Part shown: piece by piece, positions 1-64,000 of the stretch
Layout of the letters: each line of letters starts with the position of its first letter
Position numbering within the stretch: the stretch's first letter is position 1
IMG/VR virus record: IMGVR_UViG_3300037258_001214
Location: 30,376-94,375 of that record
DNA length: 64,000 bases
Origin: a virus
Reading direction: 5' to 3' (one strand)
Position numbers and translations under genes: made by a program
The notes under the pieces: generated by a model
What the model saw: the letters and a program-made list of their open reading frames with translations, nothing else
Told to the model about the DNA's origin: nothing
Database searches by the model: none

Positions 1-837
1 ATGGCCGACAATGTCGCCGAGATCGCCGGCCGTGCCCGCCTGCTGGATCTCGCATGGACGCTGCGCGCCGCCGAGCTCGCCGCCGCCCGGGCGGAAGGAT
101 TCGAGACCGGCCGCGTCTCTGCCGCCGCGGGTCGCCACCGCCGCGGCCAGGGCCAGTTCTGGCCCCGCGCGGTGCCGGCCGTCATCCCCGCCGCCGCCCT
201 GGGCACCCTTCACCACGGGACCAGGACCAAGCTGCTCGCCGCCGCGGCCGCCCTGGGTGCCGTCACCGCCGCCGGGACCGCGGGCTTCGTCACCCTGCCG
301 GACGTCACCGCTCATGCCGCGCACCGCCATCCGGCCGCCGTAGCTTCGCTGGCGCCCGTCAGCGCCATCCGGATCCAGCCGGGTCCCGCGCCGTCGTACC
401 AGTCCAGGCACGGCCGTACCGACGCCGCCGGATCGCGGCTGATCGCCCGGCCAGCGGCATCGGCGCCGCCCCCGTCATCGCCGCCCCCGTCGTCCGCAGC
501 TCCGGCACAGGGCACCCTGGACGTGACCCAGGAGAGCATCACCCCGGGCCGAGACGGGACGGCGCGGATCGACCTGACCGCCGTCGGCGGTGACGTGAGC
601 TGGTCGGCCGCGGTGCCCGCCGGGGTGACGCTATCCAGCCACGGCGGGACGCTCGGGGCCGGCCAGGTGCTGGAGGTCACCTTGACCGCAGCACCGGGCA
701 CCGAACCCGGCGTGATCACGCTGACGGACCTGGGGGAAGCGCCGGTCACCGTGGCCCTGGAAGCCGCTGCGCCGGCCGTGGCGGCGGGGCAGCATCAGGG
801 GCCGAGGCTCAAGCCCGGCAGGCACCGCAGGCGCTGA
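1..837 (+). CDS. Membrane-anchored protein with Pro/Ser linker and C-terminal BACON/Ig-like domain
   Basis: Hydrophobic segment KLLAAAAALGAVTAAGTAGF, PPPSSPPP linker, beta-rich C-terminus (IDLTAVGGDVSWSA...GTLGAGQ). Confidence 0.6.
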   Translation: MADNVAEIAGRARLLDLAWTLRAAELAAARAEGFETGRVSAAAGRHRRGQGQFWPRAVPAVIPAAALGTLHHGTRTKLLAAAAALGAVTAAGTAGFVTLPDVTAHAAHRHPAAVASLAPVSAIRIQPGPAPSYQSRHGRTDAAGSRLIARPAASAPPPSSPPPSSAAPAQGTLDVTQESITPGRDGTARIDLTAVGGDVSWSAAVPAGVTLSSHGGTLGAGQVLEVTLTAAPGTEPGVITLTDLGEAPVTVALEAAAPAVAAGQHQGPRLKPGRHRRR

Positions 838-1643
838 GCGGGACGGCGGCGTAATGCGGGCGGCTTGATCCCGATCCCCGCCAGCACGTACAGCCGGAAC
901 GGCTCGCCTCCGGCCAGGGTCAGCCTGGCGCCCCCCGCCCGCACCGCCGGCCTGACCCCGGGCGGCAGCACCTCCAGGCCCGCGAGAAGGGCGGCAGCCT
1001 CGTCCGGGGTGTAGTTCACCAGCGGGTCCCCGGCGGCCTGCCACGCGCCGCTGAGCCGGCCGAACAGGGCCTCGTCCTCGTTGCAGGTCACGGTGAGGAC
1101 CACGGCCGACCCGGGCGCCAGTGCCGAGGCGTACCCGGCGATCACCTCGCGGGCCTGCGCCTGCTCCATGACGTTGGCCACCAGCCCGAAGACCGCGCAC
1201 ACGGGCTCGGCCAGGGCGATGACGTCGGTCACGGCAGGATGGGCGAGGACCGCCCCCGGGTCCCGGATGTCCGCCGTGGCGACAGAGAAGTTCTTGACCC
1301 CCTCGCGGGCCAGCCTGGACCCGTACCGGTGCACCGCCCGGTCCCGGTCCACGCACGCCACCCGGGCCTCCGGGCCGGCCTGCTGGGCGGTGTCCCGGAC
1401 CGACCCGGCAGCGGGGAACCCGGAGCCGAGGTCGAGGAACTGGGTGATGCCCAGGCGCGATGACGCCAGCAGGACAGCGTGAGCGAGGTAGGCCCGGTTG
1501 CTGCGGACCACCCGGCGCACGCCCGGGTAGATCTCCGCCAGCTGCCTCGCGAGCTGGCGGTCAGGATCGCCGTTGTGGTAGCCGTCCAGCAGGGCGTCGT
1601 AGACGCGGGATGGCACCGGCGCGGGCAGCGTCCGGGGGATCAA
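795..1643 (-). CDS. SAM-dependent methyltransferase (actinobacterial Methyltransf_19 family)
   Basis: SRVYDALLDG..N...DR, QFLDLGSGFP, RVACVDRD, ADIRDP motifs. Confidence 0.85.
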   Translation of the reverse strand: MIPRTLPAPVPSRVYDALLDGYHNGDPDRQLARQLAEIYPGVRRVVRSNRAYLAHAVLLASSRLGITQFLDLGSGFPAAGSVRDTAQQAGPEARVACVDRDRAVHRYGSRLAREGVKNFSVATADIRDPGAVLAHPAVTDVIALAEPVCAVFGLVANVMEQAQAREVIAGYASALAPGSAVVLTVTCNEDEALFGRLSGAWQAAGDPLVNYTPDEAAALLAGLEVLPPGVRPAVRAGGARLTLAGGEPFRLYVLAGIGIKPPALRRRPAQRLRCLPGLSLGP

Positions 1644-2632
1644 AGCGGGTCCGCCTCCTCGGTCGCCCCCCGCTCGTCACCGTACGCCGTGCGGTCGTGC
1701 CGGCCGGCCGGCGGATCTCGCGGGGAGAGAGTCCCATGGGGAGGGATCCCCGCTGGCCATCGCCGGCCGGCCTGGCACGGCCTCCTGGCGCGCGGCACCC
1801 CCGGGGGGCATGCAGGGTGCCGCGCGGTCCGTAAGTCCTCCGCCGCCGGGACGCGTCCCACGCCGGCCAGCACGTGCCCTTCGCGGCGCCGGAACACCGG
1901 CTCGGGCTGCCAGGGGCGCCACGTCTGCGCCTCGCTGACACCGGGGCCCGCCATGGGGAGCCCGGCGAAGAACGACGCGATGTCCTCCCTGCCGTGGTTG
2001 ACGAACTCCCCGGCGGTGTATTCCCACGCCAGCTTCCCGGCCAGGTCCTCGTCGTCGAAAGCCGCCACGGAGATGGCCAGGCAGCTGCCGGGGGCGGCCA
2101 GCCGCGCGTACCCCGCGGTCACCTGCCGGGCCGTGTCAGCGTCCAGGAAGTGCAGCACCGCGGCCAGGATCACGCACACAGGCTCCGCGGGGTCGATGAC
2201 GGCCCGCAGCTCCGGGTCGGCCAGCACCGCGGCGGGGTCGCGCAGGTCCGCCTCGGCGACTGCCACGCGAGGGCCGGCGAGCAGCGCGCGGGCATGCGAG
2301 AGCACCACCGGGTCCAGGTCGACATAGGCCACCCGCGCCCCCGGCCGGACCGCCTGCGCGGACTGGTGGACCGCTGGAGCAACAGGAAGCCCCGCCCCCA
2401 GGTCGATGAACTGGACGATCCCCTCACCGGCGGCCCAGGTGACAGCCTCGGCGATGAACGCCCGGTTCTCCCGGGCCATGTCGGCCAGCGGCGGGTAGAT
2501 CTCCAGCAGCGCGTCGGCCTCGCCGCGGTCGGAGGGAAAGTGGTCCTTGCCGCCCAGCAGCCGCGAGTACACGCGGGCCGCGTTCGGCGTGGCCGGATCA
2601 AACCCGGTCGCGGCCGGATCGAACCCGGTCAC
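1640..2632 (-). CDS. SAM-dependent methyltransferase (Methyltransf_19 family), paralogue
   Basis: PNAARVYSRLLGGKDHFPSDR, QFIDLGAGLP, RVAYVDLDPVVLSHARALL, AVLHF; GTG start at 2632 overlaps upstream stop. Confidence 0.9.
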   Translation of the reverse strand: MTGFDPAATGFDPATPNAARVYSRLLGGKDHFPSDRGEADALLEIYPPLADMARENRAFIAEAVTWAAGEGIVQFIDLGAGLPVAPAVHQSAQAVRPGARVAYVDLDPVVLSHARALLAGPRVAVAEADLRDPAAVLADPELRAVIDPAEPVCVILAAVLHFLDADTARQVTAGYARLAAPGSCLAISVAAFDDEDLAGKLAWEYTAGEFVNHGREDIASFFAGLPMAGPGVSEAQTWRPWQPEPVFRRREGHVLAGVGRVPAAEDLRTARHPACPPGVPRARRPCQAGRRWPAGIPPHGTLSPRDPPAGRHDRTAYGDERGATEEADPL

Positions 2633-2907
2633 CGCGAGCACCGCCCCGGAGTGCCGCAGCACGACGGGTCGCGCCCGGGGCGGCGCGCCCGCCAGGCCAC
2701 CCTGAGCCGCAGGACCGCCAGCCGCAGCGGCGCGAAGCTGCTTCTCCTCACTGAGCACGCCCGCCAGCCGGCGCATACGGCCGTGAGCCGCCCGCAGCCG
2801 GGGCACCCGTCCGGCCAGACGTTGTGATCCAGTCCCGGGTCCAGGCACGGGCTGGCCGGGGACGGGTCCTGCATCTGGCAGTACCCGCAGGTAACGGGCC
2901 CCCTCAC
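2629..2907 (-). CDS. Small Cys-rich hypothetical protein
   Basis: CxxC pairs; GTGA overlaps with both neighbours. Confidence 0.55.
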   Translation of the reverse strand: MRGPVTCGYCQMQDPSPASPCLDPGLDHNVWPDGCPGCGRLTAVCAGWRACSVRRSSFAPLRLAVLRLRVAWRARRPGRDPSCCGTPGRCSR

Positions 2908-3134
2908 CGTCCGGCCTCCGTCCGGCCGGCGGTGATCCCGGTGACCCTGCGGGCCCGGTCCCGGTCGACGGCGCCCAGGACACCGCGGAGCACGACCGCG
3001 TAGTCCGGGTCGAACTCGGGGCCGAGCGCGGCGAGCATCTCCTCGCGTGTCCCCTCGGGGTTCGCGTCCCGCCACCCGCCCACCTCGGCGCGGGCCCGGT
3101 CAAGGTCGGTCAGCTTCTCGTCCCGGAATCGCAT
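2904..3134 (-). CDS. Hypothetical protein (MRFRDEK...)
   Basis: Normal composition, operon coupling. Confidence 0.7.
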   Translation of the reverse strand: MRFRDEKLTDLDRARAEVGGWRDANPEGTREEMLAALGPEFDPDYAVVLRGVLGAVDRDRARRVTGITAGRTEAGR

Positions 3135-3137
3135 GGC

Positions 3138-3362
3138 TCAGCGCCGCCTCCCGTAGCTGACCCGCAGGGCCATTGCCAGCCCGGCCGCGGACGCCCGGGT
3201 CAGCACGTGCCCGGTCCGGTCCCTGCGTGCCGCCTGCCACCGGCCGTCCCCGCAGCCGAAAGCCCAGGTGCTGCCCCAGTCCTCATGCAGCGCTCCGAGC
3301 GCCTCGGCCACGGCGGCATCGTCCTGGCGTGTCTCTCCTGGCTTCTCGTCCCGGAATCCCAT
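3138..3362 (-). CDS. Hypothetical protein (MGFRDEK...)
   Basis: ATG at 3362 with GGAGG RBS upstream; in frame with the upstream XRE gene. Confidence 0.6.
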   Translation of the reverse strand: MGFRDEKPGETRQDDAAVAEALGALHEDWGSTWAFGCGDGRWQAARRDRTGHVLTRASAAGLAMALRVSYGRRR

Positions 3363-4709
3363 GGCGCCTGCCGGCCCTCCCTGGCTGTGCGGCACGTTTA
3401 CGCCAGATGACGCTAGCGTGACGCTGAGGCAAACGACAGGTACGGCCAGTACTGGCGGCCCGGTTACTTCCCGCCGTTCAGGTACTCTCCGTGCGCGCTT
3501 AGCCGGTAACTCAGCGGGCCGGTAGTACCGGGCGTACCCGTCCGCGTCGGTGGCCGCGGCGAGTTCCCGCAGCGGGCGCGTCAGTCGCTGCTGCCGTTCG
3601 AGCAGTTCCGAGACGAGCTGGCGGGCGACCCCCTGATGCCGGAACCACGCCGGCGCCATCCCCCTGGCCTGCGACAGGACGGCGACCGCGGCGCCGCTGT
3701 GGCGGGCGTCCACGTGCGCCTGGGCGACGTCGAGGAGATGACGGCCGCGGGAGATCGTGCCGGGCAGGTCGGCGAGGTCCATCTTCCCCGCGGCCTTCAG
3801 CGCCTTCCCCGGCTGCCGCTGCACCGCCCAGGCGTAGGTGGCCTGCATCTGGACCGACGCGGCGGCGAAGCTGGTCCCGTACACCCGGACCCGGTGCCCG
3901 ATCCGCTCCGCGGCAGCCCCCGCGAGCCGGATGTAGCCGTCCACGTCCCGGCCCGCCGCCGCGGCCGGGCCGACGGCGGTCATCAGGAGGTTCCCGAAAG
4001 CGGCCACATCCTGGTCCGGGCCCGCGAACGACGGCTCGATCCTCGCCGCTGCCGCGGCCGCGATCGTCTCCGCCTCAGCGAGGCGCCCCTGGTGCAGCAG
4101 CGCCCACGCGTACGTGCCCTGCATCGTGGCGTGCAGCCGCTCGTCATCGCCTTCGGCCGCCGCCGCGATCGCCCGCTCGGCCGCCATCGCGGCGAGGTCT
4201 TCCTTCCCCAGGTGGACCAGCAGCGCCGCCGCCTGGTCGTAAGCCAGCGCCAGCAGCTCGGCTGCTTCCGTCCCGTGCTCGCGCCGTGCTGCCCGCGCGG
4301 AGCGGATCAGGGGCGGCAGGACTGCGGTCAGCCGGGTCAGGTCCCCGGCCCAGTACGACGCCGTCGCATCCTCCACCGCTGCCCTGAGCTGGTCGGGGGC
4401 AAGCGGCCCGGAGTCATCCTCCCCGACACCGGGGATCACCGACGGCGACAGGATCACATCCCGGAGCGCCAGGACACCCCCGTCGTCGGGGGCGCCGAGC
4501 CGGGGGCGCCGGTCGGCCAGCTCCGACACGGTGACGTCGAGCGCGTCGGCGATCCTGGCCAGCACGGGGTACCGGGGATAGCGGGTGCCCTGCTCGGTCT
4601 TGGCGATCATCTCCGGGCTGATCCCGGCCCGGGCGGCCAGGTCCTCGCGGGTCAGGGCACGCTCGCGGCGCAGCCTCCGGAGACGGGTTCCCAGCGTGGT
4701 ATCGTCCAT
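3138..4709 (-). CDS. XRE-family HTH regulator with helical TPR-like C-terminus (natural end probably near 3510; reads through as sequenced)
   Basis: LGTRLRRLRRERALTREDLAARAGISPEMIAKTEQG; RGRHLLDVAQAH and APAWFRHQ motifs typical of actinomycete XRE-TPR proteins. Confidence 0.8.
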   Translation of the reverse strand: MDDTTLGTRLRRLRRERALTREDLAARAGISPEMIAKTEQGTRYPRYPVLARIADALDVTVSELADRRPRLGAPDDGGVLALRDVILSPSVIPGVGEDDSGPLAPDQLRAAVEDATASYWAGDLTRLTAVLPPLIRSARAARREHGTEAAELLALAYDQAAALLVHLGKEDLAAMAAERAIAAAAEGDDERLHATMQGTYAWALLHQGRLAEAETIAAAAAARIEPSFAGPDQDVAAFGNLLMTAVGPAAAAGRDVDGYIRLAGAAAERIGHRVRVYGTSFAAASVQMQATYAWAVQRQPGKALKAAGKMDLADLPGTISRGRHLLDVAQAHVDARHSGAAVAVLSQARGMAPAWFRHQGVARQLVSELLERQQRLTRPLRELAAATDADGYARYYRPAELPAKRARRVPERREVTGPPVLAVPVVCLSVTLASSGVNVPHSQGGPAGAMGFRDEKPGETRQDDAAVAEALGALHEDWGSTWAFGCGDGRWQAARRDRTGHVLTRASAAGLAMALRVSYGRRR

Positions 4710-4858
4710 AACGGCACCTCGGCGTAAATCTGGACAGCTTCGACAACTGCCAGCATAACCGCCTAGGTCCAATCGGCGCTCTGGCCCATGAGCTGCGAAG
4801 CGTGCAGATGCCCCCGCCAAGTCCGACCTGGCGGGGGCATCGTCGTCCCCTGCGGGGG

Positions 4859-5191
4859 CTAGCCTTCGGGCCGCTCGTGAAGCTTCGCCCGCTCGGGCCG
4901 CTCTCTGCCGATGAGCGCGTAGTACCGCATCCGCGCCCCGGTCCTGGACATGCCGACGCGGCGGCCGATCTCGGCCCAGTTCAGGCCCTCGCGGTCCCGG
5001 AGGTCCAGGACCGCGTCGGCGCGCACGTCGGCGCGCTTGCGGGGGCCGGCCGGCCGGATCAGGTCCCCGAGCCACCGCTGCACCGTGCGCGGGTCGGCGT
5101 GCACCTGGGCGGCGATGGCGTACGTGGTGAGGCCCAGGCCGTACAGGCGCCTGGCCTCGGCGACCTTGGCCTCGTCGCGCTGGCGGGGCAT
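4859..5191 (-). CDS. Small tandem-HTH DNA-binding protein
   Basis: GLTTYAIAAQVHADPRTVQRWL and GLNWAEIGRRVGMSRTGARMRY; TGATG coupling. Confidence 0.75.
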   Translation of the reverse strand: MPRQRDEAKVAEARRLYGLGLTTYAIAAQVHADPRTVQRWLGDLIRPAGPRKRADVRADAVLDLRDREGLNWAEIGRRVGMSRTGARMRYYALIGRERPERAKLHERPEG

Positions 5192-5523
5192 CAGGCGACC
5201 GGGTATCCGAGGTCGTCGCTGTCCTCGCCCCAGATGGCGAGCGACTGATCGGTAAGCTCGGCCTCGCCGGGCTCGCCCGCCACCCACCTGTTGCTGCTGA
5301 ACCGCGCTGCGGCGCCGTGCTCCTCCATGAACCAGCGCGGCCATGCGCTGGTCTCCAGCATGTTCTCCCGGACCGGGATCCAGACGGTTCCGTCCGCGGC
5401 CTCGGTGTAGCCGTCCGCGTAGGCGAGGCTGATCTTGTCGGCCGTGAGGGTGTTGAGGTGGGCGGCGAGGCGCTCGCATGCGGCGTCATACTGCTCGCAG
5501 GTCTGATAGGTGCGGTTGCTCAT
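5191..5523 (-). CDS. Hypothetical protein
   Basis: GAGGAG RBS, normal composition. Confidence 0.75.
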   Translation of the reverse strand: MSNRTYQTCEQYDAACERLAAHLNTLTADKISLAYADGYTEAADGTVWIPVRENMLETSAWPRWFMEEHGAAARFSSNRWVAGEPGEAELTDQSLAIWGEDSDDLGYPVA

Positions 5524-5607
5524 CTGATGCTCCTCGGGCTGTTCCCTGCTGACGTGCCCGGCGCGGGGCTCGCACCCGCCGTGCCGCTCTCCGGGCTGTG
5601 CTGCTGG

Positions 5608-5862
5608 TCAGGACCGCTCGGACCGGGTGCATTCCCAGCCATCCGCGCGGAGCTGCGCCCGGCGCTGCTCGAATGCGGCGGTCAGCGCGTCATGGCTGGT
5701 GAACAGTTCCCGCTCGATCGGGGTGTCCCGCCCGATCGGCCGGGACTGGATCATGGCGTATTCGCCGGAGGGGTGCCATAGGCCGAACAGGTGGATGTAC
5801 TCGTGCTTGAAGTCCTCGCCGCGGTCCCACGCTTCGTCGATCTGGACTGAGGTGACACTCAT
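5608..5862 (-). CDS. Hypothetical protein (MSVTSVQ...)
   Basis: AAGGAG RBS, downstream of a strong promoter. Confidence 0.75.
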   Translation of the reverse strand: MSVTSVQIDEAWDRGEDFKHEYIHLFGLWHPSGEYAMIQSRPIGRDTPIERELFTSHDALTAAFEQRRAQLRADGWECTRSERS

Positions 5863-5898
5863 CTGGGCTCCTTCGGGCTGTTCCTTGCTGACATCTCT

Positions 5899-5927
5899 AT
5901 AATGCCGCAATGGAGTCACCTTGTCAA
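5899..5927 (-). promoter_or_regulatory. Housekeeping-sigma-type promoter
   Basis: Minus strand TTGACA-17 nt-CATTAT. Confidence 0.7.
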
Positions 5928-6034
5928 GACTTTCGGGACAGTATCCGCACGCAAGAGTCCCCGCACCGGATAAGCACCGCAGGTGTCAGCAAGGATGCTC
6001 GCCCCAATGGAGCCGGCGCGGGGACCAGTCCAGC

Positions 6035-6610
6035 CTAGCCGTGCTCTCCGCCATCCGGGGGGCTGGGCTGGTGCTCGTCGGCGTCGCCGTCCCGCGCAGG
6101 CTCGGCCCGGACCGACGCCCCGTCCAGGTCCCACGCCCCATCGCCGCCGAGGCCTTTGCGCGCGATCGCCAGTGCCAGCGTCACGGCCTGCGCCAGTCCG
6201 CCGCTCTCCACGGTGACCGCCATCAGCAGCACGGGGGGCGCGATGCCCGGCATCCCGCCGAGCTCCAGTCCCGACGCGGCCGGCTCGGCCCGGACGGCGG
6301 CGGCGAGGCGCGCGGACGCGGCCCGGTGCGCCGCAGCGGGGATCACCCTCCCGGCCCGGAACACGGACACTTCCGCCAGGTAGCGGCGCCTGGGCAGGAC
6401 ATAGGTCCCGCTGCCCTGCTGGAGCGACACCAGGCCTTCGGCGGCCAGCATCCGCAGCACGACCCCGGCCGATTCCGGCGAGATCCCGTGATCCTTCGCG
6501 AGTACCTGCCTGCTGGGCACCTTCTGGCCGGCCGGCCATTTCCCCTCGTAGATCTCACCCCGGAGCTTCCTGGCAACGGCCGTAATCGATGCCGCTTCGC
6601 CAGGTGTCAC
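6035..6610 (-). CDS. GntR-family winged-HTH repressor (Kor-like); start approximate
   Basis: LRGEIYEGKWPAGQKVPSRQVLAKDHGIS...LAAEGLVSLQQGSGTYV. Confidence 0.85.
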   Translation of the reverse strand: MTPGEAASITAVARKLRGEIYEGKWPAGQKVPSRQVLAKDHGISPESAGVVLRMLAAEGLVSLQQGSGTYVLPRRRYLAEVSVFRAGRVIPAAAHRAASARLAAAVRAEPAASGLELGGMPGIAPPVLLMAVTVESGGLAQAVTLALAIARKGLGGDGAWDLDGASVRAEPARDGDADEHQPSPPDGGEHG

Positions 6611-6689
6611 CAGGCCTCCTGCCAGACGGGGGTCATTCCCCACATCGTAGAGATCTCCGGGGTCTGCCGGTAGCACCTGCTGGCCTCCC

Positions 6690-6741
6690 TTGACATCCGC
6701 GGGCAACGGCTTACGCTAAGACTGTAATGCACTACGCATTA
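6690..6741 (+). promoter_or_regulatory. Promoter of the transfer operon with inverted-repeat operator
   Basis: TTGACA (6690)-16 nt-TACGCT (6712); IR TAATGC-N5-GCATTA at 6725-6741. Confidence 0.55.
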
Positions 6742-6766
6742 GGCAATAGGTCAAGGAGTTCCCGCG

Positions 6767-7264
6767 ATGGCCAGCCTCACCCTCTACGAACTGCTCCGCC
6801 CCTGGCGCCTGCGCCGCGCCGTCCGCCGCTACGAGCACCACCTCAAGGCCCTGAACGAGACGACTGTCCCGTTCCTGCGGGCTAACAAGCTCGAGCTGAT
6901 GGCCCTGTACGCCGAGGCCATCTCCGGCTACGAGCACCGCGAGCCCGCCACCCGGGAATGGGGGGCCGCGGCGGACATCCTCCGCGCCGTGGCCGCCACT
7001 GAGCGGTTCTGCGTGCTGGCCGACGCGTGGCCAGGACGCAACGAGCCGGTCATCACCAGCCCTGGCTTCCTCAGGCACTGGGAGGACCTGGACCGCGGGG
7101 CTGTCCAGGGCGACCGCCGCGAGCGCGCCGCCGTCCTGCGCAGGCTGCACGCCGAAGCCGCTGAATGGGATGTACCCGGCGTCTCGGTCCTCGAAGGCAT
7201 CGCTCGGACCGAGGACGCCGCCGCCGCGGTGCTGGACGAGGACCGTGCGCTGGTGACCCGGTGA
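6767..7264 (+). CDS. Hypothetical protein
   Basis: AAGGAG RBS; first gene of the rightward operon. Confidence 0.75.
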   Translation: MASLTLYELLRPWRLRRAVRRYEHHLKALNETTVPFLRANKLELMALYAEAISGYEHREPATREWGAAADILRAVAATERFCVLADAWPGRNEPVITSPGFLRHWEDLDRGAVQGDRRERAAVLRRLHAEAAEWDVPGVSVLEGIARTEDAAAAVLDEDRALVTR

Positions 7265-7536
7265 ACGGCGGCGACTGGCGCGATCAGGGAGCCTGCCGGG
7301 GCGAGGACCCGGACCTGTTCTTCGGCCCCGAGGACGAACGCCCCGCCGCCAAAGCCGCACGCGAGGCCCGGGCCATCGCCATCTGCGCCCGCTGCCTCGT
7401 CCGCCTCGACTGCCTCGGGTTCGCCCTCGGCCGGCCGCAAAAGGCCGGCGTGTGGGGCGGGATGAGCGAGGACGCCCGGGCGCGCGAGCGGCGCCGCAGG
7501 CTCCGCCGGGCGGCGAGCGCAGCACGGCGGGCATGA
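7261..7536 (+). CDS. whiB: WhiB-family transcription factor
   Basis: W...GAC...DPDLFF...ICARCLVRLDC...GVWGG with a basic tail. Confidence 0.93.
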   Translation: MNGGDWRDQGACRGEDPDLFFGPEDERPAAKAAREARAIAICARCLVRLDCLGFALGRPQKAGVWGGMSEDARARERRRRLRRAASAARRA

Positions 7537-7751
7537 ATCGCCCCGCCGCCGCCGCGCTGGTCCTCTTGCTCATCGCGGCCTGCCGTATCCACGTCACCAT
7601 CTGGTTCTTCGGCCACCCGGTCGCCCATCCTCCCGTCGCGGGACTGATCCTCGTCGTGCTCGCCGCGGCCGCGGGCGGCATCCTCTTCCTGATCTGGCGG
7701 GCACTGACGGACACCATGCCGGCAGCCCGTCCCGCAACCTGGAGCACGTGA
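7533..7751 (+). CDS. Small two-TM membrane protein
   Basis: Two hydrophobic segments; coupled to whiB and the FtsK gene. Confidence 0.7.
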   Translation: MNRPAAAALVLLLIAACRIHVTIWFFGHPVAHPPVAGLILVVLAAAAGGILFLIWRALTDTMPAARPATWST

Positions 7752-9856
7752 TGAGCGACCCCATCCCCGATGGCGTGCCGGATCCGCCGGAACTGCACCT
7801 GGTGCCGCGTGACACCTCGTTCGAGCACGCGCTGGACGAGACCGCGCCCAAGCCCGAGCCGGTCCACGACGGCGACGGGATCGAGATCCCGAAGCTCGGC
7901 GGCGAGCGGCTGCCGCTGATCCCCGAGCACCTGAGGACGTGGAAGGGGATCCGCTCGACCGCGTGGAAGTACCTGGACGCGGCCGGGTTCCACGTCTCGT
8001 TCCACGCGCTCCGCTCGCCCGGGTACCTGGCCTTCTCGGCCTGGTGGGCCGTGGTCGGCGTGGTCCGCCTCGGCAAGCGGCAACTCGCCTGGTGGTGGGT
8101 GGCCGACCATAGCCACCTGCGGACCAAGCAGGTGCTTGACGGCAACTCGCCGGAGTACCGGAAGCTCACCTCGGACGTGCGGAAGATCCGGAGCTGGCGC
8201 GGCACCGTGCTCGGCGCCGAGCTGTTCGCCATCGTGCTCGCCCTGGTGCTCATCGCCGTCCTGGCCCCGTGGTGGGCGTGGCTCATCGTCGCCGCGGTGA
8301 CGATGCCGCCGCTGGCGCACGCGGGTCGGCCTGCGCACCGGCCGATCCTGCAGTCCGCGGTGACGACCCCGCTGGTCCGCAGGATCAGCACCGACGCGAT
8401 CGTCAGAGCCTACGAGCGGGCCGGGCTGTGCAGCACCGACCCGAAGAAGCCGGCCGACCACCTCGGGTTCGGATCGACCATGAGCCGCGACGCGCTGGAC
8501 AAGGGCAGCCAGGTCGTGGTCTACCTGCCGTACGGCGGGACGTTCGAGTCCGTGGTCAACGCCAGGACCAAGATCGCGTCGGGGCTGGACGTGGCTGAGG
8601 CGCAGGTCTACTTCACCCGGGATAAGAAGTCCGAGCGGCGTCACACGCTGCTGGTGCTCGATGAGGATCCGCTGGCCGAGCCTGCGGGCCGGACGCCGCT
8701 GCTGGACTGCAAGCAGCGGTCGGTGTGGGGAAAGATGCCGTTCGGCCTCGACCAGTTCGGCCGCCGGGTCGCGTTCTGCCTGATGTGGTATTCGATGCTG
8801 ATCGGGGCGCAGCCGAGGAAGGGCAAGACGTTCTCCGGCCGGCTCATCGCCCTGTTCTGCGCGCTGGACCCGTGGGTCAAGATCACCATCATCGACGGGC
8901 GCCAGTCGCCGGACTGGCTGCCATTCCGGTACGTCGCCCACCGCTACATCCGGGGCACCTTCCCGGGCCGGGACGGCGACCCGATCGAGCAGGCCCTCGA
9001 AGCACTGCGCGAGATCCGCCGCCACATCGACGAGGTGAACGACGAGCTGGCCACGCTGCCGGTGTCGCAGTGCCCGCAGGGCAAGCTGACCGAGCACCTG
9101 CACCGCACTAACCCGAAGCTGCGGGTGTGGCTGCTGATCATGGAGGAGTTCCAGGTCTATTTCGAGCTGGGAGACCAGAAGAAGAACAAGGAGTTCGCCC
9201 AGGTGCTGGCAGAGATCCAGGCCATGGGCCCTGCGGCTGGCGCCATCCTCGTGTCGCTGTCCCAGAAGCCCTCGGGTGTCGGCGCCGGCGACGTGCAGCG
9301 CCTGTTCAACCGGTTCCGTGACAACCACCAGCTCCGTTTCGGGTTGCGGTGCGCGAACCGGGACGTGTCCAACGCGATCCTCGGCAACGAGGCTTACGGC
9401 GAGGGCTACGACTGCTCGGGGCTGCCGCTGGGCGACGAGTACCGCGGCGTCGGCATCCTGTACGGCCTGACCGACGATGCCCCCACCGTGCGGACCTACC
9501 TCGCAGATGGCGAGGATGCCGAGGCCATCTGCCTGGCCGCGCGGAAGCTGCGCGAGAAACGCCGCACGCTGTCCGGGTACGCGCTCGGCGTCAAGGTCGA
9601 CGAGCCCGAGTCGGACATCGTGGCGGACCTGCTCGAGGTGACGGGCGGCGACGCTGGCTTGTGGTGGGAGACGGCGGCCGAGCGGCTGGCCGCCCGGTTC
9701 CCGATGCGGCACGCGGACGCGACCGCCGAGTCGGTAAGCGCCGCGGCCCGGGCCCGGGGCGTGCCGAGCGGCGACGTGCGGTGGCCGCCCGGGCGGGCCG
9801 GCACCAACCGCAAGGGGTGCAAGAAGACCGATCTAGCCGCCGCGGCACGGACGTGA
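7751..9856 (+). CDS. FtsK/SpoIIIE-family DNA translocase, TraB-like
   Basis: N-terminal TM helices, Walker A GAQPRKGKT, Walker B LLIMEEFQ, SQKP, RFGLR arginine finger, C-terminal wHTH-like region. Confidence 0.9.
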   Translation: MSDPIPDGVPDPPELHLVPRDTSFEHALDETAPKPEPVHDGDGIEIPKLGGERLPLIPEHLRTWKGIRSTAWKYLDAAGFHVSFHALRSPGYLAFSAWWAVVGVVRLGKRQLAWWWVADHSHLRTKQVLDGNSPEYRKLTSDVRKIRSWRGTVLGAELFAIVLALVLIAVLAPWWAWLIVAAVTMPPLAHAGRPAHRPILQSAVTTPLVRRISTDAIVRAYERAGLCSTDPKKPADHLGFGSTMSRDALDKGSQVVVYLPYGGTFESVVNARTKIASGLDVAEAQVYFTRDKKSERRHTLLVLDEDPLAEPAGRTPLLDCKQRSVWGKMPFGLDQFGRRVAFCLMWYSMLIGAQPRKGKTFSGRLIALFCALDPWVKITIIDGRQSPDWLPFRYVAHRYIRGTFPGRDGDPIEQALEALREIRRHIDEVNDELATLPVSQCPQGKLTEHLHRTNPKLRVWLLIMEEFQVYFELGDQKKNKEFAQVLAEIQAMGPAAGAILVSLSQKPSGVGAGDVQRLFNRFRDNHQLRFGLRCANRDVSNAILGNEAYGEGYDCSGLPLGDEYRGVGILYGLTDDAPTVRTYLADGEDAEAICLAARKLREKRRTLSGYALGVKVDEPESDIVADLLEVTGGDAGLWWETAAERLAARFPMRHADATAESVSAAARARGVPSGDVRWPPGRAGTNRKGCKKTDLAAAART

Positions 9857-9978
9857 TGGCGCGGCACATGTGCCGCGTTGGCGCGGCACGCGCTGACCTG
9901 CGGGAACGTGATCGGGCGCGGCACATCGGCGTCTGTGCCGCGCCCGGTGCCGCGCCTGGCTGGTGCTGTGACCTGCGG
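9841..9978. repeat. clt-like cluster of CGCGGCAC repeats plus 2x TGACCTGCGG
   Basis: Seven copies in both orientations; 18-bp palindrome at 9860-9877. Confidence 0.75.
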
Positions 9979-10027
9979 TTCCGCGCGGCGGTCGTGCTGA
10001 GCGGCGATGAGGAGGGGTCCGGACCCC

Positions 10028-10489
10028 ATGGGGTTGAAGCTGCGGGGGGTCGTCCGCTGCGGGCGGTGCGGGAAGGCCCGGGGTCGCACCCACCTGTGCA
10101 ACCCCGGCAGCCGCCGACGCAGGCGCACGACCCTGCAGAACCCGGTCACGTGGGAGTGCTCGACCTGCCACAAGACGCGAGGCCTGGCGCACACGTGCGC
10201 GCCCCGCTCGGACTTCAAGGCCCGCAAGCGGAAAGCTGCGACGGCCGAGCGGCGCCGCAAGAAGAAGGCCGCCACCGCGCGGCGGGCCGCCAGGCGCAAG
10301 CAGGCCGCAGCCGAGCGGCGCGCCCGGGAAAAGGCCCGCAAGAAGACCGCCCCCAAGTCGCGGCCGCGACCGCGAGGCGATGGTCACGAGCCGGGGGCGT
10401 GCGGCGACCGGGACTGCCCCAGGTACGGCTGCAAGGCGTATTTCCAGGGCGTCGAGGACTGCCCGCTGCCCCACGACGGAGGAGGCTGA
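10028..10489 (+). CDS. Basic Zn-finger protein
   Basis: CGRC..H.C, CSTC..H.C, Arg/Lys-rich helix, Cys-rich C-terminus. Confidence 0.75.
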   Translation: MGLKLRGVVRCGRCGKARGRTHLCNPGSRRRRRTTLQNPVTWECSTCHKTRGLAHTCAPRSDFKARKRKAATAERRRKKKAATARRAARRKQAAAERRAREKARKKTAPKSRPRPRGDGHEPGACGDRDCPRYGCKAYFQGVEDCPLPHDGGG

Positions 10490-10490
10490 C

Positions 10491-10781
10491 GTGCACGTCC
10501 TGCACCTGATCGCCCTCGGCCTGGTCTTCATCGCCGGCCGGGGGGTCTTCCTGTACTTCAGGCCCTGGCGTCCGTGCCGGTGGTGCCGTCCGGGCGGACT
10601 TCTCGGCGGCAGCCTGCTGGCGCAGATGGCCGGGCACCGGCCGGAGCAGCGCAAGCGCGGGCGCCACTGCTGGCGGTGCAAGGGCAAGGGCAAGAAGGAA
10701 ACGCGCCGGTGGGGTGCGTGGCACGTCCACAAGGTCAAGGACTCGCTGATCCGGGCGTGGCAAGAACGGGGACTGGACTGA
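10491..10781 (+). CDS. Membrane-anchored CxxC Zn-finger protein (AICE-type)
   Basis: TM segment then PWRPCRWC...CWRCKGKG...RWGA; GGAGG RBS. Confidence 0.75.
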   Translation: MHVLHLIALGLVFIAGRGVFLYFRPWRPCRWCRPGGLLGGSLLAQMAGHRPEQRKRGRHCWRCKGKGKKETRRWGAWHVHKVKDSLIRAWQERGLD

Positions 10782-11185
10782 TGGCGCGCGGCGCCTGGAA
10801 AGGATCCGGCACCTGGGAGACCAGCGGCCCGGATCTGCGCGTCATCCTCCTGGTCGCCGTGGTCGCGGTGCTCGGCGGCTCCGGTGCCGCCGTCGCGATA
10901 GCGACGACGCTGCTCACGATCCTCATCGTCGCCGCTGTCGTCGCGGTAGCCGCCGTCGCCGTGACCCTGTGGCTGATCTGGCGCTTCTCGGGCAGCCGCG
11001 GCATGGTTACCCGCCCGGCCCCCCCGTCCGTGACCGCGACCGCGAGACCGCAGGTCACCCAGGCGACGGCCCGCGCGATCGAGAATCACGTCCACTACCA
11101 CGTCCACGTCGGCGAGCACGATGCCGCCGCCGTGCGCGCCGTGCTCCCCGGAACGGCCGGGGACGCCATCACCGAAGGGAACTGA
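10781..11185 (+). CDS. Two-TM Spd-like membrane protein
   Basis: Two TM helices and an HVHYHVH motif. Confidence 0.7.
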   Translation: MARGAWKGSGTWETSGPDLRVILLVAVVAVLGGSGAAVAIATTLLTILIVAAVVAVAAVAVTLWLIWRFSGSRGMVTRPAPPSVTATARPQVTQATARAIENHVHYHVHVGEHDAAAVRAVLPGTAGDAITEGN

Positions 11186-11187
11186 CC

Positions 11188-11814
11188 ATGGGCTGGGCAG
11201 TCGGATTCGACAGCAGATGGAACCGTGACATCGGGTACGGCGTACCTGCGACCTGCGACCGGCCGCGCTGCGGTGAGGTCATTGATCGCGGGCTGAGCTA
11301 CGTCTGCGGCGGCGAGCCGTACGGCGGGGAGCGTGGCTGCGGCCTGTACTTCTGCGAGCGGCATCTGGCCGGGTCGCGGAAGTCGGGAGACCGCTTTGTG
11401 CCGGTGTGCGGTCGCTGCGACAAGAACCGGGCGCCGTACGACCCGACGCCGGACGTCCGCGAATGGATCGAGCGGAAGCTGACCGACGAGTCGTGGGGCA
11501 CCTGGCGGGACGAGAATCCCGAGGCGGTCGCGGTCATGAAGGCGGCGGTCAGCGACCAGCAAGGAGGACTGACCGTGTACAAGCTGTACCGCGACGAGAC
11601 CGCATGCGATAGCGACGACTTCGGGCCGCCGCACGGCGAGTACCTGACCCTCGCCCTGGCGATGGTAGCTACCGGGCTGCCCGTCAGCGCCTGGCAGACG
11701 AGCAAGCACTGCCCGGATGAGATCTTCACCTGCAAGCCCGGCTCAGCCGGCGTGGACTGGCAGCTGCTCGCCCCCGGCGCTGCTGCCGAGTTCGCCGCGA
11801 TGAAGGCTGCGTGA
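11188..11814 (+). CDS. Conserved phage Cys-rich protein (possibly two fused genes)
   Basis: MGW..G.D....RDIGYGVPA.CD.P.C...IDRGLSYVCGG.PYGGE.GCGLYFC motif. Confidence 0.75.
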   Translation: MGWAVGFDSRWNRDIGYGVPATCDRPRCGEVIDRGLSYVCGGEPYGGERGCGLYFCERHLAGSRKSGDRFVPVCGRCDKNRAPYDPTPDVREWIERKLTDESWGTWRDENPEAVAVMKAAVSDQQGGLTVYKLYRDETACDSDDFGPPHGEYLTLALAMVATGLPVSAWQTSKHCPDEIFTCKPGSAGVDWQLLAPGAAAEFAAMKAA

Positions 11815-12764
11815 CCCGTCCGGCCGACTCGAAGAACGGGGCCCCGATGCTGATGCGACTCCCGCAATTCCGTCTCCGCCTGCGCCGCAGGAACCGGCCG
11901 CAGCCGGACGCGCCTCGTATCGTCCTGCGGTGGGACCGCCCGGCCATCATCGCCGCGCAGCCGGTCGCCGTCGTCGCCGCTGTTGCGGGGGCCGTCAGCT
12001 ACTCGCACATCGTGGCGCTCGGCCTGCGCGTCGGCCAGGATTCTGCGGACGCGCACCTGCTGCCGGTCTCGGTCGACGGCCTCATCATCGCGGGGTCGGT
12101 CATCATCATGTGCGGGTCGCTGCTCGGCTGGGTCGGCGTGGTCCTGGGCGTGGCCGCAACCCTGTTCGCGAACGTCGAGGCCGGCCTGCCGCACGGCGCG
12201 CTGTCGGCCGCCGTGTCGGCGTGGCCCGCGTTCGCGTTCACTTGTGCCAGCTTCATGCTCGAGCGGTGGCTGAAATCGCAGGCCGGCCGTACTGCCGGGC
12301 CGCCGCCCGAAGTGGCCGCGCTGCACGCGCAGGTGGACGAGCTGCGGGCGCAGGCAACCGCAGAAATCACCGGCCTGCGGAGCGAAACGGAGGCGGTCCG
12401 GAGCGAGCTGGAGACCGCAGAAACGGCCCGCAGCGAAGCTGAGTTGCGGACCGCGGAAGCTGAGGCGCAAACCGCAGAAACCGCCCGCAGGCTGGCCGCC
12501 GCGCTGAAGGCGATTTCGGACCGCAGGGACCCGCAGAAAAACCGCAGCCGCGAACCGAAACCAGGCACCGGAACCGGGCGCCCCGCACCCGCAATTGCGG
12601 TCGCTAAAGCACGCGAGATCCTGGCCGCAGACCCGGATATCGCCGGGGCGAAACTCGGCGAGCTCGTCGGCCGCAGCGGCCGGTGGGGTGAGGCCTTCAA
12701 GAAAGAGCACGGCACCGCAACCGCGAACGGCACCTGGGGCGAGATGGCCGGGGCGTCATCGTGA
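11811..12764 (+). CDS. DUF2637/SpdA-like membrane protein with coiled coil and C-terminal HTH
   Basis: AGAVSYSHI...LLPVSVDGLI...ATLFANV...VSAWP; coiled coil; GAKLGELVGRSGRWG. Confidence 0.8.
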   Translation: MTRPADSKNGAPMLMRLPQFRLRLRRRNRPQPDAPRIVLRWDRPAIIAAQPVAVVAAVAGAVSYSHIVALGLRVGQDSADAHLLPVSVDGLIIAGSVIIMCGSLLGWVGVVLGVAATLFANVEAGLPHGALSAAVSAWPAFAFTCASFMLERWLKSQAGRTAGPPPEVAALHAQVDELRAQATAEITGLRSETEAVRSELETAETARSEAELRTAEAEAQTAETARRLAAALKAISDRRDPQKNRSREPKPGTGTGRPAPAIAVAKAREILAADPDIAGAKLGELVGRSGRWGEAFKKEHGTATANGTWGEMAGASS

Positions 12765-13048
12765 CCGGCCCGGCCCTGGAAGGATCTCCGGATATGAGCA
12801 CATGCCAGGCGGAATCGCTGGACGGCCACGCGCACACCGGGGATGTCACCGAGTACGCGGGCATCTGCGTGCGGGGCCACGAGCGGCGCGGGCTGCTCTG
12901 CGGCGCGTGCGCCAGGCCGCTGCGCGACCGGGGGCCCGTGGCGGTGACGTGCGCCGAGTGCCCCGATGATGACCCCCGGCCGCGTGTTCTCGTGCTGGCC
13001 GAAGTCTGGGACGAGTACAGGGCGGGGCTCCCCGTCCCGGATCTGTGA
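12761..13048 (+). CDS. Zn-ribbon hypothetical protein
   Basis: C..GH.R...LCGAC...CAEC. Confidence 0.65.
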   Translation: MTGPALEGSPDMSTCQAESLDGHAHTGDVTEYAGICVRGHERRGLLCGACARPLRDRGPVAVTCAECPDDDPRPRVLVLAEVWDEYRAGLPVPDL

Positions 13049-13194
13049 TGATCGGCCGCACCTACCTTGAGCGCGGCCGGCCGGTCGTCGTGCTGGTCCG
13101 CTGGGCCGGGAAAGGCCCGCGCAACGTCCTGATCCGCCGCGAGGACGGCCAGCTGGTCGTGCGCCCGTTCCGCGGGTTGCGCCTGCCCCGGTAG
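13048..13194 (+). CDS. 48-aa AICE-associated small protein (not in ORF track)
   Basis: MIGRTYLERGRPVVVLVRWAGKGPRNVLIRREDGQLVVRPFRGLRLPR; TGATG coupling. Confidence 0.75.
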   Translation: MIGRTYLERGRPVVVLVRWAGKGPRNVLIRREDGQLVVRPFRGLRLPR

Positions 13195-13255
13195 GCTTAG
13201 CTCAGGCCGTTCGGTCACCCCTTTCCGCTGCTCAACCCTGATCGGTGAGTGCTCC

Positions 13256-13423
13256 GTGCTGTCCCCGCACAACCTCCTCGTCGCCGCGATCTTCATCCCT
13301 TACATGATCATGATGGGCACCCTGTTCGCCTACATCTGCTGGACCGGGCGCGAGCAGTCCGGGCGGGACCAGGACGACGCCGATGACGAGGCCGAGCCGC
13401 GCAGCCTGCCGCTGGCTGCGTGA
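13256..13423 (+). CDS. 55-aa single-TM protein (not in ORF track)
   Basis: LLVAAIFIPYMIMMGTLFAYICW followed by an acidic tail. Confidence 0.55.
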   Translation: MLSPHNLLVAAIFIPYMIMMGTLFAYICWTGREQSGRDQDDADDEAEPRSLPLAA

Positions 13424-13452
13424 CCGGGCGTTACGCTGTCATCAGGCACCCC

Positions 13453-13490
13453 GCCGCTACGGCCAGGGGCGCCACTTCGCCCGCAACGGG
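13453..13490 (+). promoter_or_regulatory. Late double-hairpin element, copy 1 (before lysin)
   Basis: GCC-GCTAC-GGC ... CCC-GCAAC-GGG. Confidence 0.6.
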
Positions 13491-13517
13491 ACCGCACGAC
13501 CCGCATGCGAGGCGAGG

Positions 13518-14306
13518 ATGACCGTTCCCGGCAAGCTCCAGGTCGACACAGGCACCGGCCACGTCACCGGCCCGGCGAGGATCTCGTTCAGCTCGCCGTT
13601 CCCGGTGCCGAACGGGGGCTGGGGCAGCGGCGCCATGATGGGCGTCGTCATGCACACCGAGGTGGGCGACAACCCGGGCACCGAGTCATGGTTCGAGAAC
13701 CCGGCCGCTCAGGCCTCAGCGGACTTCGCGGTCGCCCAGGACGGCTCGATCGTCCAGATGGGCCCGGTCGGCAAGGGATGGGTGGCGTGGGCCGAAGCGA
13801 ACGGCAACCGCGCGTGGTACTCGATCGAGCACGCCGATGACGGCCACCCGGCCAACCCGCTGACCGCCGCGCAGATCACCGCGAGCGCACAGCTCGTCGA
13901 GGTGCTGGCGCGGTTCGCCGGCTTCCCGCTCCAGGTCAGCGACAGCACCAGCGTGAAGGGCTACGGCTGGCACGGGATGGGCGGCCAGGCGTGGGGCGGA
14001 CACCTGAACTGCCCCGGCGACGTCCGCAAGGCCCAGCGGCCCCAGATCATCGCGCTGGCCATGGCCATCCGCCAGGGCGGGCAGCCCGCGGCGTCCGTCC
14101 GCGAGTGGACCACGGCGGGCATGTCGTCGCTGGCCCAGCTGGCACAGCAGGAGCACACCGAGCCTTCGACGATCCTGCGCCTGACCGCCCAGCACGCGCC
14201 CGTCTACCCGGGCCCGGTGGCCGCGTGGCTCAACGCCGTGTTCGCGGGCACCGCCGACCCGTCCAAGCCGATGCCAGCCGGACTGGCCCTGTACCTGCCC
14301 GCCTGA
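13518..14306 (+). CDS. Endolysin, Amidase_2 N-acetylmuramoyl-L-alanine amidase with LysM-like C-terminus
   Basis: VMHTE, ASADF, SIEH, GWH, NCPG Zn-amidase motifs. Confidence 0.9.
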   Translation: MTVPGKLQVDTGTGHVTGPARISFSSPFPVPNGGWGSGAMMGVVMHTEVGDNPGTESWFENPAAQASADFAVAQDGSIVQMGPVGKGWVAWAEANGNRAWYSIEHADDGHPANPLTAAQITASAQLVEVLARFAGFPLQVSDSTSVKGYGWHGMGGQAWGGHLNCPGDVRKAQRPQIIALAMAIRQGGQPAASVREWTTAGMSSLAQLAQQEHTEPSTILRLTAQHAPVYPGPVAAWLNAVFAGTADPSKPMPAGLALYLPA

Positions 14307-14316
14307 GGAGCCCGAG

Positions 14317-14547
14317 ATGACCTCACCTGTTGCCCCCGTCGAGACCAAGACCGCCGCCGCAGCGTCCGTGAGCACCGTCACAGGCGTGATCACGTGGATG
14401 CTGGTCAGCTACATCCCGGCCTGGCACGCGGGCATCCCCGCGCCGCTGGCGACCTTCCTGCCGTTCATCGTCGCCAGCGTCCTGGGAGCGGCTTCGGGCT
14501 GGCTGGCTCCGCACACGCCGCGCCCGGCCGTCCCGCCCGCGTCATGA
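14317..14547 (+). CDS. Holin
   Basis: Two TM helices, VETKTAAA and GWLAPHTPR motifs, adjacent to the lysin. Confidence 0.8.
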   Translation: MTSPVAPVETKTAAAASVSTVTGVITWMLVSYIPAWHAGIPAPLATFLPFIVASVLGAASGWLAPHTPRPAVPPAS

Positions 14548-14912
14548 CCCGCTGGGGTGCCTATGTCGAGCAGCGCCTTGGCGAGCTGGAGCGCGGCGAA
14601 GGCGACTATACCGAGCTGAAGCAGCCATCGGCGGCGACCGTGGCGCACGCTCGCAAGGTAGCCGCCGAGACGTTCCGCGACACCACGCCGACGCCTTCAG
14701 TGGTGCCCACGGCAGATGGCGGGATCGACTTCGCGTGGCACAAGAACGGCTACGACGTCGAGATCACCGTCACGGAGACCGAAGCGGACATCTGGGCCCG
14801 GCAGCGCGCTACCGGCGAGGAGTGGGCGAGCCCGCTTCCCGATCACGACCGGTGCTGCGTCCCTCGCGTCCTCGACGCGCTGGAGGCGACCGGGGTAGAA
14901 CGCACCGGCTGA
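14544..14912 (+). CDS. Hypothetical protein
   Basis: PSVVPTADGGIDFAW motif; ATGA overlap. Confidence 0.7.
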   Translation: MTRWGAYVEQRLGELERGEGDYTELKQPSAATVAHARKVAAETFRDTTPTPSVVPTADGGIDFAWHKNGYDVEITVTETEADIWARQRATGEEWASPLPDHDRCCVPRVLDALEATGVERTG

Positions 14913-14948
14913 CATCCGTACCATACTGACCAGCACCACCCTGTACCA

Positions 14949-14984
14949 GCGCCGCAACAGCGCCAGCGCAATCCCGGAACGGGA
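14949..14984 (+). promoter_or_regulatory. Late double-hairpin element, copy 2 (before terS)
   Basis: GCGCC-GCAAC-AGCGC ... TCCC-GGAAC-GGGA. Confidence 0.65.
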
Positions 14985-15070
14985 GATCCATTGGCACCAT
15001 CAATGGCTCCCGCACGGGGATGCCGCCGACGTCGCAGTGCGCGATTCCTCGCGTGCGCGCACGAGGGCAT

Positions 15071-15568
15071 ATGAGCGCCCCGCCTCTTACCGATGCCGAG
15101 CGCGCCAGGATCCGCGAACTCCACGCACAGGGAATGTCGGCGAGCGCGATCGGCCGGGAGATCGGCCGCAGTCAGGGTGCCGTCTCCAAGAACGCCGCAG
15201 CCATGGGACTGTCGTTCGACCGCGCCCAGACCAAGGCGGCCACCGGGGCGAACGTGGCCGACAGCGCGGCGCGGCGGGCTGAGACGTCGCGGCGGTTCCT
15301 GGAGAAGGCCAACGACCTGCTCGACCAGATGGACGGCCCGTTCGTGGCCTACAACTTCGGCGGCAAGGAGAACAGCTACAACGAGCACGAGTTCGAGAAG
15401 CCGCCCGTTGACGCGCTGCGGACGCTGGTGCAGGCCGCGGCGACCGCGTTCGACAGGCATATGGCCCAGGACCGGCACGACGCGGCCGGCGAGGAGGGCG
15501 GCTCGGCTGTCGACCAGTGGCTGCGGATGATGATGGGCGGCAACTCCCCGGCCGGCGGGACCCCCTGA
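15071..15568 (+). CDS. Terminase small subunit (N-terminal HTH)
   Basis: HTH GMSASAIGREIGRSQGAVSK; coupled to terL. Confidence 0.8.
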   Translation: MSAPPLTDAERARIRELHAQGMSASAIGREIGRSQGAVSKNAAAMGLSFDRAQTKAATGANVADSAARRAETSRRFLEKANDLLDQMDGPFVAYNFGGKENSYNEHEFEKPPVDALRTLVQAAATAFDRHMAQDRHDAAGEEGGSAVDQWLRMMMGGNSPAGGTP

Positions 15569-16890
15569 TGCTGGCCGCGCTGCAGGCCAAGGCACTCGAC
15601 GCGGTGCCGCTGTGCACGCACCGGTTCAACATCTTCGAGGGCAGCGTCCGGTCGTCGAAGACGGTGACGTCGCTGCTGCCGTGGCTGGATTTCGTGCGGC
15701 ACGGCCCGAAGGGGCCCCTGCTGATGGTGGGGAAGACCGGGGACACGCTGAAGCGGAACACGATCGACCCGCTGACGGAGATGCTGGGCGCGTCCCGGTG
15801 CGCGCACAACATCGGGACGCGGGAGCTGAAGCTGCTCGGCCGCACGCTGTACCTGGCGTCGGCGAACGATGAGAAAGCGGCGGCGAAGATCGCGGGCCTG
15901 ACGCTGGCGGGGGCGTACGGGGATGAGCTGTCGACGTGGCCGGAGTCGTTCTTCCGGATGCTCGGGTCGCGGCTGTCGCTGCCGGGCGCGAGGATGTTCG
16001 GGACGACGAACCCGGACAACCCGATGCACTGGCTGAAAGCCGGCTATCTGGACCGGGCGAAAGTGCACCTTACCCAGGCCGGTGACGTGCTGGTCTCCGC
16101 TGACCCGGACGCGCTCGACCTGGCCAGGATGTCGTTCGTCCTGGCCGACAACCCGCACCTGCCGCCCGAGTACGTCGCCGCCCTGGCCGCGGAGTACACG
16201 GGCCTGTGGCACCGCAGGTACATCCTCGGCGAGTGGGTGATCGCCGAGGGCGCGGTGTATGACATGTTCGACCTGGCCCGGCATGTCGTCGGCGACTGCC
16301 CGGTGATCAAGCGGTGGATCTGCTGCTCGGTGGACTACGGGACGACGAACCCGTTCCATGCGCTGCTGATCGGCCTCGGCGTCGACAAGCGCTTGTACGT
16401 GGTCGCGGAGTGGCGGTGGGATTCGCGGAAGCGGCGCCAGCAGCTCAGCGACGCCCAGTACTCGGCGAAGCTCCGCGAGTGGCTGGCCAGCGTCCGGTAC
16501 CCGGGTTCGATGCTGCACGGGGTGACACCGGAGCGGATCATCGTGGACCCCTCGGCGGCGTCGTTCCGGGTGCAGCTGTTCCAGGACCGGATGCAGTCCA
16601 TGATGGCCGAGAACGAGGTGCTGGACGGGATCCGGCTGGTGTCGTCGCTGCTGTCGACGGGGCGGCTGCTGATCCACGAGTCGTGCACGGACCTCATCGG
16701 CGAGCTGCAGTCCTACAGCTGGGATGAGAAGGCGGCGGCTAAGGGGGAGGATGTGCCGATCAAGAAGAATGACCACGGCGTGGACGCTCTGCGCTATGGC
16801 ATTTACACGCCGCGCAGCGTGTGGCGGAACCTGATCATCCCGTCCGAGGCGCCCCCGAACTACCAGGATCATTTCGGGGTGCCGCTGTAG
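15568..16890 (+). CDS. terL: Terminase large subunit (PBSX-like)
   Basis: EGSVRSSKT, YGDE, TTNPD, VDYGTTNP, VDPSA, NDHGVDALRY. Confidence 0.96.
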   Translation: MLAALQAKALDAVPLCTHRFNIFEGSVRSSKTVTSLLPWLDFVRHGPKGPLLMVGKTGDTLKRNTIDPLTEMLGASRCAHNIGTRELKLLGRTLYLASANDEKAAAKIAGLTLAGAYGDELSTWPESFFRMLGSRLSLPGARMFGTTNPDNPMHWLKAGYLDRAKVHLTQAGDVLVSADPDALDLARMSFVLADNPHLPPEYVAALAAEYTGLWHRRYILGEWVIAEGAVYDMFDLARHVVGDCPVIKRWICCSVDYGTTNPFHALLIGLGVDKRLYVVAEWRWDSRKRRQQLSDAQYSAKLREWLASVRYPGSMLHGVTPERIIVDPSAASFRVQLFQDRMQSMMAENEVLDGIRLVSSLLSTGRLLIHESCTDLIGELQSYSWDEKAAAKGEDVPIKKNDHGVDALRYGIYTPRSVWRNLIIPSEAPPNYQDHFGVPL

Positions 16891-16898
16891 CGAGCGGC

Positions 16899-16943
16899 TT
16901 GACGGGTGGTAGCACAACCGGCTAGGGTGGTACTACCACCTAG
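16899..16943 (+). promoter_or_regulatory. Moron promoter with palindromic operator
   Basis: TTGACG-18 nt-TAGGGT overlapped by GGTGGTA-C-TACCACC. Confidence 0.65.
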
Positions 16944-16956
16944 AGGGGAGCCCGAG

Positions 16957-17268
16957 ATGCACCGCATAGCAGTCAAGATGCCAGCGGCGGCCGACCACGC
17001 CCCGCTGTCCGTGCTGAACCGGACCGGACGGGGCATCCGCACCACGATCGTCTGCTCGTGCGAGTGGATGCCGGCCAAGGCGCCCGCCGCCGCGTCCACG
17101 ATGAACAACTCGCACATGGCGCACCGCCGCAAGCAGGGAATGCCCCGTGCGGACTACTCGGCCACCGTGTTCGGCGAAGGCCCGTGGATGGGCCTGACGT
17201 GGGATGAGTGGCACGACGCGCACGGCGACGAGAACGTGGACCCCTACACCGGGATGTCCCGTGCCTAA
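16957..17268 (+). CDS. Hypothetical protein
   Basis: GGGGAG RBS; CSCEW and H..H motifs. Confidence 0.7.
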   Translation: MHRIAVKMPAAADHAPLSVLNRTGRGIRTTIVCSCEWMPAKAPAAASTMNNSHMAHRRKQGMPRADYSATVFGEGPWMGLTWDEWHDAHGDENVDPYTGMSRA

Positions 17269-17506
17269 CCAGCATGCCACCAAGCCCAGGGCCGTCCGGT
17301 TGCCGGGCGGCCTTGAGGCGCGCGTGAAGGCAGCTGCGGAAGCGGACGGCGGGACCGTCAACGCCTTCATCGTCGCCGCGATCGAGGAGAAGCTGGAGCG
17401 GCGCGGTAGCACCACCCCGGCCGGCCGGGTAGCACCACCCGCTGTCACCTTCACTGCGCCGCTCGACAGCCCGGATGCCCGTCGCCGGACGGGAGGAACC
17501 AGGTGA
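17261..17506 (+). CDS. Ribbon-helix-helix (Arc/CopG-like) regulator
   Basis: RAVRLPGGLEARVKAAAEADGGTVNAFIVAAIEEKL. Confidence 0.8.
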   Translation: MPNQHATKPRAVRLPGGLEARVKAAAEADGGTVNAFIVAAIEEKLERRGSTTPAGRVAPPAVTFTAPLDSPDARRRTGGTR

Positions 17507-17848
17507 GCCCGTTCCGCAGTCGCCAGCAGCCGCCTCCGCGGCGGCAGCCGCATCCCGACGCGCGCATTGAGGCCGAGTTCCAGCGGATCATCTCGCTGCG
17601 GAAGGCCGTTGCCCGCAAAGAGGGACTCGCCGCGAAGGACCACGAGCAGATCACCGCCATGCGAGAGCAACTCGCGCAGCACCCGACATGGGACCGGGCT
17701 CCGAAGCTGGCGGCAGCAGGTCGATGCGCTCCTGGACGAAGTGGAGGAACTGGACGGCGACGTCACGAAGCTCCACGACGAGATCGCCGCGCGGATCGGC
17801 AAGATTGATGACGCCGACCTGGCGTGGCTGGAAAGCGGTCAGCCATGA
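17503..17848 (+). pseudogene. Coiled-coil protein with +1 frameshift near 17704 (or sequencing error)
   Basis: Removing one A at 17704-17705 joins ...WDRAP to SWRQQVDALLDEVEEL... Confidence 0.6.
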
Positions 17849-18048
17849 TCCCCGCCGAGCTGGACCAGATCCGGGACCGCCTCCGTCCGCACGGCCCGCA
17901 CGTCTGCGATGACCGCTGCACCTGCCCGGTTCACGGCACGCCGCTGATCTACTGGCCAGCGGGGGACGATCACGCCTGCCGGGACATCACCTGCAAGTAC
18001 GGACACGGTGGCGCGCTAGCGCCTGCAGCGGAACCTCCCGCCTCGTAA
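17845..18048 (+). CDS. Small Cys/His-rich protein
   Basis: CDDRCTCPVH...HAC...C..H. Confidence 0.65.
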   Translation: MIPAELDQIRDRLRPHGPHVCDDRCTCPVHGTPLIYWPAGDDHACRDITCKYGHGGALAPAAEPPAS

Positions 18049-18057
18049 GCTACAGCT

Positions 18058-18363
18058 ATGGCCGAACCGCGCGAGCTCATCATCACCGACGACGGGGAAG
18101 CGCTCTTCTCCGGCCATGTCGGCATGCGCGTCCAACTGCCAGCCCAGCAGCTCCGGTGCTCTCCTGACCTCGCCGCCGCGATCCGCGAGCTGGACGCCGC
18201 CGCCGAGCCGGGCCGGCCCTCTCCGTCGCTGCTGATCTTCGGTGCCAGCGAGATCATCGCGGACGAGTCGGTGCTGTCCGGCGACTGGCACCTGGAGCAG
18301 GCCGGCCGCGTGATCCAGACCGGACACCTGGATGCAGCCTCGCTAGACTCGGCCGCCTCGTAA
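18058..18363 (+). CDS. Hypothetical protein, probably leaderless
   Basis: TAAGCT 6 nt before the ATG; flanked by a 16-bp direct repeat. Confidence 0.7.
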   Translation: MAEPRELIITDDGEALFSGHVGMRVQLPAQQLRCSPDLAAAIRELDAAAEPGRPSPSLLIFGASEIIADESVLSGDWHLEQAGRVIQTGHLDAASLDSAAS

Positions 18364-18402
18364 GCTACGATTCACCCAGGACGCCTCAGCCGCGTCCGTC
18401 CC

Positions 18403-18437
18403 GCGCTGCAACAGCGCTCAGATGATCCCGCAACGGG
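18403..18437 (+). promoter_or_regulatory. Late double-hairpin element, copy 3 (before the portal unit)
   Basis: GCGCT-GCAAC-AGCGC ... CCC-GCAAC-GGG. Confidence 0.7.
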
Positions 18438-18455
18438 TGCAAGCCTCACAGGAGA

Positions 18456-18737
18456 TTGCGCCCCGTGCCGGAAACCTTGCCCGCGCCGCCTGATAACAGG
18501 CCGTACGTGCCGATGCACGAGCCCGGGCATGAGATCCGCACGCTATCCCTCGACGGCACCCGCAAGCACCGGTGGAAGCAGGTCGGCTGGCAGGGCCAGA
18601 CCGGCGCCATCTACGGCCTCGGCGAGAAGCCGCAGCTGCACGAGCCGGGATCGTTCTCGCCGCTCTACGTGATGGTCGATTCTGACTACGTAGAGCTTCC
18701 CTCTGAGCTTTCGAGGGGAGGTGATGCAGCGGAATGA
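18456..18737 (+). CDS. Hypothetical protein
   Basis: AGGAG RBS, coupled to the portal gene. Confidence 0.65.
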   Translation: MRPVPETLPAPPDNRPYVPMHEPGHEIRTLSLDGTRKHRWKQVGWQGQTGAIYGLGEKPQLHEPGSFSPLYVMVDSDYVELPSELSRGGDAAE

Positions 18738-20550
18738 GTATGCCTTTCGTCCAGCCGTCAGCCATGCCGACCGGCTCCGCCACGCTCGGAGCACCGATCG
18801 GCCTGTCATCGACGCAGCCCATCGACGACCGCCAGATGTCCATGCTTCCCGTGGGCAGCCAGCCATGGCCGCCACCGCAATACGATCCGGTCAGCTACCA
18901 GCACCGGATCTGGAATGCGTGGTGGACCGGGGACCGCCAGATGCTGGCATGGGTTTATTACAACCTCGGAGCCAATTCGCCCTACGGTCGCGCTTTCTTT
19001 GCCACTACCGGTGAAAAGGGAATGCCGATGCCGCGCCCTGGCCAGTACAGGGGCGGCTTGCTGGGCAGTATTGAATACTCGTTCTGGTTAAGTGAGGCGA
19101 GCCCGTACCCCCAGGGGAGAAGCGCACCCGCCTGCACGTCCCCATCGCCGGCGACATCGCGCAGACCTCCGCGTCGCTGCTGTTCTCCTCGCCGCCCGAG
19201 CTGAAGACGACGCTCACCGGGCCGGAGGGCGTCGCGAACCAGGCGTGGCTCAATGCCCTGATCGACGACGGCTTCCACACGCGGCTCCTGGAGGGCGGCG
19301 AGATGTGCGCGGGACTCGGCGGGGTGTACCTGCGGATCGTGTGGGACACCTCGGTCAGTGACAAGCCCTGGATCCAGCCGGTCTCCGCTGATGTCGCGGT
19401 GCCGCAGTTCGCCTACGACAAGCTCCGGTCGGCGACGTTCTGGCGGGTGCTGGAGGATAACGGATCGGACGTGGTCCGGCACCTGGAGATGCACGCGCCC
19501 GGTCAGAACCAGGTCATCCACGGTGTCTACTCCGGCGGCCAGTCCGACCTCGGCGAGATCGTCCCCATGTCCGATTTCCCGGCCACTGCGCGGATCTTCG
19601 CCGACCTGCAGGGCGACACGCTGAACCTGCCCAACCTGCCGTTCGACGCGTCCACGGTCACCTACATCCCGAACCTGAAGCCCAACAGGATCTGGCGGGA
19701 CCTCGGCCCGGAGCTGTGGCCGCTGGGCCGGTCGGATTTCCAGGGCGTCGAGCCGCTGATGGACGCCCTGGACCACACCTACTCGAACTGGATGCGGGAC
19801 ATCGACCTGGCGGCCATGCGCCTCATCGTCCCGGCCGAGTACCTGGACAATATCGGGAGGGGAAAAGGGGCGGTTTTCGAGCCTGACCGCCGCGTGTTCA
19901 CGCCCCTGTCGATGCTCCACGACGGAGGCGGCGCGCCGTCGATCACCGCCAACCAGTTCGCGATCCGCTGGCGGGAACATTCCGAGACCTGCCAGGACCT
20001 GGCCAACCGCATCGTCCAGGAAGCCGGGTACAGCGCTCAGTCCTTCGGCGACTACCAGGGCAACGCCCCGACCGCGACGGAGATCGAGGCCCGGGAGCGC
20101 ACCAGCCTGATGACCCGGAAGAAGAAGATCCTGTACTGGCGGCCGTCGCTCCAGGACGCCATCTACTCGCTGATGTGCGTGGCCAGGCTGTACTTCGGCG
20201 CGTCCGCGATCACGCCGGAACGGCCGGATATCAACTTCCCCGCCGTGGCGCTCCCCGACGAGCAGGCCCTGGCGCAGACCGTGGCCACGCTGGCAGGCGC
20301 CGAGGCTGCGTCGAAGGCCACCTTGGTCGCGATGGCGCACCCGGAGTGGACGAAAGAAGAAGTCAACGCGGAGGTCCAGCAGATCCGCGCTGAGATCGGC
20401 ACCGAGCTGGCCGCGCACGCGAAGATCGCGCTGGCCCAGCCGCCGGGGACGTCGATCCAGGAGATGGAGGCGGGGCTGGAGCAGATGGCCCCGGTCACCG
20501 ACGACACGGGTGCAGATGAGGGTACCGGCGACCAGGAAGGCGGTTCGTGA
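18734..20550 (+). pseudogene. Portal protein (SPP1/A118-like) interrupted by an 8-nt insertion at 19088-19095
   Basis: RLHVPIAGDIA..SA.LLF, YIPNL, LGRSDF.G, ATEI motifs; joining 18734-19087 to 19096-20550 gives 602 aa. Confidence 0.88.
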
Positions 20551-20930
20551 TGGCAGATCACTATGACCCGGCGCAGGCGCGGGACAATCGCGGCGAGTGG
20601 ACCAGCGGCGCGGGCGCGGTGGCGAGGAACGTCACCGGGAGGGGCGGCGGCCGGAAGGCGGCAGGCCCCCCGAAGGTGAAGAACCCCGGCGGCCGGAACA
20701 TGTACGCGCGGGACGACACCCCCGAGTACCAGAAGCGCGAGGGCACCAAGCCGAACATCCACGTTCCGGAGCCGGCTCCGGCGTCGGCGCGGCGCGCCCC
20801 GGCGGGCAGCAGGACGGCCAAGCCCGCTAAGCCGGCCCGCCCGGCCCGGCCGCCGAAGGCCAGGTTCGCCTCGCACGGCACCGGCGCCGCGTCGCAGTCC
20901 GGCGGTCCCGGGCCGGTCATCCCGAAGTGA
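20550..20930 (+). CDS. Basic low-complexity protein with YDPAQARDNRGEWT motif
   Basis: Motif like those of phage head-associated proteins; coupled to the portal gene. Confidence 0.65.
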   Translation: MADHYDPAQARDNRGEWTSGAGAVARNVTGRGGGRKAAGPPKVKNPGGRNMYARDDTPEYQKREGTKPNIHVPEPAPASARRAPAGSRTAKPAKPARPARPPKARFASHGTGAASQSGGPGPVIPK

Positions 20931-20937
20931 GGCCGCC

Positions 20938-21246
20938 ATGGGCACGCTGAACGGCAAGCAGCGCAAGGCGCTCCCGAGGGACAGCTTCGCGCTCCCGGGC
21001 GGCGGCCCGGCGGGCGCGGACGCCTACCCGCTGGCCGGGCCGGACGGCCGGCCGTCGCAGGCGCACGCCGTGGCTGCGCTGGCCCGGGTCGCGAAGAACG
21101 GCACCCCGGCGGAGAAGCGCGAGGTACGCGCCGCGGTGCGGAAGAAGTTCCCGGGCCTGCCGAGCTCGCAGGGCAACGGCGGCAGCCAGGCGGCCGCGCA
21201 CAACCAGCGGGTGGACCGGCGGGCCGGGAAGAGCAGGGCCTCGTGA
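20938..21246 (+). CDS. DUF6582-like phage head-region protein
   Basis: L..KQRKALP.DSFALP...YPL...HA.AALAR. Confidence 0.7.
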   Translation: MGTLNGKQRKALPRDSFALPGGGPAGADAYPLAGPDGRPSQAHAVAALARVAKNGTPAEKREVRAAVRKKFPGLPSSQGNGGSQAAAHNQRVDRRAGKSRAS

Positions 21247-21524
21247 GCGTCCTCGGCAGGCCCGCGAGCCAGCCTGACAAGCCCGCGACGAAGACCGCCT
21301 CGTCGCCGTCGTCCTACCGGATCGTCGAGGAGGGCCGCAGGTACTGGAGCGACCGCCCGACGAGCACGGGCAAGACCGCCGGGATCGCGTTCGGGACACC
21401 GGGCTCGTTCACGGAGTGCGTTGACCGCACGACCCCGCACCTCGGCGGGGGCGCCAAGGGTTACTGCGCTGAGCGCTACCACGATGCCACGGGCACGTGG
21501 CCGGGCCGGCATGGAGGCAAGTGA
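21243..21524 (+). CDS. Conserved actinophage head-region protein
   Basis: YW...I.FGTPGSFTECV....HLG..AKGYCA.RY..ATG.WPG. Confidence 0.7.
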   Translation: MSVLGRPASQPDKPATKTASSPSSYRIVEEGRRYWSDRPTSTGKTAGIAFGTPGSFTECVDRTTPHLGGGAKGYCAERYHDATGTWPGRHGGK

Positions 21525-21724
21525 TGGCACCGAAGGCACCCAGGCCCAGGAAGGCGCCGAAGGGCAAGAAGGGCGCAGCGAAGCCCGCGGCGTCCTCATC
21601 GGCTCCGCCGCAGTCGGCACCGGCCGACGCGAAGGCCAACGGGTGGAAGCCGCCGTTCCCCGGTGCTAAGCCCCCGTTCAAGGAGCCCGCGGCGAATCCG
21701 GGCAAGAAGGACAGGGGCAAGTGA
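21524..21724 (+). CDS. Lys/Pro/Ala-rich small protein
   Basis: GGAGG RBS, coupled to neighbours. Confidence 0.6.
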   Translation: MAPKAPRPRKAPKGKKGAAKPAASSSAPPQSAPADAKANGWKPPFPGAKPPFKEPAANPGKKDRGK

Positions 21725-21996
21725 CGGCCACGCTCACGCACACTTTCACGCAGACCCACAACGTCATCAAGCTGGCGAACCCGTTCCTTGCGTGCGGGAC
21801 GTGCGGGAAGTGCGTCGAGGCGCGCCACGATGACCGCTGCGGCTGTGATGATGAGGGCCCGCTTCTCCTGTTCCCGTGCTGCCACCGCGGCGAGTACCGG
21901 GACCTGTGCCCATCGTGGAGTCCGGTCGACGGCTGCACCTGCCTGAAGGTCCTCGGCCACGTCCCGCACCCCGCCGAACTGCCGAGGGGCGCGTGA
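21721..21996 (+). CDS. Cys-rich hypothetical protein
   Basis: CPSWSPVDGCTC motif. Confidence 0.65.
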   Translation: MTATLTHTFTQTHNVIKLANPFLACGTCGKCVEARHDDRCGCDDEGPLLLFPCCHRGEYRDLCPSWSPVDGCTCLKVLGHVPHPAELPRGA

Positions 21997-22220
21997 TGGC
22001 CGACCGCGTAACCATCGTCCTCGCCAGCGACGACGCCGCCGAGACCCGCGACTGCTCGTTCACCGTCGATGACTACGACAAGCGCACGGACCCGGACGTC
22101 TACGGAGATCTGGACGCCTACCTCGACCAGCGTGCCTACCCGAAGCTGCGCGCCGAGTGGCGTCCCGACTTCCACGAGGTCTCGCGGCATGTCGAGCGCG
22201 GGGTGATCTCCGTTGGCTGA
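21996..22220 (+). CDS. Hypothetical protein
   Basis: TGATG coupling. Confidence 0.6.
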   Translation: MADRVTIVLASDDAAETRDCSFTVDDYDKRTDPDVYGDLDAYLDQRAYPKLRAEWRPDFHEVSRHVERGVISVG

Positions 22221-22455
22221 CAAGGCAGTCCCGTCCCTGGGCAACACCGGGCCCCGCGACTTCTCCGCCCAGTTGCACTCCAACTTCACCGCCCCGGTAC
22301 CTCAGCCTCACATCACAGTGCACATCTACCTCTCCGATGAGGAAGCAGCGAAGGTGAGCCCGGCTGACGTATCCGCAGCGGTAGGCGAGCTGCTGGCCCG
22401 GCTCGGGGTGGATCAGGGCCAGGTCGACGTGTCCGGGCCGGAGCGTGCCGGGTGA
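22213..22455 (+). CDS. Hypothetical protein
   Basis: Overlapping operon member. Confidence 0.5.
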   Translation: MADKAVPSLGNTGPRDFSAQLHSNFTAPVPQPHITVHIYLSDEEAAKVSPADVSAAVGELLARLGVDQGQVDVSGPERAG

Positions 22456-22727
22456 AGCCGAGCGCAGGCGTGATGAAGGTCGGCGCGACGGCCGCCGGCT
22501 CGCGGCCGGTCACCGTCGAGTTCGACGCCGGCGACCAGAATCCGGTGGAGATCTACGAGGCGTTCGAGCGGATGCTTGCCGCGTGGCCTGACGCCAGGGT
22601 GCCGCTCAAGCGCGGCGCGGCCAAGGGCACCGTCTGCGGCTGCGGTGCCGATCACGGCGGATGGGTGTGCAGCCACTGCACGGTGCCGGATGCAGTGGCC
22701 CGGACCCTATCGGAGCCGCAGCCGTGA
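22452..22727 (+). CDS. Hypothetical protein with C-terminal Zn ribbon
   Basis: CGCG...CSHC. Confidence 0.6.
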   Translation: MKPSAGVMKVGATAAGSRPVTVEFDAGDQNPVEIYEAFERMLAAWPDARVPLKRGAAKGTVCGCGADHGGWVCSHCTVPDAVARTLSEPQP

Positions 22728-23998
22728 ACGCGCAGCCCGCACCCGCTGCAGCCGACCGCGCGCCCGCGTCGGACCTGATCGCCACCCTGCGGGAGAAAGC
22801 CCCCCGCGCGGCGATGACCCTGGCAGCCGCCCAACTCGCGTGGCCCGCTACCGCGCGGGTCCGTTCCTGGGCCCGCGACCGGTCTACCTACACGGTCAAG
22901 GTCCACGGCACGGACGGCATCTACGACGACCTGCACGAGTGGGTGCTGTCCCTGCTGGCCCCGAAGGAACAGCGGGCCCTGGTGGCGTGGTCGACCAGGC
23001 GCGGGATGCTCATGGAAGCCCCCGTCAGCGGCCGGGCATCCGAGCCGCCGCCCCCGCCGCTTCGCCTGCGGTACGACGGCACCCGCGAGCAGGCCATCGC
23101 CGTGGGCGGCCACAAGATCCGCGTCGTCGTGGCCGAGCACGCCAGCAGCGATGAGGAGCGGTGGAAGCCGCCCGAGATCGTGTTCACCGCCCGGTCGGCC
23201 GCCGCGCGCTCGGCGCTGCTGCGCGAGATCGAGGGCGTGCTGCGCCGCAGCCGCCAGTCCGAGCGGAAGCCCTCGTTCCGGATGCTGGACAAGTGGGGCG
23301 ACTGGGAGAAGCTCGACGACCTGCCGCCGCGCACCCTGGACAGCGTGATCCTGCCGGACGGCCAGCTTGAGCGGCTGACCGCCGACGTGGCCCGGTTCCT
23401 GGCCGCCGAGCAGGACTACGTGCGCCGCTGCGTCCCGTGGCATCGCGGCTACCTGTTCGAGGGACCGCCCGGCACCGGCAAGACGTCCGTGGCCCGGGCC
23501 ATCGCCAGCCACTTCGGGATGGACGTGTGGTACCTCCCGCTGGCCGACGTCCGCAAGGACGCCGAGCTGCTGCGGGTCGCCACCCGGATCGGCCCGCGCT
23601 CCATGCTGCTGCTGGAAGACGCCGACGTGTTCCATGCCGCCACGAAGAGGGACGACGACAGCCCCGACAAGGTGACGCTCTCCGGGCTGCTCAACACGCT
23701 GGACGGCATCGCCACCCCGCACGGCCTGCTCACCGTGCTGACGACGAACCGGCCCGGAGCGCTCGACGACGCGGTGACCAGGGCCGGGCGGATCGACCTG
23801 ACCGAGCACTTCGGCCTCGCCGATGCCAGGCAGGTCGAGCAGCTCATCAGGCGCTGGTACGAGCGCGGCGCGATCGGGCCCGGTGGCATCCCTGAGATTT
23901 CCGGTATCGCCCCGGCCGACGTGATCGAGGCGTGCAAGCGCCACGACGACCCGGCGCACGCGATCGGCCAGCTACTCACCCTGGAGCCGCAGCCATGA
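22724..23998 (+). CDS. BCS1-like AAA+ ATPase
   Basis: HRGYLFEGPPGTGKTS, LLEDAD, KVTLSGLLNTLDG, TTN, RAGRID. Confidence 0.9.
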   Translation: MNAQPAPAAADRAPASDLIATLREKAPRAAMTLAAAQLAWPATARVRSWARDRSTYTVKVHGTDGIYDDLHEWVLSLLAPKEQRALVAWSTRRGMLMEAPVSGRASEPPPPPLRLRYDGTREQAIAVGGHKIRVVVAEHASSDEERWKPPEIVFTARSAAARSALLREIEGVLRRSRQSERKPSFRMLDKWGDWEKLDDLPPRTLDSVILPDGQLERLTADVARFLAAEQDYVRRCVPWHRGYLFEGPPGTGKTSVARAIASHFGMDVWYLPLADVRKDAELLRVATRIGPRSMLLLEDADVFHAATKRDDDSPDKVTLSGLLNTLDGIATPHGLLTVLTTNRPGALDDAVTRAGRIDLTEHFGLADARQVEQLIRRWYERGAIGPGGIPEISGIAPADVIEACKRHDDPAHAIGQLLTLEPQP

Positions 23999-24552
23999 CC
24001 GCGATCGACTACGACACCGAGTTCATCGAGTCGGGTCCAGCGTCGCCGATCCTGGCGCTGTCGATCGGGATGATCCGCGACGACGGCGCGACCTACTACG
24101 CGGTGGTCGACGACCGCGACGCGATCACGCTGGCGCTAATGAACCCGTGGCTTGCCGAAAACGTCATCCCGTCTCTCCCGGTCCAGTTCTTCGTCGGCGG
24201 GCAGCGGTGGACCTGGGCCACCGGCCACCCCGACTACAGCGCGGTCAAGCCCCGGCGTCAGATCGCGGCCGAGGTCGCGGAGTTCATCACCAGCACGCCC
24301 GACGTGGAGCTGTGGGCCGACTACTGCGCCTACGACCATGTGGTCCTGGCCCAGCTGTTCGGCCGCATGACCGACCTGCCCAGCGGCGTGCCGATGTGGA
24401 CGCACGACCTCCGGCAGGAATGGGACCGCCTCGGCCGGCCCGGCCTGCCGTCGCTGTCGGGGATCACCGAGCACAACGCCCTCGACGATGCCCGCGAGTG
24501 CCAGTTCCGGCGCCGCTGGCTGGCCAGCCGCCAGGAAGAAGGCACCCCATGA
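23995..24552 (+). CDS. 3'-5' exoribonuclease, Rv2179c/RNase AS-like DEDDh
   Basis: YDTEFIE, SIGM, WA...AYDHVVLAQLFG, HNALDDAR. Confidence 0.9.
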   Translation: MTAIDYDTEFIESGPASPILALSIGMIRDDGATYYAVVDDRDAITLALMNPWLAENVIPSLPVQFFVGGQRWTWATGHPDYSAVKPRRQIAAEVAEFITSTPDVELWADYCAYDHVVLAQLFGRMTDLPSGVPMWTHDLRQEWDRLGRPGLPSLSGITEHNALDDARECQFRRRWLASRQEEGTP

Positions 24553-25067
24553 TGCACCCCTCAGAGAACCTGGTCCGGCGCGCGGAGTCGTTCGCCGAGA
24601 TCTGCATCTGCACCCCGGTCCGCATGGTCCGCGGCTGCCCCCGTCATTCCCCAGGCGATTCCGGAACCCCGGAATCGCACCACCACATGTTGATCCGCAT
24701 CATCGAGAACCAGGAGAAGATCATGACTGAGCTTTCGCAGGCCCAGACCGACATCAACACCGCCGTGGAGGTGGTCACCGGACTGCTGACCGACGTCGGG
24801 GACAAGCTGGCCGACGTCAACACCCAGCTCGGCACCCTGGCCACCGACCTGCTGGCTATCCAGCAGCAGATCGCCAACGGCCAGCCGGTCGACACGAGCG
24901 CGCTGAACACCATGGTCGGCAACGTCGCAGCCGTCCAGGCGAGCCTCGACAGCACGAGCGCGGCGCTGGACACGGCGGTCGCGAACGTGACCGCTGTCGC
25001 CAGCCCGCCCGCCCCGGCTGTCCCGGCCGAGCCCGTTGCCGGCGGCGACACCGGAAGCGCCAGCTAG
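24549..25067 (+). CDS. Coiled-coil hypothetical protein (alternative start 24722)
   Basis: Heptad-rich acidic helix; GGAG before ATG 24722. Confidence 0.6.
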   Translation: MMHPSENLVRRAESFAEICICTPVRMVRGCPRHSPGDSGTPESHHHMLIRIIENQEKIMTELSQAQTDINTAVEVVTGLLTDVGDKLADVNTQLGTLATDLLAIQQQIANGQPVDTSALNTMVGNVAAVQASLDSTSAALDTAVANVTAVASPPAPAVPAEPVAGGDTGSAS

Positions 25068-25070
25068 GCC

Positions 25071-25313
25071 GTGGCCACCGCAACGGCACCGATCACCAGC
25101 GAGGAAGCGGCCACGCTGTTCCGCCTGGAAGCGCACGTCGTCCTGCGGCCGGCCGAGCAGGACAAGCTCGGTGCCACCGACCTCTTCGAGGCCGTCCAGG
25201 ATCTCCTGGAGCGCAAGGGCGTCAACCGGGCGGACTGCTTCCTGGAGGCGATGCGGACCGACCCTGGCAGTCGCTATGCACAGGACCACACCCACGACAG
25301 CCCGGAGCCGTAG
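25071..25313 (+). CDS. Hypothetical protein
   Basis: Operon member. Confidence 0.6.
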   Translation: MATATAPITSEEAATLFRLEAHVVLRPAEQDKLGATDLFEAVQDLLERKGVNRADCFLEAMRTDPGSRYAQDHTHDSPEP

Positions 25314-25315
25314 CC

Positions 25316-25540
25316 ATGGCAGGCAAGCACGTCCCCTCGTCAGCCGCCCCAGGCTCGACGCAGGACGCATCGGGGAAGGTCGGCGCCCATTACGCGGCGC
25401 CGACCTCCTCCGGGGCGGACTCGACCGCTGACATGCGGGACGGGGACTCCGACTCGGGATCGTGGGCACCGGACGAGCCCGCGACGACGGTTCCGGGGTC
25501 GGCGGCGAGCGAGGCCCTGCGCGGCGGCGGCACGCCGTGA
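25316..25540 (+). CDS. Small acidic disordered protein
   Basis: GGAG RBS. Confidence 0.55.
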   Translation: MAGKHVPSSAAPGSTQDASGKVGAHYAAPTSSGADSTADMRDGDSDSGSWAPDEPATTVPGSAASEALRGGGTP

Positions 25541-25842
25541 TCCCGTTCGGCGAGCGCTCCCTCATCCAGGTGTGGTGGACCGACACGACCAACGTCGCGG
25601 GCGGCTGGCATGACGAGGGAGACCTCGCCGCCTTCGCCACGAACGGCGCCTGGGAGGCCAGCAACACCGGCTGGCTCGTCTACGAGGACGAGTTGTGCAT
25701 CGTGCTCGCCGGCCGGATGACCGACGACGGGAAGCATGTCGGCCTCGTCGAGCGGATCCCGAAGGCCGCGATTACCTCCAGGACGGCCTGGTCCTCGCTC
25801 GGAAACATAGACCGGCCCGTGTCATCGCTGGCCAATCCATAA
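25537..25842 (+). CDS. Conserved phage small beta protein
   Basis: LIQVWW.D.....GW ... TGWLV.E ... IPK..I. Confidence 0.65.
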   Translation: MIPFGERSLIQVWWTDTTNVAGGWHDEGDLAAFATNGAWEASNTGWLVYEDELCIVLAGRMTDDGKHVGLVERIPKAAITSRTAWSSLGNIDRPVSSLANP

Positions 25843-25860
25843 CCGCTATCTATACGATTT

Positions 25861-25882
25861 CGGCAACCGGGCCGCAACGGCC
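25861..25882 (+). promoter_or_regulatory. Late double-hairpin element, copy 4 (before scaffold)
   Basis: CG-GCAAC-CG, GGCC-GCAAC-GGCC; TACGAT at 25853. Confidence 0.6.
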
Positions 25883-25907
25883 GCCTAGCCCTGTAACAGG
25901 AGTACTC

Positions 25908-26894
25908 ATGCACGACACCAGGCCAGCGCCCGGGGAGATCATCGGCTACCGCAAGGACGGCCGGCCTATCCGCCTGGCGGCCGGCGGGTCTGAGACGGCG
26001 GTGGAAACACCCCCGGCTCCTCCGTCCGCACCCGCGCCGCCCCAGCAGCCCCCGCCAGCTCCGCCCGCCGCGCCGCCAGCACCGGCCCAGCCTCAGCAGC
26101 AGGCCCCGGCCGCCCCTGCGCAGCCTGCCGCACCAGCAGCACCTGCACCGGCTGCGGAACCCGACTGGAAGGCTCAGGCCGAGACCTCCCGGCAGGAAGC
26201 CGTCACCGCCCGCGCCGAAGCCGACCGGCTCAAGGCCGAGGCCGAACGGTGGAAGCAGCAGTCCCGCCAGCAGGAAGCCCGCTCCAAGGCCAACCACCAG
26301 CAGGTGCGGGGCCTGGAGGGCGTGGTCCGGCAGATCGCGGAGAAGCTCGAGATCCCCTTCGACGACAAGCCGGACCCCGAAGAGGTCGCCCGCAGGCTCA
26401 CCGAGGCGCAGACGGTCGCCCGGCAGAGGACCGTCGAGCTGGCCGTCTACACCACCGCGGCCGAGGCCGGGGCGATGGCCGCGGCGCTGCTGGACTCCCG
26501 CGAGTTCATGGCCCGCACCGCGATGCTCGACCCGGATGCGGCGGACTTCCCCTCCCAGGTGGCCGACCTGGTGAGGGAAGCGGCGCAGATGCCGAAGTAC
26601 CAGGCCCCGGCTCCGCCTCCGCCGCCCGCGCTGACACCGCAGGTCACCCAGCCGCCGTCCCAGCAGCAGCCCGCCGCCCAGTTCCAGCAGCCCCCGGCGC
26701 AGCCGCCCGCCGCGTCCAGCGGCGCCGACTTCAACGGCGCCCCGGGCGGGAACCGGATGTGGACCCAGGCCGACTACGACTACTGGACCGCGCCGGGACG
26801 TGACCGGGACGGGTCGATCATGTCCAAGGCGATCGCGGACGGCCTGCTGGTCAACCTGGGGGTCGGGAAGCCGTCAAGGAAGTCACGGCGGTAG
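25908..26894 (+). CDS. Capsid scaffolding protein
   Basis: IIGYRKDGRPIRLAAGG N-terminus, Pro/Ala/Gln linker, coiled coil, SSGADF; upstream of the major capsid gene. Confidence 0.8.
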   Translation: MHDTRPAPGEIIGYRKDGRPIRLAAGGSETAVETPPAPPSAPAPPQQPPPAPPAAPPAPAQPQQQAPAAPAQPAAPAAPAPAAEPDWKAQAETSRQEAVTARAEADRLKAEAERWKQQSRQQEARSKANHQQVRGLEGVVRQIAEKLEIPFDDKPDPEEVARRLTEAQTVARQRTVELAVYTTAAEAGAMAAALLDSREFMARTAMLDPDAADFPSQVADLVREAAQMPKYQAPAPPPPPALTPQVTQPPSQQQPAAQFQQPPAQPPAASSGADFNGAPGGNRMWTQADYDYWTAPGRDRDGSIMSKAIADGLLVNLGVGKPSRKSRR

Positions 26895-26898
26895 GGGG

Positions 26899-27618
26899 AT
26901 GCCCGGTCCGGACGTCTTGCCCCCGCTGGCGTATTTCCAGCACCAGATAGTGCTCATCCCGAAGCAGTTCGGCTACGTGGGCAGCTACACCCGTGGCATG
27001 CTCGACGTGGAGCAGGTGCAAGACCGCGCCTTCGGTCAGATGATGTACCGGTTCACCACCAGCGTCCTGTCCGGGCGTACCGTCACCGAGACGCAGCGGG
27101 CGTCGGTCAAGGTGCCTGCCAGCTGGTGGCAGCACCTGAAGAGGACGGCTGGCGAACGGCACGCGGAATGGATCCGGAAGCCGCACAGCCCGTGGCTGCT
27201 GTTCATCCTCCCGCTCGACATCCTCACCATCGTGCCCCGCGTCTACCTCGTCCCGTGGTTCCTGCGCCGGCATCCGGTGAGGTACGCCGAGATCACCGCC
27301 GAAGTCCGCTTCACGCGCGACACGCTCTACCCCGGCGCCGATGTCTCGCTTCCGCATGACCGCTTCGGCGTGCCGGTCATGTGGGAGTCGCTGGAGATCG
27401 CGCCGATGGCCCCGGACGGCGAGCCGTGGACGCTGGACGACTATGGGGCGCCGCGCTTCGTCAGCCGCCATGAGCTTCTCGGCGAGATCTACCGGGACAC
27501 GGACCTGATCAACGCTAGGGGGGCCTTCGGCGGCATGATCACGCCGGACGGTGTCCTCGACTGGCTCGGCCAGCACGGCGTCAGCGTTGACCAGCTCGTC
27601 GCCAGGAGTGCCCTGTGA
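26899..27618 (+). CDS. Hypothetical protein
   Basis: VPASWWQHLK motif. Confidence 0.7.
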   Translation: MPGPDVLPPLAYFQHQIVLIPKQFGYVGSYTRGMLDVEQVQDRAFGQMMYRFTTSVLSGRTVTETQRASVKVPASWWQHLKRTAGERHAEWIRKPHSPWLLFILPLDILTIVPRVYLVPWFLRRHPVRYAEITAEVRFTRDTLYPGADVSLPHDRFGVPVMWESLEIAPMAPDGEPWTLDDYGAPRFVSRHELLGEIYRDTDLINARGAFGGMITPDGVLDWLGQHGVSVDQLVARSAL

Positions 27619-27637
27619 GCGGGCCGCGAGGTGCGGC

Positions 27638-28126
27638 ATGAGCCTGACCACCGACCCGGAGGACCTGCGCCTCGGCCGTGGTGCTGACCGGGAGCCTGGC
27701 CCGCAGAACACGGCCTACCTGGTCCTGTCCGACGGGGAGCGCGCCAAGGGCTTCGTGCGGCCGGTGCGGCTGTCCTACCGGCACGCCGGCATCCCCGGCC
27801 CGCGCTGGCCGCTCCGCGATCTCACCGGCGAGGAGCAGGAACGCTACGCAGGCAGCGGCTACGCCAGGTACGAGGAATACCCGCCTGACGACCTGTCCGC
27901 GCTCGGCCGGTTCTGGACCCAGGCGCAACTCGACGGCATCGGCAAGGGCTGCCGCGCGGTCACGACCATGAACCGGGCCATCGCGGAGACTTACAGCCGC
28001 ACGCCCGGCTTCTACGGGGCCACCTACTGCTGCTCCTGCCGTCTTCACCTGCCCGTGGGGCCGCAGGGAGAGTTCACCTGGATCGAGCCTGACGGGTCGG
28101 AGGCGGGGAACCGCGTTGGCACCTGA
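27638..28126 (+). CDS. Conserved phage Zn-binding hypothetical protein
   Basis: YLVLS..ERAKGFVRPVR.SY.H...C...TTM...IAETY...P.FYGATYC..C. Confidence 0.75.
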   Translation: MSLTTDPEDLRLGRGADREPGPQNTAYLVLSDGERAKGFVRPVRLSYRHAGIPGPRWPLRDLTGEEQERYAGSGYARYEEYPPDDLSALGRFWTQAQLDGIGKGCRAVTTMNRAIAETYSRTPGFYGATYCCSCRLHLPVGPQGEFTWIEPDGSEAGNRVGT

Positions 28127-28436
28127 GCAGGCGGAGGACGCCTACCCCGTCGCCTACTGTGCTCCCGGCCGGCGCTTCGCCGCCGCGCTCACCCTGATGT
28201 TCAAGGGCGAGGAGGTCGCGCGGATCGTCGAGCACCCGTGGCTTGAGGGGACCGCGGGCGTCTACGTCGTGGCCGAAGATCGGCTGGACCTGACCAAGCT
28301 GCTCCCGGTCAGGTGCGAGGTCTCCGAGCCGTTGCCGTGGCGTGACCCCAACTGGGTGTACGGGGCGCTCGTGAACACGCCCATACGGGGCATCTGCCCC
28401 GCTGTAGGCGTAACGGGCATCTCGGCGTTACCATGA
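28116..28436 (+). CDS. Hypothetical protein
   Basis: Overlapping operon member. Confidence 0.55.
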   Translation: MAPEQAEDAYPVAYCAPGRRFAAALTLMFKGEEVARIVEHPWLEGTAGVYVVAEDRLDLTKLLPVRCEVSEPLPWRDPNWVYGALVNTPIRGICPAVGVTGISALP

Positions 28437-28495
28437 GCACGACGCACCCCGCGTCCGCGTACAGGCCGCCAGGCCTCGCGGCGGGGAGCGGTAGC

Positions 28496-28640
28496 CGCCG
28501 GAACGGCGAGCAGTCCGCCCGCAACGGGTAGCACACCTCACTTGAGCAGGAGCTACCTCTTGCACGCGGTACTCGCCTGAACGGCGGCTTTGCTTTACCC
28601 GGAATTGCCGTAACGGCATTTCAAATTCACCCGCAACGGG
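28496..28640 (+). promoter_or_regulatory. Late double-hairpin element, copies 5 and 6, in the major capsid leader
   Basis: CGCC-GGAAC-GGCG/GCCC-GCAAC-GGGT and TGCC-GTAAC-GGCA/CCC-GCAAC-GGG. Confidence 0.7.
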
Positions 28641-28674
28641 ATTCTCGCGAATTCCCTGAAGGGGTGAAATAGAC

Positions 28675-29586
28675 TTGACAGTACTCGCGTTTAAGCCAGA
28701 AGCGTGGTCGAAGGTAATTCTCGCTGCCGAGAAGAAGGCACTTGTCTTCGGTGGCCCGGGAATTGTCAACGATGACTACGAGGGCGAAGTGTCGGGACCG
28801 GGAACAACGGTCCACATCACGCAGTTCGGTGACCCGGAAGTCTCCGACTACGCGCCGAATGAGTCCATTGCCTATCAGGAACTGGACGACGCCGGCCAAG
28901 AGCTGCTCATCGACCAGCGGAAGTATTTCGCGTTCACGATCGACGACGTGGACAAGCGCCAGGCCGCCGGGGACATGCAGTCCTATCTCGAAGACAGGGC
29001 GGCATACAAGCTGGCCGACACCGCGGATCAGTTCATCGCGGGCCTGTACGTCAACTGCGCCAGCGCGAACATCCTCCTGAACAGCGGCACTTCCTCGCTG
29101 ACCGTCGACAACGAGCTGGCCCCGCTGACCTACGGCGGCTCCTCGACCAACCCGGCGGACTTCTACCTCCAGGTCGTCCTGCCGCTGAAAGTCAAGCTAG
29201 ACGAGGCGTACGTCCCGAAGAAGGGCCGCTACCTCGTCGTCCCGCCGTGGGCGGAAGCGCTGCTGGAGCAGACGCAGGCATTCGTCTCCGTCGCCACTCC
29301 CGCGCAGCAGGAGGTATTCACCGAGGGCCTTATCGGGCGTGTCTCCGGATTCGACGTCTACACGAGCAACAACAGTGTCGAATTCGACCAGGCGAATAAC
29401 GGCTGGGTCGTTCAGGCGGGCCACCCGATGGCAATTACTTTCGCGGAGCAGATTGTCCAGACGGAAGCTCTCCGCCTCCAGACGACTTTCGCGGACGCGG
29501 TCCGCGGATTGCACGTCTACGGCGGCCGGCTGGTCCGTCCGGACCACATCGCTGTCGCGGGCGTCAAGCGCCCGGCCGGAATCTGA
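28675..29586 (+). CDS. Major capsid protein (P22-coat-like HK97 fold)
   Basis: FKPEAWS, DYEGEV..PG.TVHI, LLIDQRKYFAF.IDDVD..Q, FADAVRGLHVYG. Confidence 0.93.
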   Translation: MTVLAFKPEAWSKVILAAEKKALVFGGPGIVNDDYEGEVSGPGTTVHITQFGDPEVSDYAPNESIAYQELDDAGQELLIDQRKYFAFTIDDVDKRQAAGDMQSYLEDRAAYKLADTADQFIAGLYVNCASANILLNSGTSSLTVDNELAPLTYGGSSTNPADFYLQVVLPLKVKLDEAYVPKKGRYLVVPPWAEALLEQTQAFVSVATPAQQEVFTEGLIGRVSGFDVYTSNNSVEFDQANNGWVVQAGHPMAITFAEQIVQTEALRLQTTFADAVRGLHVYGGRLVRPDHIAVAGVKRPAGI

Positions 29587-29601
29587 GAGGGGGTAACAGA
29601 T

Positions 29602-30018
29602 ATGTCTCGTACTGCACTGGCCGCTATCCAGCTGGCGCATGTCGGCGGCGTCAGCGCCGGGGCCGGGGTCGAACCCGACCACACGAACGGCAACATCGTC
29701 GCGTCGCCGGGGCCTTTCCGGTCGCTGATCGTCGTGGCGAACGCCGGGTCGGCCATCAACCTGATCGTCCGCGCGAGCGGCTACCAGGGCACGCCCACCG
29801 GGGCGGCGAACTCCGCCTACACGACCGACCAGTACCAGCCGTTCGCCACGGCGAGCATCGGTGACCTGACCTACAGCCTGACCGCTAACGCGACGTCAGT
29901 GATCGACCTGGAGGAGGACACCGAGCGGTTCACCCAGGCGGACGGGTCGATGTGGCTCGACTGGGGGACGCCCACCAACCTCCTGGCCTGGGTGCTCCAG
30001 CGGCCGTACATGCCGTAG
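29602..30018 (+). CDS. Capsid decoration/minor head protein
   Basis: Immediately after the major capsid gene; DHTNGN...F.QADG pattern. Confidence 0.65.
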   Translation: MSRTALAAIQLAHVGGVSAGAGVEPDHTNGNIVASPGPFRSLIVVANAGSAINLIVRASGYQGTPTGAANSAYTTDQYQPFATASIGDLTYSLTANATSVIDLEEDTERFTQADGSMWLDWGTPTNLLAWVLQRPYMP

Positions 30019-30048
30019 CGGCATCACCGCATGCCGTAGCAGACCTGA

Positions 30049-30086
30049 GCGCGGCCCCGGTTTCCTTCCGGCGGCCGGGGCCGCGC
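30049..30086 (+). terminator. GC-rich hairpin after the capsid genes (terminator or mRNA stabiliser)
   Basis: 12-bp perfect IR GCGCGGCCCCGG/CCGGGGCCGCGC. Confidence 0.5.
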
Positions 30087-30123
30087 CCAGCCGGAAGAGG
30101 TACTACGCAAGGAGGCAACACAG

Positions 30124-30579
30124 ATGGCCGCAGCAGCGAACGTCGCGGACCTGCCCGTGATCAGGCTGATCAACCCCGCCACCGGGGTCAGCCTGGAATA
30201 CCAGGGCAGGTGGCTGCGCCCCGGCAAGGCGAGCATGGCCGACGTGAAGCGGGGCATCGCCCGGTACCCCGGTGACAAGGTGTGGCTCACCCTTCCCCCG
30301 GGCGTGCAGAAGCAGCTCGACGCCGGGCGGCTGCAGGTCGCCGGGGAGTTCGCTGCCCGGGAGAGCATCCAGGCGTCCGGGACCGCTGAGTCGCTGATGC
30401 CCAGGGGCAACGCCAGCCACGAGCAGTGGCTGAGCTTCGCCGTCACCCAGGGGATGGACCGGGAGGAAGCCGCGGGGCTGACCCGGGACCAGATCCGGGC
30501 CCGGTTCACTGCGCCCGCGTTCGACCCGGACGCGGCACCGCAGGAGATCGGCGCGGATTTCGAATTGCTGAACGGCTGA
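30124..30579 (+). CDS. Head-region protein with HeH/Rho-N-like C-terminus
   Basis: PRGNASHEQWLSFAV..G....EA..LTRDQI; AAGGAGG RBS. Confidence 0.7.
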   Translation: MAAAANVADLPVIRLINPATGVSLEYQGRWLRPGKASMADVKRGIARYPGDKVWLTLPPGVQKQLDAGRLQVAGEFAARESIQASGTAESLMPRGNASHEQWLSFAVTQGMDREEAAGLTRDQIRARFTAPAFDPDAAPQEIGADFELLNG

Positions 30580-30587
30580 TCTAGCCG

Positions 30588-31347
30588 ATGCCCACCCTGG
30601 CGCCGTACAGCAACGCGAGCTCGGACGTCTTCCCGGGCGGCCTGCTTGAGCTGATCGTCCAGTTCGAGTCCAGCATGAACTCGGGCCAGGCGTGCGCGGC
30701 CAGCGGCGTCACGATCGGCATCACCCAGTCTGGCGCCCCCGACTCCGGCCAGGGCACGCCGGTGGCCACGACCTCAGCCGGGATCGTCACGCTGGGGATG
30801 GGCCTGTACCAGTACACCTGGCCCGTCCCCGAGAGCACCATGCCGGGCACCTACCTGGTGACGTGGACCGGGGTCCGGGCCAGCGACAGCGAGACGGTCA
30901 CGTACTCCCAGGCCGCGACGGTCGCGGCCAACCCGGAGGCCGTCCCGCTGCCCGGCCTGTATGCCAGCGTGGCGCAGTACCGGGCCTGGTCCGGTGACCA
31001 GTGGACCCCGGCGCAGCTGGTCCAGGTGAAACTGCAGCGGGCCACCGAGGACATCGACGTGGCCCTGGTCGCCGCGGTGTACCGCACCGACGCGGACGGC
31101 ATGCCCTTGGACGCGATGCTGGCCAATGTCCTGGTCCGGGCCACCTCGGCGCAGGTGCAGTACCTGCTGGCGGTCAACGACGACAGCGGCATCAAGCGCG
31201 AGTTCGCCAGCACCAGCGTGGGCGGCGTGTCGGCCACCCGGTCGGCGCGGATGCAGGGCGGCGCGCTGCCGCCGCTGGCCCCGCGCGCCCTCTCGATCCT
31301 CCGCGTCGCCGGCGTCCTGCCAGCTGCGCCTCTCATTTCCTGGTTAG
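30588..31347 (+). CDS. Head-tail connector with N-terminal Ig-like domain (stop displaced by +1 T at 31344)
   Basis: YASVAQY, LQRATEDID, ATSAQVQY, SVGGVS, LAPRA..IL..AG.L. Confidence 0.75.
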
Positions 31348-31359
31348 GAGCAGCAAGCA

Positions 31360-31989
31360 ATGTTCACCATCCCCTCGAACGCGAGCCCGGCATCCCCGGT
31401 GACCTACGAGTGGCTCCAGGACCTCATGGAGTCCCAGGCGCAGGAAGCCGTCGCCATCGCCGCGATCGCGGGAGGCTTCCCGGGCCCAGGCGCCAGCGGC
31501 TACCTCGGCTGGTCGGCCCCGGTGTGGCACGCGACCTCCACCGCGGCGCTGACGTCCACCGACATCTACGTGATCGCCGTCTACGTGCCGGTGGCCGGGA
31601 CCGCGACCTTCGTGGACGTGGACGCCACCACCGCGGGCACCGTCACCGTCGCCGACACCGGCCTTTACACCCTGGCCGGGACGAAGCTGGCATCCGCGGC
31701 GACCGCGCAGCTGACCACGAACTCCGCGGCGTGGGGCGCCGGGATCAACACGTGGCAGTACGTCACCCCGGTCGCCCTGGCCGCGGGCGTCTACTACGCG
31801 ACGATCGAGACCACCAGCTCGGGTGCGCCGTCGCTGGCGGCCAGCCCGGCGAGCCCGGTGATCAACTTCAACCTGCCGTCCAACGTCTACAACTACGCGA
31901 CGGACAGCACCGGCACCATCCCGTCCTCGATCACCCCGTCCGGCCTGACCGGCGTGGTGACCGCGCAGCCGTGGGTCGGCATCCGCTAA
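31360..31989 (+). CDS. Virion structural protein (beta-rich)
   Basis: AGGAG RBS; Thr/Ala/Gly-rich beta sandwich. Confidence 0.7.
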   Translation: MFTIPSNASPASPVTYEWLQDLMESQAQEAVAIAAIAGGFPGPGASGYLGWSAPVWHATSTAALTSTDIYVIAVYVPVAGTATFVDVDATTAGTVTVADTGLYTLAGTKLASAATAQLTTNSAAWGAGINTWQYVTPVALAAGVYYATIETTSSGAPSLAASPASPVINFNLPSNVYNYATDSTGTIPSSITPSGLTGVVTAQPWVGIR

Positions 31990-31993
31990 GGCC

Positions 31994-32374
31994 ATGGGAC
32001 GACGGGGACGGCTTGCCAGGACCGCGGCCATCGCCGCCGCGGTCCTCGGCGTGCCGTTCCTGGTCGCCTGGTACGAGCAGGTGCGCCGCTGGGGGGCGGT
32101 CCACACCGGCAGCCTCAACTCGCCCGGCACGCCGCCGAACTACGACTTCTTCAGCGGGTTCGGGTCGATCATCCTGCCTCCGCTGCTGAACGGGCTCGCC
32201 GTCGGGGCCGTGTTCTGGTGGCACCACCAGTGCGGCGTAACCGGGTGCTACTGGTACGCGCGCCGCAAGACCGCAGCGGGAGAGCCGGCCTGCTGGCGGC
32301 ACCACCCCGAGCACAGGCGGACGGCCGCTGACCTGCACGCGGCACACCATGAGGCACGAGGGGGACCGAGGTGA
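31994..32374 (+). CDS. Membrane protein with Cys/His C-terminus
   Basis: Two TM segments; Y.FFSGFG; H.C...GC...C..HHP. Confidence 0.7.
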   Translation: MGRRGRLARTAAIAAAVLGVPFLVAWYEQVRRWGAVHTGSLNSPGTPPNYDFFSGFGSIILPPLLNGLAVGAVFWWHHQCGVTGCYWYARRKTAAGEPACWRHHPEHRRTAADLHAAHHEARGGPR

Positions 32375-32709
32375 ATCCGGAGTGGGTGGCCGCGCTCGTC
32401 GCCCTGGTCGTCGCCGTCGCCGCCGGCCTCGGCTGGGCAGTGCGGTGGGCCTGGCGGGTCCTGCGGCGCGTCGTTCACTTCCTCGATGACTACTCGGGCC
32501 AGCCTGCCCGTGACGGCCTGGCCGCCCGCCCGGGCCTCATGGCCAGGCTCGGCGGCGTCGAGGAACTGCTGGCCAAGGTCGTGGCGGAGACGACGCCGAA
32601 CGGGGGCGGGTCGATGCGGGATGAGGTGGCCCGGACCGCGCGGGACGTCGCCGACATCAAGTCCGAGCAGGCGAAGGTACGCGAGAAGCTCGAAAGGACG
32701 AGCCAGTGA
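32371..32709 (+). CDS. Single-TM coiled-coil membrane protein (lysis accessory-like)
   Basis: TM segment, FLDD..G.P.R.G...RPGLMARL, PNGGGSMRD. Confidence 0.7.
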   Translation: MNPEWVAALVALVVAVAAGLGWAVRWAWRVLRRVVHFLDDYSGQPARDGLAARPGLMARLGGVEELLAKVVAETTPNGGGSMRDEVARTARDVADIKSEQAKVREKLERTSQ

Positions 32710-33032
32710 AAAGACCCACCCCGATGCAGGTCACGGGCAGCTTTATCGCGCTCTCGCTGGTAGTGGGCGGCGGTAGCCTCTGGTCGGGCTATGTCGAGGC
32801 GCACTCGCAGGCCCGGTCGCAGGCTCACGCGGTGCTCGTCATCGAGCAGCGCGAGCAGGCCGCGCAAAAGGCAGCGGGCGTCGTGCTCGGTGACAAGCTG
32901 TGCTCGACGTTCGACACGCTCTCGGCGCTCAAGCCACCTGCGGGTAACCCGAAGGCGAACCCGAGCAGGGCGTACGAGCAAGAGCTGCATGCCGCGCTCG
33001 ACCAGCTCGGCACCGACCTGGGCTGCAGGTAG
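32706..33032 (+). CDS. Membrane-anchored protein
   Basis: N-terminal TM segment, two Cys. Confidence 0.65.
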   Translation: MKRPTPMQVTGSFIALSLVVGGGSLWSGYVEAHSQARSQAHAVLVIEQREQAAQKAAGVVLGDKLCSTFDTLSALKPPAGNPKANPSRAYEQELHAALDQLGTDLGCR

Positions 33033-33038
33033 GCCACG

Positions 33039-33386
33039 GTGGGCGCGGAGACGGCCAATACCTCGGTGACGATCTACCGCGGCACCACGTCCAACCAGTT
33101 CGGCGACCAGGTCGACAGCAACGTCCCGTACATCACCGGCCTCCCCGCGACCCTGATCGAGACCGGCAAGAACACCCAGGATCCGAGCACCCCGACACCC
33201 CGGACGATCCGCGCGATCTACTGCAACGTCCCCGAGTGGGCCGGGGTGCTCAACACTGACCGGATCATGGACGAGCGCACCGGGGATGTCTTCATCGTCA
33301 TCAGCGTGACCAAGCCGCCGACGATCATCGGGGCGCCGGTCGACACGGTCCTGCAACTGAAGCGGATCAGTGCGAACGCGGCCTAG
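33039..33386 (+). CDS. Head closure/stopper protein
   Basis: VTIYRGTT.NQFGD, GLPA.LIE, DRIMDE. Confidence 0.75.
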   Translation: MGAETANTSVTIYRGTTSNQFGDQVDSNVPYITGLPATLIETGKNTQDPSTPTPRTIRAIYCNVPEWAGVLNTDRIMDERTGDVFIVISVTKPPTIIGAPVDTVLQLKRISANAA

Positions 33387-33395
33387 GCTGCGGCC

Positions 33396-33557
33396 ATGAA
33401 GCGGGCATGCGCCGATGGCGACGAGCAGGACGCCTTCACCGGCTGGCGGCACGTGATGTCCTGGCAGCGCGGCGAGCTGCGGAAGATCAAGCGCCGGGCG
33501 GGCAAGCGGGAGCGGCGCGTGGCCAGGGCTGCTATCGAGCGGGGGCGTGGCGGGTGA
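33396..33557 (+). CDS. 53-aa basic phage protein (not in ORF track)
   Basis: MKRACADGDEQDAFTGWRHVMSWQRGELRKIKRRAGKRERR; GTGA overlap. Confidence 0.65.
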   Translation: MKRACADGDEQDAFTGWRHVMSWQRGELRKIKRRAGKRERRVARAAIERGRGG

Positions 33558-34939
33558 CCACGCCCCAGCAGCCTCCGCCCTCAGCCGGTGACGAGCGGGA
33601 GGACACCGCGGCCGAGGCGGGTATCGCCGCCGCCGCCGTCATGGCCGCCGCTGAGGTCACCATCCTCGTGGCCATGGCCGCCGCCATCACCTCAGTCGTC
33701 GCGGGCTCCCTCGGCGTGCAGATGGCCAAGCGGAAGGTCATGCGGGCCGTCGCGGCCGCGCTCGGGGCGGCGTCGGCGAAGATCCGGCAGGTCCACGCGA
33801 CGGCCGCGCAGGACGCCACGGCGGCCGGGGCCCGCGCGGCCGCGTCCGGCGGGCCGGGAGAAGCGGGCGGCGAGGCCGGCGGGCAGCCAGCGGGCAGCCG
33901 CGCGGCACAGGAGCAGGCAGCAGCGGCGACCCAGCCGGGCGCTGGCCCGGGCCGGGCGGAGGCGCCGAAGCGGGTCACCCAGCACAAGGGCCACGGCGCC
34001 GCCCCTCCGCTGCCCGGTGCACCCGGCCAGATCGACAAGGCCGTCCTGAACGCGCAGCGGGACGCCGGGCAGGCGTTCGACGCCGCGATGTTCGCCGCGC
34101 TCGGCGGGAAAGGCTCACCGCTGCCCCCGTCGAACCCGTACCGGGATGCTGTGGACAAGGCCATGCGCAGGCTCACCGGCATCGGGGCGGACGTCAAAGA
34201 CCTCACCGGCGCCGAGCGGGCCGCGCAGTCCCTGTCCAGGCTCAAGGCGTCCCAGGTGGTGCTGGACGACCTGGCCAGCCAGGGCCTGACCGGGTTCACG
34301 GACTCGCGGGGCCGGCGCTGGTCGCTGGACGCCTACGCGGAGATGGCCACCAGGACGGCGGCGTCACGGCTGCACCTGTCCACGCAGCTCGGCATGATGG
34401 CCGAGGCGGGGAACGACCTGGTGATCGTGGACAACCCGAGCAAGGCCGCCCCGTGCCCGCTGTGCCGCCCCTACGAAGGCAAGGTGCTCTCGCTGTCCGG
34501 CAAGACGACGGGCGCCAGCACGATCACCGACGCCAGCGGAGTCGAGCGCACCGAGCAGGTCATGACCTCGCTGGCCGATGCCGTCGCCCACGGCCTGCTC
34601 CACCCGAACTGCCGCCACTCGCTGATCCCGTGGACCGAAGGCGCGGGCGCCGTGGCCACGGCAGGCGGAAAGGAACGCGGCTACGTCGAGCACAACCAGC
34701 CGATCTCGGAGCCCCTGCCGATCGGGACGCCCGGGCAGTACGAGGACGAGCAGAAGCTGCGCGGACACGAGCGGAACGTCCGGGCCGCGTCGATGCGTCT
34801 CGCTGCCGCTGTCACCCCGCAGGCCAAGGTCCAGGCCAGGGCGCGTCTCACGCACGCCAGGGCGGGGCTGGAGGCTCACGTGAAGGCCACGGGAGCACTG
34901 CGGCAGCCCCGCCGCGAGAAAGCCGGCGTGGCGCGCTAG
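33554..34939 (+). CDS. Phage minor capsid protein (MuF/Phage_min_cap2-like)
   Basis: GFTDSRGRRWSLDAYAEMATRT, CPLCRPYEGKV, GLLHPNCRHS. Confidence 0.9.
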   Translation: MTTPQQPPPSAGDEREDTAAEAGIAAAAVMAAAEVTILVAMAAAITSVVAGSLGVQMAKRKVMRAVAAALGAASAKIRQVHATAAQDATAAGARAAASGGPGEAGGEAGGQPAGSRAAQEQAAAATQPGAGPGRAEAPKRVTQHKGHGAAPPLPGAPGQIDKAVLNAQRDAGQAFDAAMFAALGGKGSPLPPSNPYRDAVDKAMRRLTGIGADVKDLTGAERAAQSLSRLKASQVVLDDLASQGLTGFTDSRGRRWSLDAYAEMATRTAASRLHLSTQLGMMAEAGNDLVIVDNPSKAAPCPLCRPYEGKVLSLSGKTTGASTITDASGVERTEQVMTSLADAVAHGLLHPNCRHSLIPWTEGAGAVATAGGKERGYVEHNQPISEPLPIGTPGQYEDEQKLRGHERNVRAASMRLAAAVTPQAKVQARARLTHARAGLEAHVKATGALRQPRREKAGVAR

Positions 34940-35217
34940 CGGTACGAGGTGACCGTCTTCCGCTTCCTCTTGCCGCTGAGGTAGATGGGCGTCCACAGGC
35001 CGCAGGTGCAGATGATCATCGTCCAGTGGAAGATCTCGACGCCGAACGACATCCGGTTCCTGGAGACCGCGCGCCTCGGCTGCTGCGGCGGCTGATACTG
35101 AGGCTGGGGAGCGTACTGGGGTGGCGGCGGATATTGCTGCTGGTACGGGTACTGCTGGGGCTGGCCCTGGTACTGGGGCTGGTTCGGTCTTGGCTGTCGC
35201 GGATCCTGAGGCATCAT
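34936..35217 (-). CDS. Small membrane moron with Pro/Gln/Tyr N-terminus
   Basis: PQQY repeats, then FHWTMIICTCGLWTPIYL and a basic tail; GGGGAG RBS. Confidence 0.75.
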   Translation of the reverse strand: MMPQDPRQPRPNQPQYQGQPQQYPYQQQYPPPPQYAPQPQYQPPQQPRRAVSRNRMSFGVEIFHWTMIICTCGLWTPIYLSGKRKRKTVTSYR

Positions 35218-35423
35218 TGCCGTTACTCCCCTTCCGGCTGGGAATTGACAGGGAGTAGACGCGCAAATGCGGCTCAAGGATGGCAAAGATCAGGTTGTGC
35301 GCCGGCCGTCACCGGTTCCCGATACGCCCGGGCCGCACGATTTGAACGGCAGCCCCCTCCGGCAAGGCCAGCCGAGGCGCTCGCGGTCGGTTCCGCAGCC
35401 GGTGACGGCCGCACAGTTAAAGG

Positions 35424-35861
35424 CTAGCGCCCGGCCTGCTCGGCGTGCGCCTTGATGTCGGCCAGGAACTCCCGGACCGTCATCCGGCGCCATCCGGCAG
35501 TGATAAAGCCCTTCGGCAGGCCGGCGCTCCAGTCGGCACACTCATGGTCGCCCTTATTGCAGCACAGGGGATCTTGGGGGAAGAGTAGCGGCCAGTCCAG
35601 GAACGGGGTCAGGTCAGCAGCGAGCGGCTCGACATGCTTGCCGGTCACGGTGTCAGCCTCAGGGATCGCCTCGGTGCGGCGGTAGGCGGCAAGATACAGG
35701 CCGCCAGCGGTGCTATCGGGGATCTGCTGGTAGAGGTCGCGCACCATCGGACCGTCGTCCGGGATGCGGTGCATCACAATGGTGATGCCGGGCAGCGGGG
35801 CGTCCTGGTCGATGACCTTCTGGTGGTGCGGTCCGCCGACCAGCATCACCCGGACGCTCAC
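35424..35861 (-). CDS. Hypothetical protein
   Basis: VMLVGGPHH start; GTGA overlap. Confidence 0.65.
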   Translation of the reverse strand: MSVRVMLVGGPHHQKVIDQDAPLPGITIVMHRIPDDGPMVRDLYQQIPDSTAGGLYLAAYRRTEAIPEADTVTGKHVEPLAADLTPFLDWPLLFPQDPLCCNKGDHECADWSAGLPKGFITAGWRRMTVREFLADIKAHAEQAGR

Positions 35862-36205
35862 GGCTTCCACTCCTGGTCGTAGTCCGGGTGATCGGCCCAC
35901 CGGACGAGCAGGTCCCGGAATTCCGGGCACGGCCACGCCATCCTCTGCCACTCCTCGGGATAGGCCAGGCGCTCCTCAAGGCACCACGAGCAGGTGCCGT
36001 CGGGCTTGGGCTGGTGCCGTTCCAGGATGCGCCGCCCGGCCTCGACCTCGCGGAGCACGCGGCGTGCGATCGCCTGCGCTGCCGACCCGTCGGTGAAGAT
36101 CCGGATCAGCGCACCCATGCCCGTGGCGCCCTCGGTGACAAGGCTCTTGGCCGACTGCTCGTCCTCGTCCAGCCGGGCGGTCGCGAACGCTACTGGGTCG
36201 CTCAC
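35858..36205 (-). CDS. DUF6221-family protein
   Basis: AF..ARLDEDE, RVLREVEAGRRIL, WPC, ADHPDY..EW.P. Confidence 0.85.
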   Translation of the reverse strand: MSDPVAFATARLDEDEQSAKSLVTEGATGMGALIRIFTDGSAAQAIARRVLREVEAGRRILERHQPKPDGTCSWCLEERLAYPEEWQRMAWPCPEFRDLLVRWADHPDYDQEWKP

Positions 36206-36501
36206 GGCGTCACGCTCCCGACATCGGGAAGGTGCTGCCCGAGGGTGACCACCAGCCGGCCGTTCTCCTCGGAGACCGTGGCACCCATCGCGGTGAATAG
36301 CTCGGCCTCGTGTCCCTGATCTGGGATGATGCCGGGTTCGTTGCAGTGCCCGCAGGTTACCCAGTGGCCATGCTCTGGCTTGCGGACGCTTCGCTCGCAG
36401 GCGCAGGTCGGGCAGTGGGGCTGTTCCCACCATGGCGGCGACACGTGGCGCGTGTAGCACATGCGGCCCGCGCTTTGCGGGTGAAAGACCATCACCTGCA
36501 T
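36202..36501 (-). CDS. Zn-ribbon hypothetical protein
   Basis: CPTC...CGHC. Confidence 0.6.
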   Translation of the reverse strand: MQVMVFHPQSAGRMCYTRHVSPPWWEQPHCPTCACERSVRKPEHGHWVTCGHCNEPGIIPDQGHEAELFTAMGATVSEENGRLVVTLGQHLPDVGSVTP

Positions 36502-36504
36502 CGC

Positions 36505-36954
36505 TCACGCTCCCGGTATCGCGGCCATCGGCCGGTCGATCCCCTGGACCCGGTAGACCTTGCAGCCCATGAAGTCGCCGACGAAGCCCGGCGGCGACTC
36601 GGAGGGAAGCATGAGCGCCGGGTAGAGGTTCATCGCCCGGATCGCCTCTATCTGCGGTATCAGGCGCATCAGGCGTTCGTTGGGCTCCCGGAAGTCGCCC
36701 TTAGTTCCGCAGGCGGGGCACTCCCAGATGGCCGGGTTCTTGTCCGTGGTGACGATCCGGACGTGGTGCTCGAAGGTCTTGCCCTTGCACAGCGCCAGGC
36801 CGCCCAGAGACGCGAGCATCCCGGCCGTCACCGGGTCGAACTTGGCCATCATCTCCATGTGCTCGGCCCACTTGCCGTGCATGCAGCCGGGCACCTCGCA
36901 GGATGCCGGGTCGTGGGGATCGGTGAACGCGGTCGAGAAGTCTTCGCTGGCCAT
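36505..36954 (-). CDS. Hypothetical protein
   Basis: Cys motifs; shares its C-terminus with the neighbour. Confidence 0.7.
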   Translation of the reverse strand: MASEDFSTAFTDPHDPASCEVPGCMHGKWAEHMEMMAKFDPVTAGMLASLGGLALCKGKTFEHHVRIVTTDKNPAIWECPACGTKGDFREPNERLMRLIPQIEAIRAMNLYPALMLPSESPPGFVGDFMGCKVYRVQGIDRPMAAIPGA

Positions 36955-36957
36955 GCC

Positions 36958-37275
36958 TCACGCTCCCGGTATCGCGACCATCGGCCGCTCGGCCTCGAAC
37001 TGCAGCGATCTGCCGAGCGCCGCCTTGATCTCCTTGCCCCACATGGCGGAAATCAGCGACGAGGTGAACGAGCCCGGCCGCTCCGGGCGCGGCTGCGGCT
37101 TCCCGTCGCATGCCCGCGCGTGCTCGCGGGCAGTCCGCAGGATGTCCAGCGGCGTATCCCCGTCGACCCAGGTCTCCCAGTCGCACAACCGGTAGGAGTG
37201 GGTCAGCGCCACCCCTCCGTCGTCCCGCTCGGTGCTGACGGCGAACTGGCTGAGCGCTATTCGCTTGCGTGGCAT
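36958..37275 (-). CDS. Hypothetical protein
   Basis: First gene of the leftward moron cluster. Confidence 0.65.
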   Translation of the reverse strand: MPRKRIALSQFAVSTERDDGGVALTHSYRLCDWETWVDGDTPLDILRTAREHARACDGKPQPRPERPGSFTSSLISAMWGKEIKAALGRSLQFEAERPMVAIPGA

Positions 37276-37378
37276 GCCCCGCATCGTAGCCCGCGCCTCT
37301 AGTGCACCGGCCGCCCCCGCTTGCTACGATCAGCACGACGCCGAGAGCCGAAAACGCCCGGCATCAGGCAGGAGCCCG

Positions 37379-37419
37379 CCCGCAACGGCCGGGGCCAGCC
37401 GCCAATCGCCCGCAACGGG
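37379..37419 (+). promoter_or_regulatory. Late double-hairpin element, copy 7 (before neck genes)
   Basis: CC-GCAAC-GG ... CCC-GCAAC-GGG; TACGAT at 37325. Confidence 0.65.
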
Positions 37420-37452
37420 GAGCATCACCACTGCTACCCCGGAAGACGGGCC

Positions 37453-37773
37453 ATGCGGATCGAGTTCGACCCTGACGCGTACGCGCACATCGCCGAGGCG
37501 GTAGACGCGTTCTTCCTTGACGTGCTCGGTCCCGCGATCCGCGACGATGCCCGCCGCTTCTGCCCGAAGCGCTCCGGTGACCTCGCCGACAGCCTCGAAC
37601 GGCACCTCGAAGAGCACACCCTCATCGTGTCGGCCACGGGCTCCGAGAAGCGCGAGTACGCCGCCTACGTCGAGCTAGGCCACCGCATCGTGGCCTGGGG
37701 CCACGAAACCGGCCACGTCCAGCCGCCTTCGCCGTTCTTGCGGCCGGCGCTCTACCAGCAGAGGAGCGCCTGA
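37453..37773 (+). CDS. HK97 gp10-like neck protein
   Basis: A.RFCPKRSGDL..S, YAAYVELG, PFLRPAL. Confidence 0.88.
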   Translation: MRIEFDPDAYAHIAEAVDAFFLDVLGPAIRDDARRFCPKRSGDLADSLERHLEEHTLIVSATGSEKREYAAYVELGHRIVAWGHETGHVQPPSPFLRPALYQQRSA

Positions 37774-38147
37774 TGGCCGTCTTCAGCATCCACGACCGCG
37801 TGACCGGCTGGGTTGATGACCAGCTCGCCCAGGAGGACCCGCTCGACGCCGATGAGTGGGGACGCCACCTCACCATGGCGGCCATGCAGACCCCCAAGGG
37901 CGACGCCATCGTGTGGATTCTCCTCGTCACGATGCGCGGCCCCTACCTCGGCCAGGACCCGATCGGCTCCACCAGCAAGTTCCAGGCGAACGTCCCGCCG
38001 GAGACCGCCGTCCGCGCCGCCGTCACGCGCGCCGTGGAGAACCTGCGGAAAGCCTTCGAGATCAAGAAGCGCGAGGGCTTCACGCCGGGCAACGGCCACA
38101 ACCAGGCTGGGCTCCCGCCGGGCCTGATGGGGCGGAAGCTCGGGTGA
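37773..38147 (+). CDS. Hypothetical protein
   Basis: Coupled operon member. Confidence 0.65.
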   Translation: MAVFSIHDRVTGWVDDQLAQEDPLDADEWGRHLTMAAMQTPKGDAIVWILLVTMRGPYLGQDPIGSTSKFQANVPPETAVRAAVTRAVENLRKAFEIKKREGFTPGNGHNQAGLPPGLMGRKLG

Positions 38148-38626
38148 GCACCCTGGCCGCGCTCCACACGCCGACCGATCTCGTGGCCGCCGAGTGGATC
38201 CGCACGATCCCGGGCCTTGTCGCTGACGGGGTGGCGACCCAGCTTCCCGCCGACGAGAAGACATGGGCCGCGAACGGGTTCGTGGTCGTGCCGACGCAGG
38301 TCGGCGGCACCCCGCACAGGAACATCCCGATCCGCCGTCCCGTCTGCCAGGTCGAGACGTGGGGCACCGTACCGGGATCCGACAAGCTCCCGTGGGGCAT
38401 CGCCAACCAGCTGATGGAGCAGATCCGGGCGGGGACCTACGACCGGACGACGTTCGGTCGGCTCCTCACCATCACCGCCGGCGGTGTCACCTACCCGCCC
38501 GCCCGCGTGCTGTCGGCCACGATGATGACCGAGCCGCGCCGCATCTGGTCCGACTCGGGGGACTACGCCGGGTTCCAGGCTGACCTGATGCTCCACTGGG
38601 TCGCCGCGGGCGAGACGGTGCCCTGA
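38144..38626 (+). CDS. Tail terminator protein
   Basis: Position; VGG.P...P...PV.QV..W, EPRR. Confidence 0.75.
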   Translation: MSTLAALHTPTDLVAAEWIRTIPGLVADGVATQLPADEKTWAANGFVVVPTQVGGTPHRNIPIRRPVCQVETWGTVPGSDKLPWGIANQLMEQIRAGTYDRTTFGRLLTITAGGVTYPPARVLSATMMTEPRRIWSDSGDYAGFQADLMLHWVAAGETVP

Positions 38627-39282
38627 TGGCGGCCGCCCCGAAGCGGGTCACCAAGACCACCGTCACCACGCCGGTCAAGGGCGGCGGGACGAAGCGGGTC
38701 TCCACGACCACCACCCGGCAGGGCGGGAACGTCACCACCACCAAGACGACCACCGTCTCAGGGCCCAAGAAGGCGACGAAGCCGAAGAAGGCCGCCCCGG
38801 CGAAGAAGACGGCCAGCAAGAAGGCCTCCAAGCCGGCCAAGCTCGCCCGTCCGCAGCTGACCGGGGAGTGGATCTGCGGGCCGAACGAGAAATACGCGCT
38901 GTGCGGCGCGGTGGCCGTCGCCAACACCCTCCTGGCCGCTACCGGGGTGCGGGCGTCCAGCGGGGACATCGAGCGGCTGTACCGGGCCGCGGGCGGCCGC
39001 GGGGATTCCGGGGTGCCGGTGCCGGAGCTGCTCGCCGCGGCGTCGGTCACGGGGCTGGCCGGGTGCCGCCTGGCCGTCTTCGGCCTGTGCGGCGCGGACG
39101 ACGAGGCCGCGCGGCTGCTGCTGCTCACCCTGGCCGGCCTGGGAGACCTGCACGCCGCCGCGGTCGCGGGCGGGGACCTGATCACCTGGGGCGAGGCGGT
39201 CCCGCTGGCCAGCCTGCCCGTCACCGTCGAGTGTGCCTGGTCGATGACCTGGCACGGAGAAGAGGCAGACGCACATGGCTGA
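38626..39282 (+). CDS. Lys/Thr-rich N-terminus plus putative papain-like peptidase domain
   Basis: CGAVAVAN ... LY..AGG..DSG ... HA.AV....ITWG. Confidence 0.55.
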   Translation: MAAAPKRVTKTTVTTPVKGGGTKRVSTTTTRQGGNVTTTKTTTVSGPKKATKPKKAAPAKKTASKKASKPAKLARPQLTGEWICGPNEKYALCGAVAVANTLLAATGVRASSGDIERLYRAAGGRGDSGVPVPELLAAASVTGLAGCRLAVFGLCGADDEAARLLLLTLAGLGDLHAAAVAGGDLITWGEAVPLASLPVTVECAWSMTWHGEEADAHG

Positions 39283-39511
39283 CAAGACGGCCGAGCCGAA
39301 GCGCTGGGTCCTGATCAAGATGCTTCACGCCGCGGTCGAGCGCACCGCGGCGGAGATCGAAGAGCTGCAGGCCCACGGCCTGTTCGTCCGCGACGCCTCC
39401 GGCCCGGACGACACGCACCCGGAGCCGTCTCCGCCCGCTGTCCCGCCGCCCGCGGGCACCGCGACTTCCCCGCCGCCCGGCGGGAATCCCAGTGACAAGG
39501 AGAAGCCCTAG
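39275..39511 (+). CDS. Small hypothetical protein
   Basis: E..EL...GLF pattern typical of genes just before the tail tube. Confidence 0.6.
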   Translation: MADKTAEPKRWVLIKMLHAAVERTAAEIEELQAHGLFVRDASGPDDTHPEPSPPAVPPPAGTATSPPPGGNPSDKEKP

Positions 39512-39868
39512 ATGTCAAACCAGATCCTCACCCCGGTCCTGGACGTCGCCGACGGCGCGGGACTCAACATCACCGCGCTGCTGACCACGCCGACCGCCGT
39601 GACCTTGCAGTTCGCGAACACCGGCCGGGAGCGCCTCATCGTGGTCCCCGGCGCCTCGGCCGAGACCGTGACCGTGGATGTCGGGACGCTGGTCCTCGGC
39701 CAGTCCGTCGCCAACTTCTCCTCGGTGACCCTGACCTCCGCCGACTACTACCAGTTCGGGCCGTATCACACCATCCTCGACCAGCCCGGCGGGAACCTGA
39801 TCCAGGTCACCCTGTCGACCATCACCTCGATCGAGGTGGCGCTGCTCCAGGGCGTCGGCGTCTACTAG
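39512..39868 (+). CDS. Virion decoration-like protein
   Basis: FANTG.E.LIV...FGPY; resembles the 29602 gene class. Confidence 0.7.
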   Translation: MSNQILTPVLDVADGAGLNITALLTTPTAVTLQFANTGRERLIVVPGASAETVTVDVGTLVLGQSVANFSSVTLTSADYYQFGPYHTILDQPGGNLIQVTLSTITSIEVALLQGVGVY

Positions 39869-39896
39869 GCCCCGCCTCCCCCTCGTCTCCGGTACG

Positions 39897-39933
39897 GCGC
39901 CGTAACGGCGCGCCAGCCAGATCCCGCAACGGG
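39897..39933 (+). promoter_or_regulatory. Late double-hairpin element, copy 8 (before tail tube)
   Basis: GCGCC-GTAAC-GGCGC ... CCC-GCAAC-GGG. Confidence 0.7.
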
Positions 39934-39972
39934 TGACCCGTAACCAAGCCACACCCCTTTGCGGGAGCATCC

Positions 39973-40557
39973 ATGATCCAGCCTTTCAACGTGTGCCAAG
40001 GGCCGGCCACCGTCTACTGGAGCCTGTTCGGCGCCACCGAGCCCGCGGGCTCGGCGATCACTGCCCCTCCGAACCCGGCGATCTGGACTGACGTCGGCGG
40101 TATCGCCGACGGGACATCGGTCCTGCTGGAAATCGACCTCACCTACACCGACCAGGGCGTCGCGCAGCTCGTCGACCCGATCGGGGCGCGGCTCACCAAG
40201 CGGGTGATCCAGCTGACCGCCGCGCTGGAGGAGGCCACGCTCCAGAACATCAACCTGGCGCAGAACCAGCTGACCACGATCTCGCCGCAGTCAGGTTTCA
40301 CCCAGCTGTCGCCGGTGACCGCCTCGAGCGCGACCCAGCCCACCTATACGGCGCTGATCATCGACGGGTGGGCGCCGACCACGGGCCTGGTCGAGCCTTC
40401 CGCCCGCCGCCGGATCATCCTCCGCAAGGCGCTGTCTTCCTCGAAGGTCGACCTGGAGTACGAGAAGACCAAGCCGAACGTCCTGAACACCACGTGGACG
40501 GGCTACTGGGTCAGCGGCACGGTCCCCCCGTACGACATCTACGATCAGACGGCCTGA
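39973..40557 (+). CDS. Major tail (tube) protein
   Basis: QGPA..Y...FGATEP, W.DVGG..DG, L.EATL.N, RR.I.RK. Confidence 0.88.
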   Translation: MIQPFNVCQGPATVYWSLFGATEPAGSAITAPPNPAIWTDVGGIADGTSVLLEIDLTYTDQGVAQLVDPIGARLTKRVIQLTAALEEATLQNINLAQNQLTTISPQSGFTQLSPVTASSATQPTYTALIIDGWAPTTGLVEPSARRRIILRKALSSSKVDLEYEKTKPNVLNTTWTGYWVSGTVPPYDIYDQTA

Positions 40558-40562
40558 CGACC

Positions 40563-40919
40563 ATGACAGCGACAGCAGCCCGCAAGGCCAGGCCCGAAGA
40601 CGACGCCCCGCAGATCGTCTCCCTCCGCTCGGTCCCGGACCGGCAGGAGGAGCGCGTCGTCCTGTTCGAGATCAATGACCGGCAGTACTCGATCCCGACC
40701 AAGGTGGCGACGAACAAGGCGCTCCGGTACCTGCACATCGGCCGGACGCAGGGCCAGGAAGCGCAGATCGACTTCATGCTCGGCGTCCTGCTCGGCGAGG
40801 AAGGCTACGAGGCGCTGATGGGCTTCGACGACCTCACCGAGGACAACCTCATGGACGTCGTCAAGGCCTGCCAGAAGGTCATGACCGGGGCCGTAGAGGT
40901 CCCAAAAGGCAAGCACTAG
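40563..40919 (+). CDS. Tail assembly chaperone (G)
   Basis: LF.I.DR.YSIP, LLGEEGYEAL; between tail tube and tape measure. Confidence 0.85.
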   Translation: MTATAARKARPEDDAPQIVSLRSVPDRQEERVVLFEINDRQYSIPTKVATNKALRYLHIGRTQGQEAQIDFMLGVLLGEEGYEALMGFDDLTEDNLMDVVKACQKVMTGAVEVPKGKH

Positions 40920-41278
40920 AACGCCTCAAGCAGGTCACGTGGGTGCTCGGATACCTGGACGACATCGCCTCTGACCTGTCCGTTTTCCACCGGATCACCG
41001 ATGCGGGAGAGATGGAGGCGCCCGTGTTCTTCATGCTGGCCCGGCGCCTCCCCGCCTACCAGGGGGTGCTCGCGGCGCGGCTGGCGGCCGAGGGCAACGG
41101 CAAGGGCGGCGGCGGGCGCGCTCCCGCCTCGTACGAGCGCGGCAGCGGCCGGGAGAACCGCGCCGCCACCGCCGCCGCGGCGCCGCCGCTGACGGCGGGG
41201 ATGGCGGCCGGGCTGAACATGCAGCTCGGCGGCCAGTGGATCCGGCACACGGTCCTGCCTCCGGCCGGGGGCGGTTAG
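40901..41278 (+). CDS. Tail assembly chaperone GT extension via programmed -1 frameshift
   Basis: Slippery C CCA AAA at 40901-40907; -1 frame open to 41278 (W.L.YLDDI.SDLS.FHRI). Confidence 0.82.
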   Translation, partial: PKRQALERLKQVTWVLGYLDDIASDLSVFHRITDAGEMEAPVFFMLARRLPAYQGVLAARLAAEGNGKGGGGRAPASYERGSGRENRAATAAAAPPLTAGMAAGLNMQLGGQWIRHTVLPPAGGG

Positions 41279-41280
41279 CG

Positions 41281-44200
41281 ATGGCGTCAGGTTTCCGCAT
41301 CGCCAGCGCGTTTGTCAGCGTCGATGCCGATACAGGCGACCTGCGCGCCCAGGTGGAGCAGGCGCTGCAGGAGTCCGGCGGGAGCATCACCGTCCCCGTC
41401 CGGGCCGACACCGAAGGCCTGAAGACCGCGCTCGACGCCGACCTGGCCGGCGACGGGGCATCGGTCGACGTCACCGCCGAGCCGGACACGCGGAGCTTCG
41501 ACGAGAAGCTCCGGGATGGCATCGAGGCGTCCGGCGGTCACCAGGTCCTCGTCGAGGCCGAGCCGGACACCTCCGGCTTCCGGGACAAGCTCGACTCGGA
41601 CCTCGCCGGGGAGACCGCAGGCGAGCAGGTCACCGTCCCCGCCGAGCCCGACGGCACCGGATTCGGGGAGAAGCTCCGGGCCGTAGCCGACGCGAACCAG
41701 GCCGAAGCCGACGTGAAAGTCAACCTCGACGACAGGGGCTCCGGCGGCGGGAGCGTCTTCGACAGCCTCCGCGACGACGCGGCGGCCGCGGGCTCGGACT
41801 CCGGGGGGATCTTCGGCAACCGGTTCGTGCAGACGCTGGTCGGCGGCAAGAAGACCGCGATCGTCACGGGCGTATCCGCGCTGCTGGCCACCCTCCCGGC
41901 CCTCGGCGGCATCGGCGGGGTCGCCATGGGCGCGGCCATGATCGGGGGGCTCACCGCGAAGCTGGCGTCGGCCAGCCCGCAGCTGCAGGCCGCGTTCCAG
42001 GGGGTGTTCGGCGGGAAGAACGCGGCAGGCAAGCAGGTCACCGGGTCGCTGACGACGACGCTGGAAGAAGCGTTCAAGCCGATGATCCCGGCTATCACCG
42101 GAGTCCTGAAGCAGGTCTCCGCGCTGGCCAAGTCGGTGGTCCCGGAGCTGACCGGGATCTTCAAGACGATCGGCCCGCAGCTCAGCTCCGTGTTCCAGGG
42201 CGTCGCCGGGGTCGTGAAAGGGTTCCTCGGCGTCATGTCGGCGGCCGCCCCCGCGTTCGGGCCGTTCGTCAGCGCGATCACCGGCCTGGTCCGGGGCATC
42301 CTGCCGGGCCTGGCCTCCATCATCAAGGCGACCGTCCCCGCGATGACGCAGTTCAGCGGGATCATCGGCAAGCTGGGGTCCTCACTCGGCGGGATGTTCT
42401 CCGCGATGGCGCCCGCGGTGGCCGCGAGCATGAAGGTGTTCGGCGCGCTGATGGGGGTCATCGGCGGCCTGCTGCCGGTGATCGGGAAGCTGGCCGGGTC
42501 GCTGGCCCAGGCCCTGGCCCCGGTCCTGGTGGCGGTCGCCGGGGCGCTCAAGGCCCTGGAGCCGGGGTTCACGGTAATCGCCAAGGTCATCGCCTCGTTC
42601 GCCGGCGCGGTCCTGACGTCCCTGTCGGGCGGCCTGCAGGCCATCGCGAAGCTGATCGGGTCCCTCGCCCCGGTCGTCGCCAAGCTCGCCACGGCGTTCA
42701 GCCAGGCCTTCCAGGTGATGGAGAACCGCGGCGTCTTCAACGACATCGAGGACGCGCTCGAGGAACTGGTCCCCCCGCTGTCCAAGTTCATCAGCGCCAT
42801 CGTGGCCGGGCTGGTGCCGATCCTGCCGCCGCTGATCTCCTTCATCGGCCAGCTGGCGTCCATCCTGCAGGGCGTCCTGGTCGCCGCGGTCACCGCGCTG
42901 CTCCCGCCGCTGACCCAGATCATGCAGGCCCTGATCCGGCTCCTGGACAGCGCCGTCGTCCCGCTGCTGCCGATGCTGGCCGGCCTCGCCCAGCAGCTCG
43001 CCACGCTCGCGGAGAAGGCGATCCTGCCTCTGCTCCCCGTCGTCGGCCAGGTCGTCACGATGCTGATCACCTTCCTGGCCAAGGCCCTGGTGCCGCTGCT
43101 GCCCGCCATCATCCAGCTCCAGGCCGCCTTCCTCCCGGTCCTGGCCGCCCTGACGCCGCTGCTGGTGCCGCTCGCGGACCTGGCCGCCCTGCTGATCCGG
43201 CTCGCGCTGGACGCCCTCACCCCGGTCATCCGGGTGATAACCGACGTCGTGACGTGGCTGGCGAAGTTCGAGACGGGACTGTCCGGCCTGGCCGGGATCG
43301 CGGGCAAGATCGCCGCCCCGTTCGTGGCGGGCTTCAACCTGATCAAGAACACGATCATGTCCGTGTTCGACCCGTGGTGGCAGTCGCACGGCCAGGAGAT
43401 CATGCAGGTCTGGAAGGCCGCCTGGGACGCCATCAAGGCCGTGTTCGGCGCGGTCTGGGACTACCTCGTCACGATCACCAAGGTCGAGTGGCAGCTGGTC
43501 ATGGACGTCCTGAAGCCGGGCATGGACCTGCTGACCGTCATCTTCAAGACCGCCTGGGACGCCATCGAGACTGTTTTCAAGACCGCCTGGGACCTCATCA
43601 CCACGGCCACCAAGATCGCCATCTCGGGCATCGAGTCGGTACTCAAGATCGCCTGGGACGTCATTACCGGGATCTTCACCGTCGCCCTCGACCTGGTAAC
43701 CGGCCACTGGTCCAAGGCGTGGACCGACCTGAAGTCGATGCTCACGCAGATCTGGAACGCGATAAAGAGCTACTTCCAGCAGGTGTGGAACGACATCTAC
43801 GACCTGGTTGTCCAGGTCGTGAACAACCTCAAGAGCTTCTTCGCCACCGCGTGGGGCGATATCAAGTCCGGGGTCTCCACGGCTTTCAATGACGTGCGCA
43901 CCACCATCAGCAACATCTGGAACGGGATCGTCAGCGACATTGAGGGGTTCGTCAACCACATCAAGTCGCTCGTCGGCGATATCGTCGGCGCCCCCGGCAA
44001 GGTCGTCAGCAGCGCCCTCGGTGCCATCGGCATCCACCTGGCCAGCGGCGGGGTGATCCCCGGCTACTCACCCGGCGTCGACTCGGTCCCGGCCGAGCTG
44101 AGCCCCGGCGAGGGCGTCCTGGTGCCGGAGGCGGTCCGGGCGCTCGGCGGGGCCACCGGGATCGCCGCGATGAACAGCTTCTTCAGCTCGGGGCGCACAG

Positions 44201-44367
44201 GCGGCGGCGCCGCGGCCTTCTCCGCTGCCGCGCCTGCCGCGCCCGCGGCAGCAGGGGGCCACGGAGGCCTCACCCAGAACGTCAACTTCTACGGCACCCA
44301 GTACCCGACGCCTGAGATGAAGCAGGCGATCCTGATGGACCTCGCCGCCGCGGTGGGGGTGAGCTGA
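41281..44367 (+). CDS. Tape measure protein
   Basis: GFRIASAFV.V..D start, long amphipathic and W-periodic repeats, GVDSVPA.LSPGE.V. Confidence 0.95.
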   Translation: MASGFRIASAFVSVDADTGDLRAQVEQALQESGGSITVPVRADTEGLKTALDADLAGDGASVDVTAEPDTRSFDEKLRDGIEASGGHQVLVEAEPDTSGFRDKLDSDLAGETAGEQVTVPAEPDGTGFGEKLRAVADANQAEADVKVNLDDRGSGGGSVFDSLRDDAAAAGSDSGGIFGNRFVQTLVGGKKTAIVTGVSALLATLPALGGIGGVAMGAAMIGGLTAKLASASPQLQAAFQGVFGGKNAAGKQVTGSLTTTLEEAFKPMIPAITGVLKQVSALAKSVVPELTGIFKTIGPQLSSVFQGVAGVVKGFLGVMSAAAPAFGPFVSAITGLVRGILPGLASIIKATVPAMTQFSGIIGKLGSSLGGMFSAMAPAVAASMKVFGALMGVIGGLLPVIGKLAGSLAQALAPVLVAVAGALKALEPGFTVIAKVIASFAGAVLTSLSGGLQAIAKLIGSLAPVVAKLATAFSQAFQVMENRGVFNDIEDALEELVPPLSKFISAIVAGLVPILPPLISFIGQLASILQGVLVAAVTALLPPLTQIMQALIRLLDSAVVPLLPMLAGLAQQLATLAEKAILPLLPVVGQVVTMLITFLAKALVPLLPAIIQLQAAFLPVLAALTPLLVPLADLAALLIRLALDALTPVIRVITDVVTWLAKFETGLSGLAGIAGKIAAPFVAGFNLIKNTIMSVFDPWWQSHGQEIMQVWKAAWDAIKAVFGAVWDYLVTITKVEWQLVMDVLKPGMDLLTVIFKTAWDAIETVFKTAWDLITTATKIAISGIESVLKIAWDVITGIFTVALDLVTGHWSKAWTDLKSMLTQIWNAIKSYFQQVWNDIYDLVVQVVNNLKSFFATAWGDIKSGVSTAFNDVRTTISNIWNGIVSDIEGFVNHIKSLVGDIVGAPGKVVSSALGAIGIHLASGGVIPGYSPGVDSVPAELSPGEGVLVPEAVRALGGATGIAAMNSFFSSGRTGGGAAAFSAAAPAAPAAAGGHGGLTQNVNFYGTQYPTPEMKQAILMDLAAAVGVS

Positions 44368-45623
44368 TGCTGTCACCTCCGAGCCCGGCGCAGGCCGGCC
44401 AGCCGTATTACCTGCACTTCTCGTTCACCGACTTCCAGTCCGGCTCGCCCGTCGACCCCGCCAGCCTGACCCTCGACATCACCTACGGGACCGAGGCCGG
44501 CATCAGCGGCGACGTGGCGGGCACGTTCACCTACGGCAGCGCGTCGGCCGAGGCCAGCAACACGATCTGGCGGACCGGCACCGGTGCCTACACCTTCCGC
44601 TGGGATGTGCCGCTCTCCGGGCTGCTGCCGGGCGTCTACGTGGCCACGTGGGCCAGCGTCTACGGCAGCAATAACGACCTGTTCGAGGCGATCGAGAACT
44701 TCCCGATTGTCTCCGGCGCCCCGTTCATGCCGGTGCCCTCGGGTGACACCGGGTACTGGACCGGGACGATCAGCTACCAGCCGCCGTGGGCTTCGTCGCC
44801 GTTCGTGATCCCGCTCGGGTCCGTTGATGACAACGGCGTCGCGTGGATGATCAAGAACCTCACCGGGTGGGACGGCCCGCCCACGGTCGGCCAGGTCATC
44901 CAGCGGTCCGCCGACCACGGCGGCTGGCCGTCCGCCCAGTACTACGGGCCCAGGCTCCTCACCTTGACCGTGCTGGCCAGCGCACCGGACCAGGCGTCGA
45001 GGGACGTGGCCAAGCAGCAGCTGGTGCAGGCCTGTCCCGTCTCCGACCTGGCCACGTTCACCTACAACGAGCCGGTGCCGAAGGTCGCCTACGTCCGGCA
45101 GAACGGCTCCGCGAACATCGGCATGACGTTCCCGACCTTGTGCGACGCCGAGTTCACGATCCCGTTGATCTGCCCCGACCCGAGGAAGTACGCGACCACG
45201 CCGGGCCTGCAGACAGCCACGCTCCCGGCCCCGGTGATCAACCCGCTGACCCTTCCGGTGACGCTGCCGACCGGGTTCCCGGGCAGCACGCCGCCGCTGG
45301 CCAGCGCCGTCACCTGCGTCAACGCGGGCACCTTCGAGACGCGCCCGGTGATCACCGTCAGCGGGCCGATCATCAGCCCGAGCATCGTGAACGCGGAGAC
45401 GGGGCAGGCGATCACGTTCACCGGCCTGTCAATGGCCGCCACCGACCAGCTGATCATCAGCACCGACGCACGGCAGGCCTTCCTCGACGGCGTGTTCCAG
45501 GCCGCCGATGTCACCTCGGCGTGGTGGGTCCTGGAGCCGGGCGCGACGCAGGTCTACCTGACCGGCGAGAACTTCAGCGGCGGAGCCGTGCTGGTCGTCT
45601 CCTGGAGCTCGGCGTGGGCCTAG
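44367..45623 (+). CDS. Distal tail protein (Dit) with N-terminal Ig-like domain
   Basis: GSVDDNGV.W, GWDGPP, CPDPRKY, NAG...TRP.I...GP, WW.L.PG. Confidence 0.85.
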   Translation: MLSPPSPAQAGQPYYLHFSFTDFQSGSPVDPASLTLDITYGTEAGISGDVAGTFTYGSASAEASNTIWRTGTGAYTFRWDVPLSGLLPGVYVATWASVYGSNNDLFEAIENFPIVSGAPFMPVPSGDTGYWTGTISYQPPWASSPFVIPLGSVDDNGVAWMIKNLTGWDGPPTVGQVIQRSADHGGWPSAQYYGPRLLTLTVLASAPDQASRDVAKQQLVQACPVSDLATFTYNEPVPKVAYVRQNGSANIGMTFPTLCDAEFTIPLICPDPRKYATTPGLQTATLPAPVINPLTLPVTLPTGFPGSTPPLASAVTCVNAGTFETRPVITVSGPIISPSIVNAETGQAITFTGLSMAATDQLIISTDARQAFLDGVFQAADVTSAWWVLEPGATQVYLTGENFSGGAVLVVSWSSAWA

Positions 45624-45940
45624 AAACGATAAAGCCCGGGGCGCTCGGCCGCCTCCGGTGGGCTATCCGGACGCGCCGCAAGCCGGCCTCGTTCGCAGGG
45701 CTGCTGCGGCTGTGGTGGGCGGACTTCATCCTTCACCCGTTCTTCGAGTGCGACGAGCGCTGCCAGGACTGCGGGCGCGCTTACGTGCTCTGGCACGCCC
45801 CGGGTGAGCTGTACGCCGAGGTGCACGGATCGGGCTTCGGGCTGCTGTGCCCGCGGTGCTTCGACCGGCAGGCCGAGGCGAAGGGCATCACGATCAGCTT
45901 CGAGGCGCGCGTGATGCGCAGGGAGGAAACTCATGGCTAG
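45614..45940 (+). CDS. Small Zn-finger moron
   Basis: CQDCG...W.AP..L...V...G.LCPRCF. Confidence 0.6.
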   Translation: MGLETIKPGALGRLRWAIRTRRKPASFAGLLRLWWADFILHPFFECDERCQDCGRAYVLWHAPGELYAEVHGSGFGLLCPRCFDRQAEAKGITISFEARVMRREETHG

Positions 45941-47015
45941 CTCTGTGAGCTGCGGCGTGGCCGCTTGGATGGATGGCCCGAGCCTGGACGCGAACAACCC
46001 GTTCCGCCAGTTCGACGTCGGGACCAGAGTCCTCAACGTCGGCACCGCCTCGGCGGTCGCGGTCCCCGGCGGCGTGTTCCCCGGCCTCGGCGCGATGGGG
46101 GTCTCGGCGGGCTCAGGCCTTTCGGTGCAGGTGGCGGCCGGGTACTGCTGCGTCCCTTCACCCACGGCGAACAACGGCGGCTACATCTTCGGCACGCTCA
46201 CCGCGGCGACCCTGACCCTGGCCGCGGCTGATCCGACCAACCCGCGGACCGACCTGATCGTGGCCATCGTCTCCGACACCGGGAACAGCGCGAGCTTCTG
46301 CGCCGTCCAGGTGGTCACCGGCACCCCGGCCACGCCGCCGACCACGCCGTCGCTGCCGTCCGCGGCGATCCCGCTGGCCACCGTCTCCGTCCCTGCTGCT
46401 GCCGTGGCCCTGGCCTCCGGCGCGATCTCCGACCAGCGGTCCTATGTCTGCGCTCCCGGCGGGATCCTGCCGATCGCGAACGCCGCGGCCGCACCCGCCG
46501 TGCCGTCCTCGCAGATCATGTACGACGTGTCCCGGAACCTGCTGGTGCAGGGCACCGGGACAGCGGGGACGGTGAGCCTGCTCGGCACCGGAGGATGGGC
46601 TCCGGCGCTGGCCTACGCGTCCTCACCGGTCTCCGACTCCTCAAGCAAGGGCAGCGTGACCCAGGTCGCGTCGGTGAGCGTGACCACCGACGGGGCGACG
46701 GACATCGAGATCTACTACAAGTGGCCCGGGTTCTACGTCTCCGCGTCGCCGCCGCTGATGGTCGCGCTGAGCGTCGCTATCGACGGGACGGTCCTGGATC
46801 AGACCCCGGTCCTCGTCCAGTCCTCCAGCTCGGGAGCGCCCGGCAACGGCGGAAGCGCGCGGTACTACACCAGCAGCGGGCAGGGGACCACGCCGACGGC
46901 GGGGACGCATACGATCACGTTCCGGTTCCAGTCGGCCAGCGCGAGCCTGACGACCACGATGCAGTGCGCGGCCGCGGCGCTGGCGATCCTGCGGGTCGCG
47001 CCGGCGGTGGTGTAG
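45933..47015 (+). CDS. Minor tail protein
   Basis: AADPTNPRTDLIVA, VVTGTP, ISDQR. Confidence 0.8.
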   Translation: MASSVSCGVAAWMDGPSLDANNPFRQFDVGTRVLNVGTASAVAVPGGVFPGLGAMGVSAGSGLSVQVAAGYCCVPSPTANNGGYIFGTLTAATLTLAAADPTNPRTDLIVAIVSDTGNSASFCAVQVVTGTPATPPTTPSLPSAAIPLATVSVPAAAVALASGAISDQRSYVCAPGGILPIANAAAAPAVPSSQIMYDVSRNLLVQGTGTAGTVSLLGTGGWAPALAYASSPVSDSSSKGSVTQVASVSVTTDGATDIEIYYKWPGFYVSASPPLMVALSVAIDGTVLDQTPVLVQSSSSGAPGNGGSARYYTSSGQGTTPTAGTHTITFRFQSASASLTTTMQCAAAALAILRVAPAVV

Positions 47016-49013
47016 ATGGCCACATTCCAGGCGCTCGGCTACCCACTCTGGTGTGATGGCCAAGAGTGGACGTCGCTGCTGTCGCGCCAGCTCGGCGGCG
47101 GCGTGGCCGTCTGGGACTCCAACGCCTCGCAGACCGCGGTCAACCCGCTCGGCGGGGTGATGGGCGGGACCGGCCACCCGCTGCAGGTCGCCCAGCAGGC
47201 CAGCCCGGACCTAAGCGTGCTGGTCAACGCCGGGTACGTGGCCGTGCCGCACCAGACGGCAGGGCACGGGGTCTACCTGTTCGGGCTGCAGGCCCAGTCG
47301 ACGCTGACCATCGCCAGCAACGGGGCGGGCAGCAGCAGGCTTGACCTGATCGTGGCCCGCGTCCACGACCTCGGGAGCGGCTCCAGCTCCTGCGACATCG
47401 AGGTGGTGCAGGGGACCGCGGGAAGCGGGCAGCCCGCCACCCCGTCAGCGGCGCTCCTGCTGGCCGTCGTCACCGTGGCCCCGAGCGCTACCACGATCAC
47501 CACGTCGAACATCGCCGACCAACGGACGTTCACCGTGGCGCCGGGCGGCGTGCTGCCCGCCACGACCTCGGCCGCCCCGCCGCTGTCCCCCGGCCAGGTG
47601 GCCTGGAACACGTCTCTGTCGCTGCTGGAGCGGCTGGCCAGCCCGATCACGCTCACCCAGACCTGGACCGAGGCCGGGACCTACGAGTGGATGTTCCCCG
47701 CTGGCGTGCCCACCTCGGAATGGGAGGCGACCGGTGCCGGGTCGGCCGGCGGCGGCTCCCCTGACAACAACGGGGCCGGAGCAGCTGGCGGCGGCGAATG
47801 GGCAGCCGACACGATCACCGGCACGCCGGGCGTCACAACGCTCACGATCGTCGTGGGCGCCGGGGGAGAGGCCTCGCCGGCAGGCGTGAACACCCCCGGT
47901 ACCGGGACGGCCTCGACCGTCGCAGGCGGCTCGGTGGAGCTCGTGGCGAACCCGGGCCAGCCGGGGACTGCGGACGGTGACGTCGGGGCCGGAGGGACCG
48001 GCAGCACGAACGCCCGGCACAACCATGGCGGCCAGGGCGGGGCGACGCTGCCCGCCGGCGAGGCGGGCGGCGGCGGAGGAGGGTCCGGCGGTCCCGGGTC
48101 GCCCGGCCAGGACGGCGCCACCGCGGCTGGGGCCGAGATCGGCGACGAGACAGGCCAGGGCGGCCAGGGCGCCGCTGCGGTCCCGGGCGGCGGCCCGGGC
48201 GGCCCGGGCGGCAGCTTCGGCGGTCCTGGCTTCGCGCCTGCCACGGGCCCGGGCGGCGGCGGAGGCGGTGCCGGCGGGTCGTCCAGCCCCAGCGGCCCGG
48301 GCCTGGACGGCCAGGTGACCGCCACGTGGGTCGTGCAGCCCGCCGCGCTCACCCCGGTGTTCTCCACCGACTCTGCTGAGGACGACCTGGCCGTCGTGGA
48401 CACCTCCACGGGCGGGGCGGGCAGTTCCGGGCTCACCCCGGCAGCGGGGTCCTCCTACGGCTGGGGGATCGGCTACGGGTCGACGACGTACACCGGGTTC
48501 TTCGGGTTCTTCAGCGGCTTCGACGCGGACGGCAGCGTCGTGCCGCAGATCCAGGTGGAGTTCGACGCGGACGGCCAGACCGATTTCCAGCTCGACGTCA
48601 AATGGGGCCTGGCCGTGCCCGAGGCCGCGGTGGACGCCGCCTCGCCGTCGATCGCTCATGGCCAGTGCCGGATCATCCTGCAGCTTGACGGCGCGGTCCT
48701 GGACACCGTGTACCTGTGCTGCTCAGCGTCGGGTGGGGTCACCAAGCCGGGCGACGGCGGGTGCTTCACCTACTACACCTCGGCCCAGAACGGCACGACT
48801 CCCTCAGCAGGGGTGCACACGGCGACGCTGGCCGTGGAGACGCTGAACACCCTGTCGGGGCAGCTCTCGGGCGCGCACGTCGGGGACCTGGCGTCGGTGG
48901 GCACCAGCCCGCACCCGTTCGGCGGGTCGGCACTGCCGACGGGCTTCACGAACGCGCTGACGGCGGAGAACTGCTCGCTGCGGGTCGCCGGGATCGGGGC
49001 GAGCGCGATATGA
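47016..49013 (+). CDS. Minor tail protein with Gly-rich domain, paralogue of 45933
   Basis: Shared N- and C-terminal motifs (RLDLIVA, GTTP.AG.HT) with a central Gly-rich insert. Confidence 0.8.
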   Translation: MATFQALGYPLWCDGQEWTSLLSRQLGGGVAVWDSNASQTAVNPLGGVMGGTGHPLQVAQQASPDLSVLVNAGYVAVPHQTAGHGVYLFGLQAQSTLTIASNGAGSSRLDLIVARVHDLGSGSSSCDIEVVQGTAGSGQPATPSAALLLAVVTVAPSATTITTSNIADQRTFTVAPGGVLPATTSAAPPLSPGQVAWNTSLSLLERLASPITLTQTWTEAGTYEWMFPAGVPTSEWEATGAGSAGGGSPDNNGAGAAGGGEWAADTITGTPGVTTLTIVVGAGGEASPAGVNTPGTGTASTVAGGSVELVANPGQPGTADGDVGAGGTGSTNARHNHGGQGGATLPAGEAGGGGGGSGGPGSPGQDGATAAGAEIGDETGQGGQGAAAVPGGGPGGPGGSFGGPGFAPATGPGGGGGGAGGSSSPSGPGLDGQVTATWVVQPAALTPVFSTDSAEDDLAVVDTSTGGAGSSGLTPAAGSSYGWGIGYGSTTYTGFFGFFSGFDADGSVVPQIQVEFDADGQTDFQLDVKWGLAVPEAAVDAASPSIAHGQCRIILQLDGAVLDTVYLCCSASGGVTKPGDGGCFTYYTSAQNGTTPSAGVHTATLAVETLNTLSGQLSGAHVGDLASVGTSPHPFGGSALPTGFTNALTAENCSLRVAGIGASAI

Positions 49014-50230
49014 CCCTGACCCAGGCGCAGATCCAGCAGTACTACGCCTCAGGCGGCCCGTTCGCTTCGGCCCGGAAATCTGTGTACAGATACCTGACTT
49101 CCAACGTGCTCAGCGGCGCCATCATGGGGGACTGGCTGCCGATGGAGCCTCAGTCGTTCTCCCGCGTCATCAACGGGGCCGGCACCTTCACCGGGGCGCT
49201 GGACCTGATACCGAGCGACCCGGTACGGAACGCGGCCAACCTCGCCGCCATCACCCCCCGCAAGGCGGTCCTGTGGGTGCTGCAGGACGGCACGCCGGTC
49301 TGGAACGGGATCCTGTGGGACTGGATCCCCCAGTCCGTCCTCCAGCAGCAGCTGCAGGTGCAGGCATCCACGGTGGACTCGATCCTCGCCAAGCGGGTCA
49401 TCGAGGCAGACCTCGTGTTCACCGGGGCGGACATCTTCGACATGGCCCGGGGGATCATCCAGTACGCCCTGTCGAAGTCACCGAACGGGCAGGTCGCGGG
49501 CATCACCTACACGCAGGGCACCTGCGGGGTGACGGACTCGCTGACGTTCGACGGTTCCCAGAACCAGATGGCCTCCGACGCGCTCGGCACGCTGGTGACG
49601 ACCTACGGGATCGAGTACGCGTTCCGGCCCTATATGGACGCCGGCGGCAACCTGCGGACCAGCGTCGACCTCGGCTACCCGGCGCTCGGCCAGCCTTACC
49701 CGGCCTCCGGCCTGGCCTACAGCTTCCCCGGCAACCTGCTGGACTACCGGTTCACCGCAACCGGCTCGTCCGGCGCAAACCGGGTCATCGCCACCGCCCA
49801 GAACTCGAACGGCTCCGGATCCGCCGACCCCAGCACGGCGCTGGCCGGATCCGCGATCGACTCGGCGGACATCGGGAACGGCTACCCGCTGACCGAGGAG
49901 GCCGTGTCAGCGACCGGGGTCACGCTCACCACCGATTCCCAGCTCGACGACTACGCCGCCGGGGTCCTGCCGAGCGTGACGGCAACTCAGCTGGCCCCGC
50001 TGGTGGTGCTCGGCAACGGGCAGTATCCGCCGGTCAACGTGACGCAGCTGGGCTCCTACGCTTCCGTGGCGTTCACCAGCGCCGAGCACCCCGCCGGCCC
50101 GGCCGGCGAGCCAGGGTTCACCGGAACGGGCCGGGTCGTGTCCTGGACCGTCTACCCGCCCACATCCCAGCAGGCGGAATATGCCTGGATCCAGCTGGGC
50201 GCCATGCCGTTCGAGGGGAGCACCCTGTGA
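49010..50230 (+). CDS. Baseplate hub/Tal-like minor tail protein
   Basis: FSR.ING.G.F.G.L, DG.PVW.G..W, GYP.LG, FPGNL..Y. Confidence 0.8.
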   Translation: MTLTQAQIQQYYASGGPFASARKSVYRYLTSNVLSGAIMGDWLPMEPQSFSRVINGAGTFTGALDLIPSDPVRNAANLAAITPRKAVLWVLQDGTPVWNGILWDWIPQSVLQQQLQVQASTVDSILAKRVIEADLVFTGADIFDMARGIIQYALSKSPNGQVAGITYTQGTCGVTDSLTFDGSQNQMASDALGTLVTTYGIEYAFRPYMDAGGNLRTSVDLGYPALGQPYPASGLAYSFPGNLLDYRFTATGSSGANRVIATAQNSNGSGSADPSTALAGSAIDSADIGNGYPLTEEAVSATGVTLTTDSQLDDYAAGVLPSVTATQLAPLVVLGNGQYPPVNVTQLGSYASVAFTSAEHPAGPAGEPGFTGTGRVVSWTVYPPTSQQAEYAWIQLGAMPFEGSTL

Positions 50231-50889
50231 AGTTCCCCAACCAGCTGCAGAACCGCGCCGCGGCGACCATCGCGCAGACGGCGAGGCTGGTCACCACCGC
50301 CCACCAGCGGCTCAACACGATCGGGTCCCAGGTCTCGTCGCTGACTCCCGGCGACTGGGAAGCCCTCACCCTGGACGCCGGCTGGTCGAACGTCTCCGGC
50401 TACATCCCCGCGCAGGTCAGGATCCTCCAGAACGGGCTGGCCCAGCTCGTCGGCCACATCCAGGGCGGCACGACGACCAACGGGACGACGATCGCCACCC
50501 TCGGTGCCGGGTTCTACAACCCGGAGCACGCCCACTCGTTCACCGCGAACGTCCTGGCCGGGGCCGCCGCGGTATCGGTGGCGGGCACGATCAGCGGCAC
50601 GACCGACAACAACGGCCTGACCGACTCCAGCACGGGAGGGCAATCGGGCATCGTCGTGGCCGGCAATCCGACCAGCAGCGCCCATGAGCACTTCCCGGGA
50701 ACCTACGACGTCAACAACGCGGCCCACCAGCACACCAACCTGTCCGGCGGCCAGGTGCCCGCAACGCCGGTCAACTACAACACGGTGATCCTGTCGCTCA
50801 GCACGAGCGGGGTCCTCACCATCCAGAACTGCCCGGCCGCGGCGACGCAGATCAGCTTCAACGAGAACCTGCCGCTCGTGACCTCGTAA
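50227..50889 (+). CDS. Minor tail protein
   Basis: Short coiled coil, then W..LTL.AGW.N. Confidence 0.75.
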   Translation: MKFPNQLQNRAAATIAQTARLVTTAHQRLNTIGSQVSSLTPGDWEALTLDAGWSNVSGYIPAQVRILQNGLAQLVGHIQGGTTTNGTTIATLGAGFYNPEHAHSFTANVLAGAAAVSVAGTISGTTDNNGLTDSSTGGQSGIVVAGNPTSSAHEHFPGTYDVNNAAHQHTNLSGGQVPATPVNYNTVILSLSTSGVLTIQNCPAAATQISFNENLPLVTS

Positions 50890-50919
50890 GCCTCCCGGCT
50901 GTACCTTTAGATCAGCAGA

Positions 50920-50957
50920 GCGCCGCAACGGCCGCGCAGGAACGACCCGGAACGGGT
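50920..50957 (+). promoter_or_regulatory. Late double-hairpin element, copy 9
   Basis: GCC-GCAAC-GGC ... ACCC-GGAAC-GGGT. Confidence 0.7.
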
Positions 50958-51002
50958 GCCGACGATAACCGCACCCCCCCACCGGGAAAGGATCCCGCGC
51001 AC

Positions 51003-51587
51003 ATGCCCAGCGACACCATCATCAACTGGTCCGCCCACGCCCGGATCGCCAAGTACTCACCGGACCAGGTCGCGTACGCGGTCCGCACGCTCGGCTACGA
51101 GCCGCCCGGCCACAAGCTCTCCCTGATCTTCAAGGAGCCCGAGGACGGGATCACCGAGGAGCCCGGCAACCTGCTCGTCACCGTGGGCCTGAACCTGCTC
51201 ACCGAGCTGATCGAGGGCGGCGGCGGGACGCCGTTCGCGCACGCGGACGCGATCATCGGCGTCGGGGCGGGCACCACCACGGCGGTCATCGGCGACACGG
51301 CGCTCACCGACGACAACACCGCGAACGCCTACTACCAGCAGGCGGACGCGTCGTTCCCGACGCAGTCCAACGGGGTGATCACGGCCCAGGCCACGTTCGC
51401 GAGCGGCAACGCCAACTTCGCGTGGCAGGAGTGGTGCCTGGCCACCGGCTCAGGCGGCATCACCGCAGGTGACCACCTGTCTGCGGTCGCTACGTCGGTG
51501 ATCATGCTCAATCATAAAGTAGCCAGCTTGGGCACCAAGGCTTCGGGCGCAAGTTGGGTTTTTACGGCAACTTGCACCCTTAGTTGA
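51003..51587 (+). CDS. Tail/collar structural protein
   Basis: NLLV..G, IGVG.G......DT.L, ANFAW.E, LNHKV..LGTK. Confidence 0.75.
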   Translation: MPSDTIINWSAHARIAKYSPDQVAYAVRTLGYEPPGHKLSLIFKEPEDGITEEPGNLLVTVGLNLLTELIEGGGGTPFAHADAIIGVGAGTTTAVIGDTALTDDNTANAYYQQADASFPTQSNGVITAQATFASGNANFAWQEWCLATGSGGITAGDHLSAVATSVIMLNHKVASLGTKASGASWVFTATCTLS

Positions 51588-51608
51588 TCTTGAAAAACTT
51601 GTAGTACA

Positions 51609-52442
51609 GTGTCGTCCATGACGACCGCTCACAAGTGGCCCGAGCTCTACGATCCCGAGTGGATGCATGAGCACTACACCGTGCAGAAGATGACCATGTA
51701 CGACATTGCGGAGTTGGTCGGATGCAATGACGGCACGGTTTACTACGCCATGCGCAAGATCGGCCTCCAGGCGCGGCCGAACACCCAGCGGCTGGCGAAG
51801 TTCAAGCGCAAGCGGTGCCGGGCATGCCGCGAGATGTTCCAGCCGACGGCGACCTGTCATCTGTACTGCTCGGACCGGTGCCAGCCGCAGGTCGCGCGGA
51901 TGCGGCACACCTGCGCGACCTGCGGGACGGAGTTCGAGGCCAGGGTGCCGCGCTGGCGGTATTACTCCCAGAAGTTCTGCTCGGCAGAGCATCGGCAGGA
52001 ATACCTTCAGAACGACCCGGGCCGGCTGCGGCGCAGAGTCGCCGACGGCGGCTATATCCACATCCGCGTCGGCGTCGGGTATCCGGGAGCATTTGCCAGC
52101 GGCTACATGCCCGAGCATCGCTGGGTCATGGAGCAACGGCTAGGGCGCAGCCTCCTGCCGGCCGAGGAAGTCCACCACCGGAACGGGCACCGGGACGATA
52201 ATGACCGCTGCCCTGTGTGCCCGTTCAGCGTGGCGCCCGCCAAAGTCCGGGGTGACCGCCTGCACTGCACCGCATGCGGCTGGGTGAGCGCCAGCCAGCC
52301 CAACCTGGAGCTATGGACCCGATCGCAGCCGCGAGGCCAGCGCGTCGAGGACAAGATTGAGTGGGCGCTCGGGTTCCTGGCCGAGTACGGGCGCGTCAGC
52401 TTCCAGGCGTCCCTGCCGGCCGAAGCCATCGCAGCGTCCTAG
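51609..52442 (+). CDS. HNH homing endonuclease with HTH and Zn fingers
   Basis: EHRWVMEQRLGR.L...EEVHHRNG.RDDN...NLELW. Confidence 0.88.
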   Translation: MSSMTTAHKWPELYDPEWMHEHYTVQKMTMYDIAELVGCNDGTVYYAMRKIGLQARPNTQRLAKFKRKRCRACREMFQPTATCHLYCSDRCQPQVARMRHTCATCGTEFEARVPRWRYYSQKFCSAEHRQEYLQNDPGRLRRRVADGGYIHIRVGVGYPGAFASGYMPEHRWVMEQRLGRSLLPAEEVHHRNGHRDDNDRCPVCPFSVAPAKVRGDRLHCTACGWVSASQPNLELWTRSQPRGQRVEDKIEWALGFLAEYGRVSFQASLPAEAIAAS

Positions 52443-52452
52443 CATTGCCTTA

Positions 52453-52491
52453 GCGCCGCAACGGCGCACCGCAGGACGACCCGGAACGGGT
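52453..52491 (+). promoter_or_regulatory. Late double-hairpin element, copy 10
   Basis: GCGCC-GCAAC-GGCGC ... ACCC-GGAAC-GGGT. Confidence 0.7.
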
Positions 52492-52503
52492 GACCAGCCC
52501 CTT

Positions 52504-53004
52504 TCACCGTTCCGGGAGGCGGGCCATGCGCGCAGCCGGCTCGCTTCCGGTCGCGGCTAAGGGCCGGGCGTGACCCGCCGGCTGGCGGCCGGCGTCCGAC
52601 GCCAGGTCCCCGATGTACGCCCCGGGGATGCCGAAGTGCAGGCGCTGCACCTCTGTCCCGGCCGGCAGGCCGTACTCGGCGCTCTGGTCCCGGGAAGCGC
52701 TCCAGGTCGTCTCGAATACCACGCGACGGGCGCCGCGCATCCCGGCACGCAGGCCGTCCGGGAAGTCCACGGTGAAGTACCCGTACGGCTGCGGGCCGTC
52801 CATCCGCAGCCGGACGTGCAGGACGTCGCCGCGGACCTCGGTCTCATATGCCGCCGGCTGCAAGGAGGCCGGCGCGGGGGAGAGGACGGTGCACCGGACG
52901 GGGGCGTCCCGGCTGCGGCGGCACCAGGCCTGAACGCTCGCCCTGCGCCTGGCGGGCATCAGCGGACGGCGCGCAAGCCAGTAGATCGCCCTGGTCGTGA
53001 CCAT
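52504..53004 (-). CDS. Hypothetical protein
   Basis: Most protein-like frame in the gap. Confidence 0.45.
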   Translation of the reverse strand: MVTTRAIYWLARRPLMPARRRASVQAWCRRSRDAPVRCTVLSPAPASLQPAAYETEVRGDVLHVRLRMDGPQPYGYFTVDFPDGLRAGMRGARRVVFETTWSASRDQSAEYGLPAGTEVQRLHFGIPGAYIGDLASDAGRQPAGHARPLAATGSEPAARMARLPER

Positions 53005-53033
53005 GCGGCGATTATCCCGCAAGGGGCGCTCCG

Positions 53034-55277
53034 GTGACCACCTGGCGGCTGATGGACGGCGCCTCCGGGCGCCCCGGGGTCGGCTCGTCCGGCACCCAGC
53101 CGCCCACGGGCCCGACCTCCTACTCCGGTCCCTACGTCGCCGGGACCGTCTTCCAGGTCACCGCAGGCGGCCTGTGGTTTCAGGGCTACTGGTGGTGGTG
53201 CCCGCCCGGAGGTGACACCGGGGCTCAGAAGTTCGCGTTGTGGTCCCTGGACGGGGCCGCCAGCGGGGTCCTGATCTCCGCGAGCGTGGTTGCGTCGGGC
53301 ACGCTCACGGCGAACGCGTTCAACTTCGTGCCGGTCTCCGCCCCGATCCAGTTGGCCATAGGCACCGAGTACCTGGCCGCGACCGGGTACACCGCCAGCG
53401 CGGGATTCCCGCTGACCGCCAACCAGTTCGGCAGCGGCGACCCGTACAGCAGCGGAATCGTCAACGGGCCGCTGACCGGCCTGTCCGACGGAGACGGCGG
53501 CGGCGGCGGGACCGCCACCCGGTTCACGCCGCAGGGCATATTCGGCACCGGCGGCTCGGACCCGTCGACGACGATGCCCGCGTCCGGATTCGACTCCGGC
53601 AACTTCTGGGTCGACGTCCAGGTCACCGACACCGCCCCGGGCGGCTACACCGGGTCCTTCCGGATCTGGCCGGCCAAGTACGACATTGTCGCCACCGGTA
53701 CCGGTACCGACTCGCCTGATAACTACATCCTGGGCACCGAGTTCACGCTCTCCGAGGCCTGCACGCTGAACAACGTCTGGTTCTACAGCCCCAGCGGCGC
53801 GACGCAGCTCCCCACCCAGTGCGCTGTCTGGGACGTGTCGTCGCAGACGATGGTGTCCGGCACGCTGAAAACGTCGCCAGGCTGGTCCGGAGCTGCGGGA
53901 TCCGGATGGGTGTCCGCGAGCTACAGCGGTGTCACCTTGGCCGTAGGTGATTACAAGGTCTCCGTCTGGAACAGCGCCGCATCGCCGTCCGGGTGGAACG
54001 AATACACGATCGACTACTTCACCACCGGGGACGGCGGGTCAGGTATCACCACCGGGCCGATCAGCGTCCCGCCCGCATCGACGGCGACCAGCCCCGGCCA
54101 GTGCACCTACCAGACCTCCTCGGCTACGTTCGCGTACCCCGACCTGTACGTGGCGGCAGAAGGCCAGTCGTACTGGGTCGATGCGGAGGTCACCCCGGCC
54201 GCCTCCACGCCCGTCTCCGGCGCCGACACCGGCTCTGGAGCCGATGCGGGGTCAGTAACGGCAGGCCTCAGCGGGGCCGATGCCGGGTCCGGGGCCGATG
54301 CGGGAACCGTGGCGGTCAGCGACAGCGATGCGGGCAGCGGGGCCGATGCCTCCGGCATCGCCGCAACCCCGAGCGGGGCCGATGCGGGGAGCGGCGCGGA
54401 CTCGGCTACGGTCACCGTCAGCGGCGCCGACACGGGCACGGGGGCCGAGTCCTCGTCGATCGCGGCCACGCTGAGCGGCAGCGACAGCGGGTCGGGGGAC
54501 GACTCGGCCGCCATCGGCGTCAGCGATGCCGAGACGGCCTCGGGGGCCGATACCGGCACGCTGATCGCCACCCTGGCCGGCGGCGATACCGGGAGCGGGG
54601 CCGAGACGGCGCTGGCCGCCGTGGCGGACTCCGACGCGGGCTCAGGCGCTGATGCCGGGTCGGCAGAAGCCGCGGTCGCCAGCGGTGATACGGGCGCCGG
54701 CCTGGACGCCGCGGCGATCGCGGTCAGCGATGCGGACGCTGGCTCAGGTGCGGACAGCGGCAGCACCGCGGCGGCGCTCAGCGGCACCGAGACGGGGGGC
54801 GGGGCCGACTCGGGCGTCATCGGGGTAGCGGGCACCGAGACGGGCTCGGGTGCGGACCTCGGGACCGTGGTCCTGGGCGCGGCTGACACCGACACCGGGT
54901 CAGCAGCCGACGCCGGATCAGTATCGGCCAGCCCGGGCGGCGCCGACACAGGAGGCGGGGCAGACGCCGGCCAGGTCGCCGTCTCCGGCCCGGACGCTGG
55001 TGCGGGCGCCGATGCCGGGAGCGTCGCGGTCGTCAGCTCCGATGCGGGCTCGGCCGCGGACGCGAGTTCGGAAACGGCAACTGTCACCGGTGCCGACACC
55101 GGCCTAGCTGCCGACACCGGGTCGGTCAGCCTGCCGGGCGCGGAGGGCCGGCTCCGCGCCTCGCTGCTCGGCGGCTCCGCTGTCCTCACCGCCTCCTACG
55201 GCGGTACCGCAACCCTGGCCCGCGCCTACGCCGGGACCGCATCCAACGCCAACGAATACGCCGGGAGCGCCTCATGA
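53034..55277 (+). CDS. Virion adhesin/fibre: two DUF4082-like domains plus D-x-G-x-G-x-D repeat stalk
   Basis: GT.F......GY.W / NFWVDV and ILGTEF...YWVDAEV; many ~16-19 aa repeats. Confidence 0.8.
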   Translation: MTTWRLMDGASGRPGVGSSGTQPPTGPTSYSGPYVAGTVFQVTAGGLWFQGYWWWCPPGGDTGAQKFALWSLDGAASGVLISASVVASGTLTANAFNFVPVSAPIQLAIGTEYLAATGYTASAGFPLTANQFGSGDPYSSGIVNGPLTGLSDGDGGGGGTATRFTPQGIFGTGGSDPSTTMPASGFDSGNFWVDVQVTDTAPGGYTGSFRIWPAKYDIVATGTGTDSPDNYILGTEFTLSEACTLNNVWFYSPSGATQLPTQCAVWDVSSQTMVSGTLKTSPGWSGAAGSGWVSASYSGVTLAVGDYKVSVWNSAASPSGWNEYTIDYFTTGDGGSGITTGPISVPPASTATSPGQCTYQTSSATFAYPDLYVAAEGQSYWVDAEVTPAASTPVSGADTGSGADAGSVTAGLSGADAGSGADAGTVAVSDSDAGSGADASGIAATPSGADAGSGADSATVTVSGADTGTGAESSSIAATLSGSDSGSGDDSAAIGVSDAETASGADTGTLIATLAGGDTGSGAETALAAVADSDAGSGADAGSAEAAVASGDTGAGLDAAAIAVSDADAGSGADSGSTAAALSGTETGGGADSGVIGVAGTETGSGADLGTVVLGAADTDTGSAADAGSVSASPGGADTGGGADAGQVAVSGPDAGAGADAGSVAVVSSDAGSAADASSETATVTGADTGLAADTGSVSLPGAEGRLRASLLGGSAVLTASYGGTATLARAYAGTASNANEYAGSAS

Positions 55278-55612
55278 GCCTTCGCTTCGACCTGTCCGGG
55301 GTCGCTGGCAACGACCTGGAGTTCGAGTTCGCCCTGACCTACAACGGGATCCCGCTGAACCTGTCCGGCTACATGCTGGCCGTCTACCTCAAGGCCTCGG
55401 CGACGACGCCGGACGCCCTGGCCAGCGTCTTCGGGTCCGGCACCGGGCTCACGATCACCGACGCCTCGGTAGCCCAGTTCACCTGGGCGATCCCGCGTGC
55501 CGACACGGCGCTAGCCGCGCCCGGATCGCTGTGGTACCGGGTCGACGTCACCGACCCGGACTCGAACGTGGCCACCGCCATGTTCGGCGCGCTGAACCTG
55601 GCGGCGGCCTGA
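55274..55612 (+). CDS. BppU-N-like structural protein
   Basis: GND....F.L...G.PLNL.G......K...LTITD. Confidence 0.65.
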   Translation: MSLRFDLSGVAGNDLEFEFALTYNGIPLNLSGYMLAVYLKASATTPDALASVFGSGTGLTITDASVAQFTWAIPRADTALAAPGSLWYRVDVTDPDSNVATAMFGALNLAAA

Positions 55613-55628
55613 TGGCAGGTGATAGCGG

Positions 55629-56879
55629 ATGACCTTCGCCCCGGTCCAGTCCAAGGCCGGCTCAGGCACGTCCAGCCCGGTCACCGTCACGCTGAGCAGT
55701 CCCACCGGTGCCGGGAACTGCCTGGTCGTCAAGGTCAGCTTGTCCAACAGCTCCCCGCCGACGGTGAGCAGCGTCAAGCTCGGCGGGGCGGCCGGTAACT
55801 TCGCCTCGGCCAAGGCCGCGTCCGTGGGCCCTGTCGGGGTCGCGATCTGGATCGACGAGGACTGCGCAGGCGGCCAGACCGCCGTGGCGGTCGCCTTCAG
55901 CGGCGGCACCGGGTTGTCCCCCGAGGTCGCCGTCTGGGTCGAGGAATGGTCCGGGGTGAAATCCTCCGGGGCTGTCGACGTCAGCAACGACGGCACAGGC
56001 AGCGGGGGGACGACGTTCTCCAGCAACTCCTCCGGCACCCTGTCGCAGGCGAACGAACTGGTCATAGCCGCCGTCGCCGCGTTCGGCCCGTCGATGACCA
56101 TCACCGGGCCTGCCACCGGAGGGTGGACGAACCTGGCCCAGGAGAGCGCCGGGACCAGCGTCGGGCTGATGGCCGGCTACCAGGTCGTGAGCGCGACGAC
56201 GGCCCTGACCTACTCGGGCACCCTGTCCACGTCGTCGAGCGACTACGCCGCGGTGATCGTCACCCTGGAAGGCGGCACCCCGGTCTCCAGCTCGGACACC
56301 GGGTCAGGTGCCGAGTCGTCGTCGATCGCGGTCAGCGACACCGACGCGGGCACCGGGGCCGATGCCGGCACGGTCGCGGCCACGGTCAGCAGCGCGGAGA
56401 CCGGCTCCGGGTCGGACGCAGCCAGGGTCGGGGTCGCCAGCGGCGACACCGGGAGCGGGGCCGAGGCTGCCAGTCCTCCGCCCGCCACGCTCACCGCCCC
56501 CGACACCGGCGCCGGCGCCGAGGGCGCTCCCTCGATCGCGTTCACCGCGGCGGGCGACACCGGGTCGGCCGCCGACGTGGCCACGGCGGTACTCGGGGCG
56601 TCCGGATCGGACACCGGGACGGCGGCCGAGTCGTCGTCGATCTCGGTGCAGATCGGCAGCGGCGACACCGGGAGCGGGGCCGAGGCCAGCACCATCGCGG
56701 CCACGCTGCCCGCCACGGCTGACACCGGTTCTGGCGCCGACGTGGCCAGGGTCGGGGTCACCAGCGGCGACACCGGGTCGGGGGAGGAGCACGCCGTGCA
56801 GGCGCCGTTCATCGCCCCGCCGGCCGTGCTGTGGCGGGCACCTGACTACTTGTCGAAGACCGGAGGGACGATGAGATGA
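55629..56879 (+). CDS. Virion fibre protein with the same D-T-G-S-G-A-E repeat stalk
   Basis: Beta-rich N-domain (AGN.LVV, EEWSG, ELVIA) plus repeats. Confidence 0.75.
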   Translation: MTFAPVQSKAGSGTSSPVTVTLSSPTGAGNCLVVKVSLSNSSPPTVSSVKLGGAAGNFASAKAASVGPVGVAIWIDEDCAGGQTAVAVAFSGGTGLSPEVAVWVEEWSGVKSSGAVDVSNDGTGSGGTTFSSNSSGTLSQANELVIAAVAAFGPSMTITGPATGGWTNLAQESAGTSVGLMAGYQVVSATTALTYSGTLSTSSSDYAAVIVTLEGGTPVSSSDTGSGAESSSIAVSDTDAGTGADAGTVAATVSSAETGSGSDAARVGVASGDTGSGAEAASPPPATLTAPDTGAGAEGAPSIAFTAAGDTGSAADVATAVLGASGSDTGTAAESSSISVQIGSGDTGSGAEASTIAATLPATADTGSGADVARVGVTSGDTGSGEEHAVQAPFIAPPAVLWRAPDYLSKTGGTMR

Positions 56880-57208
56880 CAGCCCAGGGTTTCGCATTGG
56901 ACGACAAGCTGCCACTGAGCGGAGGGACCATGAGCGGCACGCTGAACTTCGAGGGCAGCCCGCCCTACACCGTGGTGAAGAACACCATCGCGGGCAAGGT
57001 GACCCTGAACGGGACGAGTGCGGTCACGGTGGCCACCACGGCGGTCGACGCGGACTCGCTGGTGCTGCTGACCGTCCAGCCGGGCACGGCACCGGTGGGC
57101 ATCCCCTACGTGGCCACCCTCACCAGCGGGTCAGGGTTCACGGTCAAGTCGACCAGCGGCTCGGATACCGCGGTAAATGTAGCATGGTCCATTGTTGAAG
57201 CGGTCTAG
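56876..57208 (+). CDS. Small fibre-like structural protein
   Basis: LPLSGGTMSG.L, G.VTLNG...V.V.TT.V. Confidence 0.7.
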   Translation: MTAQGFALDDKLPLSGGTMSGTLNFEGSPPYTVVKNTIAGKVTLNGTSAVTVATTAVDADSLVLLTVQPGTAPVGIPYVATLTSGSGFTVKSTSGSDTAVNVAWSIVEAV

Positions 57209-57233
57209 AACGGATTTGCGATAAACTGAGTGC

Positions 57234-57833
57234 ATGCTTGCAACTATTTGCGCCAACGGCCTCGCGTGGCGCTTGTTCCCGTGCAAGGTGTGGACAGGAG
57301 CGCGGGGTAGCTCCTGGGGCGGTTACGGTCACCGCCGAATTGACGGCAAGGTGGAGATGGTTCACCGCGTCGCGCTGGCGGAGAAGCTCGGCCGCCCGAT
57401 CCGGCCCGGCATGAAAGCGCTCCACCACTGCGACAACCCGCCGTGCCATGAGCCCGAGCACATCTACGAGGGCACTAGCGCCCAGAACAACCAGGACACC
57501 ATTGAGCGTGGTCGGTGGCGCGGGCCAGCTAGCCGACCCGCGATAGACGAGTCACTGAAAGAGGCCATCGTCCGCAGGTACGTCACCGATGGAGCGTCAT
57601 TTGACGAAGTAGCCGCAGAATTCGGCATCGGCGCCAGCTCGGTGAACCGGCTCGTGCCGCGCGACCAGCATCGGCCTGTGGGGATGCGCGGACAGTCACC
57701 GCAAGTCATCGAGGCGATTTGCCGTAAATATGCAGCGGGCGGCGTAACCCAACTCGCGCTGGCCAGGGAATTCGGCCTCGCTACCGGGACGATCAGCCGC
57801 ATTATCTCGATGAACTCCGCTAAGAGCGCCTGA
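57234..57833 (+). CDS. HNH homing endonuclease with two C-terminal HTHs
   Basis: C..WTG....GYG...HR...LHHCDNPPC..P.HI..GT..QN.QD. Confidence 0.9.
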   Translation: MLATICANGLAWRLFPCKVWTGARGSSWGGYGHRRIDGKVEMVHRVALAEKLGRPIRPGMKALHHCDNPPCHEPEHIYEGTSAQNNQDTIERGRWRGPASRPAIDESLKEAIVRRYVTDGASFDEVAAEFGIGASSVNRLVPRDQHRPVGMRGQSPQVIEAICRKYAAGGVTQLALAREFGLATGTISRIISMNSAKSA

Positions 57834-58002
57834 CCCGAGCCTGGAGCATCGTCGAGGCGGTCTGACGGACCCCTGAACGCGAACTGCCCCGCCACCCTGG
57901 AATGGGTGGCGGGGCAGCGACTGCACGGGACCGGGCTGTCAGCCTTCAGGCGCTGCCTGCATGCGCCCTGGTCAGGATCTGGGGGCCGGCCCAAGAGAGG
58001 GG

Positions 58003-58019
58003 GGGCCGGCGCCCGGCCC
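58003..58019 (-). terminator. Hairpin between convergent genes
   Basis: GGGCCGG-CGC-CCGGCCC followed on the minus strand by a pyrimidine run. Confidence 0.4.
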
Positions 58020-58039
58020 GTGCCGCGAGAGGGAAGGGC

Positions 58040-58783
58040 CTACGGCAGGGTGCCGAAGTCGGCGCCCCACAGCTGGTTCGTGTTCACGTCCAGGAACGGG
58101 AACGCCGCGAACCCGGTCAGGTTGTCCACCTGAAGCTGCGGGCGCGGCTTGTCAGTCGGGAACCCGTTCGCCGGGTAGGTCAGCACGAACGGCTCGGAGA
58201 AGTTCGTGTCAGACCCGTTGATCGGCGGGGCGTAGCTGCTGCCGAACCCGGCGAGGGTCTGCAGCGGGACGATCCACACCGTCTTGGCGGAGACGCCGCA
58301 CGGCTGCAGCGTCACCCCCTCGCCCTGGACAGCGGTGACGGCGACCCCGGCGCACAGGCCGCTGTCGACGCCGAACGGCGCGTACTCCACCTCGAACGCC
58401 GGGTCGTTCAGGTCCACCGGGGCGACGCACGCCGGGAACGTCGGCGTCGTGCAGCCGTAGTGCAGCGCGACCGCTGAGGAGACCAGGCCAGCAGCAAAGA
58501 AGTCGGCGGTGGTGCCCTGGAAGGCCAGGGTCCAGTCCTCGGCCGGGTCGGTGTTGGACTGCCGGAACAGGATGACCGGCTGGCCCACGTTCCTCTTCTG
58601 CTGGAAGACGTCCATGACGAACGCCGCGTCGTGATGGGTGCCGAACTGGTTGCTGAAGATGTCGATGCAGGCGTGTCCGCACGACGGGGTTGCCGCGCTG
58701 GCCGTCCCTGCCGCCGCGAGACCGGCGCCGGCGGCCAGGGTCAGCACCGCGGCTGCGGCCAGAACCTTGCTCTTGATGCTCAA
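58040..58783 (-). CDS. Secreted ricin-type beta-trefoil-like protein (moron)
   Basis: GAAAGGA RBS and TTG start; Sec signal ending ASA-A; paired Cys, LQPC...TVW, NQLW. Confidence 0.75.
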   Translation of the reverse strand: MSIKSKVLAAAAVLTLAAGAGLAAAGTASAATPSCGHACIDIFSNQFGTHHDAAFVMDVFQQKRNVGQPVILFRQSNTDPAEDWTLAFQGTTADFFAAGLVSSAVALHYGCTTPTFPACVAPVDLNDPAFEVEYAPFGVDSGLCAGVAVTAVQGEGVTLQPCGVSAKTVWIVPLQTLAGFGSSYAPPINGSDTNFSEPFVLTYPANGFPTDKPRPQLQVDNLTGFAAFPFLDVNTNQLWGADFGTLP

Positions 58784-58871
58784 GAGTCGTTTCCTTTCGT
58801 CGGGGACCATCCCCTGCGGATAGTCCTCGTTTCCCCCGGCCCGTAGTTGCAGGGCCGGAAGCTTCAGATGG

Positions 58872-59323
58872 TCAGCACGCCTCCCATAGCGTGCGCGGTA
58901 TGTCTTCCGTGCCGCCCCGCGCCCGCGGCCGCGATGGCCGGTCCCAGCCCGGATGCGCGGGGCGGCACGGCCACCACGCGCCAGCCCGCGGCCCGGAGCG
59001 AGGCACCTGACTCGCCGGCCTGCGTGTAGGTCACCAGCCGCGTGTAGCCGAGCGCGAACGTCGCCCGGGCGCACGCTCCGTACAGGAGCGAGCCAGCATT
59101 CCGGTACCCGTCGCTGGCCACCCGGGTGACTTCCAGCGTCTGGCCGTTGTCCAGCAGCCGCGCGACCGGCCGGCCCGCGATCGCGACCCCGCGCAGCACG
59201 CTGCCCTCGTCCGCGGCCCCCACAGCGAACTTCATGCCGCGGGGGGGGGGCGTGGTGGCGATGCCACATCAGCGTGAACCGGCAGGCGTCACGGTAGGAG
59301 ACGGGTACCAGGTGAAGGGTCAA
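58872..59323 (-). pseudogene. XF1762-family (Mom-like GNAT) DNA-modification protein with two +1 frameshifts
   Basis: HRHH.PP | G.KFAVG...GVAI.GRPVAR.LD.G.TLEVTR...TYT..GE.G.SLRAAGW | GWDRPSRPR...RTLWE in three successive frames. Confidence 0.8.
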
Positions 59324-61959
59324 CTGGCCTCCACCTCGGCCGGGGCCTCGTCGAGCAGGTCGAACAGCGACGGCACAGAGGCCTCGTCCGCGGCGCCCTG
59401 GACGTAGCCCACGCCATCGGCGAAGTAGCCGGGGCTCAGCTCGACGCCCCAGCCGATCCGGCCCGATTTCACCGCGCAGTAAGGCACCGACATAAGGCCG
59501 CCGAAGGGGTCATACACCGTCTCGCCTGGCGCCGAGTAGCGGACGAGCAGCCTGTCAACGATGTCCCACTGGATCGGGCAAAGGTGGTACTGCTGCCCTT
59601 TCCGCTCCTGGAGCATGTTGAGCGTCCGCATCCGCGCGACGTCGGTCCACACGTCGGGGTGCCAGCTCGGCGTCTGCAGCAGCATGAACCCGGCCGGCAG
59701 ACGGCCGCCGCGCTCGAGGTGCTCGCCCAGCTGGACGTGCCGCTCGTAGCCGTAGACCGAGGTCAGGTAGCGGTCACGGAACCGCTTGAAGATGTCCGAG
59801 TGCGGCAGGCCGTCCAGCTCGCGGGGCAGCAGCGGCCGGTTGCCGTCCGACCGCCAGAACCCGTGGGCGTCGGTCTGCCAGCGCGACCGGCTGTACGCGG
59901 TCTTGGACTTCACGACCGGGGTGTCCGCGTAGCCATCGCTGTTATCGGTGGGCGGCTTGCGGAACACCAGCACGTACTCAGGAACCCCGGCGCCCATCTT
60001 CGAGCCGTCTTTGCACTGCTCAGTCCAGCCCAAGCGGTAGGTCTGGTTGTTCTCGCGCACCACATCGGTCACGACGGTGATCTGCGCCAGCAGGGCGAAC
60101 CCGTGCCGCATGTAGTGGAAGATCGCCTCAGCGTGGAACGGCTGCAGGGTCTGGAACCCGAGCCCGGTCAGGCCGCCCGGGGTGATCCGGTCCTTGACGT
60201 GGATGCACATGACCCGGCCCGGGGCGAGCACGCGGAACAACTCGGGCGTGAGGAAATCCATCTGCTGCCAGAACGCGCCGTTGTCCTCGTTGTGGCCGAA
60301 ATCGTTGATGTTCGGGCTGTATTCATATTGCGTGGAGAACGGGATAGACGTGATTATCTGGTGGACGCTATCTGATGCCATTCCGGCCGTTTCAAGCACC
60401 GCGTCATTGTTCACGAGGAGATAGCCGGGGCCGCGCGCTTCCCGGCGCGTGACCCCTGATGACCTGGTGAGACCCGAGGCTATGGCGTCCTGGGCGAGGC
60501 CTCGCTCGCGGATGATCCGGCTCATCCTGGCGACCTGCTCGTCGTGCTGGCGCCATTTCTGCTCAAGCCGCGCCTTGATGCCCTGCTCGGCGTCGGAGTG
60601 GACCAGGTGCACCGTGCACGGTGACTGCTGGAGGAACCGGTGGATCCGGTGGATGCCCTGCGCGACTTCAGCGAACTTGAACCCGATCCCCGCGAAGATC
60701 ATCGTGTGGCACTGCTGCAGGTTCACCCCGGCGCCGTACATCGACGGCTTGGTCAGGAACACCGAGGTCTCGCGGGCACGCCACCGCTCGATCAGCACCT
60801 CGCGGTCCTCGACGGGCTGGCTGCCGTACAGCGATGAGACGGTGATCCCCTCGGCGGCCAGGGCGCGCTCGATGGCCCGCTGCTCGTCGTTGAGGTCGCA
60901 CCAGATGACGAGCTGGTCGCGCAGCTGGCCGTCCGGGCCGCGCTCGGCGCGGATGATCTCCGTGACTTCCGCGATCCGCGCGTCCAGGCTGAACCGCTTC
61001 TCGGCCGAGGCCTCGCGCACCCCGAACGCCGCGTCCCTGAACATGAAGCCCTGGCCGTCCTGGTGCTCCCCGGCGCCGAAATAGGGGGCCATCGGGGACT
61101 GGACCTCGTGCCAGCGGACGTCGAGCGGGGGAAGCTCGTAGCCTTCGTCGGAGTGGCCGAGGTCGGACGGCTTCTGGAGGAACAGGGCCCAGGATGCTAC
61201 CCAGTGCCAGAAGTCGTCCGCCATGTGCGGCAGCAGGGTCAGCCGGTCGGCATGCTCGGAGTCCCGCTTGAAGAACCTGGTCTTCCCTTGCGAGATGTCC
61301 ATGATGTCCAGGAACGCCGCGTAGGCGAGCAGTTCGGTGTAGTCGTTCGGGTCGGGGGTGGCCGTGGCCACGAACCGGTAGGCGGCCGACCCTTCGTACA
61401 GGCGCATCAGCTCGCGGAAGGTCTTGGTGCTGCCCATGCCGGCCAGCACCTTGGCCTCGTCCAGGGAGATGGCGTCGAACTTGCGCGGGTCCAGGTGGCC
61501 GTCCCTGACCGGCTCGTAGTTGGTCAGGTAGATGCCGTCCTTCTTGGCCTCGGCCTCGCTGCGGATGTAGGACAAGTCAAGGCCGAGCAGGGTGCGCGCG
61601 TCGCGGATGAACTCTCCGCGCACCCCGAGCGGGCAGACGATCAGGCCGCGGCCGGAGCCGAGCTTCTTGATGATGAGCCGGAGCGCCTCGATCTGCTGGA
61701 CCGTCTTGCCGAGCCCGTAGGCCTCGAACCAGGCGCGGCGGCCTCCTTGCACGCCCCACACGACACTCTCTCGCTGGTGTGGTTTCAGGACCGGGTGCAC
61801 CTCGTCCGGGTCGACCTCGAACCCTGCCACGGGAGCGACCGAGGCCTTGGCGGCGAGGAATTCCCGGTAGGCCGCTATGCGAGCCTCAGCGTCCGTGCTC
61901 ACGACCATGGCGCTTCCCTCCGCTGGCGGCGGGGCTCCGGATCGCAGGCGGGGCGTCAT
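59320..61959 (-). CDS. SNF2-like helicase / N4-C or N6-A DNA methyltransferase fusion
   Basis: GLGKT, LDEA, ATATP, G.G.NLQ, QG..RI.RF.Q; methyltransferase motif IV TSIPF and motif I DPFGGL (beta order). Confidence 0.9.
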   Translation of the reverse strand: MTPRLRSGAPPPAEGSAMVVSTDAEARIAAYREFLAAKASVAPVAGFEVDPDEVHPVLKPHQRESVVWGVQGGRRAWFEAYGLGKTVQQIEALRLIIKKLGSGRGLIVCPLGVRGEFIRDARTLLGLDLSYIRSEAEAKKDGIYLTNYEPVRDGHLDPRKFDAISLDEAKVLAGMGSTKTFRELMRLYEGSAAYRFVATATPDPNDYTELLAYAAFLDIMDISQGKTRFFKRDSEHADRLTLLPHMADDFWHWVASWALFLQKPSDLGHSDEGYELPPLDVRWHEVQSPMAPYFGAGEHQDGQGFMFRDAAFGVREASAEKRFSLDARIAEVTEIIRAERGPDGQLRDQLVIWCDLNDEQRAIERALAAEGITVSSLYGSQPVEDREVLIERWRARETSVFLTKPSMYGAGVNLQQCHTMIFAGIGFKFAEVAQGIHRIHRFLQQSPCTVHLVHSDAEQGIKARLEQKWRQHDEQVARMSRIIRERGLAQDAIASGLTRSSGVTRREARGPGYLLVNNDAVLETAGMASDSVHQIITSIPFSTQYEYSPNINDFGHNEDNGAFWQQMDFLTPELFRVLAPGRVMCIHVKDRITPGGLTGLGFQTLQPFHAEAIFHYMRHGFALLAQITVVTDVVRENNQTYRLGWTEQCKDGSKMGAGVPEYVLVFRKPPTDNSDGYADTPVVKSKTAYSRSRWQTDAHGFWRSDGNRPLLPRELDGLPHSDIFKRFRDRYLTSVYGYERHVQLGEHLERGGRLPAGFMLLQTPSWHPDVWTDVARMRTLNMLQERKGQQYHLCPIQWDIVDRLLVRYSAPGETVYDPFGGLMSVPYCAVKSGRIGWGVELSPGYFADGVGYVQGAADEASVPSLFDLLDEAPAEVEAS

Positions 61960-62246
61960 GCGGCTGGCTTCCTTCGGCGCGGCTCGCGGGCCTGCAGCAG
62001 CGGGACGGAGGCGCCGGGCACCCTGGGAGTGCCGGGCCGGGGCGGCGCGCGGCGGATGACGGGGGGAGATGGCTGCTCCTCGCCCAGGCGCACGATCTCC
62101 TTCAGGTGCTCGTCCGTCCACCGGTACGAGCCGCCGATCATCGTGAACGGGATCTCCCGCCGCCGTGCCTTTTCCCGCAGCCAGGATGCTTTGCAGTCGC
62201 CGCCGATGATGGCGGCGGCCTCCTCGGCGGTGTGGACGAGAGACAT
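61956..62246 (-). CDS. xis: Excisionase (HTH_17-like)
   Basis: TAEEAA....C..SWLRE.AR.REIP.T.IGG.YRWT..HL..I; divergent from the integrase. Confidence 0.8.
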   Translation of the reverse strand: MSLVHTAEEAAAIIGGDCKASWLREKARRREIPFTMIGGSYRWTDEHLKEIVRLGEEQPSPPVIRRAPPRPGTPRVPGASVPLLQAREPRRRKPAA

Positions 62247-62262
62247 AGGCCCGACCATAGCG

Positions 62263-62368
62263 CACACTGTGACACACTGCAAAAGAGTGCGCGCACTGTT
62301 ACCCAAGCTTTACCAGGACGCGGGAGTGTGCTGTACTGGCGTGCAGTGTGCGCTACGGTCACGCACTG
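62263..62368. promoter_or_regulatory. C(A/G)CACTG repeats in the xis/int divergent promoter
   Basis: Copies at 62263, 62273, 62292, 62362 and inverted at 62344. Confidence 0.55.
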
Positions 62369-62383
62369 CAAGGGGATCAGGCT

Positions 62384-64000
62384 TTGGGATACGCCGAGAA
62401 ACGCGGCACAGGGGACCGCGCCTACTGGCGCGGCCGGTACAAGACCGACCCCGGAAAGTACGGCACCGTCTCTCACCCCGACGGGTCGGTCGTCAAGTTC
62501 CGCACCAGGAAAGAAGCCGAGCGCGCCGCCGGCGCAGAGGAGACCGCCCGCGGGCAGGCCGTACGCCAGGCCGCCGCCGAGGAGGAAGCGGGCCGGATGA
62601 CGTTCGCCGCCTGGGCCAGCACGTGGCACGCCGGCCTGCCCGACCTCGACCCCGACACCCTGGACGGCTACCGGTCCATCATCGAGTACCACCTCCTGGT
62701 GCCGTTCGGGGACAGGTGGCTGGACGAGATCAGCCGCGCGGACATCGACCGCTGGGAAGCCGCTGAGCGCGCCCGCGGGTACAAGCCGCAGGGCATCGCG
62801 AACCGCCGCAACCTGCTCTCCATGATCCTGGCCGACGCCGCCGGCGACCCCGCCGTCACCCTCGCCGCGAACCCCGCGGCCAGGAGAAGGAGACGGGGCA
62901 GGCGCGCCGGCCCGGAGCCCGGAGACGACGGAGACGATGACGACGAGGATGACGAGCAGCACGCGAAAGTGATCACCACCCCGCTCGGCGCCCTGCTGAT
63001 CGCCGAGCGGTGCGCCATCATGTCCGGCCGGGACGACGAGTGCGTCCTGGTGACCCTCGGCTACTACACGGGCCTGCGGTGGGGGGAGCTGGCCGGCCTG
63101 GAGGTGCCCTTCGTCCGGCCGGGGAAGATCCGGGTCCGGTGGCAGCTGCGCCGCGACCGGGTCCGCAAGCGGCCCAAGTTCGGGAAGGTCCGCGAGGCGG
63201 ACGTGCCCCCGTTTCTCGGCCGGCTCATCGCCGGGCACCTCGAGCGGACGAGACCGCAGCCCTGCTCCTGCCACGGCCGCGCGTACGTGTTCAGCGGCCT
63301 CGGCCGGGCCCGCGGCGCCCGCCAGGGCGTCACCGTCGCCGAAGTCGCCCGGCAGGCCGGGGTGGCGCAGGCCACGGTGTCCGCGGCACTGAACCGGCCC
63401 GCCACCGTGGCACCCGCCACCCGCGCGAGGATCGGGCAGGCCATCGAGGCCACCGGGTGGTCCCGGGACCAGGGGACCAGGCCCGCGCACCTGTACCGGT
63501 CAGGGTTCGGCCAGTGGGCGTGGGGACCCGCGGTGTCCGGCTGGTACCCGGAGCGGGCACCGATGCCGCGCCGGGTCGTGCCGGTCATGGCCGCGCCGTG
63601 GCCTGGCGTCCCGGCCCGCGGCCGGGGGAACACGGCCCGGGCCGACGCCTGCTGGACGCCGCTGGCCGAGGGGATGACCCCGCACGGCCTCCGGCACGCG
63701 CACAAGAGCCTGATGGCCGAGCTGCGGACCCCCGAGGTGCTCTCCCATGACCGGCTCGGCCACGAGATGCCGGGGATCGCGGGGATCTACTCCCACCCGA
63801 CCCCCCCGATGCGCGCAGAGCTGATGGCGGGGCTGACGGCGTGCTGGGAGAAGGCGCTGGACGAGCGGCTGGCCATGTGCCCGGACTCGCCGGTCCCGGT
63901 GCTCGCCGCGCTGCTGCGGGAGCGGGCGGCGGGTTTTTCTCCCAGGATTCTCCCCGATGATCTTGGAACCGGCTACCTGAGAGCGGTCCCAGACCTCTGA
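62384..64000 (+). CDS. int: Tyrosine integrase with an inserted LacI-type HTH
   Basis: TGLRWGE, PK, HGLRH, RLGH, IYSH catalytic motifs; N-terminal arm and SAM domains. Confidence 0.93.
   Translation: MGYAEKRGTGDRAYWRGRYKTDPGKYGTVSHPDGSVVKFRTRKEAERAAGAEETARGQAVRQAAAEEEAGRMTFAAWASTWHAGLPDLDPDTLDGYRSIIEYHLLVPFGDRWLDEISRADIDRWEAAERARGYKPQGIANRRNLLSMILADAAGDPAVTLAANPAARRRRRGRRAGPEPGDDGDDDDEDDEQHAKVITTPLGALLIAERCAIMSGRDDECVLVTLGYYTGLRWGELAGLEVPFVRPGKIRVRWQLRRDRVRKRPKFGKVREADVPPFLGRLIAGHLERTRPQPCSCHGRAYVFSGLGRARGARQGVTVAEVARQAGVAQATVSAALNRPATVAPATRARIGQAIEATGWSRDQGTRPAHLYRSGFGQWAWGPAVSGWYPERAPMPRRVVPVMAAPWPGVPARGRGNTARADACWTPLAEGMTPHGLRHAHKSLMAELRTPEVLSHDRLGHEMPGIAGIYSHPTPPMRAELMAGLTACWEKALDERLAMCPDSPVPVLAALLRERAAGFSPRILPDDLGTGYLRAVPDL
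63935..63955 (+). repeat. Tandem TTCTCCC, possible integrase arm-type sites near att
   Basis: TTTCTCCCAGGATTCTCCCC at the 3' end of int. Confidence 0.4.

Follow-up and report, generated by a model that had tools for sequence, protein, structure and literature searches.

Tandem-hairpin leaders and start-associated repeats

ANTAR proteins bind leaders with a dual stem-loop, the ANTAR-target RNAs (PMC8164766). Like the element described here, these RNAs consist of two short tandem hairpins with conserved loop positions (linker 2–25 nt), and another fold competes with the second hairpin. However, their loops are hexaloops with A1 and G4, whereas those of the element are G-N-A-A-N pentaloops; the element gave no Rfam 15 match even at permissive thresholds, its targets are phage virion genes, and the provirus carries no ANTAR protein. 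Start-Associated Sequences (SAS/ESAS) are known from Cluster K mycobacteriophages and Cluster EF Microbacterium phages (PMC3203893, PMC7302621). These are also lineage-wide repeats of a single orientation that lie immediately upstream of the start codons of certain genes only, with an inverted repeat extending some copies upstream, and a role in translation initiation is suspected. A fixed sequence of 13 bp (GGGATAGGAGCCC or GGGAAAGGACCCC) defines SAS, which is limited to one cluster, while the element is defined by structure and loops and spans unrelated phage lineages.

The HK022 put sites likewise form two adjacent nascent-RNA stem-loops just past promoters and need no dedicated phage protein, but they are about 70 nt long with conserved bulges, number two per genome, have no sequence or loop similarity to the element and are not linked to a ribosome-binding site. 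BoxB of lambda and P22, the target of N protein, shares with the element a short stem, a GNRA-like pentaloop with one extra base and a promoter-proximal location in a phage leader, and in the lambda N leader it is combined with a larger helix masking the Shine-Dalgarno sequence (SD). The nut sites are two single copies in early operons, whereas the element occurs as ten tandem copies before late genes, its extra loop base is the fifth, it overlaps the SD in most phages, and no N homologue was found. The parallels with put and boxB are architectural resemblances only. In CsrA/RsmA dual sites, two hairpin-loop sites, one of them at the SD (CsrA), are bridged at variable spacing, and in the Mu Com-mom operator Com binds an upstream hairpin and remodels another that hides the SD. 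This likeness is an analogy of logic only; the CsrA loop motif (GGA) differs from that of the element, and the provirus has no CsrA or Com homologue.

An oriented element in the late region of the provirus

The window (the whole stretch of 64,000 nt analyzed here) is part of a 94-kb actinobacterial prophage record and carries ten copies of what is probably an undescribed two-hairpin RNA (Table 1). The first-pass annotation had proposed an undescribed element and placed all ten copies between genes on the sense strand. Every copy reads as it described, at the coordinates given, on the + strand and between genes, and the literature searched contains no description of a tandem GNAAC-loop motif, in line with the Rfam result. 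CCGSAACGG has 21 matches against 3.42 expected (sd 1.9; none of 100 shuffles reached 21), 20 of them on the + strand. Taken alone, the core CGNAACG shows no enrichment (41 vs. 44 expected), so the signal lies in the stem-flanked form. When the whole 94-kb record was scanned for stems of at least 3 bp around GNAAC, every tandem pair was found between genes, on the + strand and in the late region. A covariance model (R1), which had been suggested as a check, gave the ten copies 29.7–44.6 bits and everything else on both strands of the 64 kb at most 13.8; the ten copies were its training set, and the scores therefore measure separation from background rather than independent detection.

Table 1. 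Positions in the window of the element copies and of associated features (scores are for model R1).
Feature	Position	Strand	Context or sequence	Bits
Copy 1	13453..13490	+	before endolysin gene (start 13518)	34.4
Copy 1, hairpin 1	13453-13463	+	GCC-GCUAC-GGC; loop GCUAC
Copy 1, hairpin 2	13480-13490	+	CCC-GCAAC-GGG
Copy 2	14949..14984	+	before terS-like HTH gene (start 15020) and terL	39.9
Copy 2, hairpin 1	14949-14963	+	C.A mismatch in stem 1
Copy 2, hairpin 2	14972-14984	+	UCCC-GGAAC-GGGA
Copy 3	18403..18437	+	before 90-aa ORF (18465) and portal gene	43.7
Copy 3, hairpin 1		+	GCGCU-GCAAC-AGCGC
Copy 3, hairpin 2	18427-18437	+
Copy 4	25859..25901	+	before scaffold-like gene (start 25908)	36.1
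Copy 4, three hairpins	25859-25871, 25870-25882, 25889-25901	+
Copy 5	28496..28529	+	first of two modules, major-capsid leader	39.1
6-codon ORF	TTG 28560 to TGA 28580	+	within 28560..28597
Terminator-like hairpin	28573-28587		CGCC-UGAAC-GGCG, then U-rich tail
Copy 6	28606..28641	+	directly before major capsid gene (TTG 28675)	37.6
Copy 7	37379..37420	+	before neck/tail-completion gene (37453)	29.7
Copy 8	39897..39934	+	before tail-tube-like gene (39973); no TANNNT upstream	44.6
Copy 9	50920..50957	+	before 194-aa gene (51003)	35.6
Copy 10	52453..52491	+	before 15-codon ORF (52526-52573)	42.1
TANNNT, first of eight	13432..13437	+	TACGCT
TANNNT, copies 2-4	14919, 18366, 25853	+	TACCAT, TACGAT, TACGAT
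TANNNT, later copies	28429, 37325, 50902, 52440	+	TACCAT, TACGAT, TACCTT, TAGCAT
Arg-rich small ORFs	7261-7536, 10028-10489, 33396-33557
HTH_23/sigma-r4-like protein	4862-5191	-	small protein

The ten copies precede the first gene of lysis and virion gene units, and nine are 18–45 nt upstream of a start codon. The neck/tail-completion gene is the first + strand gene past a minus-strand block. The earlier statement that the element heads almost every late unit is nevertheless too strong; for example, the + strand unit from 31360, also past a minus-strand block, has neither element nor TANNNT. Copies 5 and 10 directly precede only very short ORFs. Downstream of copy 5 there is just the 6-codon ORF, the stop of which is inside a terminator-like hairpin, while the 15-codon ORF of copy 10 is followed by DNA with minus-strand codon bias and then by a 747-aa + strand gene (53034).

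The core of the element is two short hairpins (sometimes one or three) with stems that are free to vary in sequence and GNRA-like pentaloops, which are GCAAC, GGAAC or GUAAC in this provirus and GCAAC, GCAAG or GCAAU in other phages. The spacer is 4–12 nt, C-rich, G-poor and unstructured, and the loop-to-loop distance ranges from 11 to 36 nt. The two-stem architecture first proposed fits most copies but not copy 4, which has three hairpins; the first two overlap and therefore cannot both form, and the 3' arm of the last (CCU-GUAAC-AGG) plus AG constitutes the SD. As the annotation had noticed, stem 1 changes yet keeps pairing: all six pairs show double changes, and its covariation score is 0.33 compared to 0.127 in shuffles (0/500 reach 0.33). 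Hairpin 2 is almost invariant, a CCC-GNAAC-GGG box with CCU/AGG variants. A hairpin of copy 3 shows a C-G to U-A swap between orthologous loci of relatives. Within stems, G.U pairs are not enriched over A.C, a count confounded by A/C-rich flanks. Covarying stems, fixed loops, variable loop distance, the C-G to U-A swap and an orientation matched to the gene are best read as RNA hairpins rather than as a duplex-DNA site.

The annotation had also placed a -10-like box before most copies, and this is borne out: TANNNT occurs within 60 nt upstream of seven copies and, with the box at 28429, within 70 nt of eight of the ten, the copies being 2–66 nt downstream of it. In the background it is found in 40 of 1066 sixty-nt windows (4%) and before 2 of 51 other late genes. 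The box of copy 3 is invariant across four orthologous loci. The overall interpretation is supported as regards a structure-conserving sense-strand element tied to -10-like boxes, but its option of a hairpin late promoter is not supported: in relatives and in copy 4 the SD is the 3' arm of the last hairpin, 5–9 nt before the ATG, so the element is inside the mRNA and is not a promoter firing downstream of itself. A scan of nearly all of the record's 139 gene calls detected neither a phage RNA polymerase nor a full sigma factor.

Occurrence in other actinophages

Many unrelated actinophages, among them the cultured Streptomyces phages phiSASD1, Dubu and Kromp, carry the same element before scaffold and small-terminase genes, mostly in one or two copies. 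It is always oriented like the gene it precedes, also where that gene is on the minus strand (G001, G005 and L010). Hairpin 2 commonly runs into GGGAG or GGAGG 5–9 nt before the scaffold or terS ATG (G003, G004, G005, Dubu, Kromp, phiSASD1 and dozens of IMG/VR contigs), and in this common form, shared by most actinophages and copy 4, the CCC of hairpin 2 pairs with the GGG of the SD GGGAG. Hairpin 1 was also tested independently: among matches to GCAAC-N14-30-CCCGCAACGGG, a stem of at least 4 bp flanks the first loop in 15%, compared with 3.1% of controls, and among matches to CCCGCAACGGGAG-N4-10-ATG an upstream GNAAC hairpin is present in 24 of 112 (1 of 305 control windows). Hairpin-1 loops in the latter set were GCAAC (22), GCAAG (15) and GCAAU (8), and in 45 of 47 unselected loops the sequence was GCAA, with none GNGA or UNCG, a dominance far narrower than stability alone requires. 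The element is phage-restricted: five whole actinobacterial genomes gave 0–2 model matches each, and of the contexts checked, the two new to the search comprised a scaffold-like leader and a toxin-antitoxin pair.

A CUCCC-GCAAC-GGGAG hairpin covers the SD of a holin gene with a dual start in a phage lineage that is unrelated and has about 60% G+C.

Competing folds and possible modes of action

In the predicted minimum-energy fold of nine of the ten window copies, hairpin 1 is kept while the hairpin-2 box pairs downstream, an arrangement calculated to be 6–12 kcal/mol more stable than the local hairpin 2; orthologues are predicted to take the same alternative fold with different partner sequences. 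Of 23 leaders, 21 have a duplex between box and downstream sequence that is stronger than in shuffles (Wilcoxon p = 1e-5), and the accessibility of the ribosome-binding region is 0.30 for element-bearing genes compared with 0.41 for others (p = 0.02). Fold predictions carry little evidential weight for RNA of 70% G+C. Forcing hairpin 2 in silico exposed the SD region in copies 1, 2, 3, 5 (slightly) and 8 but not in copies 6, 7, 9 and 10, and the predicted effect of fold choice on SD exposure is thus inconsistent among copies. Polarity would differ too, since in the common form hairpin 2 would hide the SD, as opposed to the form local to this provirus. In silico removal of the 5' arm of hairpin 1 left SD exposure unchanged, so a simple translational-coupling model is unsupported.

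We favor, tentatively and with a probability of roughly 0.4, a leader-RNA switch at the translation start, with the GNRA-like loops read by a factor. The element would be a cis-acting module governing expression where translation of a unit's first gene begins, and in the lineage of this provirus it has spread to ten sites. The CCCGNAACGGG box of nine copies is predicted to alternate between a local hairpin and a longer helix with sequence next to the ribosome-binding site. A bivalent factor, perhaps a component of the host or a small, rapidly evolving protein of the phage, would recognize the two identical loops and fix one of the two folds; this would set ribosome access, and translation-coupled transcript protection would then set the expression of the whole unit. 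The data show the structure, position, orientation, conservation and competing pairing of the element; the existence and identity of the factor and the on/off direction of switching are what we infer. No binding factor was found: no non-structural protein family is common to the eight element-bearing genomes and absent from phiC31 and AbbeyMikolon, and the scanned gene calls of the provirus contain no ANTAR, CsrA, NusG or RNA-polymerase domains. The element and the putative promoters of this provirus track one-to-one, which also suits a role at the level of transcription and counts against the leader switch.

The element might instead act without a factor in mRNA stability and processing, although we regard this as rather unlikely. 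The upstream message would have hairpin 1 as its 3' cap, the C-rich single-stranded spacer would be cut (e.g., by RNase E), and hairpin 2, or a 5'-terminal hairpin at the transcription start, would protect the message that follows against 5'-end-dependent decay, raising scaffold, capsid and tail-tube mRNA above that of neighboring genes; the loops would merely help short hairpins to fold fast and hold. Consistent with this are the unstructured, G-poor spacer, the location of the element in many phages between a low-need (protease) and a high-need (scaffold, capsid) gene, the predicted transcription start about 7 nt past TANNNT, which falls at or near the first hairpin base in copies 3, 9 and 10, the failure to find a shared phage protein, and the use of a GCAAC hairpin over the holin SD in the unrelated lineage, where the loop may simply be a good cap. 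Stability alone leaves unexplained the near-restriction of unselected loops to GCAA, the retention of a fifth loop base, a near-invariant hairpin 2 with a conserved competing partner near the SD, and the presence of the element in the terS leader at the start of an operon.

Two further readings operate on transcription. A put- or nut-like signal, in which nascent tandem hairpins modify RNA polymerase, either alone (as HK022 put) or via an N-like arginine-rich protein (as boxB), so that terminators of late units are read through, appears improbable. Two stem-loops just past putative -10 boxes in 8 of 10 copies, at about one per unit, would suit it, as would the single copy heading the late operon before terS in simple phages, the Arg-rich small ORFs, the terminator-like hairpin between copies 5 and 6, and the pentaloop on a 4–8 bp stem, which we take to resemble lambda/P22 boxB. 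However, intrinsic terminators in 13–33 kb are not above chance (4 vs. 6.0 expected), the mid-operon copy 40 nt before scaffold has no terminator in view, SD overlap and ribosome-binding-site pairing play no part in put/nut function, and neither an Rfam 15 match nor an N homologue was detectable. The idea that CGNAACG direct repeats are double-stranded sites for a late activator or repressor, on the model of oriented stoperators or an ECF-type -35 (GGAAC/GCAAC), is very improbable. The copies are oriented, intergenic and adjoin -10-like boxes, the loop sequence is that of the ECF -35 core, and the provirus encodes WhiB, GntR and XRE-type regulators and a small HTH_23/sigma-r4-like protein, but the flanks covary as stems instead of staying conserved, box-to-box spacing varies from 11 to 36 bp, neither box has a conserved -10 at 16–17 bp downstream, the scanned gene calls include neither a full sigma factor nor a phage RNA polymerase, and in most phages the box holds the SD of the next gene directly past the previous stop codon.

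Given that the same element is spread across unrelated actinophage lineages, it probably serves them as a common point of control over virion protein production.

Tandem hairpins of the late region

The 94,375-bp provirus record, of which the window takes up bases 30376–94375, has a G+C content of about 70%, and its siphovirus-type late region occupies the plus strand between 13 and 58 kb of the window, broken up by unrelated genes and minus-strand blocks. A megablast search of the INPHARED collection retrieved no close phage, and the nearest cultured capsid is that of phiSASD1 (42% identity). All ten copies of the tandem hairpin reported in the first-pass annotation were recovered as described, along with the reported strand bias: the motif CCGSAACGG occurs 21 times (3.4 expected), 20 of them on the plus strand. 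The unflanked core CGNAACG is not enriched, which identifies the stem-flanked form as the selected one. A stem-aware scan of the whole record placed every tandem pair in an intergenic position on the plus strand of the late region, in line with the intergenic placement proposed. Scores from a covariance model trained on 54 instances were 29.7–44.6 bits for the ten copies, while the best other score in the 64 kb, both strands included, was 13.8 bits; since the ten belong to the training set, these values demonstrate separation rather than independent detection. Hairpin 2 lies 18–45 nt from the start codon of the next ORF. None of the 20 element hairpins is followed by the U tract of an intrinsic terminator, and a terminator-like scan flagged only one separate hairpin (see table).

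The loops are 5 nt long, G-N-A-A-(C/G/U), with the G and both A residues invariant in the element alignment (A4). GCAA accounts for 45 of 47 unselected loops, the third position is never G, and the fifth base is always present. A repertoire this narrow speaks for specific recognition of the loops over hairpin stability alone. Stems are 3–8 bp, and although the folding program closes the G-C pair and predicts a triloop, a GNRA-like fold of the pentaloop is plausible. A T-box-like AAC specifier, or anticodon-loop mimicry, was rejected, as the record contains no tRNA genes and the loop misfits positions 33 and 37 of an anticodon loop. The 16S rRNA stretch CCCGCAACGAGCGCAACCC bears some likeness to the element; it pairs differently in 16S, and the idea of a link was dropped.

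The -10-like boxes of the first-pass annotation were also found, with TANNNT no more than 60 nt upstream of seven copies and an eighth at 28429. This hexamer is present in 4% of all 60-nt windows and at 2 of 51 other late genes, and in late-region gaps of at least 60 nt it almost exclusively accompanies the element. The eight putative promoter boxes (TACGAT, three; TACCAT, two; TACGCT, TACCTT and TAGCAT, one each) lie 2–66 nt upstream of their copies. The claim that the element heads almost every late unit goes too far: the plus-strand unit starting at 31360, for example, lacks both the element and TANNNT. Copies 3 and 5 are each preceded by an additional G+C-rich hairpin that is conserved among orthologous loci; should TANNNT be the -10 box, the one at copy 3 would lie at the extreme 5' end of the transcript. 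A scan for consensus sigma-70 promoters and terminators was uninformative at 70% G+C.

Features of the provirus and of other element-bearing records (positions are those of the window unless another record or locus is named)
Feature	Position	Strand	Remarks
110-aa protein	4862–5191	-	HTH_23 match, weaker sigma-70 region 4 match
ORF of the same size	5194–5523		paralogue-like, no match
Endolysin	13518	+	
HTH terS-like gene	15020	+	
terL	15568	+	
Extra hairpin, copy 3	18366–18402		GGACGCC...GGCGUCC, between -10-like box and hairpin 1
Portal	19303	+	
Scaffold-like gene	25908	+	
Extra hairpin, copy 5	28445–28490		CCCCGCG...CGCGGCGGGG, between -10-like box and hairpin 1
6-codon ORF, TTG...TGA, with hairpin and tail	28560–28597		capsid leader, between copies 5 and 6
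Separate terminator-like hairpin	28573–28587		
Major capsid	28675	+	
Minor head protein	33641	+	
Neck	37453	+	
Tail-tube-like gene	39973	+	
Tape measure	41353	+	minor tail proteins also in late region
ORFs 3' of copy 10	52504–53004, 53225–53632	-	
747-aa gene	53034	+	
RtcB RNA ligase	L181:3780–4991	-	record bases upstream of the window
Single hairpin	L181:7002–7035	-	CCGCC-GCAAC-GGCGG
Three GGAAC-loop hairpins	L185:1470–1580		Streptosporangiaceae MAG
Degenerate pair	G001:31640–31800 (L054)	-	CCC-GCAAA-GGG and GCC-GAAAC-GGC, before portal
CUCCC-GCAAC-GGGAG loci	L204:11930–11962; L196, L203, L218, L231		about 10 more in IMG/VR
G001, 127 kb			element before scaffold and before capsid
G003			element before scaffold
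G004, G005			element before terS and between protease and scaffold
Kromp	4898–4945		protease-scaffold gap, 32.6 bits; also before terS
Dubu	4539–4587		
phiSASD1			three GCAAC hairpins before scaffold gp26

Distribution among actinophages

Pattern scans for related actinobacterial prophages, a check proposed in the first-pass annotation, recovered the element from 20 IMG/VR contigs at first and later from well over 100 others. Its contexts were read as prophage-like in Allonocardiopsis and a Streptosporangiaceae genome, and pattern matches were obtained in Nonomuraea, Micromonospora and Kribbella. Whole IMG/VR records (G001, G003–G005) carry one to three sites each, the downstream genes being identified with PHROGs; G001 has the structural module of the provirus, with about 31–51% identity across the virion proteins in common. 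The covariance model also matched three cultured Streptomyces phages, Kromp, Dubu and phiSASD1, while phiC31 and AbbeyMikolon have no element. Five whole actinobacterial genomes gave 0–2 matches each, where 150 candidates were scored per genome from a first look that yielded more than 10,000. Matches in IMG/VR contigs of 55–59% G+C (L005, L008, L009, L013, L014, L019, L020 and L023, and record G002) lie inside scaffold coding sequence, at codons for A-G-T-A or P-G-T-G, and were excluded as a single-lineage coincidence.

The typical layout in other phages is a protease stop codon (C-terminal ..LLRRYGYI), hairpin 1 with a 5–8 bp stem (loops GCAAC, 22; GCAAG, 15; GCAAU, 8), a spacer of 4–12 nt (41% C, 14% G), CCCGCAACGGGAG, 5–9 nt and ATG. 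In most phages the 3' arm of hairpin 2 is itself the Shine-Dalgarno (SD) sequence, which places the element inside the mRNA and excludes a promoter firing downstream of it. The hairpin late promoter that had been suggested, and equally one of the N4 type with a phage-encoded polymerase, is contradicted by this placement, and a scan of nearly all of the record's 139 gene calls found no polymerase domain. Copy 4, before the scaffold gene, keeps the common layout (CCU-GUAAC-AGG-AG seven nt before ATG), as do its orthologues. The site before scaffold appears ancestral, the other nine having been added in the provirus lineage. Copies 2–6 and 8, for which an orthologous locus was recovered, have stayed in the same place in relatives with proteins of only 50–92% identity. 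They are old, individually maintained sites rather than the product of recent mobile spread. Stop-codon read-through from protease into scaffold was rejected because the reading frame is inconsistent among instances.

Related hairpins occur in other settings. A single hairpin on locus L181 directly precedes the SD and ATG of a left-arm gene, so single copies also exist outside the late region, co-oriented with the gene. The only non-virion context seen is a toxin-antitoxin locus (L185), where three hairpins lie between putative antitoxin and RelE/ParE-like toxin genes, the third box being complementary to sequence just before the toxin start codon. In an unrelated lineage of about 60% G+C, an intrinsic terminator is followed by CUCCC-GCAAC-GGGAG covering the SD of a membrane protein of about 107 aa with a dual start (MPNMPEK or MAHMPEK); by analogy, this looks like a holin/antiholin start selector of the lambda S 'sdi' type with the same GCAAC loop. 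The degenerate pair before the G001 portal gene is preceded by an A/C-rich box, CTGACCAGCACCACCCTG, found also before copy 2 and its orthologues, which may be an additional conserved leader motif.

Pairing, competing folds and leader ORFs

Stem 1 had been described as varying in sequence while keeping its pairing, and in the 54-sequence alignment all six hairpin-1 pairs were indeed changed on both sides (for example, CG 26, GC 10 and UA 3 at one pair, and CG 14 and GC 14 at another). The covariation score was 0.33 versus 0.127 for shuffled alignments (0 of 500 shuffles reached 0.33), and the signal was lost when the partner column was slid; as the instances had been picked for at least three inner pairs, only the outer hairpin-1 pairs are unbiased. 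Two tests are free of this selection. Where GCAAC lies 14–30 nt upstream of CCCGCAACGGG, it is flanked by a stem of at least 4 bp in 15% of IMG/VR matches versus 3.1% of controls, and a GNAAC hairpin with such a stem precedes CCCGCAACGGGAG-N4-10-ATG in 24 of 112 distinct matches versus 1 of 305 control windows. A copy-3 hairpin shows a C-G to U-A swap between orthologous loci. Hairpin 2 hardly departs from CCC-GNAAC-GGG: four instances have CCU/AGG and two have GCC/GGC. The loops are 11–36 nt apart, and the orientation of the element is always that of the downstream gene, on either record strand. Counts of G.U versus A.C, tried as a means of telling the RNA strand, were uninformative in the A/C-rich flanks.

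In nine of the ten window leaders, the predicted minimum-energy fold keeps hairpin 1 and pairs the hairpin-2 box with downstream sequence beside the SD or start codon, at a predicted 6–12 kcal/mol more stable than the local-hairpin state. Copy 10 gives a clear example, in which CCCGGAACGG pairs with CCGUUCCGGG, and copy 8 another, CCCGCAA with UUGCGGG. All copy-3 orthologues have a helix from the box GGG to the start codon, with differing partner sequences, and all five copy-5 orthologues have GGGUAG...CUACCC at differing distances. In 21 of 23 leaders (p = 1e-5) the duplex of box and downstream sequence is stronger than in shuffles; many of these leaders are related and hence not independent. 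The CCU/AGG variants indicate that local pairing is also selected, so both folds seem to have a role, a layout typical of a switch. Forcing the folds had mixed predicted effects on SD exposure among copies, and the ribosome-binding regions of element genes are modestly less accessible (0.30 vs 0.41, p = 0.02). Translational coupling via release of the hairpin-1 3' arm was rejected, the predicted SD exposure being unchanged.

Copies 5 and 10 have only very short ORFs downstream, of 6 and 15 codons, with good SDs. The stop codon of the 6-codon ORF sits in a terminator-like hairpin (CGCC-UGAAC-GGCG), which has a U-rich tail and lies immediately ahead of copy 6 and the capsid gene; hairpin and tail both recur in a relative (L010). 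This suggests, but does not prove, leader-peptide attenuation ahead of the major capsid gene. Past copy 10, the G+C of codon positions favours two minus-strand ORFs over those of the plus strand, and a copy-10 transcript would then be antisense to them before the 747-aa gene.

Candidate factors, rival readings and significance

Clustering with blastp and phmmer (5, then 10 genomes) found no non-structural family shared by eight element-bearing genomes and absent from two without it. Pfam searches of nearly all of the record's 139 gene calls detected no ANTAR, CsrA, NusG or polymerase domains and no RNA-binding regulator; matches included WhiB, GntR, XRE-type HTH, a small HTH_23/sigma-r4-like protein, RtcB, an Rv2179c-like exoribonuclease, ERF and helicases. 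Small Arg-rich ORFs exist in the provirus, and nothing ties them to the element. The partner would therefore be a conserved component of the host or else a small phage protein that evolves fast; within the provirus, the leading candidates are the ORFs at 10028–10489, 10491–10781 and 33396–33557 and WhiB at 7261–7536. The HTH_23 protein (110 aa) adjoins its paralogue-like ORF, beside the XRE-TPR gene. The full-length RtcB (Pfam E = 2e-109) and the 3'-5' exoribonuclease domain, found among the left-arm or early-region proteins, are unusual phage cargo for RNA repair and turnover, and may serve in counter-defence.

No Rfam 15 family reached its gathering score in the window, consistent with the novelty first proposed, and there was no match at E ≤ 5 for the elements of loci L001–L004 (copies 5–7, 9 and 10) or at E ≤ 1 for Dubu, Kromp and phiSASD1. 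This is a genuine, conserved element for which neither Rfam nor the literature searched has a description. Of the known systems, lambda boxB, the SAS/ESAS repeats and ANTAR-target RNAs come closest. Lambda boxB, a stem of roughly 5 bp with a GNRA-like pentaloop, may have a similar loop type. The actinophage SAS/ESAS repeats show the same genomic behaviour and no sequence relation; they conserve a 13-bp sequence, whereas the element conserves loop and pairing, and no GGGATAGGAGCCC-like sequence occurs at the ribosome-binding sites of the ten leaders. ANTAR-target RNAs share the architecture of two tandem stem-loops (linker 2–25 nt, versus about 4–20 nt in the 54 instances of A4), but their loops are hexanucleotides with A first and G fourth (PMC8164766), unlike the 5-nt element loop, and no curated covariance model matched.

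The reading we favor, at a probability of about 0.4, is a leader-RNA switch at the translation start, with GNRA-like loops read by a bivalent factor. The hairpins could instead act as punctuation for mRNA stability or processing, which is possible though rather unlikely; the absence of a shared protein family would suit it, and the narrow loop repertoire speaks for recognition beyond stability. Antitermination of the HK022 put or lambda nut kind seems improbable. At eight of the ten copies the putative TANNNT boxes would make the element a promoter-proximal stem-loop pair, as put is; terminator-like sites are not enriched. A site read as duplex DNA is at odds with the hairpin-1 covariation, and we consider it very improbable; an ECF-type promoter was rejected, with box spacing too variable and no conserved CGT-type -10 at 16–17 nt after either box. 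What confidence remains falls to none of these four.

A fuller version of the leader-RNA switch is offered tentatively, and we regard it as doubtful in its entirety. It would be a post-transcriptional switch for late genes, common to many actinophage lineages, in which tandem hairpins at the ribosome-binding sites of scaffold and terminase genes are recognised through their boxB-like G-N-A-A-N pentaloops by a bivalent RNA-binding factor of host or phage origin. The provirus lineage would have placed copies of this switch behind some ten -10-only promoters, turning the whole lysis and virion programme into one RNA-operated regulon; two of the copies would control very small leader ORFs, one of these ORFs overlapping a terminator-like hairpin.

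Little is understood of the way in which actinophages set the timing and amount of virion-protein synthesis. Repeated start-associated motifs have been noted in several actinophage clusters, and to our knowledge the mechanism is known for none. The element is small, defined by structure, statistically solid and common to unrelated lineages, and it is present in the cultured, tractable Streptomyces phages phiSASD1, Dubu and Kromp, which makes the question directly testable. If a factor reads the loops, the two would form a novel RNA-protein pair controlling genes in high-G+C bacteria, and the element a compact, portable regulatory part; if none does, it would still be a clear example of a conserved signal punctuating the mRNA between protease and scaffold.
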